Source: Amoebophrya sp. A120 | Taxonomy: Eukaryota; Protista; Dinoflagellata | DNA length: 64,000 nt | Assembly: GCA_905178155.1 (NCBI GenBank) | Contig: CAJINV010000007.1 | Location: 2,399,151 to 2,463,150, forward strand | Reading direction: 5' to 3' | Shown here: one piece after another, positions 1 through 64,000 of the stretch | Numbering within the stretch: position 1 is the first letter of the stretch | How the letters are laid out: each line of letters opens with the position of its first letter | Made by a program: the position numbers and the translations under genes | Notes under the pieces: generated by a model | Database searches by the model: none | What the model was told of the DNA's origin: nothing | Seen by the model: only the letters and a program-made list of their open reading frames with translations

Positions 1-619
1 CCCCTGCTGGTGTGCTGAGTTTCGGCATCTTTCTGCAGATCGAATCCACTGTCCTAGAGTAGACATGATCGCGGCACGTCGTTTCAATCGTCGGAACGAT
101 TCACCTGCATGCATCGACCATGTCATGTGCTGAAGCCCTGCACAGGCGCACACGCTTCTGGCACCAGCCCCATCCTAGTCGTTCGCTGTGCACTCTGCGC
201 CAGGAAAGGCCGCTAGTGTGACACACCCAGGGGCCGCCCGCGTGGAGGACACGCATGCAGGACATTTTTGGCCCCCACACTACCACCCGCGACGCGCCTC
301 ACCCTCATCGTGACGCAGCCTTAGGCGTGGGTGGGGTCGGCGGGTCTTGTCGTAAAACGTTTCCAGCGAGCGGTTGTCGTTCCGGCGTTTTGACAACCAA
401 ACCACCAACCAAACCAGCATCCGCGAAATTTCAAAATAAAGACTTGCAAAACCCGCGAAGTTTCAAAATTTTATTTTTATTGATTTGCAAAATCCGCGAA
501 GTTTCAATATTTTATTTCTATTGCCTAGAGAAATACACAGCAAACCAGCAAGCAAGCAGCGCACCAAGCAGCACCACGCAACCAACCAAACCACCAGACC
601 ACACTACACCATACCCCAT

Positions 620-1082
620 GTATGACGTGCCATGTATGATGTGCCATGTATGGTCTACCATGTATGATGTACCATGTATGATGTGCCATGTATGATGTAC
701 CATGTATGATGTGCCATGTATGGTGTATGATGTATGATGTATGATGTACCTCAAGCGCAGAAGTTGCGATGTATGGTGTATGATGTATGATGTATGATGT
801 ACCTCAAGCGCAGAATTTGCGATGTATGATGTATGATGTATGATGTACCTCAAGCGCAGAATTTGCGATGTGTGATGTATGATGTACGAGGTACATCGCA
901 GAATTTGCGACGTATGACGTATGATGTATGATGTACGAGGTACATACGTCGCAGAATTTGCGATGTATGATGTATGACGTATGATGTACAATGTTCGAAA
1001 GGTCGTTCTCCTCAAATCTTCGATGTATGATGTATGAGTTTTACGATGTATGAGCGCTCATACATCGCAAATCTCATACATG
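620..1082. repeat. Degenerate (GTATGAT)n heptamer satellite with a higher-order unit containing GCAGAATTTGCGA
   Basis: Many copies of gtatgat or close variants. (cctcaagc)gcagaatttgcgat recurs at about 750, 803, 849, 898 and 951. The array ends in a perfect 24-bp palindrome at 1044-1067. Confidence 0.9.
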
Positions 1083-1703
1083 CCTCTCGCCCCCACCATA
1101 TTGGGGGGGCCCGGGTCAGGCCGGCGGGCAATACGACCAAAAACGCGTCTTGTGCAAAACACTTGCCCGATGGTAGGCGGCCCAAAGAAGGCACCCTGGG
1201 CGGGTCCCACACGAGCTACGAAAGTCAATCGATTTGATGTTCCAAAAGCCATGCGCTTACACAGCTACAGACGCAAAAAGGTACTCGCTTTGCCTGACTG
1301 ATCATGAGAATCCGCGAAATTTGAAAATTTTATTTTTATTGCATTTCCTCAAGGTCAAGAACAAGAGCTCGGAAGAAACAGACTGAAGTAGACGCGAAGC
1401 ACTACGTACAGCACGACGCTAAAATCATTTTTGTAGTATGTCCGTATATTTTCAGATTATGTGAAATTTAAAATTTTATTTTTTTATCCAAATTCAATGG
1501 CTCGCAGGAATTTAGGCAGTTCTACAAATTGCTCTTGTGCGCTTCGCGATTTTATCTACTTTTATAGATCCGCCTAATTTCAAAAATTTATTTTTATTGC
1601 TTTAACAAAATCGCGAAATTTTAAAATTTCATTTTTATCACAGATCAAATTCGCTTTCTACTTCGATTTCATCCGTCTGACTCAAACTATGTTTCCAATA
1701 GCC

Positions 1704-2426
1704 TTACTTTTCCCGCAAAGCCCGGCCGAATTCGACGAGATACCGATCCAAAATCCGTCTCGCTCCCTTCCTGTCGTAGTATACCGTCTCTTCCACCTTC
1801 AGCAGCAGTGCTGATAGCACCGCCGCCGCACAGTGGTGTGAGGAGAGGTTCGGCTCGGTGAGCAAGTGACTCAAGTCCACGATCAGTCGGACGGGCGGTG
1901 TGCCCTGTTTATAGTAGCGGATGAAATCCGCGTAAACCGCCGGCTCAGAGTGCGCACAGGCGCAGTTGAACGAGAAGGAATGGGCACTGTAGTCGGTCGT
2001 TTGAAGGCCCAGGAGCATCGGGTCCTGGTCGTCGGTAGCACTGGTGGATTGTGCAACATCATCTTCAACTACATCGGACGAGAGGAAGCTTCCAGCAGGG
2101 ACCAGCTGGGATAGGGGATCTCGATCTACTCTTTCTTCCGTATTCTCGCTTTCTTCCTGTTCTCGTGGCTGTGCCGATGCCGTTCTCGTCTTCCACGCGA
2201 TCTCGTAGATGTAGGTGCTGTGTTGCCGAGAGAAAACGCCGTTGATCCCCTGGCAATCCTCCTCGTGCGTAACGCAAACTTGTTGCGCCTCTTGGATGCT
2301 TGTGAACAGGTGTTGGGGCTCGACATCTTTGGACGACGAGAGGGAGAAATTTACTGCCTTATCACGATTGAACCAACGATCACGATGCGCCACCCAACGA
2401 CAAAGAATGCGCTTCAATTCAGACAT
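1704..2426 (-). CDS. Hypothetical protein, 240 aa
   Basis: ATG-initiated ORF on the same strand as all other genes, with natural composition. No family recognised. Confidence 0.6.
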   Translation of the reverse strand: MSELKRILCRWVAHRDRWFNRDKAVNFSLSSSKDVEPQHLFTSIQEAQQVCVTHEEDCQGINGVFSRQHSTYIYEIAWKTRTASAQPREQEESENTEERVDRDPLSQLVPAGSFLSSDVVEDDVAQSTSATDDQDPMLLGLQTTDYSAHSFSFNCACAHSEPAVYADFIRYYKQGTPPVRLIVDLSHLLTEPNLSSHHCAAAVLSALLLKVEETVYYDRKGARRILDRYLVEFGRALREK

Positions 2427-2920
2427 AAGAAAGTGATAGGCGATTTGAAGTTGAACAACCTATAGCTGTCTGCTATTCATCTGTACACAACATCGCGCAT
2501 TTGAGTTGGACCATAATTGCTCTGCCCGTAGGTCCTGCTACTTTTTACCAGATCTGCGATCGAAAGAGAAGCAGAAATCAGTAGGTGTCGACAAAAAGAA
2601 GGCACCCGCACCGTAGCCGAGCATTCGAAGGAAAAAAAATACATCATGCCCTTGAAGACCATCTATGCACACAAGGCCAGGTCGTGAGGCCGATCTCTAT
2701 TTATTGGAACAAGGAGGTGGAGCAATACCATTGTAAATAGCGCACTTGTACAACGAGCGCCAAGATTTTTACCATGCAATTGCAAAGGTGCAAACAATGA
2801 CACCAGATAGAACCAGAAACAGGTGCAGTGCAGCAGCAGATCGCTACCGTTTAGTGCAATTGTGCATTTTGAGGCGAGTTTTACCTTGAAATTCATTTCA
2901 GCAACAGCGCTGGGACTGCG

Positions 2921-4093
2921 TCAGTGATACGCAGCAGCACGAAGAGAAACTGTCGTGCTATTATTTGTGCTCGTTCCGTGTCGAGGCGGGGAAGCTGCAA
3001 GTCCCAACGACCTCGCATCGAATACAATTTCGTTTTCATCTGCATACCGCAATTTGAAGTCGAACAAAGGACGACCCGAAACCCCACCGGAAGAATTATA
3101 CGACGCTGTGCTAGAAGCAAAGTCCTCGTATTCTTTCGCGAACGTCTTTATCTGGGAAAACTCCTGAACTTTTTTTGCCACCAGCCACCGCATCAGTGCT
3201 CCCTTGGCTTCCATCACTTGCAGGGCCGGGATGCCGGCGAAGGTGACTTGCAGAAGTGTCAGGGTGTTTTCCCCGACCAGCTCCTGCAGAAAGTTCGCGT
3301 CGTGTTCCCGAAGGTTCAAGTTCAAAGCCCTGTAGGGTGGCCCAGAGTTATTGCCTTTTCCACCGTCTTCTCTGTCCACCCTTCTCAGATCCCGCAAGAC
3401 TTTGTCGCGGAATCCAGGCTCATTGCGCCAGAACTCTGCCAGGTATCCCTGAGCGTGCTTGGTCTTTTCCTTTTGATACTTCTCAACCTCCCGCATTCTC
3501 TGCGTTTCGTGCTGTGGGGGAGTGTACGCTCTGGGCCGCTTTTTCGCCCGCAGCTTGTGGTAGTCGTCGAGCTGGGGTCGGAAGTCGTATTCTAGAAGGA
3601 GCGGAGGATATTCCACATTCACAACGTGAAAAGGGTCGACCCAGCCATAACCGCCAGACAGGATGCGAATGTGGTCTTTGGCGAAGAAATCCAACTTGTC
3701 CTCCAGCGCTCCTGCTTGTCTATGTTCTGTTCTTCCTGAGGGCCGCTGCAAATCAGTGTGATTCCAGAAGTTGTCATCGTAGACACCACAGGCCGGCTTC
3801 AAATAATCCCGATGATGCCGCGAAGAAGTTGTCGCGGAACCACCACCGTGGTTAATCTGATCGTCGGTAGAGAGCCTCTGCATGTACTTCTGACACAACA
3901 CCCGGTCGATCCGAAGCTGCTTCTCCACATCAGCGCTGTCTAGCTTTCGAAGGTTCGCGTACGCATTCGGCTCGTGATGGGTAATTGGAGCGAGTGTTGC
4001 TCCGTGAGCAGTAGCTTGTAATGTGGCGGAGCCGGCGGCACCTGCTGCACTTCGTTGCGCATAGCGCTTTCCTGCAGAAACAAGAATCAACAT
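2921..4093 (-). CDS. YaaA/UPF0246 (DUF328) peroxide-stress-like protein with insertions
   Basis: Ordered motifs MLILVSAGK, PACGVYD, HIRILSGGYGWVDP and EAKGALMRWLV...IKTF parallel the YaaA motifs MLILISPAK, LRILSGLYGLLRP and KARGLMARYI. The probable start is the ATG at 4093, not the longer ORF start. Confidence 0.7.
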   Translation of the reverse strand: MLILVSAGKRYAQRSAAGAAGSATLQATAHGATLAPITHHEPNAYANLRKLDSADVEKQLRIDRVLCQKYMQRLSTDDQINHGGGSATTSSRHHRDYLKPACGVYDDNFWNHTDLQRPSGRTEHRQAGALEDKLDFFAKDHIRILSGGYGWVDPFHVVNVEYPPLLLEYDFRPQLDDYHKLRAKKRPRAYTPPQHETQRMREVEKYQKEKTKHAQGYLAEFWRNEPGFRDKVLRDLRRVDREDGGKGNNSGPPYRALNLNLREHDANFLQELVGENTLTLLQVTFAGIPALQVMEAKGALMRWLVAKKVQEFSQIKTFAKEYEDFASSTASYNSSGGVSGRPLFDFKLRYADENEIVFDARSLGLAASPPRHGTSTNNSTTVSLRAAAYH

Positions 4094-4558
4094 CAAACTT
4101 TGAATATTCTCGTGATTACTAGCCCAAGTGGAAGTTGTCAGTGTCGAGCAGAAGCAGATTGATATTGCAGTGTTTACTTTGATGCGACCAGGCGCTTTTT
4201 TTACACAGCGACCGCTTTTTTTTTGTTCGGCTGAGGGCGAGCACGCGGCTACGCAAGTAGCGGTGATCACATGAAACAAGACGACCTGCAGGACCATCAT
4301 ACGGCTGGTAGCGTTTCGCCCTCACTGACACATTGAGACGATGAACATCCTCACGACCCGCCCTACAACGACAAAGCTGACGAATTTCACCAGCAGAGCT
4401 AGCTGCTCCACCGGTTCAGTCACTGCTTGCTGCACGCTGCTGTTTTGCTTTTGTCGCAGATTTTGATCTTTGCTTTAGCTTCTTTAGCGCCCTCCGTAAG
4501 AGCACATGCGCAAGAACCTCTTGTAAGCGTGGTTTGACTTTGTCCCGCGTCTTCTTTT

Positions 4559-7500
4559 TCACAGCTTCACTCTCTTCAGCCTCATCATCTGTGCTTCCAA
4601 ATTTCTCCTACTAGGAATAATGTAGGCACATTCAGCACTCTCCATCGTCAAAGCGTTCTTCCCCCGCGCAAGCAAAAACCATCCCGCCCAACCCCACGAC
4701 GAGCCCCAACTGTTTCGAACGACCCAATATGGGACTCCTGCGGCTGCAGGTACTACAGTGGTCGTGTCTGCGTTATTCTTACTTTCGTCACGTACTCGTG
4801 CATCTTCTCGTCCGTCTTGCCTATGAGTTGTACCCCATCCTGTTAGCTCAACAAAGTGGTCCACCGCGTGTCCCTTGCGAATCTCCGCATCGCCTAGATG
4901 AGGACCGGGGTCTAACACAACCGAGTTGTATCTCCTCCACTCTGGTACATCTGTGCTGGCGCTGTCGGGCGTATTTGAGCCTTTGCCTCCAATGTTCTCG
5001 TCCTGCGATTCGCCGTCAGCACGTCGAGCGCCAAGGACCGCGTTCTCCATTCTATACCGGTCGAAACTCTTCACGTTCGAGAAAAAACCGCAGGAAATCG
5101 GTCCGCCGACAAAAATTTCTTCCATCATCGTGAATTCGCTCAAATTTGGGATAATGCCAAACTCGGAGAGACGGAAGATGTTGGGATGGGCCTTGTCGCA
5201 GGTGTCGTTTGGGCCATCTTCCTCACCGTAATAAAGGGGCTGGCGCTGCGAGTCGTGCCGTATGACCTCCGAGCTTGTGCTAGAAGTGGTGGGGCTATTG
5301 TCAGACGACCTGCTTTCCTCCTCGATATTCGTTTGCACATACCCGCTCGCATCCGCTTTGTGGTTCAAGAAGCCACAATCTCCATTCCAGGCGCACGTGT
5401 AGCCCGAGAGGTGTTTGCAAACAAAATCCTTCTGCGCCGCGGAGAACGCCGGAAGCAGCCCAGAAGGTCTGTGATCTTCTTGCCGCGTTTTTAAATTATC
5501 CCGATCCGCATCATGTTGATCAGCACCACTTGAAGTTGCTGTAGTATCCGCATCGGAGTTCTTGCTATCTTCCTCCCTGTCTGTTTCTATTCCCGCCCCG
5601 GTCCCCCCTCCTCCAAACAAAACTTTATTTCCCAACGCCCCCGGCCCTTCGTACGTCGACATTTTTCCGCAGCACTCGATTCCCCAGGCGAACCCGTGGC
5701 CTCGGTATATTGGGTTCTCAAACGTTACATTCTCAACTGTATACATGATTTGTCATGCAAAATGACCATGACCCGCCAGACGATCAAGCTGCTTCGCATG
5801 ACAAATTCACGAAAGGTTAAATAGCACTGTAATCCGGATCAAACCTGTAATGCAAGACGCGCAAGGTTCTCCCTTTCGCCTGTGCTGGTCTTGCATTACA
5901 AATCCATGTAACAGTTGAGAATGTAACAGTTGAAAACGACATACGGTACGGGGCGTTGGTCTCGTCACTGGCGCCGAAGTGCTTCAGAAAATGCGCCCCC
6001 CGAATCGCCATGCCCGACCTGCAGTCGCCGCCGGTGAGAGAGTCGTCGAAGTTCAGCAGCGTCTGCATGGAGACTGTCGGGTCGAGCAGCCCCTTGGAGG
6101 CGATCCTGATCCGGTCGGAAAACGTCGCGATCAGCGCCGCGGCCCAGCAGTGGTAGCAAATCTTCCCGGCGAATTGGGAAAGGATTTTCGACGGCGCGAC
6201 CACAGTTGTGGTCGGAGATAAGTTTCTTGGATTTATCGCGCCGTTATTTCCTCCTAGTATGTTGGGTGGTATGACAAAGCTGTCGAAGCTGTTTCGCAGG
6301 CTGTTTTGTTTTCGTCGTGTGCTTGTTCCTCGCCACAGCTTGTGAAATTTCTCCCGGCGAAGACTCATTTCGGTCCAATAGGCGGGGTCGAGACGGGCAA
6401 GGTTTCGTGATTTTTGTGATGGAGATTCGTCTTGAACTTCATCTCTGTCCGCTCGGAGGTGTTGTTTTTGTTTATTTTCTTTTCCGTCGAGCAGAAACTG
6501 CAGGTGTGGATCTGGCCGGAAGTGAAGGTCTAGTTTTTCAGATTGCGCAGTATTTGCACTGGTAGTTCCTTCTGAAGATGATGGTACCTCAACCTTCCCC
6601 TTCGCCATGCTCACCAGCCTGGCCACGTCTCTTCGATCCGGTACCGCGAAGGAGCAGTGGCCGGATTCGATCTGGAACAAATTCACACCTCTCTCGAGGT
6701 AGAAGAAGCCGCGTAAACCCCAGTTCGTCCCGTAGGAATTTTTGCCGGACCAGTAGGGTGTTTCCTGCACCTTTCCGTACCCGACCAAGGTGACGACGTG
6801 GTCGGGTTCTGATGCAACTCCAACACTTGCAATTCTTCGTGAAGCTGAACTGCTATCGTGAACAAGATCTTGCTTTTTTTGCATAATCAAAGCATTGGTA
6901 CGGGCACCACCCCCATCCGGTCGCTCGACATCCGCTAGTCGTACCCCGTACTCAAACCGGTAGTTTTGAAAAACACTCTCCTCGCTGACAGCGACCCCGC
7001 ACACAATCGGTCCGTTCTTGTAGATCTCAGAACGCATCCGCTTCTCCATCTCTGCCACAGTCGCGGCAACCACGCGTCCGTAGAACTCCGCCCTGTAAAG
7101 TTGGTACGCGGGGCCGTGCGTCTGTTCTTGCGGTCGTTCCAGCTGCGTAATTGCAGAATCAGGGCCCTTTTCCAAATCGTATTGGATCGGTTTGTTTCCC
7201 GCGATCTCCGTGTTCCAAGCACACGTTCCGTTGAAATCGCAGGCACGGCAGAAAAAACTGCGAAGGTCGTCAACGGCTGCGAATTTCAAGTCCTCTACCA
7301 CGTCGATGCTGAAGCGCGATGAAAAATCGTTCCCGCGAGCAGGATGGCGATGGCTCCGCGCTCCTGCAATAGTAGATGACGTCGCAGCATCTTTGTTGCA
7401 CCGGTCGACGTGGTCCGTAGTGGTTGTAGTACTGGCCCCAGCTGCGCTACAGGTAGGTGTTTTCCCTCGTAGTTCTTCAACATCTACTGCAGCGGTGCTG

Positions 7501-8542
7501 TTCATCTCTACTTCGCTAAGCCTTAGATATGCTGCTGCGTTTTCCACTGCCGTCGCACGCTTGCCGCAACAGCCTGGACCCCACAGAGATTCAAAGGAAA
7601 GAAAGTCTTCACCGATTGTTCACGTTCACCAACTGCAGGTCGTGGAGAGTATTACAATTTTTATGACCGCGGCTCATTACTTCTAATTCTGACAGTTTGT
7701 TGTAAGTACGTACCCACATTGCAACACTTTTCAACAGTCGCGAGTTTCATTTTTATAATATCTACAAATGAGGTGCCGCATTTACAACAGAAACGTGCTG
7801 ATGATAAAGCTGATGCTGAAGTCTTTACTTTTCCACTTTCATAACCCAAGTCCACCCCTCCTTCCCAGATCGCGCAGGAGTCATCCGTGGTGCCAAACTC
7901 TTTGAAGAACCGAAACGCGTCGATCGGATCGCCTCCCTGACTGCTTCCGCCTCCGGTGAGACTCGAGTCGAAGTTGAGCAACAACTGCGGCGACAGCGCG
8001 TTCACGCTAAACAGCAGAGGGAAAGCGGTTTTCGTGAGTGAAGCTGCCGAAGACAGCATCATCGACCTCGCTATCGCAATCCGGAACCGATCCGCGAAGC
8101 TGGTTGCGGCGGCGATAACCCAGCATGTCGCAGAAGGTGCGGGGTTCAGTTGCGACACTTTCACGTCTTCGATAAGGTTGCGGAGGTTGAAGTTGTTTTT
8201 GTTCTTCTTGTTCGTCCCGCCGGACGTTCCGACAAAACGCCAATCGAACGACTGGAGATCATCGGTAACTTCGTTAGCATTCGCGTAGTTATCCCCGTCC
8301 TCATCTAATATCCAAGTGATTTCATCAGCCGGGGGCTCGGGATAGTTGGCATCTGCATTGCTGCTTTCGACACGGCTTCTGGGGTGAGGTAGAGTTGTCA
8401 CAGGTGAGGGAACATAGCACCTCGGTGGACGTGAAGAAGACGAGTCTCTCACAGAAAAAACTTGAGCAAATGGCACAACGAGGGCAGCAAGGACAACACG
8501 ACGACAGGGACAAATGAAAGCAGGAAAGGCCGACATTTTCAT
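4559..8542 (-). CDS. Secreted papain-family (C1A) cysteine protease with two tandem cathepsin X/Z-like domains; at least 3 exons
   Basis: Hydrophobic N-terminus. Domain 1: FDWR, SQ..ATCW..FADRFRI, GPIVCG, DHVVTLVGYG, KNSYGTNWG. Domain 2: SQ..YHCW..FSDRIRI, GPISCG, DHFVELTGWG, RNSWGSSWG. One intron is at 5708-5943; another at about 7580-7840 has unresolved boundaries. Confidence 0.9.
5708..5943. mobile_element. Introner/MITE-like non-canonical intron, family A
   Basis: About 50-bp imperfect TIR (TATTGGGTTCTCAAACGTTACATTCTCAACTG.. / ..CAGTTGAGAATGTAACAGTTGAAAACGACATA) flanked by direct repeat CGGTA. Removal with one DR joins NAPY-RGHG in frame. Confidence 0.92.
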
Positions 8543-9839
8543 CTTTTCGAATTCTTGGAATTATTGAAATCCATGCGATGTCACGATCAAAGTGGCACGT
8601 ATTGCCATCAACTCGTTGTGTAACTAACTTGTCTGGTCTGAAGTTGAAGTAGAGGTGACTTTTTTCGGATCAGATCTTCTTGTAAGTCTTGGCTTCATCT
8701 TCTATCGTGACCGGGAGTGGGAGCGATCTGGTGGAAGAACAAGAATTGAAACTGTCAGACAGGTAGCGCGTGGATGTAGTTCGCCAACATTTACAGTCCA
8801 AGGCCAGCTCAAGCGAAGGCTCGCTGCCACAACATGGCGACATAAATCATTTTGCAACGTAATGTACCCCCGGTGTGAGTTTGTAATGGTTGCCCCACGG
8901 CATCATGCCAGACCAGCAGCAGAAGTCCTTTTTTACAGGTTTTTGTCAACAACATTATTTGTATTTCAACAATCCTGTGGCCAACATTAGCGATGTAAAA
9001 ACTCTTGCTTCATCTTGCAAAGGCGTGCGTAGGCGTATCAAAAAATGTGAACCAGCATCAGCATTGTACACTCTAGCAGGAAAGCTGTGCGAGTTTACCT
9101 CGACGCTTGTGCTTCAAGCTGTATGGATTTTCTTCATGATGTTGAAATTTCAGCAATTCTTGTTCACTAATCCTAATGTAAGTAGCAATAGCATCAACAG
9201 GAACATGAAGCCTTCTTCTAGCGCTCCTATATTTACTTCTCCTACTCTTTCATCCAGATGAACTCCTTCTCCTGTAGTGTACCAGGTTCAGGAGACTGAA
9301 TCCCTACACTGCCGGAGGAGGAGAAGAGCGCAATTATGTGTCGCCCTTTGTTTTCCGACACGCCATGACATCAGATTTTTTCAACTACACACCTCAAACT
9401 CGTCACAGTCCGCTCTAACCCCGGCTCCACTTATTTTGGCCTTCTTTGCTCTTCAGGTTGTTCAGGTCGCCGTACTGGAGCAGGCTCAATGCTACTGCGT
9501 GGGACGTCGATCATGGGACGCGGTTCTTGCGCTCGCTTGTCTATCACTATCGCTTTCCGCAGCAGACTCGGCCAGCCCACGGGTGCTACCACGTCACCCG
9601 CTGCGGACAGTAGCAAGTAATCACGACCCATCCGCTTATTTTTACTCGTGGTCGTCTCAGTGAAAGAATGGTTCCAAATGTTGGTTGCTGAAGTTGTTCT
9701 GTTGTTCTTATTGTACTAGAAGAACCTGCTGGTTTATAATTCTGCATCTCACCTCCGTGTCGTCGTCCGCAGCCACGACCGTGTTGACCGCACGATCCGC
9801 TTCCTTGTTGCCAAGCCGCTACTTCCCCGCTGGGAGTCT

Positions 9840-10362
9840 CTACAAAACGACAAACGCCGACTCGTCGCGCTGCTCCGCTGTAAACCCCACCCCGTCCGGC
9901 GGTACCGACCAACAGTCGGCGCAGAAAAGGGCGTCGTCTAGTTCGTACTTCGCGTTCTCGTTTTCGCAGAAGGAGCACTTCAATTTCCCTAGACCCAGTA
10001 CCGACCTCTTCGTGAACTCCTTGATGCAGATATCCAGGAAAAAACACCCAACATCCCCATCCAATTTGTAGTCATGCAAAACACGTATATATAAAGTTCT
10101 GTGTTTGTCATGCAAAAAATGGATGGGGATGGGTTTTTTTCTTTGGATAGCAGAAAGCCGTGCCCTTTGGCGTAATCCCGACTGCTTTGTGGAGAAAAGA
10201 TCCGGCCGCGACCCCCAGCATGCCACCGGTGAGAATGCCGCCAATGGCGGCGCCGACGAGGCCGCAGGCACAAATTGTGGCGTCGGTTTCTGTCGTGTTT
10301 GCGAGTGATCTAAAGGAATCTTCTATATCACTATCAGCAGAACGTACACTTGTCAGTACCAT
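9840..10362 (-). CDS. Small hypothetical protein with Gly-rich hydrophobic segment and CxxC...CxxC; 2 exons
   Basis: ORFs 10108-10362 and 9840-10271 join in frame (GTAFC-IKEF) when element 10031-10149 plus one DR is removed. Contains CSFC and CADC pairs. Confidence 0.65.
10031..10149. mobile_element. Introner/MITE-like non-canonical intron, family B
   Basis: TIR TATCCAGGAAAAAACACCC..CATCCCCATCCA / TGGATGGGGATGGGTTTTTTTCTTTGGATA; direct repeat GCAGA. Confidence 0.92.
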
Positions 10363-10970
10363 GCATCTGCAGATCTTTCAAATTCATCTTGGCAACAAAA
10401 ACAGAAGCAAGTGCGTGCTATAGTTGTACTTTCCATCACTTTGGTCTTTGCGTTTTCCTTCTGCACCCTTTCTATCCCGAACAACATCGTTACAAAGGTC
10501 ACGGATTCTCTCGGTTCCTCTAACTGTGGACACTGCCCGGTCGCGTGGGCCAAATAGGGCAACTCCCCGCCACTCGCTTCCTGCGCGGCTAGATGTCGAT
10601 TGTCCGGGTTTTTGTAGTAGGTCGCCAAGCCTATCCCACACACGTTGAAGTCCGGCATGACCATGTTGCGAAAATGACCCGGCGAATGGACCCACCCGTC
10701 CACCGCCGCTTCCGGAACCGCCTCGAGGCCGTAGTTCTCTAACCGGGCGAGATTCTCCCCGCAGCCCTCAAACGTCCCGGCGTCATTTATCCGGGACAGC
10801 GCGTTTTGGTGGGAGAACGGAACCAGGGCCTCGGACATGCGGGCTGATGTTGATGTTGTTTCAGTACTAGAGAGGATTTCGAGTAATATATTCTGTTTTG
10901 AAAGTAAGGTAACATCAGCATCACTTCTCACATTCAGTTTGCTGCGAAATTGATGAAATTGCCAAAACAA
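10353..10970 (-). CDS. CAP/SCP-domain protein (core exon; upstream exons probably extend towards about 11940)
   Basis: FSH...CGENLA...AVDGWVHSPGHFRNMVMPDFNVCGIG is a typical CAP (YkwD-like) signature. Confidence 0.8.
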   Translation of the reverse strand: MFWQFHQFRSKLNVRSDADVTLLSKQNILLEILSSTETTSTSARMSEALVPFSHQNALSRINDAGTFEGCGENLARLENYGLEAVPEAAVDGWVHSPGHFRNMVMPDFNVCGIGLATYYKNPDNRHLAAQEASGGELPYLAHATGQCPQLEEPRESVTFVTMLFGIERVQKENAKTKVMESTTIARTCFCFCCQDEFERSADAWY

Positions 10971-13152
10971 AACGAAAGAAGAGCCTCCGATCGGTAAGAA
11001 AAAACAAAGAAGAAAGCGAGAAAAGACAAGATTTCATTTTCGTTTACCTGCATGCGTCTCGGCCGCGCGACAAAGCCCCTTGTGCGTGTTCAGGGGCAGC
11101 AACCCCTTCTCGATTCTTATATCCTGAGTAAAAACGTACCCACACCAGAGTTGTAATGCAAATCTGCATGCTGAGAATGTTTCTCATGCGGAGCCTCATG
11201 AGAAGCTGTTTCTAGTCGTGTTTTGCAATTTGTCATGCTCCAATCAGCATGGTATGCTAGGTCTGTGATGCTGCTGAGGTAGCTCAAACAGCACTACGCT
11301 ATGAGTCCAAATTTGTGATGCAAAACAGCCAAAACTTGTGGATTTGTCTAGCCGATTCCCCATCTTGACTATGGTGTGGGTACGTTTTTCGTCAGGATAT
11401 CTTATCTTGTTGACATAGTCGAGAATTTTTCTGGCGCACGGTATTACGAAGTTACTCGAGTACGGGGGCTTTTGAGGCTGTTCCCCGATCACCACACCAC
11501 GAGCTCCGGTTAGCATTCTTATCGCAGCTGATGTAGTAGTAACTGAACTGTTTGACAAGTGCTCGTTTATGTTGATTCGACGACTCCGGTGCTAATAACT
11601 AAGGCTCTACTCTGTAAGAAGCGCTAAAAAACGTCTCCATTTTTGTTTCTTCCCACGACCACGGAAGGTTGTAGTCCTCAGGCACAAATCAATAGACTCC
11701 TCACAGAAACGCGATATGGTGGAGCTTCATCTTCACTAGAATTGTAGTCGGCGTCGAATATGTGAGTGGCATCTGGTATTATTGATGTCCTGGAGAAGCT
11801 ACTAGCCCTTGTTGTTGACCTTGATGCGCCACTAGTAGAGGAAGATGTTCGCAAAAACACTCTCTCAAACTTTTTCACCAGAACGCCGACAGTCATTGCA
11901 GAAAAATACAGGAAAACGAAAGACGCGGGCTGCATCACTTATGTGTGGGGTTGTACATTTGGAAAGGGTGCGTCGGGGTGGGCGGGGCCAATATTGGGTA
12001 TGCGTATGAGTGCTGCTGTCCCGAATGAGTTGTTCCATTTCAGAGTGACAATGAAACGATCGAAAAAATCATCGAACGATGCGGAAGCTTCATCTCTCAA
12101 TTATACAAGGTGCCTTCGCTCCTGAGTTATCTCCTCTTGGATGTGTTTCCGATTCCGAGTTTCAGTCGCTGGGGCAAGCATGGCAGTGCGCAATCAACAA
12201 AGATAGTTAGAAGAACATCATCAACATTATTTTGCAAGTGCAGTGGTCTGCTCTATCCATGGTGGATATCATCAAACAACACATATTCCTTGAATTGATA
12301 GAAGACAACTTCTGGTGACCGTTCTTTACAGTAGTTGCCATCACAACTTGCACAACTATCACAGCTGCTCATCCGTCAGTTGATGCCAGTGGTCTGGTAA
12401 CACTTGCTCGACCGATGACCAAACCAAAATCTGTATTCTCATGATCCTTGGTACAAAAAACAAGCTCCAAGGGCTACAATTAGCGTTAGTCTTCGTACTG
12501 CTACAACTGTCCGACCTGAAGAATCGTTAATGTGATTGAATGTGTCCTCTCCTGAAAAGCTGTCGTCGCTGACTGTTATGATTGAATGTTTCCTGTTCGT
12601 TCGTCAACTTCAAGAAGCTACTACTGCTGTAGTGCTTCTCCCTCGATATTAGCCATAGCCGTAGCCCGCACTGTTAGTGTTTGGAATTGAATGCCTTCTT
12701 TCAAAAAAACTAAAACATCTAAGGATTGCTATTGCCCCGCATTTGCCGCGTTGCCAACATCGTCCATTCGCTGTCGCTTCATCATCGCAGGATCGAATTG
12801 CGGCCATGGGGGGTTTTCCTCATTTACTTCTTGTTCCCGTTTATTGTTTGCTGCTGGTGGTGGGGGTTGTACTTGTTGTACAACGTTCGCGACTGGAACG
12901 GCATTTGCGTCCGTTCCGAGCGGTGCATCGGGCACGGAGTAGTTGGTTCTGTAGTTAGTTTTTGGTCCTTGATAAGAACTTGCGCACGACCTCGACCACG
13001 TGGTCATCACTGCACTATAACTAAGTTGAGGATTTCTTCACCGTGCAGTGAAAAAATGGCCTGTAGTCAAGTGGCCATTGAAAGAGATATAGATTCTCAG
13101 AGAAGTGCCTTCTATGCGTATGAACAGAATAAATGATTTTCATTTTCATAAG

Positions 13153-14934
13153 TTAATACCCGCCCTGCTGTCCGTTCCACTTTCCGCCTTTCCCGCCCTT
13201 TCCCCAGCTACCTGACGATCCCCCGCCTCTTCCGCCCCACCATTTGCCGCCTTGCTGCGTACCACCGCCCGCCCACGGCGCTATTCCACCACCCGCTCCA
13301 TTTGCAGCACCCGCAGCACCACCACCGCCCCATGGATGATCCCCTGGCGCCGGCATGCCGAACGCACCACCCGCTGGCCCGCCTACGCCGTTTTGCGTCG
13401 CGACGTCCCATGCTGCTCCGGGTTGCATCAGCGGGTGGCCAAACATCCCAGCTGCGCCCCACATCGCGGCGGCCGCGGCCGCGGACTGCTGAGCAGGGTC
13501 GTCGATTTTCGGTAGCGAAGAGGAGCTGGAACTGAAAGACTCGGGCTTTTTCTTGCTGTTTAGACGTTCCTTCTTGTGGCTGTAGTGGGGATAATCTTCG
13601 TACATCTCCTGGACCAACCGCCGCTTGTTCGCTCTCGGAACATGCTTGATGTGCAGAAAGTTGCAATACCTGATGTGATGAAAAAAAAAAGTCTAATATT
13701 TCTCACCTGCAGCTCCTGCAGAGCGAGGAGGTGAAAATAATAAACAAAGCTCCGCGCACGAGCAGGACGACGGCGCACCAGAGAAACTTTTCAAGCGGTT
13801 AGAAGTACCCTCCGCGATTGCATCTCGCCTCGTGGAACGCGCGGCACCTCGCCTCCCTGAAGTCCGTGACCGGGGAAAATTCCGCCTTTATCATGCGCCC
13901 CGCGTTATGGGATTCTCAAATGTTACACTCTCAACTGTTGCATGAATTTGTCATGCAAGAAGAGCAAAAGTGAACGCGGGAAGATTGCGCGCTTTGCATT
14001 ACAAATTTGGAGCAGGTCCAGGTGGTGTTTAGCCCTTCGCGAATTTGTCATGCGAAACACCTTGATCGTGTGGCGGCTTATGGTCATTTTGCATGACAAA
14101 TCATGTAACAGTTGAGGATGAAGTAACGTTTGAGAACCCCATACGCGTAGTACCGCCCGTTCAACTTCTGCAATGCTTTCTCCGCGTCCTCTTCCATAAA
14201 GTACTTCACGTAAATATCGAAGAAAAAAACTTTGTTAGTGAAGGTGTCTACTTCGGGGGACAGCATGACAAATTTTCTCCGCATGAGAGAAAAAGCAAAA
14301 GCCTGCCAAGCACAGCAAGTACGTGAAAACACATATGAAAAGATGACGTCATGGGTGTCTGGCATGACAAGTGTATACTCTCTCGCATTTTCTGCATTAC
14401 AAACTTACACAGTTTTTTTCTCGCATAGTAGATGTTGCCCAACATGTGCTCGGACACGTTATCCGCAACGATCATGTCTTCTATCTCACCGTAGGTAGGT
14501 ATGCAATACAAAAAAATTTCCCGTAAACGACGTACACCATGCATGACAAGAAAGTTCGCCAGCTTGGAGCTTGCTACTAGTCATGCTCAATCATGTTCGG
14601 ACGATGGATTGGAAAAAACTTTTGTCATGCAGAAAAATAAGAAACTCACTTTTACGTCGTGAACAAAAAAAAAAAATTGCACTGTGGATAGTAGCCAGCT
14701 CGTGGAAAACCTCGTCGTAAAAATCTTCCAAATGCTTCTGCACGGCGTTGTAGGTTTCCTCCTCCCAGAGTCCCCCCGCTGCTATCTTCACCGCAGCGGC
14801 GGGCACGGGGTACATGTGGGACAGGAGAAGCGTCTGACTGGACGTCGGTCGCACGTGGTGTCGGGAGCACTGGTCGCCATGTCGGCAAGCGCCGATCTTC
14901 AGGTAGAAAGGGCAAGTGCCGTGCGCGTCCTCGG
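13153..14934 (-). CDS. U2AF1: U2AF35/U2AF1-like splicing factor, divergent paralog 1 (Gly/Trp-rich tail; 5' end unresolved)
   Basis: Spliced product has ZnF1 [48 protein letters not shown] and ZnF2 [25 protein letters not shown]. It has three introner introns plus one GT-AG intron at 13670-13808. Confidence 0.92.
13906..14143. mobile_element. Introner, family A (opposite orientation to 5708-5943)
   Basis: TIR TATGGGATTCTCAAATGTTAC / GTAACGTTTGAGAACCCCATA; DR CGCGT. The interior aligns with the reverse complement of 5708-5943. Removal gives [15 protein letters not shown]. Confidence 0.93.
14215..14427. mobile_element. Introner non-canonical intron
   Basis: TIR TATCGAAGAAAAAAACTTTG / CACAGTTTTTTTCTCGCATA; imperfect DR GTAAA/GTAGA. 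Removal gives the conserved GNIY-VKY. Confidence 0.9.
14500..14690. mobile_element. Introner, family C
   Basis: TATGCAATAC...GTGGATA ends with partial TIR; imperfect DR GTAGG/GTAGC. Removal gives FHELAT-YGEIED. Similar to the reverse complement of 28673-28874. Confidence 0.88.
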
Positions 14935-17176
14935 CTGTTTATGTTGAAGCTTTGATGTTCTGCGTGCAGAAGCGACGTCGGACTCAGAACTCTACGATTT
15001 TTTTTTGCAAAATAAGCACTACCATATGCGGAAGCAAAATATAAAACAACACCAAAAGCGCTCGAAATCTGATGCATGAAGAAACTACAGTAAAATTTTA
15101 CCAAAAAGCGCCGTGCTGCCGTACAGCGGTCTGCACAAAGGCTCACTATCCATCGCTACGTTCTCGTCTGAAATAATTTACGACACGTGGATAAGAGGCT
15201 GATGGTTCCGTCTGTAGGGGAGGCGTGTAGTTGAGTTGGCTGTAGTTGCTGCTCGGTTCTTTTCGTCGAGCGACTGTTGCGTTGCCTTTTCGCCGGAGCC
15301 GTCGAGCTGCTCAATTTGTGAAAAGATTGCGTTTGTTACACAATCAGTGACAGTGCCAGTCGTGCTGGCAGAGTCTGCAAGAAGAAGATCATACAGGCTT
15401 CGCAGTAGTTGTTGACCAAGTACCTACTTTGAGGTCCTACTAGAGGTTTTTTTTGTCACACTTGTTGAGTAGGAGTGACCTATTCCAAGAAAGGAAAGTT
15501 GTTGCTTACAAGTACAAATTTTTGTCCCAACACGTCGCTAAAATCATTAATGCAGAGCTCAAAATCGGAAAAAAAGTTCCGTAAACCAGTTATGTAAATT
15601 GTATTCCTTCAGAAGTAGCGCTTGGTGCAGATGAAAGTAGGTAATTACCAATATATCAAAGAACTCTTGTCTTTTTTGGGTCAAGTCTTCGAATTTTTTT
15701 TGGATGCAGTAGTAGATAATAAGTTCGGTGTTATTATGCTGATGTTTGAAAGTTGCTCGTGTCTTTCTTTGCCTTAATTTTTTCCCACAGCAGTTGCAGT
15801 TTCCGGCGCAGCTTTTTGCTCCTTCACACTGACTGTTTCCTGTTTTCCTTGAGGAAAATGTAGCTTTTGTTTCGCGCATGTTCATGTTCTGTTGTATCAG
15901 AGCAGTATTAAAGCTAAAGCTATGTCGTGTGTGCTACGTGTACGTGTGGCCGCGTGGAGGTTTTGTAAAATGAAAAAAAGGTAATTCTGTGTGAAAGACT
16001 CGTATGTTTTCGCCATGCGCAAAAAGGCGGCAATCCAGCTTCATCCTTTGTACCAGGTGCTGGAGGTTGGAGCCTGGATCGGCTCTGCGACGCTGAAAAC
16101 GCGCATTGCCTCGTCTTCAACGGAATGCAATCATCTTCTACTATATGCAACATGATATCATGTTTGTGACTTCCATCAGCCTATCTTTCTTGCAACTAAA
16201 CCTAAATTCATGAATTTCGAAAACGACAAGGAATATAAACGAGCTAAAAGAAATCAAATGCGAAGGGCATCACTTTGATTCGTGAGCCGGCCAGGCGTGG
16301 ATACGCTAGTGCCGCAGACCGTTTTGCCGACAAAGTATTCGCGCATCTTCACATCACAAAAATCATCTTGCAACACAACTTTTAGCCGGACACTTTTTCG
16401 CAGCACCAAAAATATTACGCGGACCTTGAGCTTGATCTTCTTCGCAATGACATCATCGCCAAAAAACGCACGAGCCAGCAATCACAACATGAATGTGGAC
16501 CAGAAATTATAAACCGCGGGCCAACACAAATTCAGCAAACCAGGTGCATCGGCAAGTCCCACTTCTACACAATATGGAACACCTTTGGTGAGGGGTAAAG
16601 AACACGATACGACGAACAGGACTACGAGCAAGTAGCTACTTTATAGTAGATTTGCTACTGCTCTTCATGACGCGACTAATTCTCCTTTTTTTCTCTTTGT
16701 GTCGTTCTTTTCTTTTTTCATTCCTTCGCGCAATTCCGTTTGGATGATGTGTGTGTCTGATGGCGACCAGCTTTGAGCAAAGAAGCCATCGAGTAGGCGA
16801 CCAGCACAAGGGGGCGGGAGCCAAAAGAACGACCAAAAGCCACGTCGCTGGTGGGTAGCTGCGTAAAATTCTTGCGTCAACATCTAGATTGAGGTGGGTT
16901 GGCAGTACAGGTCCTCTTTTTTGTCGTCGTCTGCCCATTGGGCGATCATGGCTCGTCGCTCCTCACTGTTGGAGCGGTGGATCCTGTTTTGATGGTTTGT
17001 ATTTCCTCGTCCATGATGTTGTTATGTAGACATGAGAAGTGTCAGTGTGCGTAGTTGCTCATGGTGAGGCTGATTTTCGTGTCAGTCCACGACCTCGGAT
17101 ACATAGTACAAAATTCGGATTCGAATCTCAGCACTGAATGAAAACGACAACAAACATGGTCCTCGAAAAAAACAAT

Positions 17177-18674
17177 TCAATACTTCGCCCCCAAGTCGCC
17201 GTCACCTCTCCCGCGGTCCCGCTCTCTGCCGCGATCGTCTCTTCCGCCTTTATCCCTGCCCCTGTCGCTTCGCTCATACCGGTCGTCTCTACCTCGGTCC
17301 CGGTCGCGGCCTCGATCCCCTCCTCTCCCTCGGTCTTCCCGCTCTCGGGATTTGCCTCGCGCTGCTTTCCTCTTCTTGTTATCGCGCTCGAGAAATTCCG
17401 GGTGTTCTTCATACATGCCACGCACGAGCCTCGCCTTCACGGCACGGGGAATGTGCTTGATGTGCATAAAGTTGCAGTACCTGGGGGTGGTTGTGGGGGT
17501 TTGGATTTCTATGGCGTTGAAATGAGATAATGACGAACAAAAGATCTAGTTTTTTTATAATTGTCCCGAGGGCAACATAGAAGCAGACCCATGTAGTTGC
17601 CATCCGTGTCAACATTAACATTTCAGAATGAGAATCATTATCATCTGAAATAAAAAGTGCATTATCAGCAGTACCCTCCCCGATTGCAGCTGCTTTCGTG
17701 GAACTGCCTACACCTGGCTTCCCGAAAGTCCGAGACGGGGGAGAACTCCGCTTGGATCAACTCTCCGCCGTAGTACCGGCCCGTTAAATTTTCCAATGCC
17801 TTCTCCGCGTCCTCCTCTCGGTAGTATTTCACGTATATGTTCCCGACCATGTGGTCGCTTATGTTGTCGACGACCACCATATCCTCGATCTCGCCAAAAT
17901 TTGCCATTTCCTGAAACACCTCCTCGTAGAATTCTGTGAAATATAGGTTGGACCACAATTTGTGAAATTTGTATTGCGATGAAGCATGATGTTGAGCATG
18001 ATTGCGCTTGTTCTCATCAACAGAAATTACGACTCAGATGTGGTCATGTATGCATGTGTCACTTTACATAGAAGCTAACGAAACCAGCAGCAGCACCAGA
18101 ACTTTTGGAAGAGCATAATTTATCAACGAATTATACGCTCCAGATGCTTCTGCGCCACATCGTACTGGTCATCCGTCCAGTCTATTTCTCTTGCGATGGC
18201 GAGCGATTCCTGCGTGTTGGAGTACCTGCGGATGAAGTACAAATTCAAATTCTTGTTTGTCGATGCTCATGCTGTCTTCATGCGAAAATAAGAATGGCAG
18301 TGGGTACTATCCCTCATCTATTGAAATTTGTCAACATGCGAAGTTGAATGGGAAAGCAAAAATCAAAGAAACGCTATACATGTGACTCAACAACAACGTT
18401 TGCGAGCTCGTTGGTCGGTTGTGCTGCCGACTGCATTGATCGCCGTTTCTGCAGGCCCCGACTTTGAAGTAAAACGGGCAATTCACTCGGTCCTCTTCGG
18501 TACCTGGGAAGTTAGTAATTTTTTGTTAGACTCTTCAATTCATTTTCATTTATCCCTGCTCCACCAAGAAAACCATATGAAGAAACGAAAAGTAGGATGT
18601 GAATCCGTCTACTCATAGCTGTGCTCCACAGAAATGATAGCCTTACCGTAGATGTTTGCCAAATGCTTCGCCAT
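17177..18674 (-). CDS. U2AF1: U2AF35/U2AF1 splicing factor, conventional copy (paralog 2) with RD/RG-rich tail; 5 exons
   Basis: [41 protein letters not shown] ... GNIYVKY ... [25 protein letters not shown]. In-frame GT-AG introns at 18504-18646, 18226-18379, 17934-18136 and 17481-17674. Confidence 0.95.
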
Positions 18675-20153
18675 TGTCGCTGTGTGCCTCCTGGTTTTGC
18701 TTTGTTTTCAGGATAAGGTGGATTGAAAATGCTAGGATCAAATGGACGATGTTGCCCCGAGGAAAGTGGACTATTAATTCGTGTTCCTCTCCTCGCCGAT
18801 CCCGATGCGTTTCGTTCCAGGTTTTTGCCGCGGTTTGCTCAGGGAAACAGATGCTGTGTCGCACCAATCTCAATCCTCACGGTCGTCACCTCGAAGGTTC
18901 CTATCCTGATGAAGAAGCTATGTTTATTCGTGATGTTTCAACGTTTTTACGACCACGTTCTACTCTTCTAACATCAACATGTAGAATCCAACCAGAAATC
19001 GTGTGAAAAAATGTAGTATGTCTCGCTGTGATCATGTCGCTTGACGACCTGTTGCTGTGTGGTAGTGCTGAAAGGCCGCTTGCTTCTATCGTGGGGTAGT
19101 ACCTTAGACCTGCGCTTTGGTGAAAAGTTTGAACATAAGCAAATCAATTTTGTGAAAATAAACGGCAGCGAACTCATTTACTTCAGTCCGACACTGCGCT
19201 GCGCATTTCTTGTGTCCTCTTGCAGCACTGCCTAATCTTGGCTGCTCCCCGCAAAACTCCCGGGAAAAACATCTGCGCTTTTGCTGATTTTGGTTGAAAG
19301 TGTTCTGCTTGCTTCGCTTCCCAAAAAAGGGAAACAGATTAGAAAAAGATCGAACCTCTGCCCGAGAACTATTTTCTAGCGATACCATCTTAACGTTAAC
19401 AATATTTTTTTCTGTAGATGATCTAGAACAAAGGCATTTTTCTGGACAAAACAGCGACCGCGAAACCTCGCTGGCAGCGAGTCGCTGCGCGCACAAAGCT
19501 TCATTTAGAGCTTGTTTGTGAAGATCCTTCTCGTTTTATTTCGCTGCAAGAGCAGTTGCACAACCTGCAACATCTCCTGGACGAGTGCTGAAACTTTTTT
19601 TGAAAATCATCATCGTAATTTCGCAAACGCGGGACATCATATTGGTGGGCGTTGGTCTTGATCAATGTGAAGAGATGCTGAAGCTTCTCGATTTTGGATT
19701 TATAGGAGTACAAGATGAAGATTGCTTGGCTGAGCTGGCATGTTCCAACACCAACTACAAAACCACTCATAATCATAAACATAAAGTAGCTGGCGAAATA
19801 AAGTAGTTCTGAAGTACCGACAAGCGCTCCCTTCGTGTTCGTCGATGTTTCGATACAATAATTTTCTTCGAGTGTCCGTAGCGTAGTAGCAGCACCAGCG
19901 GAAGCCGATTAGTACATGATATGGGTGAAGTACAATTCGTACACGCTAAGTGGGGTAAAAGTAAAGCTGATGAAGGTTAAAAAGTGTTCTTGCTGATGAA
20001 CAAGGATTTCAAATTTTTCAAATTGTCTACCATCTATGGTCGACCACGGGCGACGTAGGAATGACAAAGAAGGACGCGACAGGGGAACCAGAGACCCTGT
20101 AGAAATTCCACGCAGCCCCGCTTCCTTTACCTTTACCTTCCCTCACGCCGTCC

Positions 20154-21990
20154 TCACGCCACTTGATTCATGAGCACTTCGGTTGAGACCATCATCACCA
20201 CGCCCGCCGCCAGCCCGCTCACCACCACCGGTCCGGGCAAAAACCCGACGCACGGACCGCAGGAGGGCCCGAAGCCACGCTTCTCCTGCAGCATCGCTTC
20301 CGGGAGCAGCTCGAACATGGAGAGAGCGCACATCAACCCGGCGGCAAAGGCGAGAACGAGAGAAACGGGGACTTGTACCTCCTGAATGCAGAAGATGGAA
20401 ATCAGCGCGCCAACCGGCTCAGCCAAGCCGGATGCAGACGCTAGGGAAAACGCAAGCCATGGACGGTCGGGGAAGGCCTTTGTTTTTGTTTGGGAATATA
20501 GGACGTTGTTCTTCTTGTGGATCTTTGTCTTTCGCAGAACAAGTGAGACGAATATCAAGACGCATGATCTGTACGCAGGTGATGTTGAAACCAAACTCTG
20601 AGTTTTGTCTCACTTTGCAGCATGAATACTTAATCTTCAGGTTGTACAGGCAGCAAAAATTCATATTCTACCGCCAAACACGGCACGGCAATCGCCAGCC
20701 CTTCGGGTATGTTGTGAAAGAACACCGCTGCGGCGACTGTCGCGCCCACCTTGTCGCTCAGCTGCCCGCCGGCTGCGACCGCCAATCCCTCTGGAAAATT
20801 GTGCGCCAATAGAGAGACAAACATCAGCAGCGCGAGGCGCCACGAGCGCTGCTGCAGCACTATCGTTTCCGCGACCGTTGACTTCGAGTCCGTCGCCTCC
20901 CCGTCATGTCGGTCCCTGACCGCAAACCCGTCGACGTGCTCCATGGTTAGCTGCTTCGACCTCCACGGCTGGACGAGAAAGGTGGACGAACTACTAGCTT
21001 GCTCCCCCTCCGCTCCTGCGCTAACCATTCTCCTATTTACGACCGTGCTGCTACTCGCTGCTGCGGCTGATGTTCTAGTTCCTGCGTTTATTTTCTTTTC
21101 TGGGGTTCCTTTCTCGATGTCATCAACATCCGACTCGTTTGTGGATGCTACTGGCACGTCCTGCGGATTTTCGCCACTGGTCATCATGGTGTTCGCGGTG
21201 TTTGTATTTCCTGCCATAGGGGATTCCAGCCCGTCCGACATTAGTCGCACGTCCGGACTCGCGTACACGACCCGGTCCTGCTTTTTAATATTCGCAGCTG
21301 TAGAAGAACTCGTTCGTGATTTATTTTTCCTTTTGTTCTTTTCTTTCAAATCTTTTTCAATGCTGCTAACATCTCCCCTTGGTTCGTGCTCGTTTTCCTG
21401 TTCTTCAGAGCTGCTACTACCGGGCTGTTTTGGCAGTAAGTGCTGCCCCTCTGACAGATTCTGCTCCTCTTCCGCTTTCAACTGCTCGAGAATAATGTCC
21501 TCCGCGGGCGGGGGGTAGAGCGTGTACCGGAGAAAAAAGTAAACCAGTCCGCCAAGCAGAAACCACATGAGGTCGAGGTAGAGATCGCGCATCGGGGTCG
21601 TGGAAAGCTTCTTGTCCTGTCCGCCAATGACCGCTGGTCCGATAGTCAAAGCGGACACCGTGAGCATGACGCCTAAAATAGAGCATAGAGGTGGCATTAA
21701 AACAATAAATCTCGCTTCAATATCTATAAGCAATCTTCATCTCGTGCTTCCACAAAGATCATGTCTGTGGACTTGCAATGCGTCAAGGTTTTCAATAGAG
21801 CGAAATACATCGAAAATAATAATAAACCTCCCAAGAACGCATTGAAAAATACAAATCCAGAAGCTGTACCTGCCGTGAGCGCAAAGCTGAAGGCCATCCC
21901 ATTGCTGGTGATTTTGGGTGCCCAGATGGGGATCAAAGCGCCCAAAATGGTCCCGCTACCGGCAATCATCGCGAGGTAAACCGCGTCCAT
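20154..21990 (-). CDS. ZIP-family (ZupT/GufA-like) metal transporter; 3 exons
   Basis: HNFPEGLAV, HNIPEGLAIAVP, SGLAEPVGA and AFAAGLM..ELLPEA motifs with multiple TM segments. GT-AG introns at about 21674-21869 and 20478-20671. Confidence 0.92.
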
Positions 21991-23003
21991 CTTAAACTCC
22001 TGCTGGCGGGTACCTTGCACTTCGTGCGCGAGGGCAAGCTTGTCGCGAACGATTTGAAGTACCATTTTTCTTTTATATTTCTTGTAGTGTATTCAACAAA
22101 TTATATAAATCCAAAACCAGATCTAAATGACGCGATGTTACTCCCCTCGTGGAAACAAAACTATAACAAGCAGAAAATTATACCAGTACAGCAAGGGTAG
22201 ACCGAGACGGACCCGGCCTCAGGATGTAGAAACTAGACGAGGAAGAGGGAAGAACTACAGCTAGTAGTACAGCTACAGCTAGAAGTTGTACAGGAATGTT
22301 TTCTACAACAAATTCTTTTTCTTGTCGCTCTTGATATTCGGAAAAAAAAATCTGTCCATTAAAAGTAACTCTGTGTACTTAGAGGTCGAGGTACCTCTCC
22401 TATGGTCTTCTTACAACCCTTGTTCTCTATTGAGCTCAACTGATGAAGATAAACCACAAAAAGGAGCACAGGAACATCCGGAATCAGACAAGGTACTGAA
22501 GATGTAGTTGAGACACATGCACTAGGTAGTAGAGACGAAATATTGTGGATACGGTATAATCTGTATGGCCCGAGCGAAGACGAATAAGATTCTGACGCCA
22601 GCAACTTAACCGACTAGATGGACCCGCCATGGTTTTGATATAATATTTTTTGCCTTTGGTTTGAAGATGTACGGGCGAGACCGACTTCTGCAGAGGAGAC
22701 ACATTTGTTGTAGATCGATTCAAATGCATTTGCACCACGGACGAATGCGAGAAGCTTCCAGCTCGAGACAGCTGCGGCGTCCGAGATCATTGTTCGAATC
22801 GAAATTTCTTCCGAGTCACGTCGATGGTTCATTTTATTTTTCCCTGCCAGGATGGCAGGACAATCAAAATCATTTGGAAACGAAAGCGCGAAATCTCATG
22901 ATTGCAAGTCCTCGTGCAGGGCGGGTCTCTGTATCTTCACTGTCTGCTTAATGGCAAGAAAATATTCTTGGATTTGCGACCACAGCGACATCACCTCATA
23001 TCA

Positions 23004-26000
23004 TCATCGCTTCGGAGGTTTCATTTTCTTTGCACTTGGTGCACGACAAGAGGTTGACACTGTACTACTTCCGGAACTTGCTACAAGAGCCCCCGCCGAG
23101 GTGGAGCCCGAACCTGTTCCACCATTCTTGTGATGTTGATAGTACGCAATCATCAGATATCGGTCCCGCACACTCCGCCGGGATTGCAACAGATCCAACA
23201 CCAACTCCAGCAGTGCGTCCAAGAGCGCTTCATCACAGTTTTCGAAGTTTCCGCCCGCTTCGATTCGGCTGTGCAGCGAGTTAATCCGGTCTTGCTTGAT
23301 CAGCAACTCCGCTCGCTCTGTGTCCTTCGCCACGTGAATGTAGTCGCGGGTAGATTTGTTATCCAGGAAAAAACACCCATCCCCATTCATTTTTTGCATG
23401 GCAAATAGTGGATTTTATGCATGTTTCGCATGACAAATTGGATGGGGATGGGTGTTTTTTCGTGGATATTTGTAGATGAAATCCAACAACTGCTGCAAGT
23501 GAAGCTGGAGCGACTTTTTGATGCTCTCCTTTTGGTGCAAGAAGTTGGTCTGGTGCTGCAACTGCCGTCTGTACTCAACCGCTAGATAATCTAAGCAACG
23601 GAGCTGCATCCACGGGGAGAGGGGGGACTCCGGTATGTCTTGGAGCAGGCTCAAGACGCTGCTTGCGGTCTCCCCCGAAAGAGCTTTCCAGGGCCCGATC
23701 AGCATGCAGTGCTCCTGTATGTGGAATTTCGTTGTTAGCAGTCTGTTACGAACATCTTGAGACAGCGCGTTTGTCCACACTGTGGTGAGGATCCTCTCCG
23801 CCGCGACGCCAAAGATTTCGTGTTCGTAAGAACTCGTAGTGTCTGCATCGGAGGAGGAAAGGTGGTGGTTTTTTGGTGTGCTTGCTCTCCTTGTTCTCGT
23901 CGTAGCCACAGATTTAATATTACGCTCTCTTGAAGTCGAAGTTGCAACTCCTTTCGGCATGGAGGACCCTCTGGCAACCATTGTGACGACCTGCTCGCCA
24001 TCGTCCTCGCTGAGCATGGGCAATCGGCCGGAAGAGACTGCTTGCACCGAACCGGTTGAGGTTGAGCGGGTGCTTGGTGAATAACCAGACTCATCGACTT
24101 CTTTCCCGGAAGATGTTGCAGAAGTTTTCGCACGAAGATTTGATGCAATTTCTGCTTTGATTTCTCCCAGTCTCTCACTAGTTTCAGCCGCTGTTTTCAA
24201 CCTCGTCGCTATTTTCGACAACAGCCCCTCTTCCACAGACTTCTTGAAGTCTGCAGCCGACGTGGCTGCCAAGCGGAGAGAAGAGGCACGAAGAAGCGAC
24301 GTTGCGGTGATGTGCTTCGCCACTGTGTTCGCCAAGTCATTGTCGCCCATGGTTTGTGTCGAGTCTGCGCTCCAAAAGTCGCCATTTTCGCCGACGCTCT
24401 GCATGAGGTGAGCGACATTAAGGTTGACTTTCTTATTTCTGTTGGGAGAAGTGGAAGAGGATGACGACTTCAAAGGCGAAGATAATTGGCCTTTAATGTT
24501 CATCACATCATCTCCTGTGTCAACGCGTAGCGGGGGGCGGTATAACCTACTCGACGACGATGATGACGGAGTAGCGTCGGCGTCGTTCGAAGAGAACTTC
24601 CCTGCGAACAGCCTCGCAAATTTGCTGCCAATAGAGTTGGAGCTGCCTGGTGCTGTCGTTCCTTGTTCCGGAGCAGCGAGTGCCGTATTATTTGATGCAG
24701 ATGCTGCACTCTGCTCTGCGAGATTTTTCCGGATGTCAAGCTCGGAATTGGGCTCTAAAACTTCCACTTCTGCAATAGCTCTCCCTGCAAAGTAATCCTG
24801 CTCAAAATGCCCCCGAGAAAGCAAGCCGCTCGTAGAAGCCCCTGCGTTTGTGATCGCGACGTCTTCTAACAAAGAGGACTCTTGTTCGTCCCCCTGCCCG
24901 CCGACCAAAATCGCAGCTGCGGGTCGGTCCGCCAGCTTTATCCTCTTCGGCAGCTCCCAGTGAATATTGTCCGTTTGTTCTTCTCCGTCTGCGGTGGTTT
25001 CTTCACTTTGATGGCTCGACGCTCCTTCAGAAGAAATTTCATCACCATGATCTGCCGGCGTGATCGTATCACCTCCACCCGACAACAACTTCAACCGTTC
25101 CGCCCTCGAAGGCCGCGCTAATCTTGTTTCCGACAGACCGAACCTGTTTTGCCGGTTTGCGTACGTCACTTCGGTGCTCCAGACGGTGTTGCGAGTTTTG
25201 TTCAGTGGTGGCGCAGTGGAAGAGGAAGTAGATGATGAACTTGTCCCGTTCGACGTTGGATGAATCATCAGCACATCCTGTGACTCGTAGCTTGTAAAAG
25301 TTTTTCCGTCCCTGGCTGCATCGTCCTCTTCGTTAACTCTCGTCGGGGGTTGCAACAGGACGCTGCCACGCCGGGAGAGCCTGGTGGATTCCTCATCCAC
25401 AGAGAGCAGACTTGTTGTACTGGTCGCGGGCAAGGTTGTTGCCGCGTCGGAGGTGCGGACGGCTGTCTTCTCCGCCGCACTCGCCCGCTTTGCATCGAGT
25501 GCAGCTGTAGTTGAGACTCTACTTGTACCGGTCGTACCCTGAAGATGGTCGCCAGTGGAAGACGAAGACGTGAGTGCAGCTACCCCGTTAGTTCTTTCCT
25601 CCCCATCAACATGTGCAATCGCCACCCCCTCCCCGACCGTTTCGTGCGACATCACCCCAACGTTCTCCGGTCGTAAACTCTCCACGAACGGCCGCACCAT
25701 TTCGTGAGACAAAACCACCGACAGCATCTCCGAAAACTGCGACACATGGGCGGCTAGTTGCTCCTGAATCTTTGCGACAACTATGGTTTGAATCAACGAC
25801 CCAAACAGTTTCGACAGAATGTTGTACAGCCAGGCGAATCGTGTTTCCTCCACATGTAACTTGAGCTCCCCAATCCGCATCTCGTTCTTACTCATCACCA
25901 ACTCTGGGCGCCAGCCACTGTTTTGGTGGGCTTCGTTGTCAGTATCGGAGGTTTGGTCGTATTGGTATCTATTATTGCCGCGGCTCTGATGCGAGGAGGT

Positions 26001-29000
26001 TGTGGAAAAGATGCTGCTGCTGTCATCATCTTCGTCTAGCGCAGCAGCTTCATCGTCTTCGGAAGTGAGCAAATCAGAATTATTTTCGTCAGCGAGTGAC
26101 CTGTTGGAGGAATCTTCAGAATCGAAGTCCTCTACTTCGCCATTACCTTCTCTTCTACGACCCTGTCGTTGTCTCCTACCCCGCCTCCTGCTCCGTCGTG
26201 GTACTGCGACCTGACCTCCCGAACAATCTGCTTTTCCTGCGTCAGCAGTAGTAGTTCTTTGCTCCTCGTTCTCCGCCGTCGTCGTTTTCACCCATCGCAC
26301 TGAGAAGCACAGCTGCAAACTCACGTCCCCCGCAAACGCAAACGCCAGTCCGTGGCCTCTCAGGAACGGGAATTTCTTCTGTTTGTACTTGAACCGCAGG
26401 TCTTGGATCTGGCAGCTCATGTCCCAAAGTTCGAAATTTAGCAACCGCGGATCCCCGGGAGTTGTGTTCAGCTCTAATTTCACACACTCTTTTTTCAATT
26501 TAAACCCCGCTAGGTCCAAGTTCTCCAGTTCATAGACCAAATCCTCCGATTCGCCCCCAAGTTCCGCGATCCGGATGTTCGGGAGAAAGGACATCAAAAG
26601 ATCAACCGCTGCGTCTAGAATTTCGTTGAGGAATTGGTCTCTTTTGTCGCCGTCCATCAACTTATCGATCGTGTCCTCGGCCTTATCGAATACCCTTCCC
26701 ACGTCGAGGTTTTCCAGCTTGGAGAGAATCTGGGTGGACACTGTCGCACTTTGTGTCCCTCCGCCCTCCGCTCCGTCTTGCTGCGGTTGCTGTGGATGCT
26801 GTCCTCCTTCAGGAGCCGAGTGGCCGGAATCGCTCGCGGTGGTGGTGCCGTCGTGGTAGTTTTGGAGCTGCTTGTTCTGTGCGACGTTTTTCGGTGGGCT
26901 GGAGGATAAATTTAAGGCGCTGTTTAGCAACCCTTGAATGGCAGAACCCTGGCTCGCGGCGTTGACTTGCTTCAGAATACCGTCCACCTTCTCCATAGCG
27001 GTCTCGGCTTTCGCGGCCACCCGGTCGTTGGCGAGGATCTTTGAAATTGTGTTCACCGGATCTCGTGTGAAGTCCGAGGCGGAAACATCGAGCGAAGCAA
27101 GGGTTTTGGACTGGAACAGAGAGGAAGAGGCTGCAGCTTCGTCGTCGTCATTCGCACTTCTTTTCCCGCTTTTGCTTTTCGACGCTGAAGAAGATCCGGC
27201 GCCGCGCTTATTTCTCCTACTTTTACTTCCCTTGGTACCTGTAAGATGGTCCGGGCTTCCTCGCGGGGAAGACGAAATCGTAGCTTTCGGAAGGAGTTTC
27301 TGCAATCCTGGGGGCAGTTTGATCCCGGCTTTGGACAGAACGGAACCAAGGTCCAGCTTGTCCAAATAGTCTAAGTTCTGCGCCTTATTCTCCCATTGCT
27401 CAAGGAGTTCTAAGCTGGTCTGCTCCTCGGTGGCGAAAGTTTGCACCCAGTTTTCGCACGTTCTGGCGAGAGTTTCGCGAATGGAAAGCGGTGGCTTGCC
27501 GGAGGAAAGCGCGTCCGAGGTGTGCTCGTCGAGCTGGAAAGGATTTTGATTTTTTTTCTAGTTTCCGCTTCGTCCCGGAGCATGCAAGAACGTAAGATAA
27601 AAGTAATGCTTGTGTACACTGCTCATGCAAGAACGTATAGAAACAAGTAAGGTCAACCTGTTGTGTGAGGCTGTTGCATGATCCAGCATTAAGAGGATAA
27701 AACCAAACGTGGTAAGTTGGAGTTTAAGTACCGTGCTCGCCAGCGAGTCGATTTCATCTCCCTGCTGCTGCAGCACCTGCAAGATTTTCGCCCTCGTATT
27801 CTCCAGCCAGTCTGGATTTCTTCTCAGAAAGCGCTGCTGCACGGAAGCGAGAATGTCCAGGCCCTTGCTCTTCCACACCTCTTCCCTTTCCAGCAAACCC
27901 TTTCCCAGGCTTTCCACTTCCGCACTCAACTTGCTCCCGAGCTCCCCCGCTAAAGCCGCGTTTTGCGACGCCAACGCAGCGGCTTCCGGATCTTGAGGTG
28001 CTACCGATTGTTGATCACCTTGAAGATGTTCTGGTCCCTGCGCAGCTGCCTCTCCTGCGTTATTAAACTGTTGCAAGGTCTGCATCAAGCGGTCCCCACC
28101 GAGTTTAAACCTTCTCCCCACGGCCGTGTCGTCGAAATTTTCAAAAGTTGAGCCAATCGCGTCTTTCACTCTGTGCACTGCGTGGTCCGCCTGCGCCGCC
28201 AGGTTCTGCACGTCTTCATCCTTCTCGAGTTCCTCTCCCATTTTCTGCACCCCGGTGACAAGTTTGGTCGTAATGTCAGAAAATTCGGACTGTAAAACCG
28301 TCCCCACGTGCTCCACTTCGTGTTCGAGCTCGCCTTTGAGTTTTCGCACGTCCTCGCGCAGACGTTGCTTCTCCGCTTCCGTGACTCCGGGGGCGGAAGC
28401 AGGTGCTGCTGGACTCGTCGGCTCTTGTTGGGGGGTGAGGAGAGACGAAGTGCCTGCATCATCTGCATCACGACCTAGACGGTCGCGCGAAGACGACGCG
28501 ACAGGTGAGAGCGGGGCACCGGCATCACCAGCACTAACACTAGAGGAACTTCTTGCAGGTGCGTTTGTGGTCAGTACATCAGGCGGAAACACAGCGCTCT
28601 CACGGGCAACACCTCCGACCGAATTCCGTTTATGCTCCTGCACCACCGCCGCAAGCCAGTCCGGCCTGGCGATATCCAGAGTAAATTCACCGTAACCGTA
28701 CGATGGACGAACTTACAAACGCGGTCTAACTACAGCATGACAAAATTTTGATCTACCTTCTGTCAATCCTAGTACTAGTCAGCATGACGAGTTGCACACT
28801 CCAAGTTCTATTGCGAAATTTGTCATGCCTTTTGGGTTTGCACGTCGTTTACGGGAAAAAGCTTGTATTGCATAGGCAATGCTCGTGTTCAACAGGAAGG
28901 AGCTCTGTCTTCGTGCCTTGACTAGATCTTTATCCACAGTAAATTTCCTGCACACGTACAAATGCAGTCATCTCTGCATGACAAAACTTGCCTTCAGTCC

Positions 29001-31291
29001 TAGTGTAGCATGACAAGTTGGACACTGCAAGTTAGCGAAATTTGTCATGCATTTTGTACATGTACAGGAAATTTACATTGCATAATCTTGCAGCGCGTGC
29101 TCCAAGTCTTCCTGCTCCTCGCAGCAGTCGTCGAACGAGAGGGAGCCGTCCAGTTGCGCAATGTCGGACGCGCGTTCCCACGTGGACACGTCCTCCTCGC
29201 CAGAAAGAGCCTCTTCGAATTCATCGTCACTCAGCGGCGTTTGCTGCACACGGAGCACCATAGCGCGCGGGGCTGCTTCTTGGGTCGCGACAAGATGATC
29301 TTCTCGTCCCGCGGGAGAGGCTGCAGTTGCAGATGTAAGAACATCATCAGCAATAATTCCACAACCCGTAGGGGCTTCTCCTGATGTTCCGGCGACAGCA
29401 CCCGCAGCAGAAGTTGGCGCGGGTGCGGGAGATAAAGAACCACCGGTCATGTTGCCAGATGGAGCTGTGCCGCCGCCCGCTAAAGTCGTGGACATCAACG
29501 TCTCCTCCAATCTCTGCCCAGTTGTTTCCTTCAGATTTGCCACGGTTTTCAGCGAGGCCTGTTTCACGTCCTCCACCAGCGTCGACGGAACCAGCCCGGC
29601 TTTCTCCGCGAACTTTTGAAATTTGTCCAGCAGCGCAAAGATCTTCGCTTGCCGCACACGCCACCTCCGTCGCGCGACTTCGAGAATGGGGAGCCAGCGG
29701 GCGTCAGATTCAACTTCGTCATAGAACCCAACCATGCCGTCATCGAAACAAACTTTCCAGGAGTATTGGGGCGGTAAGGTTATTTGTGCCATGCTAGATG
29801 TTCTTTCTCTTTCTCGCAGATCGTCGAAATTTGTCTGCTGGAGCTGGTGGTCCTGGTGTTCCATAATAGCCGCGTCTACTTGACTATCGGCATCACGACG
29901 TTCTCGAGCAACATCTTCTGATGCTGGGTCTACCACTTCAGCTTCCCCAGGAGCCTCACTTGTTGTTCCGGCACCCGCTGCAACAGTGCCAGCGGAGGCA
30001 AGTAGTAGCTCTCCCGCATTTATTTTCCTCGATGCAGTAGATGTCGCTTGTTGTTTCAACATCAGACCTTGTAGTCCACCAGCACCCCCACTGCTTATCC
30101 TCGCCGGGCTCAGCAGCGGCGCTCGCTTCCTCTCGCAACCCACGACCAAGCCGCTCCCGTGCACCGTTTTGCACTTCAGTCCGACACAGGCCGGCTCTTG
30201 GTGCGCGCAAAGTTCGTCTTTTGACACATACGCTTGAATCTGGAGACTCGGGAAGTCCACCACATGGATTTCGTTCTTCGATTGCCACCCCACGAGACGG
30301 AATTGAAAGGTAACATCTTGATCCGATTGAGGAAGTGTGAAGAAATCGTTTTACGACTTTCATCAAGTGCAGCTGGTTTTGGTTTACTTCCGTTGGAATC
30401 ATGCACTTTTTCATCTACCTTGCAAATCAATGATGAAGCAAAAGCAATCTACTTACTTGTTGATGAAGCATCATAGATCTGATCTTCACCTCTCGATGAG
30501 ACCAAAAGATGAGCGCTTATTTCCCTGATGCATAGCACGCCGACCCCGAAATTGTGCAGCTTTACCCGTACGCAGGCCCCGATCGGAAACTTCGACGCCT
30601 TCAAAACTTGCGACCTTGGCAAGGTGCAAAACACCTGCCGCTGGTTCGCGAACTTTGCCGCGTTGGACTTGTTCAGGAGCGTAACTTCCACTTTTGTCGA
30701 CTGCGCGCGCGTGCTATTCGTCGTGCAGGGGAAGCCCGTCTCCTTGCTGTGGATCAGCTTCACTTTGATCAGCTGGCTTTGGGACGATATCGGGTCCTTT
30801 GCGGAGGAGGAGACGTCGAGCCTGGTTCTTGAGGTACTTTTATTCTGTGACGATGTGGTATCCGTATCTCTGCGAGAATTTCTGCTGCTGCTGCTGCTCG
30901 CGCTGCCAGTACCCACGACCAAAGGAGAGGATGCGGCCTCCGCTGCAACAGGAACGACATCTTCTCGTCTCATCGCGTTGCCACGATCAGAATTTTTGTC
31001 GTAGTCCACCGCATCCGCAATGCACATGCCGATTCCGAAGTATGGTACTTCTACGTAGCGGCCAACAAAGGATGGCGCATCATGAAGACCAGGATCTTCG
31101 CAAGTCACACGCTCGTGCTGATCATATACCAAGGTGGTATTGCCCAACGCCTGCGTTATTACTCCTTCGCTGTCAACTACACCGAGAGTGGCTGCTGCAG
31201 CTCGTACATCCGGTGCAGCATCAATATCCGTCGCGGAAACAACGCCGTCAGATGGAGCAAGAGGACGAGACGACGATGAGGACACCTTCAT
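23004..31291 (-). CDS. Large multi-exon protein with a HAM1/DUF4449-like (TULIP/BPI-type) segment
   Basis: ORFs 30449-31291, 29073-30293, 27558-28646, 23415-27446 and 23004-23399 can be joined through introns (three introners, one GT-AG at about 27534-27731, one unresolved at about 30300-30534). LRFKYKQKKFPFLRGHGLA and LKLHVEETRFAWLYNILSKLF resemble HAM1-like C-terminal domains. Confidence 0.7.
23360..23468. mobile_element. Introner, family B (opposite orientation to 10031-10149)
   Basis: About 29-bp near-perfect TIR TATCCAGGAAAAAACACCCATCCCCAT / ATGGGGATGGGTGTTTTTCGTGGATA; DR TTTGT. Removal gives DFIYK-STRDY. Confidence 0.93.
28673..28874. mobile_element. Introner, family C
   Basis: TATCCAGAG...TATTGCATA ends; imperfect DR GGCGA/GGCAA. 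Removal gives NTSIA-RPDWLAAVVQE in frame. Confidence 0.88.
28931..29084. mobile_element. Introner, family C-related
   Basis: TIR TATCCACAGTAAATTTCCTGCACACGTACAAA / TTTGTACATGTACAGGAAATTTACATTGCATA; DR ATCTT. Removal gives HALQD-LVKAR. Confidence 0.92.
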
Positions 31292-32689
31292 GGCTGCGAG
31301 GCTCTATTTTACAGTTTTTCGTTCGCACTCTTTCGTCATTCACATTCGTCAAAAACCGGCGACAACAAGGAAGACGAGGACACAACTCATTTAATCGTAT
31401 TTTTTCGAACGGGAAATGAAGATCGTCTTCGTCCACATTGGCGGGTATCACAACAAAGAATCTTTGTGTCGTCTTTGTTCCAGCTCGTGGATAAAGACCC
31501 CCAGTGTGATCATTATGCTACAACAATGACGAAAAGCAATCATGGAGATGGAGCTGAGGATCGGGCAACAGTGAGAAAATGGCGATACTGCGAAGGCTAC
31601 GGCTGGCGAATGACCACGGCTAGAGGCACCGTTAACACGACACACTCCGGTCGTTATATCTTTATCTTATTGCGCATCCATCTTTATATTGCGATAACAA
31701 ACACCACGCAGATAAAATCAAGCGGGCAACCAAGTTTGTATCGTGAATTTGTTTCGAGTTCGACGGAGGAGTTCCAAATTCAAAGTGGTTTTGGGGACAG
31801 TTTGTAAAGTTAGCTTGCTCAACATCATCAACGTTTTTTCGTGTTCTTGGGGAAACTAAACTTTTTTCTTTGTGTTCGCAATCGTTGTTGTTTTTTTCCG
31901 GCGGAAAGGTCGTTCTTCCTCTTCGCAATATCATTCGGGTTGAAAAAATATCAGGAAGTCGCTAACATCCGCTTCAAATCTGAGGGGACAGAATGAGAAA
32001 GTGATGTTGTAATAGTTTTATCGCGTCGTATGATAAGGAGCTAGGAAGGTTGGTGTTGTTGTTTCGTGGTCGATTGGATATGAATTCGTTTTTGTTTCCT
32101 CCATAATATGAGTATGACCTGACGCTGGTCCAGTGTTCTATCTATCGCTAGATTTTCTCGTAGTTGTAGTTCCCGAGTGAAAAAATCTTTTCGTAAATTT
32201 GTACATTTTTGTCGTAAGAGAAAATCCTCCATCAAGTAGCCGAGCATTTTCAACAAAAAGGACGACATTTTTTTGCCTTGGTCACGAAGCCATAACCTCG
32301 ACCAATCTGCCATCTTCATCATCTGTGCAGCCGTAGTAAAATGAAACTGAATAAATCGTGATGGTGTAGTTGTAGAAAACTGGAAAACACATTGAGTAAA
32401 TACTATGACATCAATTAGTTACGGACGACAGCAATATCAATAGCCTCAATTTCGATATTTTTCAATTTTATTTTTCCAAAAAGACATTTACAAAAATTGA
32501 CATGATCAATTCAAGCACCTTTTTGATGTATCGAGGAACAAGTGTGGTCCTATCATCATCATCAAAGGTACAACAGCAAAACGTCGCTCCAAATCTCGTC
32601 GAAACACAAACATCAAACTCCTACCAAGAACTTGTAAAATTCGATAGAATTATTTGTCGAGTGAAGATCCGCCGGTTGAGAAAAACACC

Positions 32690-35309
32690 TCACTGCGGAG
32701 GAGCTCCACCCATGATCGCCGGAGCTCCTGGGACGCCCGCCGGAATCTGCGGAGTGTTTGGTCCGCTGCCAGGTGCGGGTGGGGGGAACAGCTGAGCGGT
32801 ACTATCCACCCGCGGACTACCTTGCGGGGCCGCTCCTGGCGGTGCGGCTCCGTAGTCCATCAGTTCCTGTAATGGCATCATGTTGCTGACCGGCGGTAGT
32901 TGTCCACTTCCCTTTCCAAGCATCGTCCCCGGCGGCGGTCCGCCACCCTTCATATGCACAATGGTTCCCGGCGGCGGCATGCCCGGCTTGCCGCCCATCA
33001 TATGTGGTGGTCCACCTGCAGCGCCCGGCGGAGCAAATCCGAATGGCGGCGCAGCACCACCTGGTCCTCCCGGTGGTGGGGGGAAGCCCTTCATCATCAG
33101 ATGCGGCGGTGGTGGTCCACCTCCGCCCTTCATCATCATATGCGGCGGCGGGGGCACCATTCCCGGTGGCGGCGGGGGACCTCCTCCCATCATGAAGCCC
33201 GGGGGCGGGGGTGCGCCTGGTTTTCCGCCAACTCCCGGCGGCGGAACACCACCCCCCTTCATCATCATCATCATTCCCGGATTCATATGCGGGGGTGGCA
33301 GAGCACCGGGAGGAAGCGGACCGCCTTTCATCCCCGGCATCATCGGATGATGAAACATGCCCGGCGGCGGTGGTCCACCAAATGGTGCGCCCGGCGGGGG
33401 CACTCCACCTGGGTGGAACTGACCGCTCATCGGCGTGGGCGTTCCGTCACCTCCGACCGTTGAGGGAGTCAATTCTCCGGGCTTCGGGGGGTTAAACGCG
33501 TCAAAGGGGCCGCGCATCACGTTCTTCGGGGTGGGGGTCTCGTCCTCGTTATCGTGCTCGCCGTTGGCATTATCGCCGAGCATCAGACGCTTGGGGTTCA
33601 TGTCGTCGCCGTTCTCGTGGTCCTTGTGCCGCTTTTTCTTTTTCTTGCCATGCTCATCCACCTCTTCCATAACCGCGCTCCCGTTGGGAAAGAACGAGGC
33701 TGTTGTGTTTTGATAGAATTCAAAATATTTCCTCGGCGCACGGTGGGTTTCATGCTTTCATTATGCAGATGCAGGCGATGGCTTCATGCAGAAGATAGTA
33801 CAACTGGTTCTGGTACATCTCTGGTAGTCATTGTCATATATTATCAAACAATTATTTAATGTTCCACTTCACGAAGAAACAGCATGTTGATCTCAACACA
33901 ATCGAATTGAATACGGTTTCTGTTCATCTCCGTGGCGTTCCTCGTTTCCGGGTCTTCGGGACTGCCGCTGCCGTTCGCCGGCGTCCCCGCTTTCTCCTGC
34001 TCCCGCCGCTCTTCGTACATGGCCCACCACTTCTTGTGGAACGCCTCCCTGGCGTCCGAATCGTTGTCCCAGTCGACTTTGTCCAGAAACTTGTAGGTAA
34101 TGGGCCGTCCGGCCTCCTCCCGGGCCTTCTTGTAGTCCGGATGGTCCGCATACATCTGCATCACGCACTGCCGCTTCAAAGCCTTGGGAACGTGCCGGAC
34201 GTGCAGGAAGTTGCAATTCCTGGATTTGATATGTTCAACATCAAGTGCTCATATTCTAAATATATCACATCAAAGCATCCAGACCAAACTTTCAAGCCCG
34301 GTAATACGACTTACGCACTATCATGGTGTGGTGCTGATGAGGTTTGCATTGATTTCGATTTGCTTCGATTCACGAGAAACACTTGAACAAGAAAATGATA
34401 TTGCTTATCATGAAACAAGCAAGAGATGAGCAATATACTGTCCTCGGGGGCAGTTCGCCTCGTTGAAAGCACGGCACCTGGCCTCCCGGAAGTCGATACA
34501 GGGCGAGTACTCCGCTTTGATTTGCCGCCCGGAGTAAAACTTGCCGTTGACCGCCTCCAGTGCCTTGGTCGCCGCGTCTTCCGTGTAGTATTTGACGTAG
34601 CAGTTGCCGGACATGTGCTCCGAGATGTTGTCGACGAGGAGTAAATCCTCGATCTCGCCGAATTTCGCCATGTGGAAAAACGTTTCCTCGTAAAACTCTT
34701 CCACCTGGTCGACTGCGGTGCAGTACACCTCCTCGCTCCACTCACCCAGGTCCGTACTCACGGCAAGGGTCTCCGGGGTCTCGCCGAAGCTGGAAAGAAA
34801 TTTTCATATTTTCATCTATGCAGGAGCGTATGTTCACCTTGACAAATATCTTCAAAGCAAAACTACATAAACAGCATGACAGGCATCAAGCTGGTTCGAC
34901 AACAGGATGATTCTTTATGTTTATGGCACAGAGCTACAACTTTCTACATCAACAAAATTGAAGAAAAACTCTACTCAACAGCGAACAAGTAGCTAGAACA
35001 CATCATAGGACGTAAGTACACGTGCGCCAGCAACAGGCTGCGGGTTCGCTCTGGCTTGATGTGCTTTCGGGAGCAGGTGGTTCCGTGCCGGCAGGCGCCG
35101 ATCTTCGCGTAGAAGGGGCAAATGTCGCTCTTGGCCCCGCCAAACATGTCCGCTGCGGCCTCCGCACCGGTCACATTGCGAACCCGCTTTGGCGGTTTGC
35201 CCTGCTTCCCCTTCCCCTTCATGTTGGGGGGCGGACCGCCATGGAAGGAGCCGCTGCCATGATCCCGCGGGGTGATCGGCATGGACTCCTGACGCATCAC
35301 TTCCGTCAT
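32690..35309 (-). CDS. U2AF1: U2AF35/U2AF1-like splicing factor, divergent paralog 3 with long Pro/Gly/Met-rich tail; 4 exons
   Basis: ZnF1 [48 protein letters not shown] and ZnF2 [25 protein letters not shown]. In-frame GT-AG introns at 34790-35019, 34220-34438 and 33700-33914. Confidence 0.9.
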
Positions 35310-37389
35310 CGTGTCGATTTAGTCTCGTCGTTGGGCCAAGTCTAAGAAGAAGAAGAAGGTCGAATAATTTTTAACCGGAGTTTGTAGGTCGTTGCTGTCC
35401 TGCTCGTGCCGAAGATTCGTCACTGACGTAGTTCTTGGACTTCTCGACGGTAAAAGAAGTTTTCTTTTGATGTGATAAAGACACGAAGAACTTTTTGTTT
35501 TTATCTCCAATAGCCGTCCGTGCCCCCGTTCTATTTGTTTTTCCTGCGCCTGTTACAACTGGAGTCGATTTCCACTTCTTTGCTACTTCCGAGATGTAGT
35601 TGTTCGGCCACTATGGTGGTAGTGGGAGTTCTTGTTGTTCGATCTTTTATTTTACACAACAGTTATTTTATTTCGTTTCGTGCTGCTGTCAATCGAGTTC
35701 TTGTAGTTCACCCAAAACTTCTTTCCTTCCTCTTGGTCGTAAAGCTCCCCGTAGTTTTTATCGTGTTTCATCTGTACTACTAGTAGTGATAATAGAGATA
35801 ATGACTTTGGTCTGGTTCGGGGTCTTTAAAATCTTCGGTGGCTTTATTCCGGTTCTGTCGATGGAAATGATCTGAATGGTACTTCGACCGGTTTGGCCGG
35901 TGCTGGTTTCGTCGTTGTGCCTGTCGTTCTCGGAAAATAGTGATCTCTTCCCGGTGAGTAGCCCTGGCCAAGCTAAGCTTCTGTTTATTGGAATGATTTT
36001 GGATTTGGCCTTACGTAATCCCGTGCTCCGTCGATAAGTGTCGAAAGACAAAAGGCCATTAGAAGTTTACCGGTCGTGATGTTGGAGCGAGAGTTTCGAT
36101 GACGTGTAAGTGTATCTAGTTGTAAAAAATCCAAAGAGATAAAATTTCTTCTTGTACAGCGTTTTTTTTTCTGACAATTACTTCCAAATATTCTACAATA
36201 TTTTCCTTGCTCTAGCTCTTTGTGTTTCCGAAAAAAACCACGCTACTATTTTTTTTGTGAAACGTTGGGAACTCTTTGAAACTTGAAAAAGTTTCGTCCT
36301 TGTTCTTCACACAAGAACCTTCAATAGAAAATAGGATAAGAATTATAGAAGAACCCAAGTCAACATGCCACGTTGTTGAGCTTGTGTTGGTAGTTGTGAA
36401 GCGATCACTTACCACCCAAGAAGATAAAAACTTCTCTTACGTCCGTGGAGCAACCGCTCCAGGCACTCTGATCGTGGCGACCATTTATCTGTTTTATTTT
36501 GAAATTAAATGGGGTGAAAAATTAAGCTGATGAAGTAAAAGGGGAAAACGCGAATACTTGTACTCTATACAATTGAGTTGACTTTGCACTTAATAGGACA
36601 CCAGGATGATCATCTTCGTGAAACGGCTTTGTGACGAATGAACCCCGACGGTGCCCCTTTGGAATTTTTTTGGCTCGTGACATGCGAACGGATGTCCATG
36701 ATGTGGGGCATTGCAGTATCTAAAACGATCTACAACTTGTTTTTAGCGCTTTTTTACATTGAAGATGACTTCGATCTCGATCGTGTTACGCCACCCACAT
36801 ACATAGATGTTGATGCTGATCTCACGACCCGGATCCAGAAAAAATAACGATCTGCATCGCGGAGGCACAGCTCTTGGTCTTTTTTTCGATTTCTTTGTGG
36901 AAAAGTTTTTGTTTGACCGTCTACTCGACGAAATCATGATCAGGCAATGCCAATGCGCTGTTCCAACATAGTCATGGAGGCAGAATCCTTTGAGCCATGA
37001 AGATGTCAATTTTCGACATCGGATGAAGTGGTGGTAGTGGAAAACGAAGAACATGTTGCTTCTGTGTCATCAAAATACCCCTTTCACAAATTTCCAACAA
37101 CTTAGTACTCCGGCGATGGCGTCTCGTGATCTGTGTATCTATCACGATCTTCATCATCTTTGAGTTTGACCATTTTCAACGTGTTCTACTTGTTGCATCG
37201 TCGTGATCATCACTCAGGTTGTAATTTCATATAGCCATACTCATACGGTTACGGATGAAAGCACAGAGCGAACAATGCATATTTAAAGCATTACTGGGTC
37301 ACCCTCGTCATGATGTTGATCTTCGGTCGACGTGTGACGAGTGGCGTACTCCTGTCCGATCTTCATCTTCTTCGAGGACACTCCTTAAC

Positions 37390-40300
37390 CTAGTATGCCG
37401 CTGCCGCAACCCCGCCGGGCTCAGGAGCACAGCCACCTTGGTCCGGTACTACTTCGCCAAAGCCCTCGCAGGGAATCCCTGCGGTTTCGGCGCTCCCATA
37501 CGTGATCGCGCGCTTCTTGCCACAATTTCCCGCGGGGCCCCAGATCCGCGCCACGCCCAGCACCCTGAGTCGGTCCGCCAACAAAATTCCGCAGTCCGCC
37601 GCTTCCTGTCAACTGTAAAAGTGTCTGGGTCTGGAAGATTCTGAGATTTGGTTGGTTGGTTGGATAGCGCCTGTCGCCGGTGCAGGTCCCGCCCTCCATC
37701 GATTGCGATCCGGAGTAGCCGGAACACAAGGCCCTAGTGGCACAATCGATCGACGAAGCCCTTTATAACCAGGTCACGGCCATCCGGCTGCCCTGGAGTC
37801 ATTCGCGGGCCAGGCAACGTCTAGGAGCTACGAATTAGGGATCTTGATGGGCGAGACAGGTCACAGTCATCCGCCTGCCCATCGAAGACGAGCCAGGTCA
37901 CAGTCATCCAGCTGCGTTCACAGTGCATATTTTGCATGTCCAGATTTGTCATGCATATTTTGCATGCCCCAGAATGTCTGTAATGCACGACTTAGCATCA
38001 CAGGTTCTTCGAGAGCTTCCTGATGCCTCCTCCGCATGACAAAAGCCCTCCCCACGTAGCAGAAGCGAGACCTCTCTTGCTGGTCATGCAATACAGATTT
38101 TTTTAGAGTCAAAAGTTAGCATCACAAGTTGCATTCTTCCAGACCCAGACATTTTTACACCTGATACCTTCTCCAAGCTGTCAATGTCCGGAAAAAAGGC
38201 GGAGGCGTGGACTGAATCTTGCCCGTTTCTGGACAGCACTTCCGCAAGCATGTGAAGGGTTCCCGATACAAATGGTTTCTTGCTGCTGCCGATGCCGATG
38301 GTCGCGCTGGCGCTCTTTGAAGTAGAAACAGCTGCAGTTCTTGCGGGGGCCGCACCAGGGGGGAATGGGAACGAGGTGGAGCTACCACCTGCAGCTTCAC
38401 CGCCAGGAGTCGGTTGTACAACCATGTTGACGACGGTTGCCAACTTCTCCGGCGACGAGGCCACGGATGATGTTGAACAGGCCGATCTCATTGCAACGTC
38501 GAGCTCGTCGCTAGACGAGGACGAAGAGATTCCCGTGCTGCTTGTTTGCAAAGACGCTTTGCTCAACGTGTCTCCGATCATATCTGGGATTTTATTTGCC
38601 GATGTTGTTGCGTTAGACGAGCCTGTGCCTGCTTCTGTAGATGAGATTGTTGTAAAAGCGGATGCGGTTCCTGTTCCAGATGAAGGCCGCTCAAGTTCTT
38701 GTAGAACATCATCTTTGACTGGCGCAGCAGCTGCAGAATTTTTGTCCGGCACAAAGCATGTTCTGACGCCCATGGATATCTGACATCCGCCGTCCAGAGC
38801 ATTCAACAAGCTCCGCTCCGCCGTGCACCGGATCGCCGAGGGGAGATGCTCGATCTTTTTCAGTAATTTCAACATCTCTGCATCATCACACCGGCACTCC
38901 ACCCCGTACGCGCCCTGGGAAACCGCGTAGGGAAATTGATCTTCCTCCAAAACGAAGCCTTTGTCCTCCGAGAACAAACCCAGGCGCTCCAGCCCGACTT
39001 TGGCAAGGATATGAAAGCGTCAGGTTTGAAATCGACAAAGTTGAAATGATTTGTCATGCATAAAATGGAAGGCATGAAGTGCCTGTCTTGCCAGGAGGGC
39101 AAGTGAGGCCGACATTGAGCCTGTTTCAGGTTTGAAATAGAGCTGCTAAAGTAGCATGACAAAAGCAGTCGTCTGTGCCCAAACAGCATGACAAATTGGA
39201 TATCGGTGCTCGGAAAATTTGTCATGCGCTGCTTGATAAGTGGGCTTCCGACTGGTATCGCTTTTATGCATGACAGACTCTTTCGTCTTTGAGGATTTCA
39301 ATCCTCACACTCCCATAAAGGATGATGGCGTCGTAGATGCTGTCCTCGGCCTCCAACTTTCTCAACCGGGTCTGAAGGTTCCCGCGGATGTTCTCAATCT
39401 TCATTTTCGGACACTGTTTCAACACGAGCGCCTCCCGGCGGACGGAACTGCTGCCAATCGTCGCCGTCTCCCAACTATCCTGCGCAAAAGCATCGCGCTC
39501 GTAGTAATTCTAATTGCAGGCATGCATGACAAATCCATTTATTTTCACCTATTCTTATGCAGGTAAGTGGTCCGCAACCGCATTTTCAATTCATTTATTT
39601 TCATGATCATGAGGAAATCAAAACTTGTCTTCGTGGAACAAATACTAGAACGAAAGATGCTTTTGCAATGCGTAAGGAAGTTGCGTGAAAGAAGTGATGT
39701 TCTTGCCGCGGTACCGGGGGTGAAGCTGTGTGGTCAGGAAAACTCAAATTTTCATGCCCATCGACGTGGGTGCACCAGCTTCAGCTAACGACCGTGCGGT
39801 CTCAAACAAAGTTATCATGTGCCAATAACCAGTCAACGAAAATCATTCTAAATTAGGAACCCTCATAGTACCACAACGCAATCCCTTGGATCTCCTCTCT
39901 CCGTGATGCACCCCAGCATGAGACCCTCCGGCAGCACCGTGGGCATGTCTTTTAGGGAATGCACCGCAAACCTGCACTCTTTCGCGAGGAGTTGGAGTTC
40001 CAACTCTTTCGTGAAAACCCCGACGGAACCCATGTCGGCAAGATGCCGGTTCTGCACTTGATCTCCGACGGTGGAGGTTTCCAGCAGCGTGAACTTGTAC
40101 TGCTGTTGTGACAGATCATGATAAAGTAGTTTCCCTGTATCCAGTGCTCGAGTCAGCATGGCAATCACCGCGTTGGTTTGGTACAGCGCCAGGACGGATT
40201 TTCGAGAAGAGACGAAGATCTCGACAGCAGCGCCAGCGCTAGTCGTACGCCTAGAGCCATTTATTTTACCATTTTCCACGACCTCTCCTGCACAAGAACC

Positions 40301-40594
40301 GCCTTCTGGTCTTGCTGCATTAGTTGTTTCTCTCACTCTTGTTTCTGTTTCATCTCCGGTTGTGGGTCCTCTTGTGACTGCGTCAACGCCCTGGTTTGAG
40401 TTTTCTTCGTTGCTTTCCTGCAACTTTCGACGTTTTACCGCGTCCGGGTCTGCATCAGCAAGCGGAACGACGGCAGGAAGAAGGCCAACATCGCCCAGAA
40501 GGTCACGACGCGCTCCTGCGGCAGCACCTACGACCTGTTCCGGTGGAACGACAGAAGCCGCATGACCTGCAGCAACGGACCGTCCAGTTGTCAT
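37390..40594 (-). CDS. hemC: Porphobilinogen deaminase (hydroxymethylbilane synthase); about 5 exons
   Basis: [88 protein letters not shown] and C-terminal [12 protein letters not shown]. Confidence 0.95.
37607..38166. mobile_element. Long introner in the last hemC intron, also readable as GT-AG intron 37606-38167
   Basis: TIR TGTCAACTGTAAAAGTGTCTGGGTCTGGAAGA / TCTTCCAGACCCAGACATTTTTACACCTGATA; decayed DR CTTCC/CCTTC; internal TTGTCATGC-like motifs. Confidence 0.85.
39010..39317. mobile_element. Introner non-canonical intron in hemC
   Basis: About 55-bp imperfect TIR ending in TGTCATGCATAAAA on both arms; DR AAGGA. Removal restores the conserved [14 protein letters not shown]. Confidence 0.93.
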
Positions 40595-42123
40595 AACTAC
40601 GATAGTCAAGCGTTTTTAGTATGAAACCGTAAGGAGCGACGTCGTGGTCCAATAAAAATGCTACTTTGAAGATGCCACGAATAAGACGAACAACCGAATA
40701 AAAAATGCGAAAGAACTACTCCGACAGATCTTCCCGTCTGACTGGAGCACGAGGACTACTCACTTTTTTCTTGTCATTTGTCCGACCGCAAACACATCAT
40801 GCATGGAGACAGTGGTGCGGCAGATCTCAAGAAAATAAGCAGGCAAGCAGGCACGACCGCTCCACAACTAGTGAGGCCTTGATCTACAACTTTTGAAGTT
40901 TTACACGATCGGAGATTCTTCTAAGCGAAAAAAAAAAACCTTGCTCCAAGGTATTTTAAGCCTCCTTATTTCCAGCACAGGAGATGGATTATTGATCATG
41001 CAACCAAATCCAAATGTAGTTGCGATGGATGAACACATCAAAAATTTTCCACGAAATTCTACTGTCGCCAAATCATAGAGTCAGCGTGCGAAAAAAAGAT
41101 GGGGGTGCTGGTGCACGACATGCAGTTAGGACATTGTACAAACTCTACTGATAGAAGATTCTCTACGTCTACACCTGGCAATAACTGCACGAACAATTTC
41201 GTGTGTAAAAATCAACTACGAGATTCTTTGTGCAGCTATTGCCGAAGTGAAGTTTGCTGTAAGTGTTTGTGGGAGGAGTTGTGGTTGTTCTTGTGACTCA
41301 CATTTTCACTTATTTCTGTAGGTGGATTCGTGTCGGGGCGGGGACGAGGCAGGGTTATGAAGAGGAAAAAGTTCTTGCAGCATGTCGGGGTTGAGAATTC
41401 ATCATGCAGATGCAGCTGCTTCGGGTAGTACCTACTATGATAGTACTGAGGGCGTACAACTAGCCCGTGTATGAAAGGAAACAAACTCCAAGTAGCATAT
41501 GCAATATCACCAATGGCGCTCAATATAATCAAACACAACCGAAGTCGAGTTTCTACTTCTGCTGGGCGGGCTTCCTAAAAAAATATGAAAGTTCTTGTAT
41601 GGCTAAAGAATTAACCTTAGAAAAACCCTTCTTTCGGTCATGGCAGCGGTACCAGTAGCTGTGGTGAAGAAAGGGGACAAGAACGCCACCAGGAAATCAG
41701 CTTTGCAAAATAAGTACACGGTATCTGAGTCTGTTCTTGTTTTTGAAGCGCATCATGACGAACCTACTCAATGCGTTACGTGTACCTACGTAGTCGCACC
41801 ACTTCTGTGCATAGTAAATTTCATTTTGTGCAGATAATCCTGTGCACACAGAAAGACGCAAGCTGAGGCGTACTAAAGATTGAGGATCCCGATCCGATGT
41901 TCAGACCATCGAATGACAACATTGGATCCAATACAATTACATCAAGAGTGCCAATCGATAAAACATTCATCGATCTGAGACCCTTACGTGTTCTTGTGTA
42001 TATTTTCTTCTTGTGGTCCTGAAAGCATATAGAATTACTATTACACGTGACGAGCGAGCCTTTCTTGGAAAATAAACACTTACTAGCCTAGATAAAAATT
42101 TCGTTTTCGGCGTGAAAAAATCA

Positions 42124-45100
42124 CTATGCCCTCCGGCCGTGGAAACACCTCCACAGAGGGTCAATTTTCAAAAACAAGTGAAACAACGCCATTAAGACAA
42201 GCGCAATTAACACCGTGAACAGCAGCAACTTGAAGGAAAAAGACGGCACGTGCCCGCTGCTGGCCACGTGGGAGTAGGCGCGGGGGTACCATTGGATGTC
42301 CTTCCGCCGGTCGAAATTCTTCCGCGGTAGGTAATACGATTCCGCCCCGACACGGGAAAAGCTGGGGAGGTGTCGCTGCAACCAATACTCCCAGCTGTGC
42401 GCCGAAATGTTCGTGTTGCTCACCTCGTTATCCAGCAGCCTGCCAGTCACACTGCGTGCCCGAGGCCCCGGGTCCGCGTCTGGGAGGGAATACCAAGAGA
42501 AGACATTATGCCGGTTCACAAAAAAGGTACGGTATTTCACCTTCTTGACAGTACTCGACGCAAGAGAGTACTGGCTTTCATCTTCTGCGTCAGCTGCACT
42601 TTTTTCTCCACCATCTATTTTTGAAGATGATGTAGTTTTATTACTTCCGGCTTTCTTTATCGGCTCGAGAACCAGTCCGTTGTATCTCACGTCTTGCTCC
42701 TGCTCGGCGGGCGTTCGGGTATCAGTCGTCCTGTCGTAGTCGTTTGATAGCACTTTCATTTGATTTTTTGTTTCTGCTGCCTGTACTAACTGTAAGCTCG
42801 ATATTGCTTTTCCTTGCTGTCTGGACCACGACGCTTGTTCGGGTGGCAGCGACCCATATGGTTGTGGTGGTTGTCGCGGCTCTTGTTCTCCGACTTGTCC
42901 CCTTGACGCAAAAGTTGCAGGTCGGAAAGTAGAGGCTGAGGGTCCTACAGCCATTTGCTGACCACGGGCAGAAACTGCAGCTGCACGCGCATCATCCCAC
43001 TCGTCATCGAGCGCAACAACATCTGTAATATCCTCATCTGGCGGGGGCTCAACGACGTCTTCTAGATCGGCTGCATACCCGATTTCCTTTTGTAGAAAGC
43101 CGGATTCCTGGGACTCACCACGAAAATTATGACCAGACGAAGTTGCTCTTGGAGACGCCTCTGCTTCACCCAGGACTCCCACAGCTCTTCCTCTTTGTGC
43201 TTGTTCATAGCTGCGACCCTGCAACTGCAACATATTCTGCGCACCAGCTGCACCACCACCACCAGTGGCAGTACTACTACTTTTCCAGGCCGTTAGTTTT
43301 TCCACGGGCGGTCTGACGTTCGTCAACAGCCGGTGGAATTTCGATCCGGGGATCAAAACGCGATTGATGTAACCCGGGAGGTCCGGCCCGACTGCGCGCA
43401 AGTGCAGGTCTAAGCGCGGGAGCAATAAACAGGTGTTATTTTCAACATCTTCGTTACTAGTACCACTGTCACTATCCTCGTCGTCTCCTCGGTGTTCCAC
43501 CGACACACTGGCGTACCAACAGTAGAATCGGTGCACGTCAATGGCGTCATTCATGGGCTGGGGGGCCCAGGACCACGACTGCGTGCACAGCTCTTGGCAG
43601 AAAAACGATTTCAAGTCCGCCAGTCTGTCCCGGTACACAGTGGCTGCACTTCTGCGAGGAGGGCCGCTGCTCATCTGCCGGCCTGATGATGGTGACGGTG
43701 TTGAATTTGATCCCTGTCCAGCGCGGGGAGAAGTTGTATCGACCACTTCTTCGTCCGTTGGAAGATTCGTGTTTAAAAACTTCTTTACTAGCGGGTCTTC
43801 CGCGAGTTTTTTCAAATCGATGACGATACCCATCGGGTCGGCCCGGGCCTTTGGATGGTCCTGGTCGTCTGCATCGTTGTTCTTCCCGCTATTGGAAGCG
43901 GGAGCACCAGTACCGCTACCGCCTGCATTACCATTTTTCCCCCCTCCGTCACCGTCTTCATCAATGACCGAAGGAGAGTTCTTAGTTCGGCTGCTTGTTT
44001 CAAATGCGACGATGCGAATCTGGATGTTTTGCAGGAAGTTGTCTGGCGGCAGGACGTCGACACCAGCGGCGGGGTCTACTGTTTCTTCTCTTGGTAGATT
44101 AAGATCAGGAACTTCGTGGCTCGTCGTGTTATCCCCCTCATCATCTTTGATGATTTTCAAATTTTCCAAGGTTTGCATGTCTGAGAACAGTACCTGTCGC
44201 AATTGCGCCAGTTTCTGCACGAAGCCGTGCGATCCTGTATCCGTTACAAACGCGTACGTCGAGGCAAATAGAATGAAATCATCCGCAGATGAAGAGGACG
44301 CGGACGACGCACCATCTCGTCCCCTGCTTCCGTCTGTCACCACCGAGCCCGCGAGACTGACCCGCCACGGGGTCGACGTGATTAAATCCTCCGAACTACT
44401 AGCGCGGGTGAAGTGGCTCACGGCACTGTAAAGCGTCCTTTGCGGCACGGTAATGTGGTAGAAGGTCGCGGCTTCATGATCATCGGTGTTAGTCTTGTTT
44501 CCCGGGCGGGATGAAGAACTGTCAGCGTTTTCGTCGTCCGAGCAGATTGAACGTAAAAAATCCGTCATCCGTCCCGCGGGTAAGTTGTCAAATACGGACT
44601 CATTTGGATAACTTGAATCCCCAGTCGTGCCGTCCCCGGTCACTTGATCGGTGGCACGGGTGAACCAGAAGTTTGCGGAGTGCACTTCGGAGCTGCGCGT
44701 GTTGAAAAAGCGGAACAGCGCGTAGTAACCTTTGTTTGACTCTGACCAGGCAAACACGTTGTCCGTGTTCATTCGCAGCACCTGGTTCCAAAACGTGTTC
44801 GCGGAGAAGTAGGGCCAGATGAAGAAAACTCCGAGATACGCTATCGGGAGTGCCACCATGGGGTTGCACCACACTCGCTGGCGCCACTTCCCGTCCCGAC
44901 TCACCGAGAGCAATGCGAGCAACGTGGAAGCCAGAAACGTCCAGGACAACAGCGCGGTGAGGTAGGTGCCGCCCTTGTCCCACTTCCAGACACTGCGCTC
45001 CACTTTTAGGAGGCGCAAGTTCCCCTCGCCGAAGTACCAGGACTCGTTTTGCAGGAGCTGCACGGAGCCGTAGCAGAGTAGGGATACGAAAACGAGGATG

Positions 45101-48100
45101 AGGAGCAGGGTGTGAACCCGGGATCTTTCCAGCAAATTCCCGCTGGTTCGGGAAACGGAGAGCATCTTGAAAGAGGTGGTGTTCCGTTCCCCTCGTTTGC
45201 GCCACTTCTCCCGCCGCGTGCAGTTGCCGCAGCACCGAACGACTTCCTCCGGGTCTTCTTCATCAACTTCGTCCTCATCATCTCCTTGTTCGAGAAGATC
45301 CTCTTCTTTGCCTTTGGAGCGTTGGCGTGAAGACCGCCTCTGCTTTTTTGTTTCTGTAGCTCGTCCTTGATGTTGCTCTTCTTCTCTTTCCTGCTCAGCA
45401 TCTTCAAGGTCTACTGCTTTTTTGTCACGACCAGGATCTGCTTTGTTCTTGCCTTTTTCGTAGTCCTCGCCAACATGTTCTAGACTGTTCAAATCAGCTC
45501 CATTTGTTGTTCCACCGTCTTCAATAGCGGCCAGGCCCATTCTGCGGCGACTGTCGATGTCTCGCAGGCCGAGGTGCAGCGGGGGAAACGCGGAGGCCAG
45601 CGTGATGATGCACATGAAGGGAAACTGGTCGGTGCCCACCTTCGCGTCGTCCGCGAAGTAGGTCCGGGTGACCACGTTGATGATGACGATCGCGGTCACG
45701 ATCGCGCCCACGATGATGTTTAGCTCGAACAGCGAGGTGGAATTGCGCAAACAGCACCGGCCCTGGCGGATCAGCTCCACGACCCCGTACAGCGACTTCT
45801 TCGGCGTGGAAAACGCGGCGACGATCGACGCGTCGCCCTCCGACAGGGCCATCCCCGCGTGGGAGGCACGCAACGCCGCGCAGTCGTTGCCCCCGTCGCC
45901 GCACATCCCGACCACGTGCGGGCCGAGCCGCTGGAGGGACCGGACCACCGCCACCTTCCCCGAAGGGGAGACCTTCCCGTACACGACAATGCGGTGCTGG
46001 ATTTTCGAGAGCAGTTCGCTGTCGTGCTCTTGGAGAAAGTTAAAAGCCGCCTCGGACAGCGCAAAGTAAAATCGCCGCTTCGAGGTCGGGTTGAAGGGAT
46101 TGAAATCGTCTTCCTTCTGCGAGGCGAGTGCCTGGAAGACCGTAGCATGATTTTTTGACGATGTTTTCCTCGTTCTTCCGTGATGTTGATCCTCATCGCT
46201 TACGCTTTCCTGCTGCGACTCGTCCGCGCTGGAGGAGGAGTAGGGTAAAACGAATTTTTCGGTCTCTTTGCTCCCGCCGCTCCCAGGCCGCGCCGGGGGG
46301 AGCTCCTGTGGGGGATGCACCATCTCGCGCGTCAATTTCCGCACCCCGGTGGCCGGAATCAACACTTCGGACGGGCTTCTCTTGTGCACGTACGCCTTCG
46401 GGCGGACGACGGCGGAGAACCAGAAGGCGTCCGCAGAGCTCGAGTATTGCTCGTGCGGGTCGACGAAGCTCAGTTTGGGTCCGCCGGGGTTGGGAAAGCG
46501 GTGCATGTTGAAGTTCGTGTCGTGGGGGCCCAATTGCAGGACTTTCGTGCTGTCGCCGTAGTAGAAGAGTTGCGCGGGGTAAGAGAGCGCCCCGGTGGTC
46601 GGGTTCCCGCTGCTGCAGAGCAGGTCCACCCAGGCGTTGGTAAATTGGCTGTCCTCCTGCCGCACGTACTGCCAGCGGAGAACCGGCGTCAAAGCACCAG
46701 CAGCTGCTCCGGCGCTTTTTGATGTTTTCCTTGCTTTAGAAGAAGGAGATGAAGGTCGTGTACCACCAGGAGCCGCTGGTGCACCGACACTGCTGACGGG
46801 CAGCTTCTCCACGTCAGCGGCGAGTACAACCGCGATGGTGCCGTTCAAAGAAGAGCTCTTCGGAATCAGTCCCACCTGTTCCGCCACGTGCAGCCCCGTC
46901 CAGATGTTATCCCCGGTGACCATCACCGGTTCGATACTGCCCCGCTTCATCTCCCGGATGGCGCCGATGCTGTCGATCTTCAGCTCGTTGCGGAACAAAA
47001 CGAAGCCGAGAAAAGTTTCGTCCCGCTCCAGCTCCTGCCGCGGGCGCTGCGTCTCTTCCTCCGTTTCCATCTCGCGGTACGCGAAGGCGAGTACGTAGTA
47101 GCCCTCCATCGCCAGAGATTTCAGCATTTGCCCCGCGTTGGAGGGCAGCGTGCTGGGGAGGACGATCCGCGACACCGAGTCGTAACTTCCCTTCGTCAAC
47201 AGCAGCTTCTTACTGCCCGTCTCCAAACGATCCACGATCACCGACTGCAGCTGCACGGACTGGTCGAACTCGAATCTGCGGACGGTGCGCATGAAGGGTT
47301 TTGTTGAAGAACTAATTGAGGAGGCGTGCTGCGCCGGGTAGATGATCTTATCCGGTTGAAGGTCTTGATCATGCATTTCTGATTTTATGTTTCTCGTCGT
47401 AGCCTCATTGCTCGCATCAACTTGTGATTTTCCTTCTTGATCGATGGGAGGACTACTGCTCAGACTAACGACATCCGCAGGGCGGGCAAGAACATCAAGA
47501 TCCCGCCTGGTCTGCAGCTCCTCATCACCTTCAGTACAACCTCCCGCCGCGACAAAGTGGTAATCTACGGTGTTGTCGCGGGAGTTCTGCGTGAAGTCAA
47601 TCCCGGCGCCCAGGGTTTTCCGCACCATTTCCGCCTCAACCATGTTGCCGTACAATTCCCCGGGTTTCAGGCCCTTCGTCACGGTGTGGCAGGTCGCCAT
47701 CGCGACAGAGAAAAGGTCGCTCTTGTCAAAAGTGTTCGCGTTTATTTTTCCTGTCGCTTGATCGGTCGAAGTAGATGTCGTCAACGCTCCTAGTGGTCTA
47801 CTAGTACTGCTGGCAGCTGCAGTGTTACTGCTCGCAAAGAACTGCACTTTCGACAATCTCGGAGGAGCAGGAGATAAAGGCGACGTATTTTTATCAACGC
47901 CAGTAGCATGTCGTGCTGACTCGTCATCTGCAACCAGAGGCACCGTTCCGCTGAGCTGCAACCCGTCTTCGGTGATCGTCCCGGTTTTGTCCAAGCACTG
48001 GACTTTCACCTCGCCCGCCATCAGCAACCTCCCCGGCTCCAGGGTTTTGATTTTGGAGGGCGATTTTTCCAACCGGTCTTTCGCGTAGTTTTGGGCCATC

Positions 48101-51100
48101 ATCAAGCCCAGGAGTAGCTGCGGCGCGATGACCATGTACGCCATGTACACGATCTCGAAGAACAATACGATGAGAATCTGGAAGATCGCCTGCTGTCGCT
48201 GCAGCTGTGAGGAGATCGCGGGAATGCTGAAAATGACCGCATAGATCGCGACGGCGAGGAAGAGAAACAGGGTGAACTGCTCGTTGAACTTGTACTGCAC
48301 CGGGGTCGGGTACAGAATCTTCCGAATCATCTCCCCCTTGGTCGTCGCGGTCCCCGTCTGCACCACAATTCCGATAGCCTGCAACGGGTGCGACTCGAAG
48401 TCGAGAGGGTCAAGAACATCCTGCGCAGGAGGAAGAGGAACATCTTCACCCCGCTCCTCTGTTGTAGAAGATGAAAGGGGGCGTGATTGTGATACTATTT
48501 CGCTCGTTGCTGTGGGTCTGTCGCTGTCCATTTTGATTTTTTCACCATCCGAGGCTGCTGTAAAGGTTTTCTTCTTCTCATCTGCAGTTGTAGAGTCGAA
48601 TGCAAGAACGGCAGAAGAGCTGCTTTTAATCGGGTTGATGCTTTTATTGGCGGAACCAGGACGAGCTGCCTCGGCAGCACTAGCTTTTCCCGACCCGACC
48701 GACTGCAGCACGGTGGTACCGCAGTACAGGTAGTGTTTTTTTCCGTGCCGACTCAGCTGCAGCTTCTCTCCCGGGTTGCCGGCCTCGATAGGAAATTTCG
48801 AAACGGGCATGGGTTCCCCGGTCAAATCGGCCTCGTTCAGCAACGCGTAGCCCTCCAGCAGCAGCGCGTCGCACGGCATAGAGGAATTGTCGGGAATTTC
48901 GAAGATGTCCCCGGGGACTAGCTGCGACGAAGAGATAACGCACCACTTCGCTGGCGAGTCTTTCTCAAGAACATCAATTTCCTCGGGATCTTCATACCGT
49001 GCAACTGGCCCGTTGAAGTTGTCCATTCGTTCTGTGCCATTTTCCATCAACATTTGGTAACTTTGCATCCGCTCTTGCTTTCTTTCGCTCCTACTTCTTC
49101 CTCTTATTCCGTAATCGTACTCCAGGGCAGCTTCGCCCTCGCCGATCGGCGTTCGGCCGTCGGTATTTTTATTTTTAAAAATCGGTCTCCTGGTCGCCTT
49201 GTGGAAGTACAGATTACTGTTTCCTTCGTCATCTGCTTCGTCGTCGCTGTTGTTTGAAGTCGCAATGGTCGCCTGGCTTGCACGGTTCCTGGTTTGACTG
49301 TGAGCTACAGTTCTTGTGCTCCTCCGCCGATCGCCGTCGCGATCTTCTACGAACTCTAGCCGTTCCCTGTCATGGTGAAGGAGTTGGTGATGTTCTTCTT
49401 GTTTATCATCAGTGAGATGAAGAAATGCTGCTTCTCCTTCATTCGTTACAGGACGACCACCTCCAGAACGAGGGCGCCGAAAAGGAGGACCTTGAAGATC
49501 ATCATCAGGGGAGATGAACGCGACCCCACCAGCAGCGCCCCGTCCACCCGCCACACTTGACGTTGCGCTGGTCCGGACCAAGACCGTAGTCCGCCGGGTT
49601 TCTTCCACGCCCAACTGCCCCTCGGGCGTTCCGCGGCGGAGAACCCTGAGGGGGATGTTGGTCAGCGTCGCCGCTTCTTCGATCTGTTTCATCGCCAACT
49701 GCTTGGACCGGGAGACGAAATAGAGCTGCAGCAGGAACAAAAAGATCGACCACGCGGTGAAGGGAATTCCAGAATCGAACGCGGTCGCCACATTCCGCAT
49801 GATCTGCCACACGTTCAAGATCAGACACACCTCGCGGGCGACCCACATGAGAAAGCCCGGCACGACGATTTCGATGCTGTTGGTGCCCCGTAACAGGCGG
49901 TCGTACCGGGCCTGCTGCGTGGTCAAAGGGTTTTCGAACATGTTTGTCCTCAACTCCTCTAACGTCGACTCCGTGACCGGGTTCCGCGGCTCCAGAAACA
50001 CCCCCGCATTGTAAGGGTTGTGCGCTGCTGTCGCACTGGCGTACATCAGCTTGGTGCACTGGAAGTGGATAAATTTTCCCTCCGACGTCGTTTCTATGCT
50101 GCAGTTCTCCATCACGCGCGAGCTCACAAAGTCCTTGTCCAGGGCGGAGCTGCTGCTGCTGGCGCGGGACGAGAAGGACGTTGTGGCGGAGGACCGGGTC
50201 CTCCGCTTATGTGTCTGGTCGTCCACGACCACGTCCTCGGCAGCAAGAACTCCGCCTGCTGTATCAGCAGCAGCTCTTCTTGTTGCTTTGCTGCTGTTCG
50301 CGAATTCGTCGTGGATGTCTGTCGCTTGTGGTGTCGCGCTTGAAGGTTGGTCTCTGGAATTTCGCGAAAGATTATCATCTTCCTCCTCATTCAGCAGCTG
50401 GCTCCTACTTCTTGCGACTAGTTGGGCGGGGGTCCCTGCGTCCTTTAGCTTTACTTCGACCGGGGAAGAAGTGCCGTGTTGGGAATTTGAAGAAGTAGTT
50501 CTCTCGAGGATGTTGCTAATACCACTTGTTGTTTTCTCGTCGTTCTCCGCTGCTGAAACAAGTGCAGCATCCTCGTCGCTTTTGTTCCTGCGATCATCGG
50601 TGGTTCGACTTGCGGTCCCCGCCGGCCTTGCGACCTGGTCGACGTGAGGGTCGGCACTCGCCGTCTGGGCAGGTTGGTTGTCGATCTCGCTGATAAGATA
50701 TGCAAGTGCAACACAACTACTGCTTCTACTGTTCCGCCATGTCAACATTTGAAGGTCGTGGGCTGCTGCATCCACAGTAACTACAAAATCAAAAGCACCT
50801 CCGTTGAATTTGTACATTCGATGCACCATCGACGACGAGAACTACTCAATAGAGAAAACTCCACCCGCCACGCAAGGTTGAGACTACAATGCTGGTTGTG
50901 GTTGGGCCTAATTGCCAGAATTATTTGCTGTTTAAGTTGGTACAACATTCATTTTGCATAACAACTTCCGAAGATGACCATCTCCACGATGAAGACGAGG
51001 GAAGCAAGTAGTTGCTCGTGCGTTCCCATACAGGAACCTCGATGATCCGTTCCTCGATGGAGACGTAGTCTGCCTCGGCCAGCACCACCTCCTTCATGCA

Positions 51101-52089
51101 CCAGTTGTAGAACTCTTTTCGGTAGGCCAAAAACGTCACCAGGGTGCAGAAGAACAGAATCCAGAAGACTACGAAGATGAACTTCAGGTTCAAATCTATC
51201 TCCGCGGAGGTCGGGGCACTACTCGTCAGCGCTGCAGCTCCCGTTGTTGCTGTTGAACTACTTGCACTCGAAGAAGCAGTGCCTCTTCTAGTGATTCCAC
51301 CAGCACCACCAGCGCAGGGCTGGTTGTCTGGCGGTTTTCCGGGCGCGTCTTCTGGCACCGCATCTGGATTACCAAACTCGTCTGCGACCGCCTCGTTGCA
51401 GCCCCCGAGGTTCCACCACGACTGCACGTAGTGCGACAGCAGGGTCGGGAACGACTTGTTTAGTTGCATCACGAAGAGCTGCGAACCGAGGTACACGAGA
51501 AATAACAGCACGGAGATGCGCAGCAGCTGCCCGTTCCAGGTCTTCTTGTAGCCCCGCTGCAGCAACACCTGCTTGCGGTACGTGCCGGGGGTCCGTCCCA
51601 ATTCCGCGATCTCCGACGAGATCTCAACCGCGTGCTCATGTTGCTGCTCCTTCGGGATCGTGAACAGGCTGCGAACCACAATGTAACGGAGAAGGGCGGG
51701 GAGGCACCCGGCAAAGATGAAGAGAAGGTAGAGGACAATCCTGTACGGTTTGTATATGAAGTTTGCATTCGCTCGTTACCCGCTTCAGCACCTCATCTGG
51801 AAAGTGATGTGCCTTTGACTAAAAGTGATCTCAAATTTCACAGGGATCATCACTGCAAAGTCTGGAATTCAATATCGACGTCCTCGTCACAAACGCAGCC
51901 TAAGGATAAGCCGTTGCAATTCTTCTTCTCACAAGAGACAAAGAACGAAATCATCAAATAAGTACCATCCGTAGGCGAAAAAGTCGACGATAAATTCCCC
52001 GTCGGCACGGTAAGCTCCTCTACTGGCCGTGTCAGGCGCTGGTGCGGCAGGCCGGTGAGAAGGTCCGCCCACGCCGCCGGAAAGAGCAT
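42124..52089 (-). CDS. P5-type (ATP13A-like) cation-transporting ATPase, about 3300 aa with large insertions; 5' end approximate
   Basis: LVPGDI, MPCDALL, NEADLTGE, CLDKTGTITEDG, RRFEFD, TKGSYD, MVTGDN, KVSPSGK and GMCGDGGNDCAAL. Upstream exons in ORFs 50921-51679 and 51850-52089 join through plausible GT-AG introns. Confidence 0.93.
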
Positions 52090-54644
52090 CGTCGGCTGTC
52101 ATCGCACGCAGTGCAGTCTTCAGGGTTGGAGACCACTCAAGGTGGTGTTTGGCTTGTCGTCCTTGAAACAATCGACAACAAGTGCTGCCCAAGAAGATGT
52201 CGTTAGAAAGGTGGCGATGATGTTGATGTCAAATTAATATTGTTTTTGTTGCTCCCCTCTAACTCTATTATTTCCCTTCGTCATGGACATGGTCACCGAC
52301 GTCGTGGAGCTGGAGGCCCCTCTCCGTATCACAATTACGTGCATGATTCTTCATTTTTTCAAGATCGCTGAGCAAGATATGCATCATGGTCGTATCTTCC
52401 GCAGAAGCGTGGGCAGTGTCAGTTGTAGATGAGAAAAAGCCACGCTCCGTCGTATTGACGAGTCAACTTGTAGAAATAGTGAAATGGCGAGTCTGAGTCA
52501 ACGATTTGTATGGCCACGTCAACTACTTACAGGGTGGCTACGTACAAAAACAAATCAAAAAGTACTACTCACTGAAGAGATACTAAATTATGACGAAGTG
52601 AAGGAAAAAAACAATAAATATAACTTCATGTTGACGATGTTGCAACTCGGATTGCGGCCTGGCTGACAAAATGATCGAGAACGAGATTATTTTTAATAGT
52701 TCACGACGAGAGGTTGGGGCTGCCAATCGGGCCAGGAACAGACTATTGCTATGCTACCCATGAGGAGCACGGCACTGGCCTTCCCAACAAGAATTTCACC
52801 CTCGTCCCCGACAAATGTTCACGATCCCGCCCTAACGAAGTGGGTGGAAATGGTCAACGCGATCATAATAAATGTACAATTTATGAGGATCTAAATCTAT
52901 GATCATTTGATACTAGATCGTTATCTTTGCAACTTCTTTCTGAGCCCGCCGAGTGCTTGCAAATGCAATGGCAATCAAAACGCACCCACCATTCATCAGA
53001 ATTTTCAGTGCCTCAGCAGCTTTCGATTTATTTCGGGGCTTCGCACTATTCTTTCTGTCAGTCTCGGTACATACCTGTTGTTGATCTCGTCTGATCACTA
53101 ACCAAAATTTCGTCAATGTACTATGACGAAATTCTTTTAGATACGTGAACCTTGTTGAACTCTCATTGGTCCATTCTTTTCCAGTGCCATTCGTCCTATC
53201 AACATCGACACATTAACATTATGGATCACTTTTTGCTTTTGATCATTACTCCATTCTAACTTTTACGGAGCCGTACGCGACAATACCTCTACCTACCGTA
53301 AGACGAATAGGGACGAACATGTTATTCACAAGTGACCGGAAAAGTCACCGCTTTTTGGTCAATGGTTACTTGTGCGCGGCATTTTTTTTCTTTCTCTTTC
53401 ATCTTCATAATCCAACTTTTATTTTCCGATTCAAATCTTGATTTTATTTTTGATTTTGGTACGCAAATAAACACTCGGTCGCGATTTGGATTTGGGCCTC
53501 GAGGCTGCTTCCACTTTGACAATATGATTAGAGTAAAATAAAAATATAGGCAAACGAGAAATAAAGATGAACAACAAGAAATGGCAATGCAGTAGCTTTT
53601 GCATCTGTCGTACTTTGATTTTGAAATTTCAAAAAAAAAAAGATTTGAGACGTGGTTTGGATCTTAATGTTAATATGCAAATTCATGGAGAACGAAGAAA
53701 CGGACAGGAAAAACGGACGTGAAAACAGACGGAAATAAGTTGGAGGAGGAGGACGGGGCTGATATCTTAAGTTAACCTAATTGAAAATGAAGTCATTCGG
53801 GATCATGTAAAAAGACCGATAGTGCGCGAAGTCACACTTTTGCACATGCCGTCCCAAAAGAATTCAACCGCACTACAGGGAACTAGGCGGAAGAGGAAAA
53901 AGAACTCGAGTATGTAGGGTCTCGCTTAATAAAACAAAAACAAAAAGCTTTTCTTAAAAAAACAAGGTCAAGGTGCCAGGTTATAAAAAGAAAAAAACGA
54001 GCCCGGTGAATAGGAGCACCACGAAAAAGAAAAAAGAAAAAGCCCCACACGCTCTCCCCCCCGCTGAGCTAGATGGGAAGTCGGAAACATTCAAAAAAGG
54101 AAAAATGGGCACAGTCTCTAGCGGGGCTATTTCAGCAACAAAAAAAAAGAGCGCGCGGAGAAGCTTGCTTATTTTGGTTTATTGAAAATAGAAAACATAA
54201 AGGTCAGTCGCGGGCAGAAGCCATCCCCGATGCATTTCATTCATGGCTAACGAAACAAACGGAGACGGACTGGAGGTGGAGCATCATGAGAGGAGCTACC
54301 ACTATTCCCATTCCCATTGTCAACTCGTCGCGTCCGGTTGAAATTGCACCAGTGTCATGATGATAGTTCTGGCAGTGTGCCCTTTGGCGGGCTGCTGCGT
54401 GCTGTTCCCTCCTCCAGCACTAGGACAGCTGACCCAGCATATTAAAAATTGGAATTTGAATTGCAAGAGTACATGAAGCGCATTGATTTTCTCACCATGA
54501 TGTATCGTGATTAGGACAACGTTGTAGCTGCGACACCACACTCAAAATCGTGTTTGAAATGGGGACCACGCTCTAGTAAAAACAAAAACATCAAAAAGGA
54601 TTTCATATTTTTGCTTGCTGTAATTCTAATTGTCGCAGAGTCAG

Positions 54645-57638
54645 TTAGCAACAGTTCTTGGTATTTTTCTGCTGGGCGCTCTGTTTCGTCGGATCTGCTG
54701 CTTGGTGTCCTTGTCCGCGTCTACTCCGCTGTTGAACTGGAGCAGCTGGGCCTTGTAAGGTTTGAGATTGTTGCGGACTCGTGCCGCTACGAAGAGGTGT
54801 GCTAGGACCTGCAGCAGGAGGTTCACGAGGTGCCGCAGCCGCTCGACGGGGTTGTGCGCCGGTCATATGCGTTGCAAAAGTATCGTGGTACTCGTACGCA
54901 TTGCAATATTGCATCTACCTTCTTTCTCCCCCGCGTTACAAACTTCGTTTTTGCTTCTGAAAATAAAAAAATTGTGTTGCAAATGCAATTAAATACCAGT
55001 TACACTTTTATATTATATTACTAAGTACACGACACTTTTGTAATGCATAAATGCTTTGCATGTGCGTCCCTGCCCCTGGTGAACCACCGGCCGGTGGTGG
55101 TGCAACCGCACGGCGCGCTCCTCCACCACCACCTCCTGGCTCTTGCGATTGAAGATTACTTCTGTGGTCGTGAGCGTGACTGGGATCATCGGCCGGAGTG
55201 TCGTCGACCGGACTTCTACTTTCCAAGCCAGACGCTGTTCCTCGTGCTCCTGGCTGCTGTGCCATAAGATCAGCTCCACGTGCTTCTCTGCCAGCACGGA
55301 TTTGTGAATCAAAACCCGGTGCAGCAACCTGATCGTCTGCTCCACCATCTCCAAAGCCAGCCGCTTTTGCCATTGCATCACCTTCAGGTGGCAACTGCAA
55401 GTCACCCTGCGCAGCAGGAAACTGCTTCCGCAGAACAACTTGGAACAAATCTTTACCTAAAAGGTTCCCGAGCACCTTTTCCAAATCCTCCTGCACTGGC
55501 GTCGAGATCGAATGCTGCGCAGGAACAGCGTGGTCAGTCGTCCTGGACTCGTTCTCGTCTAGGTACAAGGACTTGAATTTCCGGAATTGACGGGAAGGGT
55601 GCGTGACCCATTCCCGGTAAAGGGGCAGCGCAAGGACTTTCAGGGATGGATTCACAAGACCATTCTTCTCGAAGTCCCTGAACAAAAGCATTTCTTCTAC
55701 CACTTCGAGTAGCAAGGAAATTCCGAGTGCAGCATGGTGCGCCTCAAACACTTCAGCGGCAGCACTGCTCCGCTGAGATTCGCCTTTCTCGATCCAGAAA
55801 ATAGTTCTCCCCGTCTCCACGGCGGCCTTCAAGAGCATCTTTCCGCCTTGCCCATTTTCGCCGTACGAGCCGAAGAGTGTACTTGTGAGCAGGAGCTGCT
55901 CTGGCTTCAAGTGCTGGGACGGTGGCTTGAGGAGCTCGAGCTCCATCATTATCGGAGCGATCACATCTTTGAAGCCCCCTTTCAGTCCGGTACCGGATTC
56001 ATAATAATTTTCAAACAAGTTCGTTGCCGCTAGTGGTGCTGGTCCTCCTCCATCTTCGTCGCTCCTCGGAAAAAGTACCTCTTCCGCTACTTGTCCAGTG
56101 TATTGGTCCGCCAGAAGCATGCCTCCTAAGCGGTAAACCAAGTTGATGTCCTCGATCGAAAAAAAGGCACACACATTTGGAAAGACGTCAGCGAGCGTCT
56201 TCTTCTTTATCACATCGACTATGACATCCAAACCATGCGGCATTTCTTCTATATCTTGCAAGCCGAGTGTGGCTTCCAAGGTCTCTTTGCTTCGGCACAT
56301 CGACCGGATGTCTTCGTCAGATGCACCATCGGCGTGGGCTAGTCCTTCTGCAACTGCAGCTCTGTCATGTTTCTGTTGCGTCCGCGTGCGGCCGCCGTCC
56401 TTGGACGACAACGACAGCCCAGCCATCTGCTCTGCGCCAGTCATCTGATGATCCCGTATTCGGCCCTGCTGTACTTCCCCTCCACCACGGGAAACTGCAG
56501 CAGTTCCCTGCGGTTTCTCGGAGTTCTTCATGGAGTGATCCTGACGACTAGCAGGGGCAGCTGCTCCAGCGATACTGCCATTTTCCAGTAGCTCCAGCAG
56601 CACGGAATGCGCTCTGTCGGCGGAAGTTGTCGCGGAGTCCGAACCGGACTCCGTTCCAGGCGCATCAGCTTCAAGAATCCCGAAAAGCTGTTCGCGCAAG
56701 AAATCTTGTGCATTTTTGGCATCTTTTTGTTGAATTTCGTGCAACACGTGCTCTTTCCCTCCTGCGACAACCTCCCTCACGGGCGTCGCGAGTGCACCAT
56801 CAAGCAGAGAAGGAAGCTGGTTCACGATCGGAGAAGGAAGGTCAAAGCGCAGTTGTCCGATCCATTGTTGTAAGCGCTCTAACTCCCTCTCCTTTATCTT
56901 CTGCATCATTTTACGATTCACAGCGTCGAGTCCCAGAACAAGCTTAGCCTCGATTGAGACAAGACTCTGCTTCGTCGAAGAGACACTACTACCACGGGCT
57001 TCGTTTGATGTGCTGGGTGGAACAAGGGCAGAGGACTCCGCGTGGCCCACAGCAAGGACTTCTCGTGTCAGTATGTCGCTGTTCTCGGCCAACAGAATGC
57101 TTTCGAGGAGATGTGGAAGATAAACCGTCGAGGGCGGACGCGAAGTCCACACATCAGATTTCGGTAGGAACTGTTCGATGAAGTCCACCAAAGGTTGCCC
57201 TGCTGGTTGATTGTATCCATCGAAAATCGTGGTCTCTCCTACTTCCCCTGTTTTTTCTTTCGCGCGGAGTGCCCCTGCCAGGGCCGACACCTTCAGGGCA
57301 TTACCGTCACCGTTGTCCAAAAGGTAAGCACAGGAAAGAGGAATGACACGATTTATTGTGGCATCCTTGAGCTCAGGCGGAACGGGAAGCTGAGTAACGA
57401 GCATACCAACTAAGCCCCCGCTTGCCTGAACCACTTCAAACGCTTTCGTTTTTTCGCACTCTTTTCGGATGGGGCCCAACCAGTCTTGATGAGCCTCCTC
57501 CTGCTCCACTCGGCTGGGGAGATGTTCACGTTCATCTTCCCCTTTTGCATCTCCCTTAGCGCCGCCCTCCTCCAACCGCCGTATGTCCAGCAGAACTGAG
57601 ACGACAAAATCAACAAAGACAAACTCGGGAAAACGCAA
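54645..57638 (-). CDS. Hypothetical protein (>900 aa), ending ..KNCC; 5' end uncertain
   Basis: 876-aa ORF that joins ORF 54645-54914 in frame after removal of element 54866-55049 plus 5 nt. Confidence 0.7.
54866..55049. mobile_element. Introner with clear TIR but no surviving direct repeat
   Basis: TATGCGTTGCAAAAGTATCGTGGTACT / AGTACACGACACTTTTGTAATGCATA; flanks GGTCA and AATGC differ. Confidence 0.8.
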
Positions 57639-58654
57639 TAAATATATTCATACATACTGTCTGTTGTATCTCATCACCATACCGAAATCGCAACGCGACA
57701 CCGGGAGATCCCGACGGATACGAATTGTAGTGTGAGAATACATGACTCTGCCTGTATGCATTCCTATCTAGCAAGAGAAATTATGACCATCTCAAAAATG
57801 AAATGAAGATTGTCGGACACATAAACCCACGTCCGGAGTGTAGTAGACGTGTCGTCTGGGTTTCCAGAGCTTGTCATGCAGGCCAAAAGGCGAAGGCACA
57901 AACAGGATTTGGCGAGGCGTTTTATTGCATCATTTCCATTACAACAAATAAGGGGGAGAGGGACGAGCTGCGCACTCGCACTCCTGTCATAAATAACCGA
58001 TCCTACTGTTGGTGATGTTAAAACCGACCCCAAGGTGCAAAGCCTTCCCTTAACACCATTTGAACCAGATCGGCGGGAATTTCGCAGGCTACCGGCGCAT
58101 GTCGATAGCTCGGTGTCGGGCACTAAAAAAAATATCATCTACCCGCCACAGTAGATGAGGGGCTTCTTGCTCAATTATGACTTGGATGCAGCTTCGGCCT
58201 GCGTTTTCTAGCGGGAATAGAACCAAAACTGCGCCCGTCAACAAAACCAAGCGAAGAAGGGGGAGCGGGGAATGAAGAAGAAAAAAATTTGCGGCGGCTT
58301 TCAAACCGAGACTTTTTTATTCCATGGACTGAGTTTTCTCGACGGCTTTCGACAGCTCTTTTGGTTTTCCTCATGTATCAATCTGCTTTCAGAGATTAAT
58401 CCGCTTTCTTTTCAGTTTTCCAGCGCCGGTGGAGTGATCGGGAGCTTTTTTTGCCATGGCGGCGGGACGATTTTTTGCCGCCGCAAATTTGGTCGGGTGA
58501 AAATCGAAAAAAGATCGCGGGCAGGAGCGTGCGAGAGTTTTCGAGCCACATCTCCAATGGTCCGCGGATATACAGATTCTAACGTGGTCTCTGGCTTCCA
58601 TAGGCAAAGGCATACATGCATGATACATCAAACTCAAAGCCAAAGCCAAAGGTG

Positions 58655-60935
58655 CTACAGAATATATATTTCTATTTTGTTGTTTCCCGATTTTACGGAT
58701 TTTGATGCTATCAGAGGTGTCAACACATAGTCCAGGGGTTGGGGTAGCGGTTCCGCCTCCTGCACATCTTCCGGCAGCGGCGCCAAGAACTGCACTTCAT
58801 GAAGATCAGTACTTGCAGCTGATTCCCCTCCCCAACAATTTGGAAATCCAAGCACGAGCTTCTCGTGCAGAAAACTTGAAGCAAACGATGACGTCGCGTA
58901 CGGTGTTATCCCGCGTTTCCAGTCTTCAAAATCTTGATCCTGGTCTAGCCTCTCTTCATTAGGAATCCGTTGCAAAAACGCCCTCACTCACCTAGCACAA
59001 TGGATGTGCGTGAAACGTTTGTCATCTTGTAATGTAAAAATAAAATGCAAAACCAAGAATGTTGTTGTATAAAAATATAAAAATTCGCATCCTCCAACAT
59101 GTGGCCTGTCTTGCATGAAGCCTTTTCCTTTATCTCTACTACTCCTACAATCCGCTACTTCCGCGCGCACGTCTGCAAAACAAATGCTTCGTGGCAAGGA
59201 CAAATTCACATAGGATATCCGGGTCGTCCATGCGCTGGAGAAAGTCCTCGTCGTCCAAATCTGCTCCGTCAAATCTTTCGTCGTCGTCCTCCACTGGGTC
59301 TGGCATTTGGCGACGCATGTTTTCGCTTTGCGGGCTTTTCGACGCGTTGATTATCCGGTCCGCAACAGCTTCGGAGTTGACGCTGCGGCCCACGGGAGGC
59401 GCGTTTTGTGCTGCGCCGCTTGTTGCTCTTTGACTTCTGGAAGTCGTGCCCGCTGCCCGTGCCCTCGACTTTCTCGTGCTGCTGCTGGCGGATTCAGTTC
59501 TTCGCACAGGAGGTTCTACTTCTAAAAAATCGTATTCTGGCGCTCCCTCCCGTTCTTCAAACTCATCTTCGAGGAAAGGCGCCGCATTTGTTGTAGTTTT
59601 TGTTGTTTCTCTTTCTTCCACGTGCGCATTTGTAGCTTCTTGTCCCTTGTCTGCACACTGACCAGAGGCGCATTTGTTCAGGCCGTCCAACGTTGTGTCG
59701 AGAAAACTCGAAGCGAACGACGATTTCTTGAAGGGAGTGGTTCTGCGTTGCGATTCTTCAAACTCTCGATCCTGGTCGAGCCCTTCCTCATCCGGGTCAT
59801 CCATTTGCTCGAGGAAGGGTTCGTCCGGGTCGAGGTTCAGGTTCGGTTTCCCGTAATCCACCGGGTCTTCCATGATTTGGCGGACAGAGGCTCGTTGCAG
59901 TTGCTGCGAGGGGTTCAATTTCCGGTCCGCCGCTAGGGTTGTAGGCGAAACTGCAACTCCTGCTGCAACATCTGAAGCCGGTTTGCTGACCGGCGTCGAG
60001 GTTCTCGTGGCCTGGGGTGCTAAATGGGGACGAGCTTGCTTACCTTTCTTGGTAGTGCTACAATTTCTGCCATGTTCGCACTCCGCTGCTGCTCCATCAA
60101 TTTCTCTGCCGCTGGTGTCGCTCTCAAGCGGGACGAGAGTTTCTTGTGCGGTCTGGAAGGGGTCTTCAATCCCGAAGAACAAAAACCACTCTTCGACCTC
60201 CGTCAGACTCAAAAAGCCGGCGTGGTACACCACGCAAGTAGCAACGGCGAAAAGAAGCAGAAGCAGAAATAGCCCAGTAATGCAGCGTAGCGCAAACAAG
60301 CCTACCGAACGGCATCCGAAATGCTGTTTTGCTAGTTTCGAAGCTGGCGGCGATTTTGTACTTCTGTGCGTTCGGTGTCGATGTTGATGATCTCCGCGAG
60401 ACTTTCGTCCTCTCGTGGTAGGGGTGCTGGTGTTGGTTCCAACATCTTCCTGCTGGTCCTTCGCTGCGAGTCGCGACGTCGTGGAGGTCCACCTATCGCT
60501 GGTGTTGCTCCGCTCTACTTCGGTACGAGGAGGACCTTTAGGAGCAAGGGCTGGACTAGTAGCATTGATCTGTTCGTCCTCTGTCGCGGAAGACATCTGT
60601 TCGCTGGACGAAAATTCATCGATGAGTATCCCCTGAAACTCGACGCCTGGTGCTGTTTGCTGCGCCGGTGAAGGTAACATGCGTCCACACGAAGAACGAG
60701 GGTCAGGCGGTTCATCACAGACAGCACAGTCCGTCGCAGCTGCAACTTTCTTCAAGAGTGGAGCTGCCACCTCGTCGTCCTCCGCCATGACGACAGGACG
60801 AAGCCCTTGATCAGGGTCAGGCGGTTCAGCACAATCCGTCGCGGCTCCCACTTTTTTCAAGAGATGAGGAGCTGCCGCGTCATCCTCCATCATGACGACA
60901 GGACGAGGCCCTTGATAATTGGCGCCACTACTCAT
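58655..60935 (-). CDS. Hypothetical single-pass membrane protein with internal repeats; 3' exons unresolved
   Basis: 596-aa ATG ORF with TM segment (ITGLFLLLLLFAVATCVV) and an N-terminal duplicated unit of about 35 aa. The motif FL.R/QM..P.EE.LDQD..FE....TP...SSFASSFL recurs in ORF 58655-58987. Confidence 0.65.
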
Positions 60936-62961
60936 CTCTGAGGGGTAGAACTACGTCGCCAAGACCTACACAACAAGACGAACCTGGGGTTGTAGTAGTT
61001 CGCTTCGGTTTCGCTTCCGCTAGTAAATGAATGCAGATATTGCAGCGCCAACACTCGGCTTCTCCTGAAGAGCCCGGAAATCGCGAAGTGAGTCTAAGTC
61101 TTGTTGTCACGACCCAGGAGCCGTGAAAGAATCTTCTTTGCTCACACGCTAGATGCGCGACAATCCTGCTTTGAATTTGATATTGCAGTTCGTAATTGCT
61201 GTGACTGAGATGTTGCCTCTTGCTGCGACTACAACTTGGGAAGATCGAAAGAGCAACAATGTGACACAACAGGGGGATGGATCTTCGAGGGGGTGATGAA
61301 AAACGAGGGTGAAAAATTGTGATTGTGGTAAATTGTGTTTGTGACTGTGAGTTTGATGTGTGCATGATGATGAAGTGTGCGAATTTATCAAGGACTTGAC
61401 GGAGCCGAATGACGATACTGATAGCCAGCGTGGGCGATGTTGATGCACGTATTTGAGTAAAAAACGAAGCCTCGAGTCGATTTTTTTGGGCCACAATTTT
61501 TCCCAAGCTTTGGGCTTGTTGCACGAGCACGTGGGAGGGCTCACTGGACGAAACATTTTTGAACGACCGACTAAGTACAATAACGCAACGATAATAGTAC
61601 CGAACGAGTGCTGTACTGTACGAGTTTCAAGCGAATGACACCGAGCCGCGGTAGATCCATCTACAGAGTGTCAGAGGCATTTTTTGTTTTTTTCACCACG
61701 ACTATGACTATACAGGTCTCTACCTGATGTGGTGCCGCGAACGACGCACAAACCAAATCGTGTGCACGGACCGAAGAACCAAGTCAACACGATACTACAG
61801 TCTAACTCAGTAAGTATCAATCTGACATCATAACAAGCTCAAGCTCAACATCAACGTCACCCTTGTCTCGGTTCATGGCCTGAGATAACTTAAGTGCGTT
61901 TTCGTGGTGCGCCGTAATTTCGTTTGCATGGATTATTTTCTAGACGACCGAAAGACGTCAGAATCAGTTCACGATCGAAATTCTGACCTGGATCAATTCA
62001 CCACGATCGTTTTCTTGTTCAACTCGTGCGCATAGCAATAGCTTTAGCCAATACAGATCACGTCGTCGACGTCATTTGTCATTTTCTCTCAAGGCAGCAG
62101 CCCCAGCCCCACATCGCTCGCAGGAGGTATAGAAGACAAAGCCGATGCTTTTTTTCAAAATTCAAATTTTTGGCAGAGGCTGTTCACTTCCATAAGCTGG
62201 TCTTCCTCCATGCGCAACATCTGGTTCTTGATGCTTCAGTTTTTTCTTTGCAGCTTTTTGTACAGCTCACCTGCTTCTGTTACTTTCGAAAGTAGCCATA
62301 TGCAGAAACATACTGTACAGATGAATCTTCTCAAACCAAAAACCATTCTACAAGTAAGGGAAAAACAAGCGGTACTAGACACATCAAACAATGATCCGAT
62401 GAAAAAAACATTCATAAAGAAGGTAGTACGACTTCGTAGAAAAATTCACAAACATGTCAGCTGGTTGTAGTTGTAGGAAACGGAAGCACATACAGGCAAT
62501 GAATAATGGCGAAATTATAGATGTCGAGGTAGTTCAGGTTCACGCTGACACAAGTCAACTCGAGCTCAAATGCGGATACACAAGAAACTCTCTTGATATT
62601 GAATGTTGAAACAAAGACAAATTGAAAATCATCACTATTTTCTTTGCAAATACAAAAGGCAACAACCAAAAAAACTCCGACCCCGCGCCCCCTTTTGGTT
62701 TCCATCTTAAATTTTTCCTTCCCAAATGATTTTCCGCTCTTCCAGTTTCTTGGCACTGCTGCCCTATGCAGTGCAAAATTATTTATAGAATTTCTCTTTT
62801 CATCCTTGCCCGAAGTTTGTAATGCGCAGCTGCACGTGGGCGTGCGTACGCGTACATGTACAGGTACAGCAGTAGCTACCGTTACACTGGTGTTTGTACA
62901 TTGTACCTATCTGCTTTCTATCATGCATTACAAACTTCTCTAGCTCTGCTCTAAGTGGCTT

Positions 62962-63960
62962 TTATGTTTCTTTAGATGATTTTGCAAGGCATATGCTCAG
63001 CAGGGCGTCCAGATACGCCGTGGCTGAGGCACTGGACTTCGACAAAGCCTTAGGCGCCATCTCCTGGTCGTACGAGTTGGTTCGGCTTAACGCGTTTTTC
63101 AAGTAGTCTTCCAGTTTTTCTTCTTCTTCTTCCCGTCCCTGCTTGACCTTCTCGCCCACCGCTTCCCGGACGAAGTACGAGCGCAGCACGATCTCGCAGG
63201 GGCGCCTGTGCGCCAACAAGTTCTGCCGTCGCTCCGGCGTCAGCTCCGCGTAGGGTTCTCCGCAAACCTTCACGATGTACTCTCCCTTCTGCACGCCGCT
63301 GGTTTCTGCCCACGAATCCGCGACGATGTCGACGATAAAGTGATCGCGAATGTGAAACCCGAAGCCGAGTTTCTCCACCCCGAAGGGCACCGTGACGGTG
63401 CGCTCTGTGTACAGGCGCTGCTCGATAGGCTATCAAAGTGAAAAAAGCCCCCACCCCATACCGGAGACGGAAGATGCGCGAATTTGTGATGCTGTATTTG
63501 AGTACACAAGTCGACTTGTATTGCTAGAAGGCCAAGAGACGAGGCTGCGGCCTAAATTGCAGGCAATCTGTCATGCTGTTTCCCACTTCCAGTTGCCTCC
63601 TGTCATCCTGGAGCTGCAAGGCTTTCCCACGCTAGACAGCACTACAGTCCGCATCTTTTGCCTTCTAGCATCACAAAGCTGATTTTTGACCACAAATCTG
63701 CATCACAGATTTTCGCCTTGATATGGGGAGGGGGGACTTTTCATTGCAATATAGGCGGCTTGATGTTCATCGACCCCGTCACCGCTCCTGTGCTCGGGCT
63801 GGAAAGAATTTCTGAAGAGGTCATCTTAGAATGCATCGCGGGAACGACCACCGGAGACTCTCCATCCGGGTGGTCCTCCTTTCCCTCTTCATCTGGCCCG
63901 CCGGAGGAAATTTGCATCCTCTCCGCTTCGTCGGCCCCCCGTTCCCCCTCTGCGTAGGCG
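62962..63960 (-). CDS. PDZ-domain protein (partial; ends unresolved)
   Basis: KLGFGF..IVDIVADSWAETSGVQKGEYIVKVCG is PDZ-like. The upstream exon joins as MNIKPP-IEQRLY after removing 63431-63751 plus one DR. Confidence 0.75.
63431..63751. mobile_element. Introner non-canonical intron
   Basis: TIR TATCAAAGTGAAAAAAGCCCCCACCCCATA / TATGGGGAGGGGGGACTTTTCATTGCAATA; DR TAGGC; in-frame join. Confidence 0.9.
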
Positions 63961-64000
63961 CTGCTCTGAAAAAACGTCGGAGATTGCAGCTTCTGGTGGG

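Follow-up and report, generated by a model that had tools for sequence, protein, structure and literature searches.

Introner elements in the window

The window, by which we mean the whole 64,000-nt stretch of Amoebophrya sp. A120 DNA that was analysed, carries 15 short elements of 109-560 nt, several of them within genes for a papain-family cysteine protease, U2AF35 and HemC. Twelve of the 15 combine TAT...ATA inverted ends with a 5-nt direct repeat containing at most one mismatch, and the other three are degenerate; the inverted arms are 19-56 nt long with a complementarity of 72-91%.

5708..5943, minus strand: introner of 236 nt, TAT...ATA, repeat CGGTA/CGGTA; in the papain-family cysteine protease gene
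10031..10149, minus strand: introner of 119 nt, TAT...ATA, repeat GCAGA/GCAGA
11120..11399, no strand assigned: introner-type element, candidate as to excision, 280 nt, perfect repeat TCTTA/TCTTA
13906..14143, minus strand: introner of 238 nt, TAT...ATA, repeat CGCGT/CGCGT; in the U2AF35 gene
14215..14427, minus strand: introner of 213 nt, repeat GTAAA/GTAGA; in the U2AF35 gene
14500..14690, minus strand: introner of 191 nt, repeat GTAGG/GTAGC; in the U2AF35 gene
23360..23468, minus strand: introner of 109 nt, TAT...ATA, repeat TTTGT/TTTGT
28673..28874, minus strand: introner of 202 nt, repeat GGCGA/GGCAA
28931..29084, minus strand: introner of 154 nt, TAT...ATA, repeat ATCTT/ATCTT
37607..38166, minus strand: introner of 560 nt, plus-strand ends TGT...ATA, repeat CTTCC/CCTTC (3/5); in the HemC gene
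39010..39317, minus strand: introner of 308 nt, TAT...ATA, repeat AAGGA/AAGGA; in the HemC gene
39476..39674, minus strand: degenerate introner of 199 nt, plus-strand ends TAT...GTA, repeat lost (1/5); in the HemC gene
54866..55049, no strand assigned: introner-like element, candidate as to excision, 184 nt, TAT...ATA, GGTCA/AATGC
62765..62993, no strand assigned: candidate element of 229 nt, repeat TGCCC/TGCTC
63431..63751, no strand assigned: introner-type element, candidate as to excision, 321 nt, TAT...ATA, repeat TAGGC/TAGGC

All 12 elements listed in an earlier note on this DNA are present, and those at 11120, 39476 and 62765 are additional to its list. The common grammar that it proposed holds, with at most one repeat mismatch, for ten of its 12 elements: 5708, 10031, 13906, 23360, 28931, 39010 and 63431 have a perfect 5-nt repeat and TAT...ATA on the plus strand, and the repeats of 28673, 14215 and 14500 match at 4/5 positions. 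It does not extend to 37607, with its TGT...ATA ends and 3/5 match, or to 54866, which has an inverted-end score of 18 and no repeat (1/5).

A strict ungapped scan of the window returned five matches, as against none in 19 of 20 shuffles and one in the other, and a gapped scan returned ten elements as against 1, 0, 0, 0 and 0 in five shuffles. A matching repeat occurred only at the exact TAT/ATA boundary pair, with shifted boundary pairs giving 3-5 mismatches. Elements 13906 and 5708 belong to one family in opposite orientation (alignment score 246 inverted vs 78 direct), as do 23360 and 10031 (119 vs 80), and 63431 shares a sequence cluster with copies in related loci. In the DNA the window elements are covered 100 to 4000 times as deeply as their flanks; the bin containing 11120 reaches 47,494 in the DNA run as against ~26 elsewhere, which indicates that this element is highly repeated.

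These elements are the introners already published for Amoebophrya sp. A120 (Farhat et al. 2021, PMC7789003), and their observation here is confirmed, but not new. The earlier note had anticipated this, describing introners of a non-autonomous transposon type that carry inverted ends and target-site duplications, a class that was probably not novel, and the grammar matches the published one. Each inverted repeat of A120 opens with TAT, after which come ~7 variable bases and at least 3 A; the inverted repeats at intron ends measure 8-20 nt, direct repeats are given as 3-5 nt in the text and as 5 bp in the legend of Fig. S19, and repeated introns number 29,850 (Farhat et al. 2021, PMC7789003). 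Across the 22 of 58 A120 rows of Dataset S2 of Gozashti et al. 2025 (PMC12130899) that were considered here, families are classed as 'TIR DNA' and their superfamily as 'Unknown', most splice sites are non-conventional, and automated duplication calls range from 2 to 5 bp, with one family assigned 5 by manual inspection.

Target-site duplication and transposition

The replication set comprised 139 related loci (243,833 nt), and the family of 37607 is found at no fewer than 139 loci in another assembly. Complete copies of this family have TAT...ATA ends in 17/17 cases and a perfect 5-nt repeat in 15/17. Among 316 pairs of TAT...ATA inverted ends in the related loci, 175 are bounded by a perfect repeat and 31 by a repeat with one mismatch (206/316), as against 2 and 7 (9/316) when flanks were re-paired at random. 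These 206 copies carry 177 distinct repeats. The bases just outside the repeat agree about as often as expected by chance (48/206 and 35/206), which sets the length of the duplication at 5 bp and no more.

A logo built from 412 ends has A at positions 11-15 in 316-396 of them; the TAT at positions 1-3 is imposed by the design of the scan, and one family dominates the set. A TTGTCATGC box is common to 49 of 50 sequence clusters, and the transposase probably binds these shared subterminal boxes, which form its predicted site. The motif GTCATG/CATGAC has no occurrence in the main and supplementary text, as distinct from the figures, of Farhat et al. 2021 (PMC7789003).

The longest stop-free stretches in four copies of more than 400 nt extend over 57-151 codons. 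Pfam comparison identified no transposase family among the 67 ORFs of the window, the window holds no long TAT...ATA pair that could represent an autonomous copy, and the 139 related loci hold neither an autonomous copy nor a transposase. The part of Gozashti et al. 2025 (PMC12130899) drawn on here describes a possible autonomous type, family '38', which combines inverted ends with Copia/Gypsy-like ORFs; no similar copy was found in the window or the 139 related loci. The elements are non-coding and would be moved by a transposase.

Excision from transcripts

Removal of the element together with exactly 5 nt is supported for 11 window elements, on the basis of RNA-like contigs for seven, an annotated A120 protein for two, a homologue alignment for one and ORF continuity alone for one. 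The RNA-like contigs, assembled from one sample, classed as RNA by a tool's guess and blind to strand, intermediates and minor unspliced forms, omit exactly the element plus 5 nt at 10031, 13906, 14215, 14500, 37607, 39010 and 39476. Contigs with these seven joints also lack 13 ordinary CT..AC introns (minus-strand GT-AG), and the absence of ordinary introns from the same contigs identifies them as cDNA. DNA contigs retain the elements, and in X1, a DNA run from this organism, the depth is 0 at all seven joints, a contig-level figure from which rare variants may have been dropped.

Within the RNA-like contigs, the joint at 10031 runs from 10025 to 10150 (124 nt skipped, 5 nt of ambiguity), that at 13906 from 13900 to 14144 (243 nt, 5 nt), that at 14215 from 14209 to 14428 (218 nt, 3 nt) and that at 14500 from 14494 to 14691 (196 nt, 4 nt). 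Three further joints are each present in X3, X4 and X5, namely 37601 to 38167 at element 37607 (565 nt, 1 nt), 39004 to 39318 at 39010 (313 nt) and 39471 to 39676 at 39476 (204 nt, no ambiguity, with a shorter side of only 25 nt). The contigs returned no joint for 11120 or 23360.

The annotated A120 protein P0001 (NCBI), on a 4.65-Mb contig, is 100% identical to the window ORF at 23418-27557, which identifies the window as A120. Every exon of P0001 has an exact match in the window, the exon map omitting 28668-28874 (207 nt, or the 202 nt of element 28673 plus 5) and 28926-29084 (159 nt, or the 154 nt of element 28931 plus 5). At 5708, removal of the element plus 5 nt creates a 939-codon ORF in which the junction, at about residue 559, falls within an ungapped block conserved with homologue P0002, and Pfam Peptidase_C1 matches on both sides. 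The same operation at 23360 gives 1363 and 116 codons across the junction, while four other offsets tried gave at most 36 on one side. At 54866 an ORF of 879 codons becomes one of 937 that has a low-complexity tail, and a database search returned no matching protein for this ORF; at 62765 it fails to join the two long flanking ORFs.

The claim that such deletions restore the reading frame stands for ten of the elements in the earlier note, the exceptions being 54866, which has neither a direct repeat nor transcript evidence, and 63431, where the ORF test did not discriminate. The two motifs that it described as restored, GNIYVKY of U2AF35 (junction 14215) and DAIILA of HemC (junction 39010), do span RNA-supported junctions in translation, and Pfam Porphobil_deam matches the exons flanking 39010. 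An in-frame stop is expected on retention of each of the 13 elements tested (13/13). Three family pairs lie in opposite orientation within minus-strand genes and all are excised; excision is independent of element orientation. The contrary outcomes named in the earlier note were each looked for: transcript-like contigs lack the elements, no nearby sense-strand GT-AG is in use, and the joined forms have depth 0 in DNA contigs.

Splice boundaries and cut register

No sense-strand GT..AG was found at any of the 15 elements in any of six frame-keeping registers, which bears out the absence reported earlier. The exception then made for 37607 falls away, the sense ends of its 565-nt skip being TA..AG or GT..AA, and the description of 14500 is corrected in that GT..AG is present there, though on the plus (antisense) strand only; CT..AC introns on the same contig place the transcript of this gene on the minus strand. 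No dinucleotide is conserved at the 3' cut of the window joints in any register, which is hard to square with a spliceosomal second step.

At 14215, 14500 and 37607 the upstream (sense) repeat variant is kept in the mRNA, which at 14215 is the right-hand one. The sense ends at 39476 are TT..TG, one cut preceding UAC by 1 nt and the other following AUA by 4 nt. A single register accommodates all seven joints and is the probable one, with the first cut 1 nt ahead of UAY and the second 4 nt beyond AUA; it depends on the one unambiguous joint (39476, with its 25-nt side) and on our assignment of the degenerate ends of that element. With that register introners start N-U-A-Y; canonical introns in this region start GTA in 14/14 cases and GTAY in 11/14.

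RNA folding of the elements

Folding the element RNAs gave z scores between -10.5 and +0.5, with 17-40 terminal pairs, and 13 canonical introns gave z scores from -3.2 to +1.7. Values for single elements include 13906 (-10.5), 5708 (-9.5), 10031 (-7.8), 28931 (-6.3) and 63431 (-5.5). Two elements fold weakly and yet are excised, namely 28673 (z = +0.5, no better than shuffles) and 39476 (z = -1.4). Among the mismatches in the terminal stems, read as sense RNA, G-U is no more frequent than A-C, either in the window (38 vs 38) or in the 39 of 206 related-locus copies with an assignable strand (69 vs 83), and no selection on an RNA hairpin is therefore seen.

Proposed mechanism and alternatives

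Our preferred reading, to which we assign a probability of roughly 0.55, is that these are the published MITE-like introners of A120, removed with one copy of the duplication, likely by a U1-less spliceosome. A DNA-transposon copy would insert in an exon and generate a 5-bp target-site duplication, its transposition depending on a transposase that probably binds the subterminal TTGTCATGC boxes. The element and exactly one duplication copy are absent from the mature transcript, the U1-less spliceosome of A120 being the likely agent of removal. The terminal hairpin and UAY start would take over the role of GT-AG in bringing the two cut sites together. The spliceosome is implicated by the loss of U1 that accompanies these introns across Amoebophrya strains: U1 snRNA was undetected in A25 and A120 (Farhat et al. 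2021, PMC7789003), while Amoebophrya sp. Kv has U1 and splices mostly at GT/AG and AT5 is reported to be canonical.

Removal could instead proceed without the spliceosome, with a structure-specific endonuclease cutting the hairpin base and a ligase joining the exons, in the manner of euglenid or of tRNA and HAC1 introns, and we consider this possible but distinctly less probable. Farhat et al. favour a distinct mechanism (PMC7789003), and euglenid introns share hairpin-joined ends, non-canonical borders, duplication-like repeats and circles, as described in part of PMC11282704. The lack of a boundary consensus in any register, the indifference to orientation, the strong terminal hairpins of most copies and a total removed that is always the element plus 5 nt would also suit such a pathway. 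However, the weak-hairpin copy 28673 is still excised, the stems lack a G-U excess, and the cuts fall outside the stem, by 1 and 4 nt, unlike the bulge-helix-bulge geometry of tRNA-type introns. The N-U-A-Y start in the pinned register, moreover, resembles the host G-U-A-Y, and the co-occurrence of U1 loss with these introns points to the spliceosome.

Template switching has a characteristic signature, in which junctions are non-canonical and a stable hairpin has short direct repeats on both sides, and the element anatomy and junctions fit this signature. Were reverse transcriptase to jump the hairpin between the 5-nt repeats, the mRNA would retain the elements and the genes would be pseudogenes; the transcript evidence, here and in the published annotation, is all cDNA-based. 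Such an artefact is nevertheless very improbable given that retention would place a stop in every host frame tested, that U2AF35, HemC and a conserved protease are among the hosts, with motifs restored exactly, that 37607 and 39476 are skipped precisely despite degenerate or absent repeats (3/5 and 1/5), and that tens of thousands of such introns have been counted by Farhat et al. (PMC7789003). Elimination from the DNA of transcribed nuclei, as with the internal eliminated sequences of ciliates, would account for inverted ends, a target duplication and the precise loss of one copy, which resemble transposase-mediated precise excision. We regard it as highly unlikely, since the contigs lacking the elements also lack ordinary GT-AG introns and are hence cDNA, and the joined forms have depth 0 in X1, subject to the loss of rare variants from contigs. 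Amoebophrya, moreover, is not known to have a germline/soma separation.

Comparison with known systems

The window elements resemble MITEs and other non-autonomous TIR DNA transposons in their inverted ends, fixed duplication, small size, lack of an ORF, high copy number and repeated subterminal boxes. Transib and retroviral-type integrases typically produce a 5-bp target duplication, but the TAT ends of the window elements differ from the CAC... ends of Transib. Ciliate-type internal eliminated sequences were rejected on the zero depth of all seven joined forms in X1 at contig level.

Canonical introners of Micromonas and Aureococcus are likewise born as introns by TIR transposon insertion and removed with one duplication copy in either orientation, and they use a GT-AG that the element brings with it or recruits from the duplicated target (Huff et al. 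2016, as cited in Farhat 2021). Membership in this GT-AG (or GC-AG) class is ruled out by the count of sense-strand GT..AG pairs (0/15). The nonconventional introns of euglenids, a lineage unrelated to Amoebophrya, are similar in their non-canonical borders, RNA-paired inverted ends, duplication-like repeats and likely MITE origin, and are released as full-length circular RNA and not as a lariat, according to the part of PMC11282704 drawn on here. The euglenid-type signature given there, CAG/CTG at +4..+6 and -8..-6, is absent from the window elements, whose ends read TAT(C/G)...ATA.

From the A120 introners of Farhat et al. the window elements show no essential difference, sharing with them the organism, ends of TAT and an A-run, 5-bp boundary-overlapping repeats, the absence of GT-AG, hairpins, repeated families and the lack of coding capacity. 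To the text of that study our analysis adds the TTGTCATGC box, orientation-independent excision, a pinned register and the lack of a G-U excess in the stems, and it confirms the 5-bp duplication in 206 copies on 139 related loci.

Results

Structure of the elements

The window is gene-dense, and almost all of its long open reading frames (ORFs) lie on the minus strand. At 12 positions the earlier note had described introns with TAT...ATA inverted ends inside a 5-nt direct repeat, and a short insert with inverted-repeat ends was found at each of them (12/12). The finer description holds for most: the plus strand reads TAT...ATA in 11 of the 12, the element at 37607 (elements are named by their plus-strand start) beginning with TGT, and the repeat is exact in seven, agrees at four of five positions in 14215, 14500 and 28673 and at three of five in 37607, and has no match in 54866. 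Scanning added three elements that were absent from the earlier list, giving 15:

11120-11399, plus-strand coordinates, element
39476-39674, plus-strand coordinates, degenerate element
62765-62993, plus-strand coordinates, element

A strict ungapped scan of the window returned 5 hits; of 20 shuffles, 19 gave none and one gave a single hit. A gapped scan returned 10, against 1, 0, 0, 0 and 0 across five shuffles. A matching repeat was obtained with the exact TAT/ATA boundary pair only, and the combination of these ends with a repeat is far above chance in the window. Elements 11120, 54866, 62765 and 63431 are candidates, lying outside the set with transcript or protein support for removal.

The 37607 copy is 560 nt long, and about 300 nt of it, at 37640-37945, are missing from the usual 262-nt members of its family; at the same place, 298-310 nt are skipped in DNA contigs from other copies. 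The extra stretch may be a nested insertion, or this copy may be a longer progenitor. Elsewhere, a tandem and palindromic array of ATGTATG/CCATGTATGATGTA units (616-990; periods 7, 14, 46 and 53) gave false TAT...ATA pairs in a relaxed scan, and an unbroken 2905-codon ORF (42127-50841, minus strand) that matches E1-E2 ATPase and HAD hydrolase is without any element.

Replication in related loci

When a metagenome collection was scanned for exact matches to the 37607 family's inverted end, at least 139 related loci were identified, all from one assembly. Complete copies of that family in these loci have TAT...ATA ends in 17 of 17 cases and a perfect 5-nt repeat in 15 of 17. Across the 243,833 nt, 316 TAT...ATA inverted-end pairs were found, 175 of them with a perfect repeat and 31 with one mismatch, against 2 and 7, respectively, when flanks were re-paired at random. 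The 206 copies so defined carry 177 distinct repeats, and the duplication measures 5 bp because the bases adjoining the repeat agree at chance level. Several families of the window recur in the related loci, and all 28 matches between the window and the 139 loci fall at element positions; the two show no synteny.

A Pfam search of 67 window ORFs identified host domains and no transposase, and Rfam gave 0 matches in the window. Long TAT...ATA pairs (1.5-15 kb) were absent from the related loci, and the only one in the window was spurious, combining ends of different elements.

A shared internal box

The window has 25 exact copies of a short subterminal sequence, TTGTCATGC, where 0.66 would be expected. 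The 15 elements, which occupy 5.5% of the window, contain 24 of them; the sole copy outside the elements is at 57871-57879. An exact box is found in 167 of the 206 related copies, and 205 have one with at most one mismatch, a match that by our arithmetic would arise by chance in about 5% of 250-nt sequences; 49 of 50 sequence clusters contain the box. Of 185 exact boxes reading inward relative to the nearer end, 134 are located 30-50 nt from that end.

The possibility that the box acts in RNA on one strand only, for instance as a branch point, was considered and rejected, as its orientation is not fixed with respect to transcription. The 3'-proximal box (31-62 nt from the 3' end) reads GCATGACAA in seven elements and TTGTCATGC in six, and is lacking in two. 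This division, seven against six, fits a DNA-level function better, for example as a putative transposase-binding site. Neither GTCATG nor CATGAC appears in the text of Farhat et al. 2021 (main and supplementary, figures excluded), and a full-text literature search for the box returned only unrelated primers among the matches listed.

Removal from transcripts

Contigs from public runs were compared with two stretches of the window, which leave 54866, 62765 and 63431 outside. Three of these runs, X3-X5, are tentatively labeled as RNA ("RNA?"). Among the joints listed, 13 ordinary introns are absent from their contigs, with plus-strand ends CT..AC that correspond to GT..AG of minus-strand genes. 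Since ordinary GT-AG introns are missing, these contigs behave as cDNA assemblies. The same contigs skip exactly one element plus one copy of its repeat (element+5) at seven places.

Joints at which X3-X5 contigs skip element+5 (plus-strand window coordinates; nt skipped; ambiguity of the cut)
10025>10150; 124 nt; 5 nt
13900>14144; 243 nt; 5 nt
14209>14428; 218 nt; 3 nt
14494>14691; 196 nt; 4 nt
37601>38167; 565 nt; 1 nt
39004>39318; 313 nt; 6 nt
39471>39676; 204 nt; 0 nt

Joints for 5708, 11120 and 23360 are not among the rows listed. The earlier note had named retention in transcripts and removal at the DNA level as outcomes that would count against it; the seven joints speak against the former, and in the DNA run X1 the depth was 0 at all seven joined forms.

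Protein evidence covers further elements. The annotated protein P0001 ("unnamed protein product, partial", NCBI, Amoebophrya sp. A120) is 100% identical to a window ORF. Its alignment to the window includes one ordinary GT-AG intron and leaves out 28926-29084 (159 nt) and 28668-28874 (207 nt), both of which equal element+5 in length. Removal of 5708+5 yields a 939-codon ORF whose junction lies within an ungapped, highly conserved block relative to a 35%-identical eukprot homologue, the sole return of a protein search in which the A120 model of this gene was absent. Removal of 23360+5 yields 1363/116 codons, a result not obtained with four other offsets. A protein search for the 54866 gene gave no match. 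If retained, the element introduces an in-frame stop into its host in 13 of 13 elements tested.

Two raw RNA runs carrying the same species label are uninformative on removal: X9 placed 0 reads, and X10 placed 59 reads at 95-99% identity, solely on 11318-11370 in the inner part of element 11120, all matching partly and continuing into unlike sequence. These X10 matches suggest that a related repeat is transcribed in another strain.

Host genes

Two transcripts combine several of these introns:

12294-16210, minus strand, U2AF35 gene: a single transcript with three introner introns lacking AG besides three ordinary GT-AG introns
HemC transcript: three introner introns, two of them with degenerate repeats

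The spliced U2AF35 message has an intact ORF of 424 residues. Conserved motifs are restored by removal as had been proposed, GNIYVKY in this message and DAIILA of HemC across the 39004/39318 junction. The U2AF35 product itself takes part in recognizing the 3' AG of introns. The two degenerate repeats restrict the possible cut positions in HemC, and both transcripts offer compact test cases for introner removal.

Splice signals and cut position

No sense-strand GT..AG pair was found for any of the 15 elements in any of the six registers (exact cut positions) that remove element+5, and no nearby sense-strand GT-AG site is used. The exception claimed earlier for 37607 does not hold, as this element reads TA..AG or GT..AA. 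Element 14500 has GT..AG on the antisense strand only, and its contig also has three CT..AC introns.

In elements with two unlike repeat copies, the upstream (sense) variant is the one kept in mRNA, so that the cut can be displaced by no more than 3 nt at 14215, 4 nt at 14500 and 1 nt at 37607. The 39476 joint is unambiguous: one nucleotide lies between the 5' cut and UAC, and four lie between AUA and the 3' cut. This register, written with UAY for UAC, is the only one to fit 7/7 joints. It depends on a single joint, whose shorter side spans 25 nt, and on our placement of the 39476 element ends; the intron start would therefore be N-U-A-Y. The ordinary introns listed in the window start with GTA in 14 of 14 cases and with GTAY in 11 of 14.

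An ordinary GT-AG intron at 16984-17183 starts G-TAT and shows weak end-to-end complementarity (29 terminal pairs), with no clean element+5 parse. It may derive from an old element in which canonical sites arose later; canonical introns bearing repeats have been reported in A120 (Farhat et al. 2021).

Orientation and folding

Three family pairs are inversely oriented within minus-strand genes (5708/13906, 10031/23360 and 14500/28673), and all six members are excised. Element RNAs fold strongly, their z-scores ranging from -10.5 to +0.5, against -3.2 to +1.7 for 13 ordinary introns. Among stem mismatches in the sense RNA, G-U is no more frequent than A-C, either in the window (38/38) or in the related copies with an assignable strand (69/83; 39 of the 206), so transposon ends alone explain the end complementarity. 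A strict hairpin requirement is weakened by these counts and by the excision of 28673 despite a z-score of +0.5.

Discussion

The seven exact joints and the above-chance structure bear out the earlier observation, and removal of the elements at the RNA level is highly probable (about 0.9). Their identity as transposon-type introners, which the earlier note thought probably not new, is close to certain. The published A120 description includes inverted repeats of 8-20 nt with a TAT start followed by an A-run, direct repeats of 3-5 nt (5 bp in the legend of Fig. S19), 29,850 repeated introns and more than 60% non-canonical introns (Farhat et al. 2021). The A120 families were later classed as TIR DNA transposons of unknown superfamily, as seen in 22 of the 58 A120 supplement rows (Gozashti et al. 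2025, PMC12130899). The elements thus belong to a known class, and the window adds no new one.

How they are removed is less certain. We favor removal from RNA by a U1-less spliceosome that uses the UAY start of the element and its terminal stem. The main rival is an endonuclease-ligase route in place of the spliceosome. On the available text of Farhat et al. 2021, U1 snRNA was not detected in A120, no transposase was found and the excision mechanism was left unresolved; in the parts available, reviews and papers of 2024-2025 gave no account of how these introns are recognized or removed. We place the spliceosomal route slightly below even odds.

The box and TAT termini, present in nearly every cluster whatever the form of its inverted ends, suggest that a single transposase may mobilize all families via the box. 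On this view the N-U-A-Y start would resemble the G-U-A-Y of host introns, and a U1-less spliceosome would recognize the 5' site by its positions +2 to +4 and place the 3' site by distance from the stem, no AG being needed. The joint proposition of one box and one register for all families, one transposase, and a U1-less spliceosome acting without AG is unlikely as a whole. Should the shared box and the N-U-A-Y register hold, they would limit the range of candidate transposases and of models for how splice sites are chosen.

Later papers, in the portions available, still call the splicing mechanism open and confine such introns to part of the genus. Farhat et al. present A25 and A120 as the only eukaryotes whose introns mostly lack any splice-site consensus.

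What the first reader, a model, noticed from the sequence alone, without database searches (positions are those of the whole stretch)
5708..28874. Members of the same family act as introns in both orientations
Seen: all host genes are on the minus strand, yet family A (5708-5943 vs 13906-14143), family B (10031-10149 vs 23360-23468) and family C (14500-14690 vs 28673-28874) pairs align as reverse complements. Inference: the splice signals must lie in the symmetric TIRs or their hairpin, not in an oriented branch point or polypyrimidine tract, which is unlike normal spliceosomal introns.
Basis: partly seen in the sequence, partly recalled or inferred. Interest (0 to 1): 0.72.

Follow-up and report, generated by a model that had tools for sequence, protein, structure and literature searches.

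The report
Two-way hairpin introners of Amoebophrya

Summary
All three pairs align better as reverse complements than on the same strand, and all lie in minus-strand genes. Each element starts TAT, ends ATA, has terminal inverted repeats and is flanked by a 5-bp target duplication.

Transcript-like contigs skip B1, A2, C1 and a fourth element by exactly element plus one duplication copy. NCBI gene models do the same for A1, C2 and a third family C member. B2 rests only on reading-frame, homology and contig-end evidence. No cut register allowed by that product gives GT-AG in 12 of 12 elements.

Proteins 100% identical to the window are named Amoebophrya sp. A120. The elements match the introner elements published for that strain, hairpin model included (Farhat 2021), so the system is already known.

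Excision in both orientations was not stated in the texts I could search. A family B census supports it: 3 copies one way, 7 the other, 9 of 19 unassigned.

The symmetric repeats still place a T-run near the 3' end on either strand. The enzyme and any branch point remain untested.

The parts
5708..5943 (-). Family A member A1 (236 nt), in a papain-type peptidase gene. Its 5-bp target duplication is CGGTA at 5703-5707 and 5944-5948 (+ strand).
   Evidence: Duplication and termini. Removal of element plus duplication opens an 882-aa ORF. NCBI protein P0003 reads ...ETNAPY|RGHGFAWG across the junction. RNA contig pieces end at 5944 with 52 and 72 letters left over; the joint itself is not listed.
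10031..10149 (-). Family B member B1 (119 nt); duplication GCAGA. Orientation is opposite to B2.
   Evidence: Joint 10025->10150 skips 124 nt with 5 ambiguous letters, in contigs of X1 and X2. Hairpin z -5.6.
11120..11399 (-). Element D (280 nt); duplication TCTTA. Its status as an intron is not established.
   Evidence: Inverted repeat 91% complementary. ORF join only 90 aa, 62/28. No joint listed.
13906..14143 (-). Family A member A2 (238 nt), reverse complement of A1, in U2AF small-subunit paralog 1; duplication CGCGT.
   Evidence: Joint 13900->14144 skips 243 nt with 5 ambiguous letters. The spliced product is collinear with paralog 2, which has a continuous exon there.
14215..14427 (-). 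Element E (213 nt) in the same U2AF gene; duplication GTAAA/GTAGA (4 of 5).
   Evidence: Joint 14209->14428 skips 218 nt. The transcript keeps the gene-upstream duplication copy, which limits the cut register to -3..0.
14500..14690 (-). Family C member C1 (191 nt) in the same U2AF gene; duplication GTAGG/GTAGC (4 of 5).
   Evidence: Joint 14494->14691 skips 196 nt. Register limited to -4..0. Collinear with paralog 2.
23360..23468 (-). Family B member B2 (109 nt); duplication TTTGT.
   Evidence: ORF join of 617 aa. Hairpin z -9.5. Contig pieces end at 23468 with about 515-523 letters left over. The flanking exons match one remote homologue in order (P0007 residues 641-729 and 786-860). No listed joint and no gene model.
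28673..28874 (-). Family C member C2 (202 nt), reverse complement of C1; duplication 4 of 5; weak inverted repeat.
   Evidence: NCBI protein P0002 maps to 28925..28875 and then 28667..27732, so it omits the element plus 5 nt. RNA fold z +0.2.
28931..29084 (-). Family C member F (154 nt), same orientation as C2; duplication ATCTT.
   Evidence: P0002 maps to 29126..29085 and then 28925.., so it omits the element plus 5 nt. Orientation.
39010..39317 (-). Element G (308 nt) in a porphobilinogen deaminase gene; duplication AAGGA.
   Evidence: Removal opens a 370-aa ORF reading ...[19 protein letters not shown]. Pfam Porphobil_deam and Porphobil_deamC hit just downstream.
62765..62993 (-). Element H (229 nt); duplication 4 of 5.
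   Evidence: ORF join 162 aa, 143/19: weak. Hairpin z -6.2.
63431..63751 (-). Element I (321 nt); duplication TAGGC.
   Evidence: ORF join 236 aa. Hairpin z -5.9.
27534..27731 (-). Ordinary GT...AG intron in the gene that also hosts C2 and F. It removes an in-frame stop codon.
   Evidence: P0002 mapping; sequence GTACTT...TTTCCAG.
12949..15101 (-). U2AF small-subunit paralog 1: three GT-AG introns plus the three elements C1, E and A2.
   Evidence: Joints; spliced ORF and comparison with paralog 2; U2AF identity of the paralog family.

Best explanation
These are the published introner elements of Amoebophrya sp. A120: short non-coding transposon copies with TAT...ATA inverted-repeat ends and a 5-bp target duplication, inserted in either orientation into exons of minus-strand genes, and absent from transcript contigs or gene models as exactly the element plus one duplication copy. 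Inferred mechanism: in the pre-mRNA the two terminal repeats likely pair, bringing the two duplication copies side by side. The cuts are then likely placed at a fixed distance from the element ends: 0-3 nt before its first base and 5-2 nt after its last. Because the ends are an inverted repeat, either strand would present the same 5' UAU..A-run and 3' U-run..AUA, so orientation would not matter. Which machine cuts and joins is not known. I favour a relaxed, U1-independent spliceosome-like route, the kind of alternate mechanism Farhat et al. suggest, over a separate enzyme.
For: Identity:
- NCBI proteins 100% identical to the window are named Amoebophrya sp. A120.
- Farhat 2021 describes A120 repeats starting TAT, then about 7 variable nt, then at least 3 A, with 3-5-nt direct repeats at the boundaries and a hairpin that joins the exons. 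That matches.

Transposon nature:
- The 5-bp duplication is perfect in 8 of 12 window elements and 4 of 5 in the other 4.
- Among 32 full-length copies (window plus loci) it is 5/5 in 26, 4/5 in 4 and lower in 2.

Exact removal:
- 4 element joints skip element plus 5 nt, beside 11 GT-AG joints, in contigs of two runs (15 of 20 joints were listed).
- Gene models cross the A1, C2 and F junctions.
- U2AF paralog 1 after removal is collinear with paralog 2, with no indel at the three sites.

Other points:
- No canonical register in 12 of 12 window elements. Among 9 further copies, 1 has a chance AT..AC.
- Hairpins: z of -5.9 or lower in 9 of 12 elements, against -2.1 to +1.7 in 11 GT-AG introns. 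B1 and B2 have z -5.6 and -9.5, with the stem starting at the first base of the element.
- Both orientations. In family B, 3 copies lie as B2 and 7 opposite, of 19 (with B1 placed).
Against: - In each family only one member has a listed RNA joint. A1, C2 and F rest on gene models and B2 on indirect evidence.
- The contig runs are labelled RNA only by a guess, and both come from one sample.
- C2 (z +0.2), E (-1.9) and C1 (-3.4) fold weakly yet are removed.
- Arm mismatches on the sense strand are not enriched for G.U over A.C (44 vs 58, p 0.20).
- Only 1 of 40 pairs in 19 family B copies shows a compensating change. So nothing here shows selection on the RNA stem as opposed to inherited transposon symmetry.
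- No DNA-read control for empty sites was obtained.
Confidence: 0.82

Rival explanations
1. A dedicated non-spliceosomal system (an endonuclease plus a ligase that recognises the hairpin base or the TAT...ATA ends) would remove the elements, as has been suggested for Euglena nonconventional introns.
For: No GT-AG in any register. The cut is offset by the duplication length, as in the Euglena code, where spacers of 3 nt and 5-6 nt flank paired CAG/CTG motifs and the authors suggest factors distinct from the spliceosome (passages of PMC12501133). Farhat et al. did not detect U1.
Against: Farhat et al. report nearly all spliceosomal proteins present. The same genes carry ordinary GT-AG introns. 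The 3' arm carries a U-run like a polypyrimidine tract. No candidate enzyme was examined here.
Confidence: 0.25
2. Only one orientation of each family is removed efficiently. The opposite copies are poorly spliced and merely tolerated or mis-annotated.
For: Listed RNA joints exist for only one member of each pair. Gene models may follow the reading frame rather than reads.
Against: Retention would break long ORFs, because element plus 5 nt is not a multiple of 3 for A1 (241) and the elements contain stops. RNA contig pieces break exactly at the A1 and B2 boundaries and continue with other letters. In family B, ORF-interrupting copies occur 3 one way and 7 the other.
Confidence: 0.08
3. The element-free messages come from element-free DNA (empty alleles or somatic excision), not from RNA processing. 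Loss of element plus one duplication copy is exactly what an empty site looks like.
For: The product equals the pre-insertion sequence. No DNA-read control could be run.
Against: Four of 12 duplications have already diverged and family members differ by about 20%, so the insertions are old. Farhat et al. count tens of thousands of such introns against a genome assembly that retains them. The same contigs also lack 11 GT-AG introns, so they are transcript-derived.
Confidence: 0.03

Closest known systems
Introner elements (non-canonical introns) of Amoebophrya sp. A120 and A25, Farhat et al. 2021, PMC7789003 (abstract, sections 10-12 and 16, and term hits in the one held supplement file)
   Same: Same organism. 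Inverted repeat starting TAT followed by an A-run, short direct repeats at the boundaries, non-GT-AG ends, hairpin, repeated families, unidirectional genes.
   Different: Nothing essential. The paper gives direct repeats of 3-5 nt in variable positions; here they resolve to a uniform 5-bp duplication directly flanking TAT...ATA. I found no statement on element orientation relative to the gene. The paper's figures are not held.
Euglenid nonconventional introns, Nomura et al. 2025, PMC12501133 (passages only)
   Same: Ends like a miniature inverted-repeat transposon that can pair, no GT-AG, and cut sites offset from the paired motif by fixed spacers.
   Different: Euglena uses CAG...CTG motifs with spacers of 3 nt and 5-6 nt. 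Here the ends are TAT...ATA and the offsets sum to 5 nt. The lineage is unrelated.
Transposon introners of Micromonas and Aureococcus (Huff et al. 2016, paper not held) and of many eukaryotes (Gozashti et al. 2022, PMC9860276, passages)
   Same: DNA-transposon copies with inverted repeats and target duplications that create introns on insertion.
   Different: Those use canonical splice sites carried by the element or recruited from the duplication (for Aureococcus). These have no canonical site in any register.
Non-canonical introns of the tunicate Fritillaria borealis (described in the review PMC11282704; Henriet 2019 not held)
   Same: Recently gained, species-specific non-GT-AG introns.
   Different: Fritillaria shows preferred dinucleotides (AG-AC, AG-AT). 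Here the end dinucleotides follow the random duplication sequence.

Membership tests
Amoebophrya A120 introner elements (Farhat 2021) | Lies in the Amoebophrya sp. A120 genome | tested here: met
   P0002 and P0003 are 100% identical to window translations and are named 'unnamed protein product, partial [Amoebophrya sp. A120]'.
Amoebophrya A120 introner elements (Farhat 2021) | Inverted repeats of 8-20 nt at the two intron ends that can form a hairpin | tested here: met
   In the minimum-energy fold, at least 8 of the first 15 nt pair with the 3' end in 11 of 12 elements (C2: 0).
Amoebophrya A120 introner elements (Farhat 2021) | Repeat motif starts TAT, then less conserved nt, then at least 3 A | tested here: met
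   All 24 termini of the 12 elements are TAT/ATA. An A-run is present in 9 of 12 5' arms and a T-run in 12 of 12 3' arms.
Amoebophrya A120 introner elements (Farhat 2021) | Direct repeats of 3-5 nt overlapping the exon/intron boundaries | tested here: met
   5-nt repeats: 8 of 12 perfect, 4 of 12 with 4/5. 26 of 32 copies are perfect when other loci are included.
Amoebophrya A120 introner elements (Farhat 2021) | Splice boundaries other than GT-AG, with removal supported by RNA | tested here: met
   0 of 12 elements have a canonical register. Four joints are listed in transcript-like contigs. For A1, C2 and F the support is a gene model only; for B2 it is indirect.
Miniature inverted-repeat (non-autonomous) DNA transposon | Inverted-repeat ends, target duplication, no coding capacity, many copies at unrelated sites | tested here: met
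   Lengths are 109-321 nt. 17 further family B copies, each with its own flanking duplication, occur in other public contigs.
Miniature inverted-repeat (non-autonomous) DNA transposon | A cognate autonomous element or transposase that mobilises it | not tested
   None in the window. Gozashti 2025 describes an A120 family with inverted-repeat ends and Copia/Gypsy-like ORFs. A link to these families is my speculation.
Canonical U2-type spliceosomal intron | GT (or GC) at the 5' end and AG at the 3' end | tested here: not met
   in contrast with 11 of 11 neighbouring introns that are GT-AG.
Canonical U2-type spliceosomal intron | Branch point and lariat | not testable with these tools
   The raw RNA runs gave no usable reads on the stretch (X8: 0 reads; X9: 59 reads, all on a repeat).
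Euglenid nonconventional introns | [quoted passage not shown] | tested here: not met
   The termini are TAT...ATA and the offsets sum to 5 nt.

The most novel reading that the evidence does not exclude
Removal of these introns reads only a strand-symmetric code: the TAT...ATA transposon ends, paired at the hairpin base, with a fixed 5-nt offset. It is carried out by a machine that needs neither GT-AG nor an internal oriented signal. Any insertion of such a transposon, in either orientation, is therefore erased from the message at once. This would be an RNA-level clean-up of transposon insertions, convergent with Euglena nonconventional introns.
Probability: 0.3. Interest if true: 0.7.

Novelty: already known. 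Interest (0 to 1): 0.38.

Why it matters
If removal truly ignores orientation, the recognition signal is limited to what both strands share: the terminal repeat and its hairpin. That narrows the search for the unknown mechanism behind the more than 60% non-canonical introns of Amoebophrya. It would also explain how a transposon can flood coding exons without killing genes. The system itself is published, so the gain here is a specific, testable corollary and a clean anatomy: a uniform 5-bp duplication and a cut register within -3..0.

Tried and rejected
- No whole genome is held, so no genome-wide census was possible. I used 19 public contig loci found with a 20-nt family B pattern instead. 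Their organism was not established.
Direct joints for B2, C2 and F, and a DNA empty-site control, are therefore missing. 5 of 20 joints were not shown.
- No RNA holder is listed on record. Raw RNA run X8 laid 0 reads and X9 laid 59 reads, all on a repeat at 11318-11370, so they gave no test.
- Test for selection on the RNA stem: G.U vs A.C mismatches on the sense strand were 44 vs 58, p 0.20. Covariation in 19 family B copies was 1 of 40 pairs. Both are uninformative.
- Gene model for the B2 host: none found. The representative search gave only one 35%-identical protein. It is collinear across B2 but leaves about 27 residues unaligned at the junction, so exactness is not shown.
- Canonical splicing of A1 at GT(5944)...AG(5701), 244 nt, would also keep the frame but delete one codon. 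It is rejected because P0003 reads ...APYRGHG.
- Element D: no evidence that it is an intron.
- Papers not held: Roy 2023, Henriet 2019, Huff 2016. They or their supplements may state the orientation point.
- Literature searches for the orientation point: 'introner' + 'both orientations' gave one unrelated review. One search listed no paper holding 'introner' among the 15 shown.
- Earlier-findings look-up near this place: nothing.
Full report
**What is there.**
- Read on the gene (minus) strand, each starts TAT and ends ATA and is flanked by a 5-bp direct repeat. Examples: A1 TACCG, B1 TCTGC, A2 ACGCG, B2 ACAAA.
- A scan for TAT...ATA with inverted-repeat ends and a 5-bp duplication finds 7 to 9 elements, against 0-2 in shuffled sequence.
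- A scan that does not require TAT returns 7 hits. Six are TAT...ATA elements and the seventh is a low-complexity hit.
- I followed twelve elements: A1, B1, D, A2, E, C1, B2, C2, F, G, H and I (see parts). The duplication is perfect in 8 of 12 and 4 of 5 in the other 4.
- All families share an internal motif, TTGTCATGCA: 38 hits with at most one mismatch, against 5.95 expected.

**Orientation.** Each pair aligns better as a reverse complement.

| Pair | Reverse complement | Same strand |
|---|---|---|
| A1 / A2 | 195/241 | 163/247 |
| B1 / B2 | 94/119 | 87/119 |
| C1 / C2 | 133/210 | 116/242 |

- The same-strand scores are also high because the elements are near-palindromes.
- In family B the orientation is nevertheless well marked. 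The shared motif occurs twice in direct order, both on + in B1 and both on - in B2 (alignment).
- Element F has C2's orientation and is opposite to C1.

**Host genes.** All genes examined run on the minus strand.
- The long ORFs are all on the minus strand.
- The 11 ordinary introns seen in transcript contigs between 5000 and 24900 are all GT...AG on the minus strand.
- Hosts include a papain-type peptidase (A1), a U2AF small-subunit gene (C1, E, A2), a porphobilinogen deaminase (G) and proteins without a family.

**Are they removed from the message?** Contigs of runs X1 and X2 lack 11 GT-AG introns, so they are transcript-derived. Their RNA label is only a guess and both come from one sample. 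The evidence by element:
- **B1, A2, E, C1: listed joints**.
  - B1: 10025->10150, 124 nt = 119 + 5.
  - A2: 13900->14144, 243 = 238 + 5.
  - E: 14209->14428, 218 = 213 + 5.
  - C1: 14494->14691, 196 = 191 + 5.
  - Five of the 20 joints were not listed.
- **A1: indirect RNA evidence plus a gene model.** Two contigs stop matching exactly at 5944 with 52 and 72 letters left. NCBI protein P0003 reads ...ASDETNAPY|RGHGFAWG across the junction.
- **F and C2: gene model.** NCBI protein P0002 maps to 29126..29085, 28925..28875 and 28667..27732. It leaves out each element plus 5 nt.
- **B2: indirect only.**
  - The ORF join is 617 aa.
  - Contig pieces end at 23468 with about 515-523 letters left.
  - One remote homologue, P0007, matches the upstream exon (residues 641-729) and the downstream exon (786-860) in order.
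- **Homology check in the U2AF gene.** After removal of C1, E and A2, paralog 1 is collinear with paralog 2. There is no indel at the three sites, and paralog 2 has uninterrupted exon there.
- **Caveat.** In no family do both members have a listed RNA joint.

**No ordinary splice signals.** Given the products, the cut can lie in 4 to 7 registers per element.
- None of them gives GT-AG, GC-AG or AT-AC in 12 of 12 window elements.
- Among 9 further copies in other loci, one has a chance AT..AC.
- Where the two duplication copies differ, the transcript keeps the gene-upstream copy. This limits the register to -3..0 (E) or -4..0 (C1) relative to the first base of the element.

**Structure.** The sense RNAs fold into long hairpins.
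- z is -5.9 or lower in 9 of 12 elements, against -2.1 to +1.7 for the 11 GT-AG introns (mononucleotide shuffles; six of those control introns were taken 1-7 nt off register).
- For B1 and B2, z is -5.6 and -9.5 with dinucleotide shuffles, and the stem begins at the first base of the element.
- Exceptions: C2 (+0.2), E (-1.9) and C1 (-3.4).
- I found no sign that the stem is kept by selection at the RNA level. Sense-strand G.U vs A.C mismatches are 44 vs 58 (p 0.20). Only 1 of 40 pairs covaries in 19 family B copies.
- In family B the arms are conserved and the loop varies.

**Wider census.** A 20-nt family B pattern found 19 public contig loci, 16 of them under one assembly prefix.
- They hold 17 further full-length family B copies plus copies of families A, C, D and G.
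- Of 32 full-length copies in all, the duplication is 5/5 in 26, 4/5 in 4 and lower in 2.
- I assigned a host strand only where exact removal opens an ORF of at least 150 aa, with at least 30 aa on each side and at least 1.8 times the best ORF on the other strand.
- By that rule, family B has 3 copies oriented like B2 (B2 included) and 6 opposite. B1, placed by its RNA joint, makes 7 opposite. Nine of 19 stay unassigned.
- The organism of these contigs was not established, and no RNA was examined for them.

**What it is.** Proteins 100% identical to the window are named Amoebophrya sp. A120. I read the abstract and sections 10-12 and 16 of Farhat et al. 2021 (PMC7789003) and searched the one held supplement file for terms. 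The paper reports the following:
- More than 60% of introns in this strain are non-canonical.
- A subset, the introner elements, has 8-20-nt inverted repeats and 3-5-nt direct repeats at the boundaries.
- The A120 repeats start TAT followed by an A-run.
- The hairpin is proposed to join the exon boundaries.
- The elements resemble miniature inverted-repeat transposons, and U1 was not detected.

The window elements meet every one of these features (see membership test), so the system is already known.

**What may be new.** The word 'orientation' in that paper and its held supplement text refers only to genes.
- Gozashti 2022 allows for opposite-orientation insertions in its method.
- Gozashti 2025 filters for same-orientation alignment.
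- I therefore found no explicit statement that one family is removed in both orientations. Roy 2023, Henriet 2019 and Huff 2016 are not held, and figures are not held either.

**Mechanism.**
- Shown: exact loss of element plus one duplication copy, absence of canonical ends, both orientations present in exon-interrupting positions, and terminal pairing in most elements.
- Inferred: the paired ends define the cuts at a fixed offset that sums to 5 nt.
An inverted repeat with an A-run gives a U-run 8-19 nt before the 3' end on either strand (12 of 12). A relaxed spliceosome could therefore still be reading a 3' tract.
- The closest functional analogue outside the lineage is the Euglena nonconventional intron, with paired CAG/CTG motifs and spacers of 3 and 5-6 nt.

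**Earlier notes of this scan.** AI notes from other genomes (not checked here) report similar hairpin-bounded, signal-less introns in other dinoflagellates.

**Verdict.** The phenomenon is already published for this very genome. Orientation independence is a modest, testable addition.

Noticed in passing
window 12949-15101, 16984-18646 and about 33850-35400 (minus strand): Three paralogs of the U2AF small subunit, the factor that reads the 3' AG, lie in one 22-kb stretch. Paralog 1 itself hosts three non-canonical elements, and paralog 2 has five GT-AG introns and none. In tunicates, non-canonical splicing has been tied to divergent U2AF copies (PMC13326754, passages).
   Followed up: partly
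window, 38 sites, e.g. 5750, 10069, 10105, 13948, 14090, 23395, 23427, 28975, 39051: The subterminal motif TTGTCATGCA(AAA) is shared by otherwise unrelated element families (38 hits vs 5.95 expected). It is arranged as inverted pairs in most families but as two direct copies in family B. It is not mentioned in the main text of Farhat 2021. It could be a binding site for a transposase or an RNA factor.
   Followed up: partly
window 37609-38164: A 556-nt element with 30-nt inverted repeats (90% complementary) and the same internal motif. Its ends read aag|GTATCAGG...TTGACAG|gaag, so it looks like an inverted-repeat element with ordinary GT-AG ends. Farhat et al. report the repeat organisation in 15% of canonical A120 introns.
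   Followed up: no
window 27558-27560 within intron 27534-27731: An in-frame stop separating two long minus-strand ORFs lies inside an ordinary GT...AG intron of the gene that also hosts C2 and F. The two ORFs are therefore one gene (P0002).
   Followed up: yes
L001-L019: Sixteen of the 19 public contigs that carry family B copies share one assembly prefix and also hold copies of families A, C, D and G. This looks like a second assembly of the same or a very close organism. Its identity was not pursued.
   Followed up: partly
window 11120-11399: Element D has the best inverted repeat in the window (33 nt, 91%) and a perfect duplication, but no long ORF join and no listed joint. It may sit in an untranslated or intergenic stretch.
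   Followed up: no

Follow-up and report, generated by a model that had tools for sequence, protein, structure and literature searches.

The window, a stretch of 64,000 nucleotides from contig CAJINV010000007.1 of Amoebophrya sp. A120, contains exactly three U2AF35-like genes by tblastn, all on the minus strand (Table 1), in agreement with the preliminary description of this DNA. In each of them, two zf-CCCH domains and one RRM_1 domain were detected by Pfam above the cut-off, corresponding to the ZnF1-UHM/RRM-ZnF2 arrangement, and the best PDB match of each copy was S. pombe U2AF23 (E 7e-56, 3e-47 and 7e-38). The spliced models are identical to annotated A120 proteins. A Pfam search with 27 long open reading frames of the window revealed no further splicing factor.

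Table 1. U2AF35-like genes and associated features of the window
Feature	Position	Strand	Basis
Copy 1, U2AF35 paralog	12729..15153	-	spliced-contig joints; spliced model; identical to P0018
Non-canonical hairpin intron (introner-like), copy 1	13901..14143	-	contig joint; fold z = -8.4
Non-canonical intron, copy 1	14210..14427	-	contig joint; fold z = -3.8
Non-canonical intron, copy 1	14495..14690	-	contig joint; fold z = -2.4
Copy 2, main-line U2AF35	16884..18674	-	spliced-contig joints; spliced model; identical to P0008
Non-canonical hairpin intron, gene between copies 2 and 3	23354..23467	-	contig joint; 114 nt; z = -7.5
Copy 3, divergent U2AF35 subfamily member	32690..35309	-	spliced-contig joints; spliced model; identical to P0004
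ZnF2 end, then copy-3-specific conserved extension	33967..34218	-	translation; alignment; structure model
GT-AG intron within codon 161 of ZnF2, copy 3	34220..34438	-	spliced model
Non-canonical hairpin intron beyond copy 3	37602..38166	-	contig joint; 565 nt; z = -9.1

Copy 2 encodes 298 amino acids in six coding exons separated by five introns, all GT-AG. Its ZnF2 carries CRQF and is followed by an Arg-rich C-terminal RD/RG tail (25% Arg, 14 RD/DR dipeptides) and an ERRAMIAQW end motif; the latter is encoded by a last exon that had been overlooked, so that the gene, while real, was drawn too short. The copy had been called conventional, which holds for CRQF and the RD/RG tail but not for position 29, where His is replaced by Asn. 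It is presumably the housekeeping U2AF35 subunit. Copy 1 (416 amino acids, seven coding exons) is likewise a real gene, but it was previously placed at 14934-13153, with a stop that is in fact intronic and without its first and last coding exons. For copy 3 (651 amino acids, four coding exons, three introns, all GT-AG), the coordinates had been correct. The spliced models also confirmed CRAF in the ZnF2 of copies 1 and 3 and RGQNC in copy 3, where it is assembled across an intron. The tails of these two copies are unrelated and composed as originally described, Gly/Trp-rich in copy 1 (20% Gly, 4% Trp) and Pro/Gly/Met-rich in copy 3 (23% Pro, 18% Gly, 8% Met); neither is Arg-rich, contains a single RS or RD dipeptide or ends in ERRAMIAQW. 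The copy 1 tail ends in a short motif common with strain A25, and its last exon aligns to A25 protein P0017. The UHM motif [RK]-X-[FY] is present as RYY, RYY and KFY in the three copies, each of which may pair with U2AF65 through its UHM.

Contigs of sequencing runs X3-X6 splice all three copies, which supports their expression; the RNA status of these runs is probable, being based on the absence of introns from the contigs, and contigs cannot rank expression. The DNA run X1, compared over positions 19301-39300, contained none of the copy-3 joints. The cores are conserved between strains (92% for copy 1; 75% and 64% for copy 3). Because their reading frames are open, contigs splice them and their orthologs are conserved, we rejected the possibility that any copy is a pseudogene or an artefact. 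An intron interrupts the same codon in the same phase in copy 1 (13670-13808), copy 2 (17481-17674) and copy 3, and a retrocopy origin is therefore rejected as well.

The surrounding DNA had been described as rich in AG-less introns, and this is only partly so: among 18 RNA-supported joints examined between 12.8 and 39.3 kb, a part of the set given that the region has at least 21 further joints, 13 were GT-AG and five were not. Copy 1 contains three of the five, whereas copies 2 and 3 contain none of them. Four cannot be slid to an AG end; the intron beyond copy 3 is readable as GT-AA or TA-AG. In the order of Table 1, the introns of copy 1 are 243 nt long with a 5-nt direct repeat and no AG end in any register, 218 nt long with a 3-nt direct repeat, a terminal inverted repeat and no AG end, and 196 nt long with a 4-nt direct repeat, a weaker hairpin and no AG end. 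A 10-base motif present within these introns was counted 21 times across the window, compared to 0.24 occurrences expected. With their direct and inverted repeats, the five hairpin introns fit the introners of Amoebophrya A25 and A120 as described in the available text of PMC7789003. The same text states as an open question how more than 60% of A25/A120 introns, those without GT-AG ends, are spliced, and argues that introner spread postdates the split of the two strains; its spliceosome table (Table S6) gives one U2AF35 per strain and one U2AF65, and the paralogs go unmentioned in the available text. Neither end of the non-canonical introns of Amoebophrya shows a clear signature, and the minor spliceosome and minor snRNAs are reported to be absent. 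Downstream of the canonical introns examined here, the +1 position is G in 8 out of 13 cases.

In the S. pombe structure, as given in the available part of PMC7505975, the AG is contacted by Phe20, Cys27, Arg28, Cys149, Arg150, Arg159, Cys163, Asn164 and Phe165. All nine residues are retained in all three A120 copies, which also share the ZnF1-UHM-ZnF2 order and the zinc ligands with human U2AF1/U2AF35 and S. pombe U2AF23 (PDB 4YH8, 7C06). The copies depart from these small subunits in having Ala157 (copies 1 and 3), Asn29 (copy 2), tails other than RS/RD (copies 1 and 3) and, in copy 3, an added Trp-Trp helical extension and neither Glu12 nor Lys15. Out of the auxiliary contacts E12, K15, H29, S34 and Q151, copy 1 keeps E12, H29 and S34, and copy 3 only H29 and S34, while copy 2 has E12, R15, S34 and the Gln; the Ser34 equivalent is thus present throughout, as noted earlier. 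Glu12 and Lys15 hold the ribose and backbone of -1G. In the available account of the S. pombe protein, Gln151Arg weakens specificity, including at -1, so a change at this site can matter. The replacement of RGGYC by RGQNC, noted earlier in copy 3, affects positions 161-162, which in the available structural description are not listed as RNA contacts and appear only as hydrogen-bond partners between ZnF1 and ZnF2. S. pombe U2AF23 itself has Leu at 162. A base-contact change through RGQNC is therefore unsupported.

Ala157 had been proposed to mark paralogs adapted to introner ends, with the provision that CRAF paralogs widespread among relatives with purely canonical introns would speak against this. 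In the homologs collected by a search that started from the copy 2 exon, which encodes Gln, Ala occupies position 157 in 43 of the 53 rows of the dinoflagellate clade (the others being 4 Gln, 4 Thr, 1 Gly and 1 Ser) and in none of the 74 rows outside it, 70 of which have Gln. Carriers include Breviolum minutum, Durusdinium trenchii, Symbiodinium, Polykrikos kofoidii, Polarella glacialis, Effrenium voratum and Prorocentrum cordatum; Tripos fusus has Thr, and CRAF is also present in copy 1 of Amoebophrya strain AT5. Introns outside GT/GC/GA-AG amount to 0% in B. minutum and 0.05% in S. microadriaticum according to Table 1 of PMC7789003, and in the annotations of AT5 and Symbiodiniaceae nearly all introns end in AG. 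Since the AT5 figures are Augustus predictions and the Symbiodiniaceae pipelines were altered for donor sites only, non-AG introns may be under-counted there. Ala is the usual dinoflagellate state, and a relative of copy 3 (L001) has Gln; Q157A was rejected as a paralog marker and does not mark introner adaptation. Because it is common across dinoflagellates, the extra copies likely predate the introner invasion.

Two trees were built, a quick one with 127 of 134 rows (seven without a parsable ZnF2 end were left out, three of them CRAF on separate reading) and a careful one with 41 chosen rows under LG+G4, from which the Q/A column was removed. Core dinoflagellate main-line U2AF35 and the A120 copies form one clade (99/98), and copy 3 falls inside the dinoflagellate U2AF35 clade in both trees. 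The branch uniting copy 2 with core dinoflagellates has a support of 90/85, and the AU test does not reject a clade of purely Amoebophrya-type sequences (p-AU 0.134); the tree thus does not tell how long before the split of the strains the duplications took place. The distribution of Gln and non-Gln requires three changes, and one early loss with two reversions is indistinguishable from independent losses. The gene order is retained in other strains: AT5 model P0007 contains a CRQF copy 2 and then a CRAF copy 1, as in A120, with no gap in the alignment at any of the three positions where A120 copy 1 carries introners. In A25, copy 1 is gene number 1004 and one copy 3 is gene number 997, on a scaffold of equal length; number 1003 is listed as U2AF35.

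Copy 3 appears to represent an undescribed, long-branch U2AF35 subfamily. Its core is 54% identical to copies 1 and 2, and its stem branch in the careful tree measures 0.63 changes per column (support 100/100). Behind ZnF2 lies an extension of ca. 55 residues (about residues 240-292) with a Trp-Trp helix, which is conserved in the subfamily alignment and has no Pfam match; the structure model predicts a helix at 268-292 (pLDDT about 70-77) and little structure in the low-complexity tail, and matches S. pombe U2AF23 with a Foldseek E of 2e-17 and a TM of 0.85 by target. Gly161, at the ZnF1-ZnF2 interface, is replaced by Gln or Pro in all seven members. The type is found once in A120, twice in A25 (one of these with Arg150Ser) and in four further records; a metagenome scan with 229 pattern matches yielded three loci, one of copy-3 type. 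Word-limited or clustered searches, which are weak evidence of absence, retrieved neither copy 3 from AT5 proteins nor copy 3 or its extension from core dinoflagellate proteins. The ZnF2 loop of copy 3 presumably resembles that of ZRSR2. ZRSR2/Urp, like copy 3, is a larger U2AF35-like protein, but copy 3 groups within dinoflagellate U2AF35 in our trees, which did not include ZRSR2.

Taken as a whole, we consider it fairly probable that the locus holds three spliced paralogs which arose by DNA-level duplications before the A25/A120 split, and which likely all still read AG-ending 3' splice sites. Since the change of Gln157 to Ala is common across dinoflagellates, it is likely no response to introners. 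What sets copies 1 and 3 apart would chiefly be their partners or their timing, mediated by the low-complexity tails and, in copy 3, also by the conserved helical extension and a less tight RNA clamp at the N-terminus. Excision of the hairpin introns would probably rely on their paired ends rather than on a U2AF35 reading a new dinucleotide.

An alternative is suggested by the tunicate Fritillaria borealis, whose divergent U2AF1beta has a measured preference for AC ends (PMC13326754). As in A25 and A120, most introns of this animal are non-canonical, and a conserved copy, U2AF1alpha, and a divergent one are both transcribed. In Fritillaria, however, the copies arose together with the new class of introns, and U2AF2 has been duplicated as well; the changes are found in ZnF1, and most intron ends are AC or AT. 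In Amoebophrya, three copies are known from sequence, the intron ends have no consensus and copy 1 is also present in AT5, whose canonical intron figure is prediction-based. The earlier proposal of divergent paralogs for non-AG ends loses its Q157A argument, as this change is not paralog-specific, but for copy 3 the broader idea has a precedent. It is unlikely, in our view, that copy 3 is an older paralog co-opted or retained to accept non-AG introner ends in the manner of U2AF1beta, even though its long stem, the loss of Glu12 and Lys15, the Gly161 replacements and its occurrence in both introner-rich strains, with none found in AT5 proteins, argue for it. The replacements at 161 and the loss of Glu12 are specific to copy 3 but do not concern base contacts, and the base-specific AG contacts of the A120 protein are intact. 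As neither intron end has a signature, no other dinucleotide is available for recognition. Furthermore, L001 combines Gln157 with an in-frame TAA (possibly an error), a trait reported for an Amoebophrya with mostly GT/AG introns. We regard as equally doubtful that copy 3 might be a dedicated subunit which, with its looser RNA clamp and its added Trp-Trp helix, enables the spliceosome to engage AG-less introners with hairpin ends. If so, the Fritillaria solution would have arisen a second time, independently, and copy 3 would be the first candidate protein behind the so far unexplained removal of two thirds of Amoebophrya introns.

Still less probable is a pre-adaptation, in which the dinoflagellate-wide Q157A change early on tuned U2AF35 towards AG|G and loosened fidelity at -1, so that non-AG introners were later tolerated, the duplication being incidental. 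Human Q157P/R favours G at +1, the 3' AG of Symbiodinium is often followed by G, as are most canonical introns examined here, and core dinoflagellates also have Asn at 29 and 34 (29 of 51 rows, 9 being unparsed). This case is a correlation, however; Ala differs chemically from both Arg and Pro, a preference for +1G exists already in wild-type U2AF1, and the main-line copy of Amoebophrya has Gln. We would give the lowest probability to copies 1 and 3 having left cis-splicing, e.g., for spliced-leader trans-splicing, one life stage or mRNA control. Such a role would be consistent with their conserved cores, the missing RS/RD tail and ERRAMIAQW motif and low-complexity tails with little predicted structure (modelled for copy 3), but both copies retain the UHM motif and all AG contacts. 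Compared to these alternatives, we favour paralogs that still read AG, and all three are concrete, expressible proteins for probing whether the recognition of 3' splice sites has changed, copy 3 foremost.

The main-line U2AF35 of core dinoflagellates (Breviolum, Symbiodinium, Durusdinium, Polykrikos) combines Ala157, as in copies 1 and 3, with Asn29, as in copy 2; it differs from the A120 copies in having Asn at the S34 site, and ERRAMIAxW is kept in those aligned. Both positions that are cancer hotspots in the human protein are thus altered in the main-line U2AF35 of core dinoflagellates (S34 site: Asn; Q157 site: Ala or Thr), as is His29. These changes may bear on the AG|G acceptor consensus of these organisms and provide natural variants for studying these positions.

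The existence of three U2AF35-like genes, all on the minus strand, was confirmed by tblastn searches of the window, which retrieved no fourth gene of this kind. Contigs from four probable RNA runs (X3-X6, a single sample) skip six introns in copy 1, five in copy 2 and three in copy 3; they demonstrate presence and splicing of the transcripts, expression levels not being readable from contigs. The copy 3 joints were absent from DNA run X1 (aligned to 19301-39300). The spliced frames of copies 1, 2 and 3 (416, 298 and 651 amino acids) are letter-for-letter identical to database proteins P0018, P0008 and P0004, whose named source is Amoebophrya sp. A120. The preliminary description thus stands in part: the genes are real, but for copies 1 and 2 it had taken stops inside introns as the gene ends, and these spans are corrected in the table. 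Contigs also reach ca. 1 kb upstream of the starts of copies 1 and 3; these stretches may be long 5′ leaders, although contigs cannot show a start.

Coordinates of the U2AF35-like genes and other features of the window
Feature	Position	Remark
Copy 1	15153-12729	minus strand
Copy 1, last exon	12732-12947	encodes a short Pro-Trp motif, kept in strain A25 within an otherwise divergent tail
Contigs upstream of copy 1	15154-16197
Copy 2	18674-16884	minus strand
Copy 3	32690-35309	minus strand
Contigs upstream of copy 3	35310-36258
Non-canonical introns (five)	13901-14690, 23354-23467, 37602-38166	TA-starting register possible for all
Very long uninterrupted frames	39534-64000
P-type ATPase-like ORF, 2905 aa	42124-50841	example of such a frame
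Pfam neighbors	2921-11033, 19524-22248, 38084-40615, 62962-63429	YaaA-like; two papain-family protease frames; CAP domain; ZIP zinc transporter; porphobilinogen deaminase with repeat-rich introns; weak PDZ match

Eighteen RNA-supported joints were examined. Thirteen belonged to GT-AG introns, which ended in CAG (11), TAG (1) or AAG (1) and were followed by G in 8 of 13 cases. The other five introns, three of which interrupt copy 1, all had direct repeats of 1-6 nt, and for four of them an AG end is impossible in any register. The five non-canonical introns fold more stably than their shuffled sequences, with z from -2.4 to -9.1 as against -2.1 to +2.0 for the canonical ones. The five match those described in PMC7789003 for strains A25 and A120, in which introns other than GT-AG make up more than 60% of the total and have ends without a clear signature. 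The same 10-base motif lies inside most of the five; this introner-associated motif occurs in 21 exact copies in the window, none past position 39533.

In the S. pombe U2AF1-RNA structure, as described in PMC7505975, the AG is read by Phe20, Cys27, Arg28, Cys149, Arg150, Arg159, Cys163, Asn164 and Phe165; position -3 is read by His29 and Ser34, the backbone is held by Glu12 and Lys15, and Gln151 (human Q157) is placed close to -1 and +1. Each of the three A120 copies retains the full set of nine AG contacts. In copy 2, Asn replaces His29; copy 3 is without Glu12 and Lys15. A reading of the RGGYC to RGQNC change in copy 3 as one of base contacts is unsupported, since positions 161-162 are described in PMC4536312 as Arg28 partners between the fingers rather than RNA contacts, and S. 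pombe U2AF23 itself carries Leu at 162. A confident structure prediction for the copy 3 core matches U2AF23. At the Q157 site, Gln151Arg lowers specificity in vitro (PMC4536312) and human Q157P/R favors +1G (PMC4317169), these being substitutions by Arg or Pro and not by Ala, as here.

To place the Ala (CRAF) of copies 1 and 3, we used a search seeded with the Gln-bearing (CRQF) copy 2 exon. Among the best 120 of 148 matches plus cluster members, the dinoflagellate-containing clade (53 rows) had Ala in 43, Thr in 4, Gly in 1, Ser in 1 and Gln in 4, while rows outside it had Gln in 70 of 74 and Ala in none of 74. Of the four rows with Gln, two are the copy 2 proteins of A120 and strain AT5 and two are close relatives; the Gln of copy 2 is the exception in this lineage. 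Ala is carried by Breviolum minutum, Durusdinium trenchii, Symbiodinium, Polykrikos kofoidii, Polarella glacialis, Effrenium voratum and Prorocentrum cordatum, and those Ala-carrying dinoflagellate proteins that were aligned retain the ordinary end motif. According to PMC7789003, annotated introns outside GT/GC/GA-AG amount to 0% in B. minutum and 0.05% in S. microadriaticum, and AT5 is annotated with 99.98% GT-AG introns; these figures are annotation-dependent, since AT5 genes were predicted with Augustus (PMC6482013) and the changes made to Symbiodiniaceae pipelines concerned donor sites only (PMC8045281). This caveat notwithstanding, most introns that a main-line Ala protein has to handle end in AG. 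L001, a metagenome relative of copy 3, has Gln. It follows that the Gln/Ala state tracks neither paralog class nor intron type, and the proposal that Q157A marks introner-adapted paralogs is unsupported, Ala being usual in the clade and present in relatives annotated with canonical introns, the outcome that the preliminary description had named as refuting it. The tree requires three changes at this site, with reversion and retention not separable. Core dinoflagellate U2AF35 (P0129, P0042, P0054, P0027) differs at both human cancer hotspots, with Asn at the S34 site and Ala or Thr at the Q157 site, and also has Asn in place of His29; Asn29 and Asn34 occur together in 29 of 51 dinoflagellate-clade rows (9 unparsed). 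Symbiodinium acceptors are often AG|G (PMC4083563).

Most probably all three proteins still act as small subunits of U2AF that read AG, with copy 2 in general use and copies 1 and 3 set apart by their partners or timing; the pairing with U2AF65, the binding to AG and this division of labor are what we infer. The leading alternative, which we regard as unlikely though still a candidate, is that copy 3 was co-opted for non-AG ends. Fritillaria borealis offers a precedent: its U2AF1beta has a preference for RNA ending in AC, and U2AF2 is duplicated there as well (PMC13326754). The fit is poorer here, however, because the ends of the non-canonical Amoebophrya introns share no consensus and are brought together by hairpins.

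What is new here is a copy 3 subfamily with a conserved extension. It comprises seven rows (support 100/100, stem 0.63) and carries ca. 55 residues after ZnF2, in which Trp-Trp is invariant in 6/6 aligned members; a helix is predicted at 268-292, and no Pfam match was found in the extension. Searches with it returned five full-length-matching clusters among 19 matches, and a second search six proteins. Carriers are A120, A25 (two proteins), JGI/Logan records and, from a DNA scan, L001. The extension was not found in AT5 or named core dinoflagellates, a weak negative, as one search missed a known member. L001 contains one in-frame TAA (L001:734-736) in an otherwise intact gene, the frame being open if TAA is Gln; this could be read-through, an error or a pseudogene. 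Amoebophrya sp. ex K. veneficum, whose introns are mostly GT/AG, reportedly has in-frame TAA (PMC12005148). Searches of the openly accessible literature, which do not reach subscription journals (among their papers Roy et al. 2023, on introners of dinoflagellates), the PMC7789003 figures or the Fritillaria supplements, yielded no paper on these Amoebophrya paralogs or on the dinoflagellate Q157A state.

A GT-AG intron lies at the identical ZnF2 codon and phase in all three paralogs, and a second position is common to copies 2 and 3; the copies therefore arose by DNA-level duplication. AT5 model P0007 joins the C-terminal part of a CRQF copy 2 to a CRAF copy 1, following the A120 order, and is ungapped over the three introner sites of A120 copy 1. 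In A25, copy 1 (gene 1004) adjoins gene 1003, which a supplement row lists as the U2AF35 of that strain. One copy 3 is nearby (gene 997, scaffold of the same length) and another lies elsewhere, these two copy 3 genes being sisters (100/94). These gene sets make the cluster older than the A25/A120 split, which introner spread is argued in PMC7789003 to postdate. The duplications may or may not predate core dinoflagellates: the branch that unites copy 2 with core dinoflagellates has support 90/85, and a clade of Amoebophrya type alone is also compatible with the data (p-AU 0.134). Copy 3 was duplicated again in A25 (P0151, P0005): the gene near the cluster is more diverged (64% core identity, Arg150Ser), the one elsewhere better kept (75%). 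P0006 and metagenome locus L003 are further U2AF35 paralogs with non-standard ends, P0006 grouping weakly with copy 1 (81/76).
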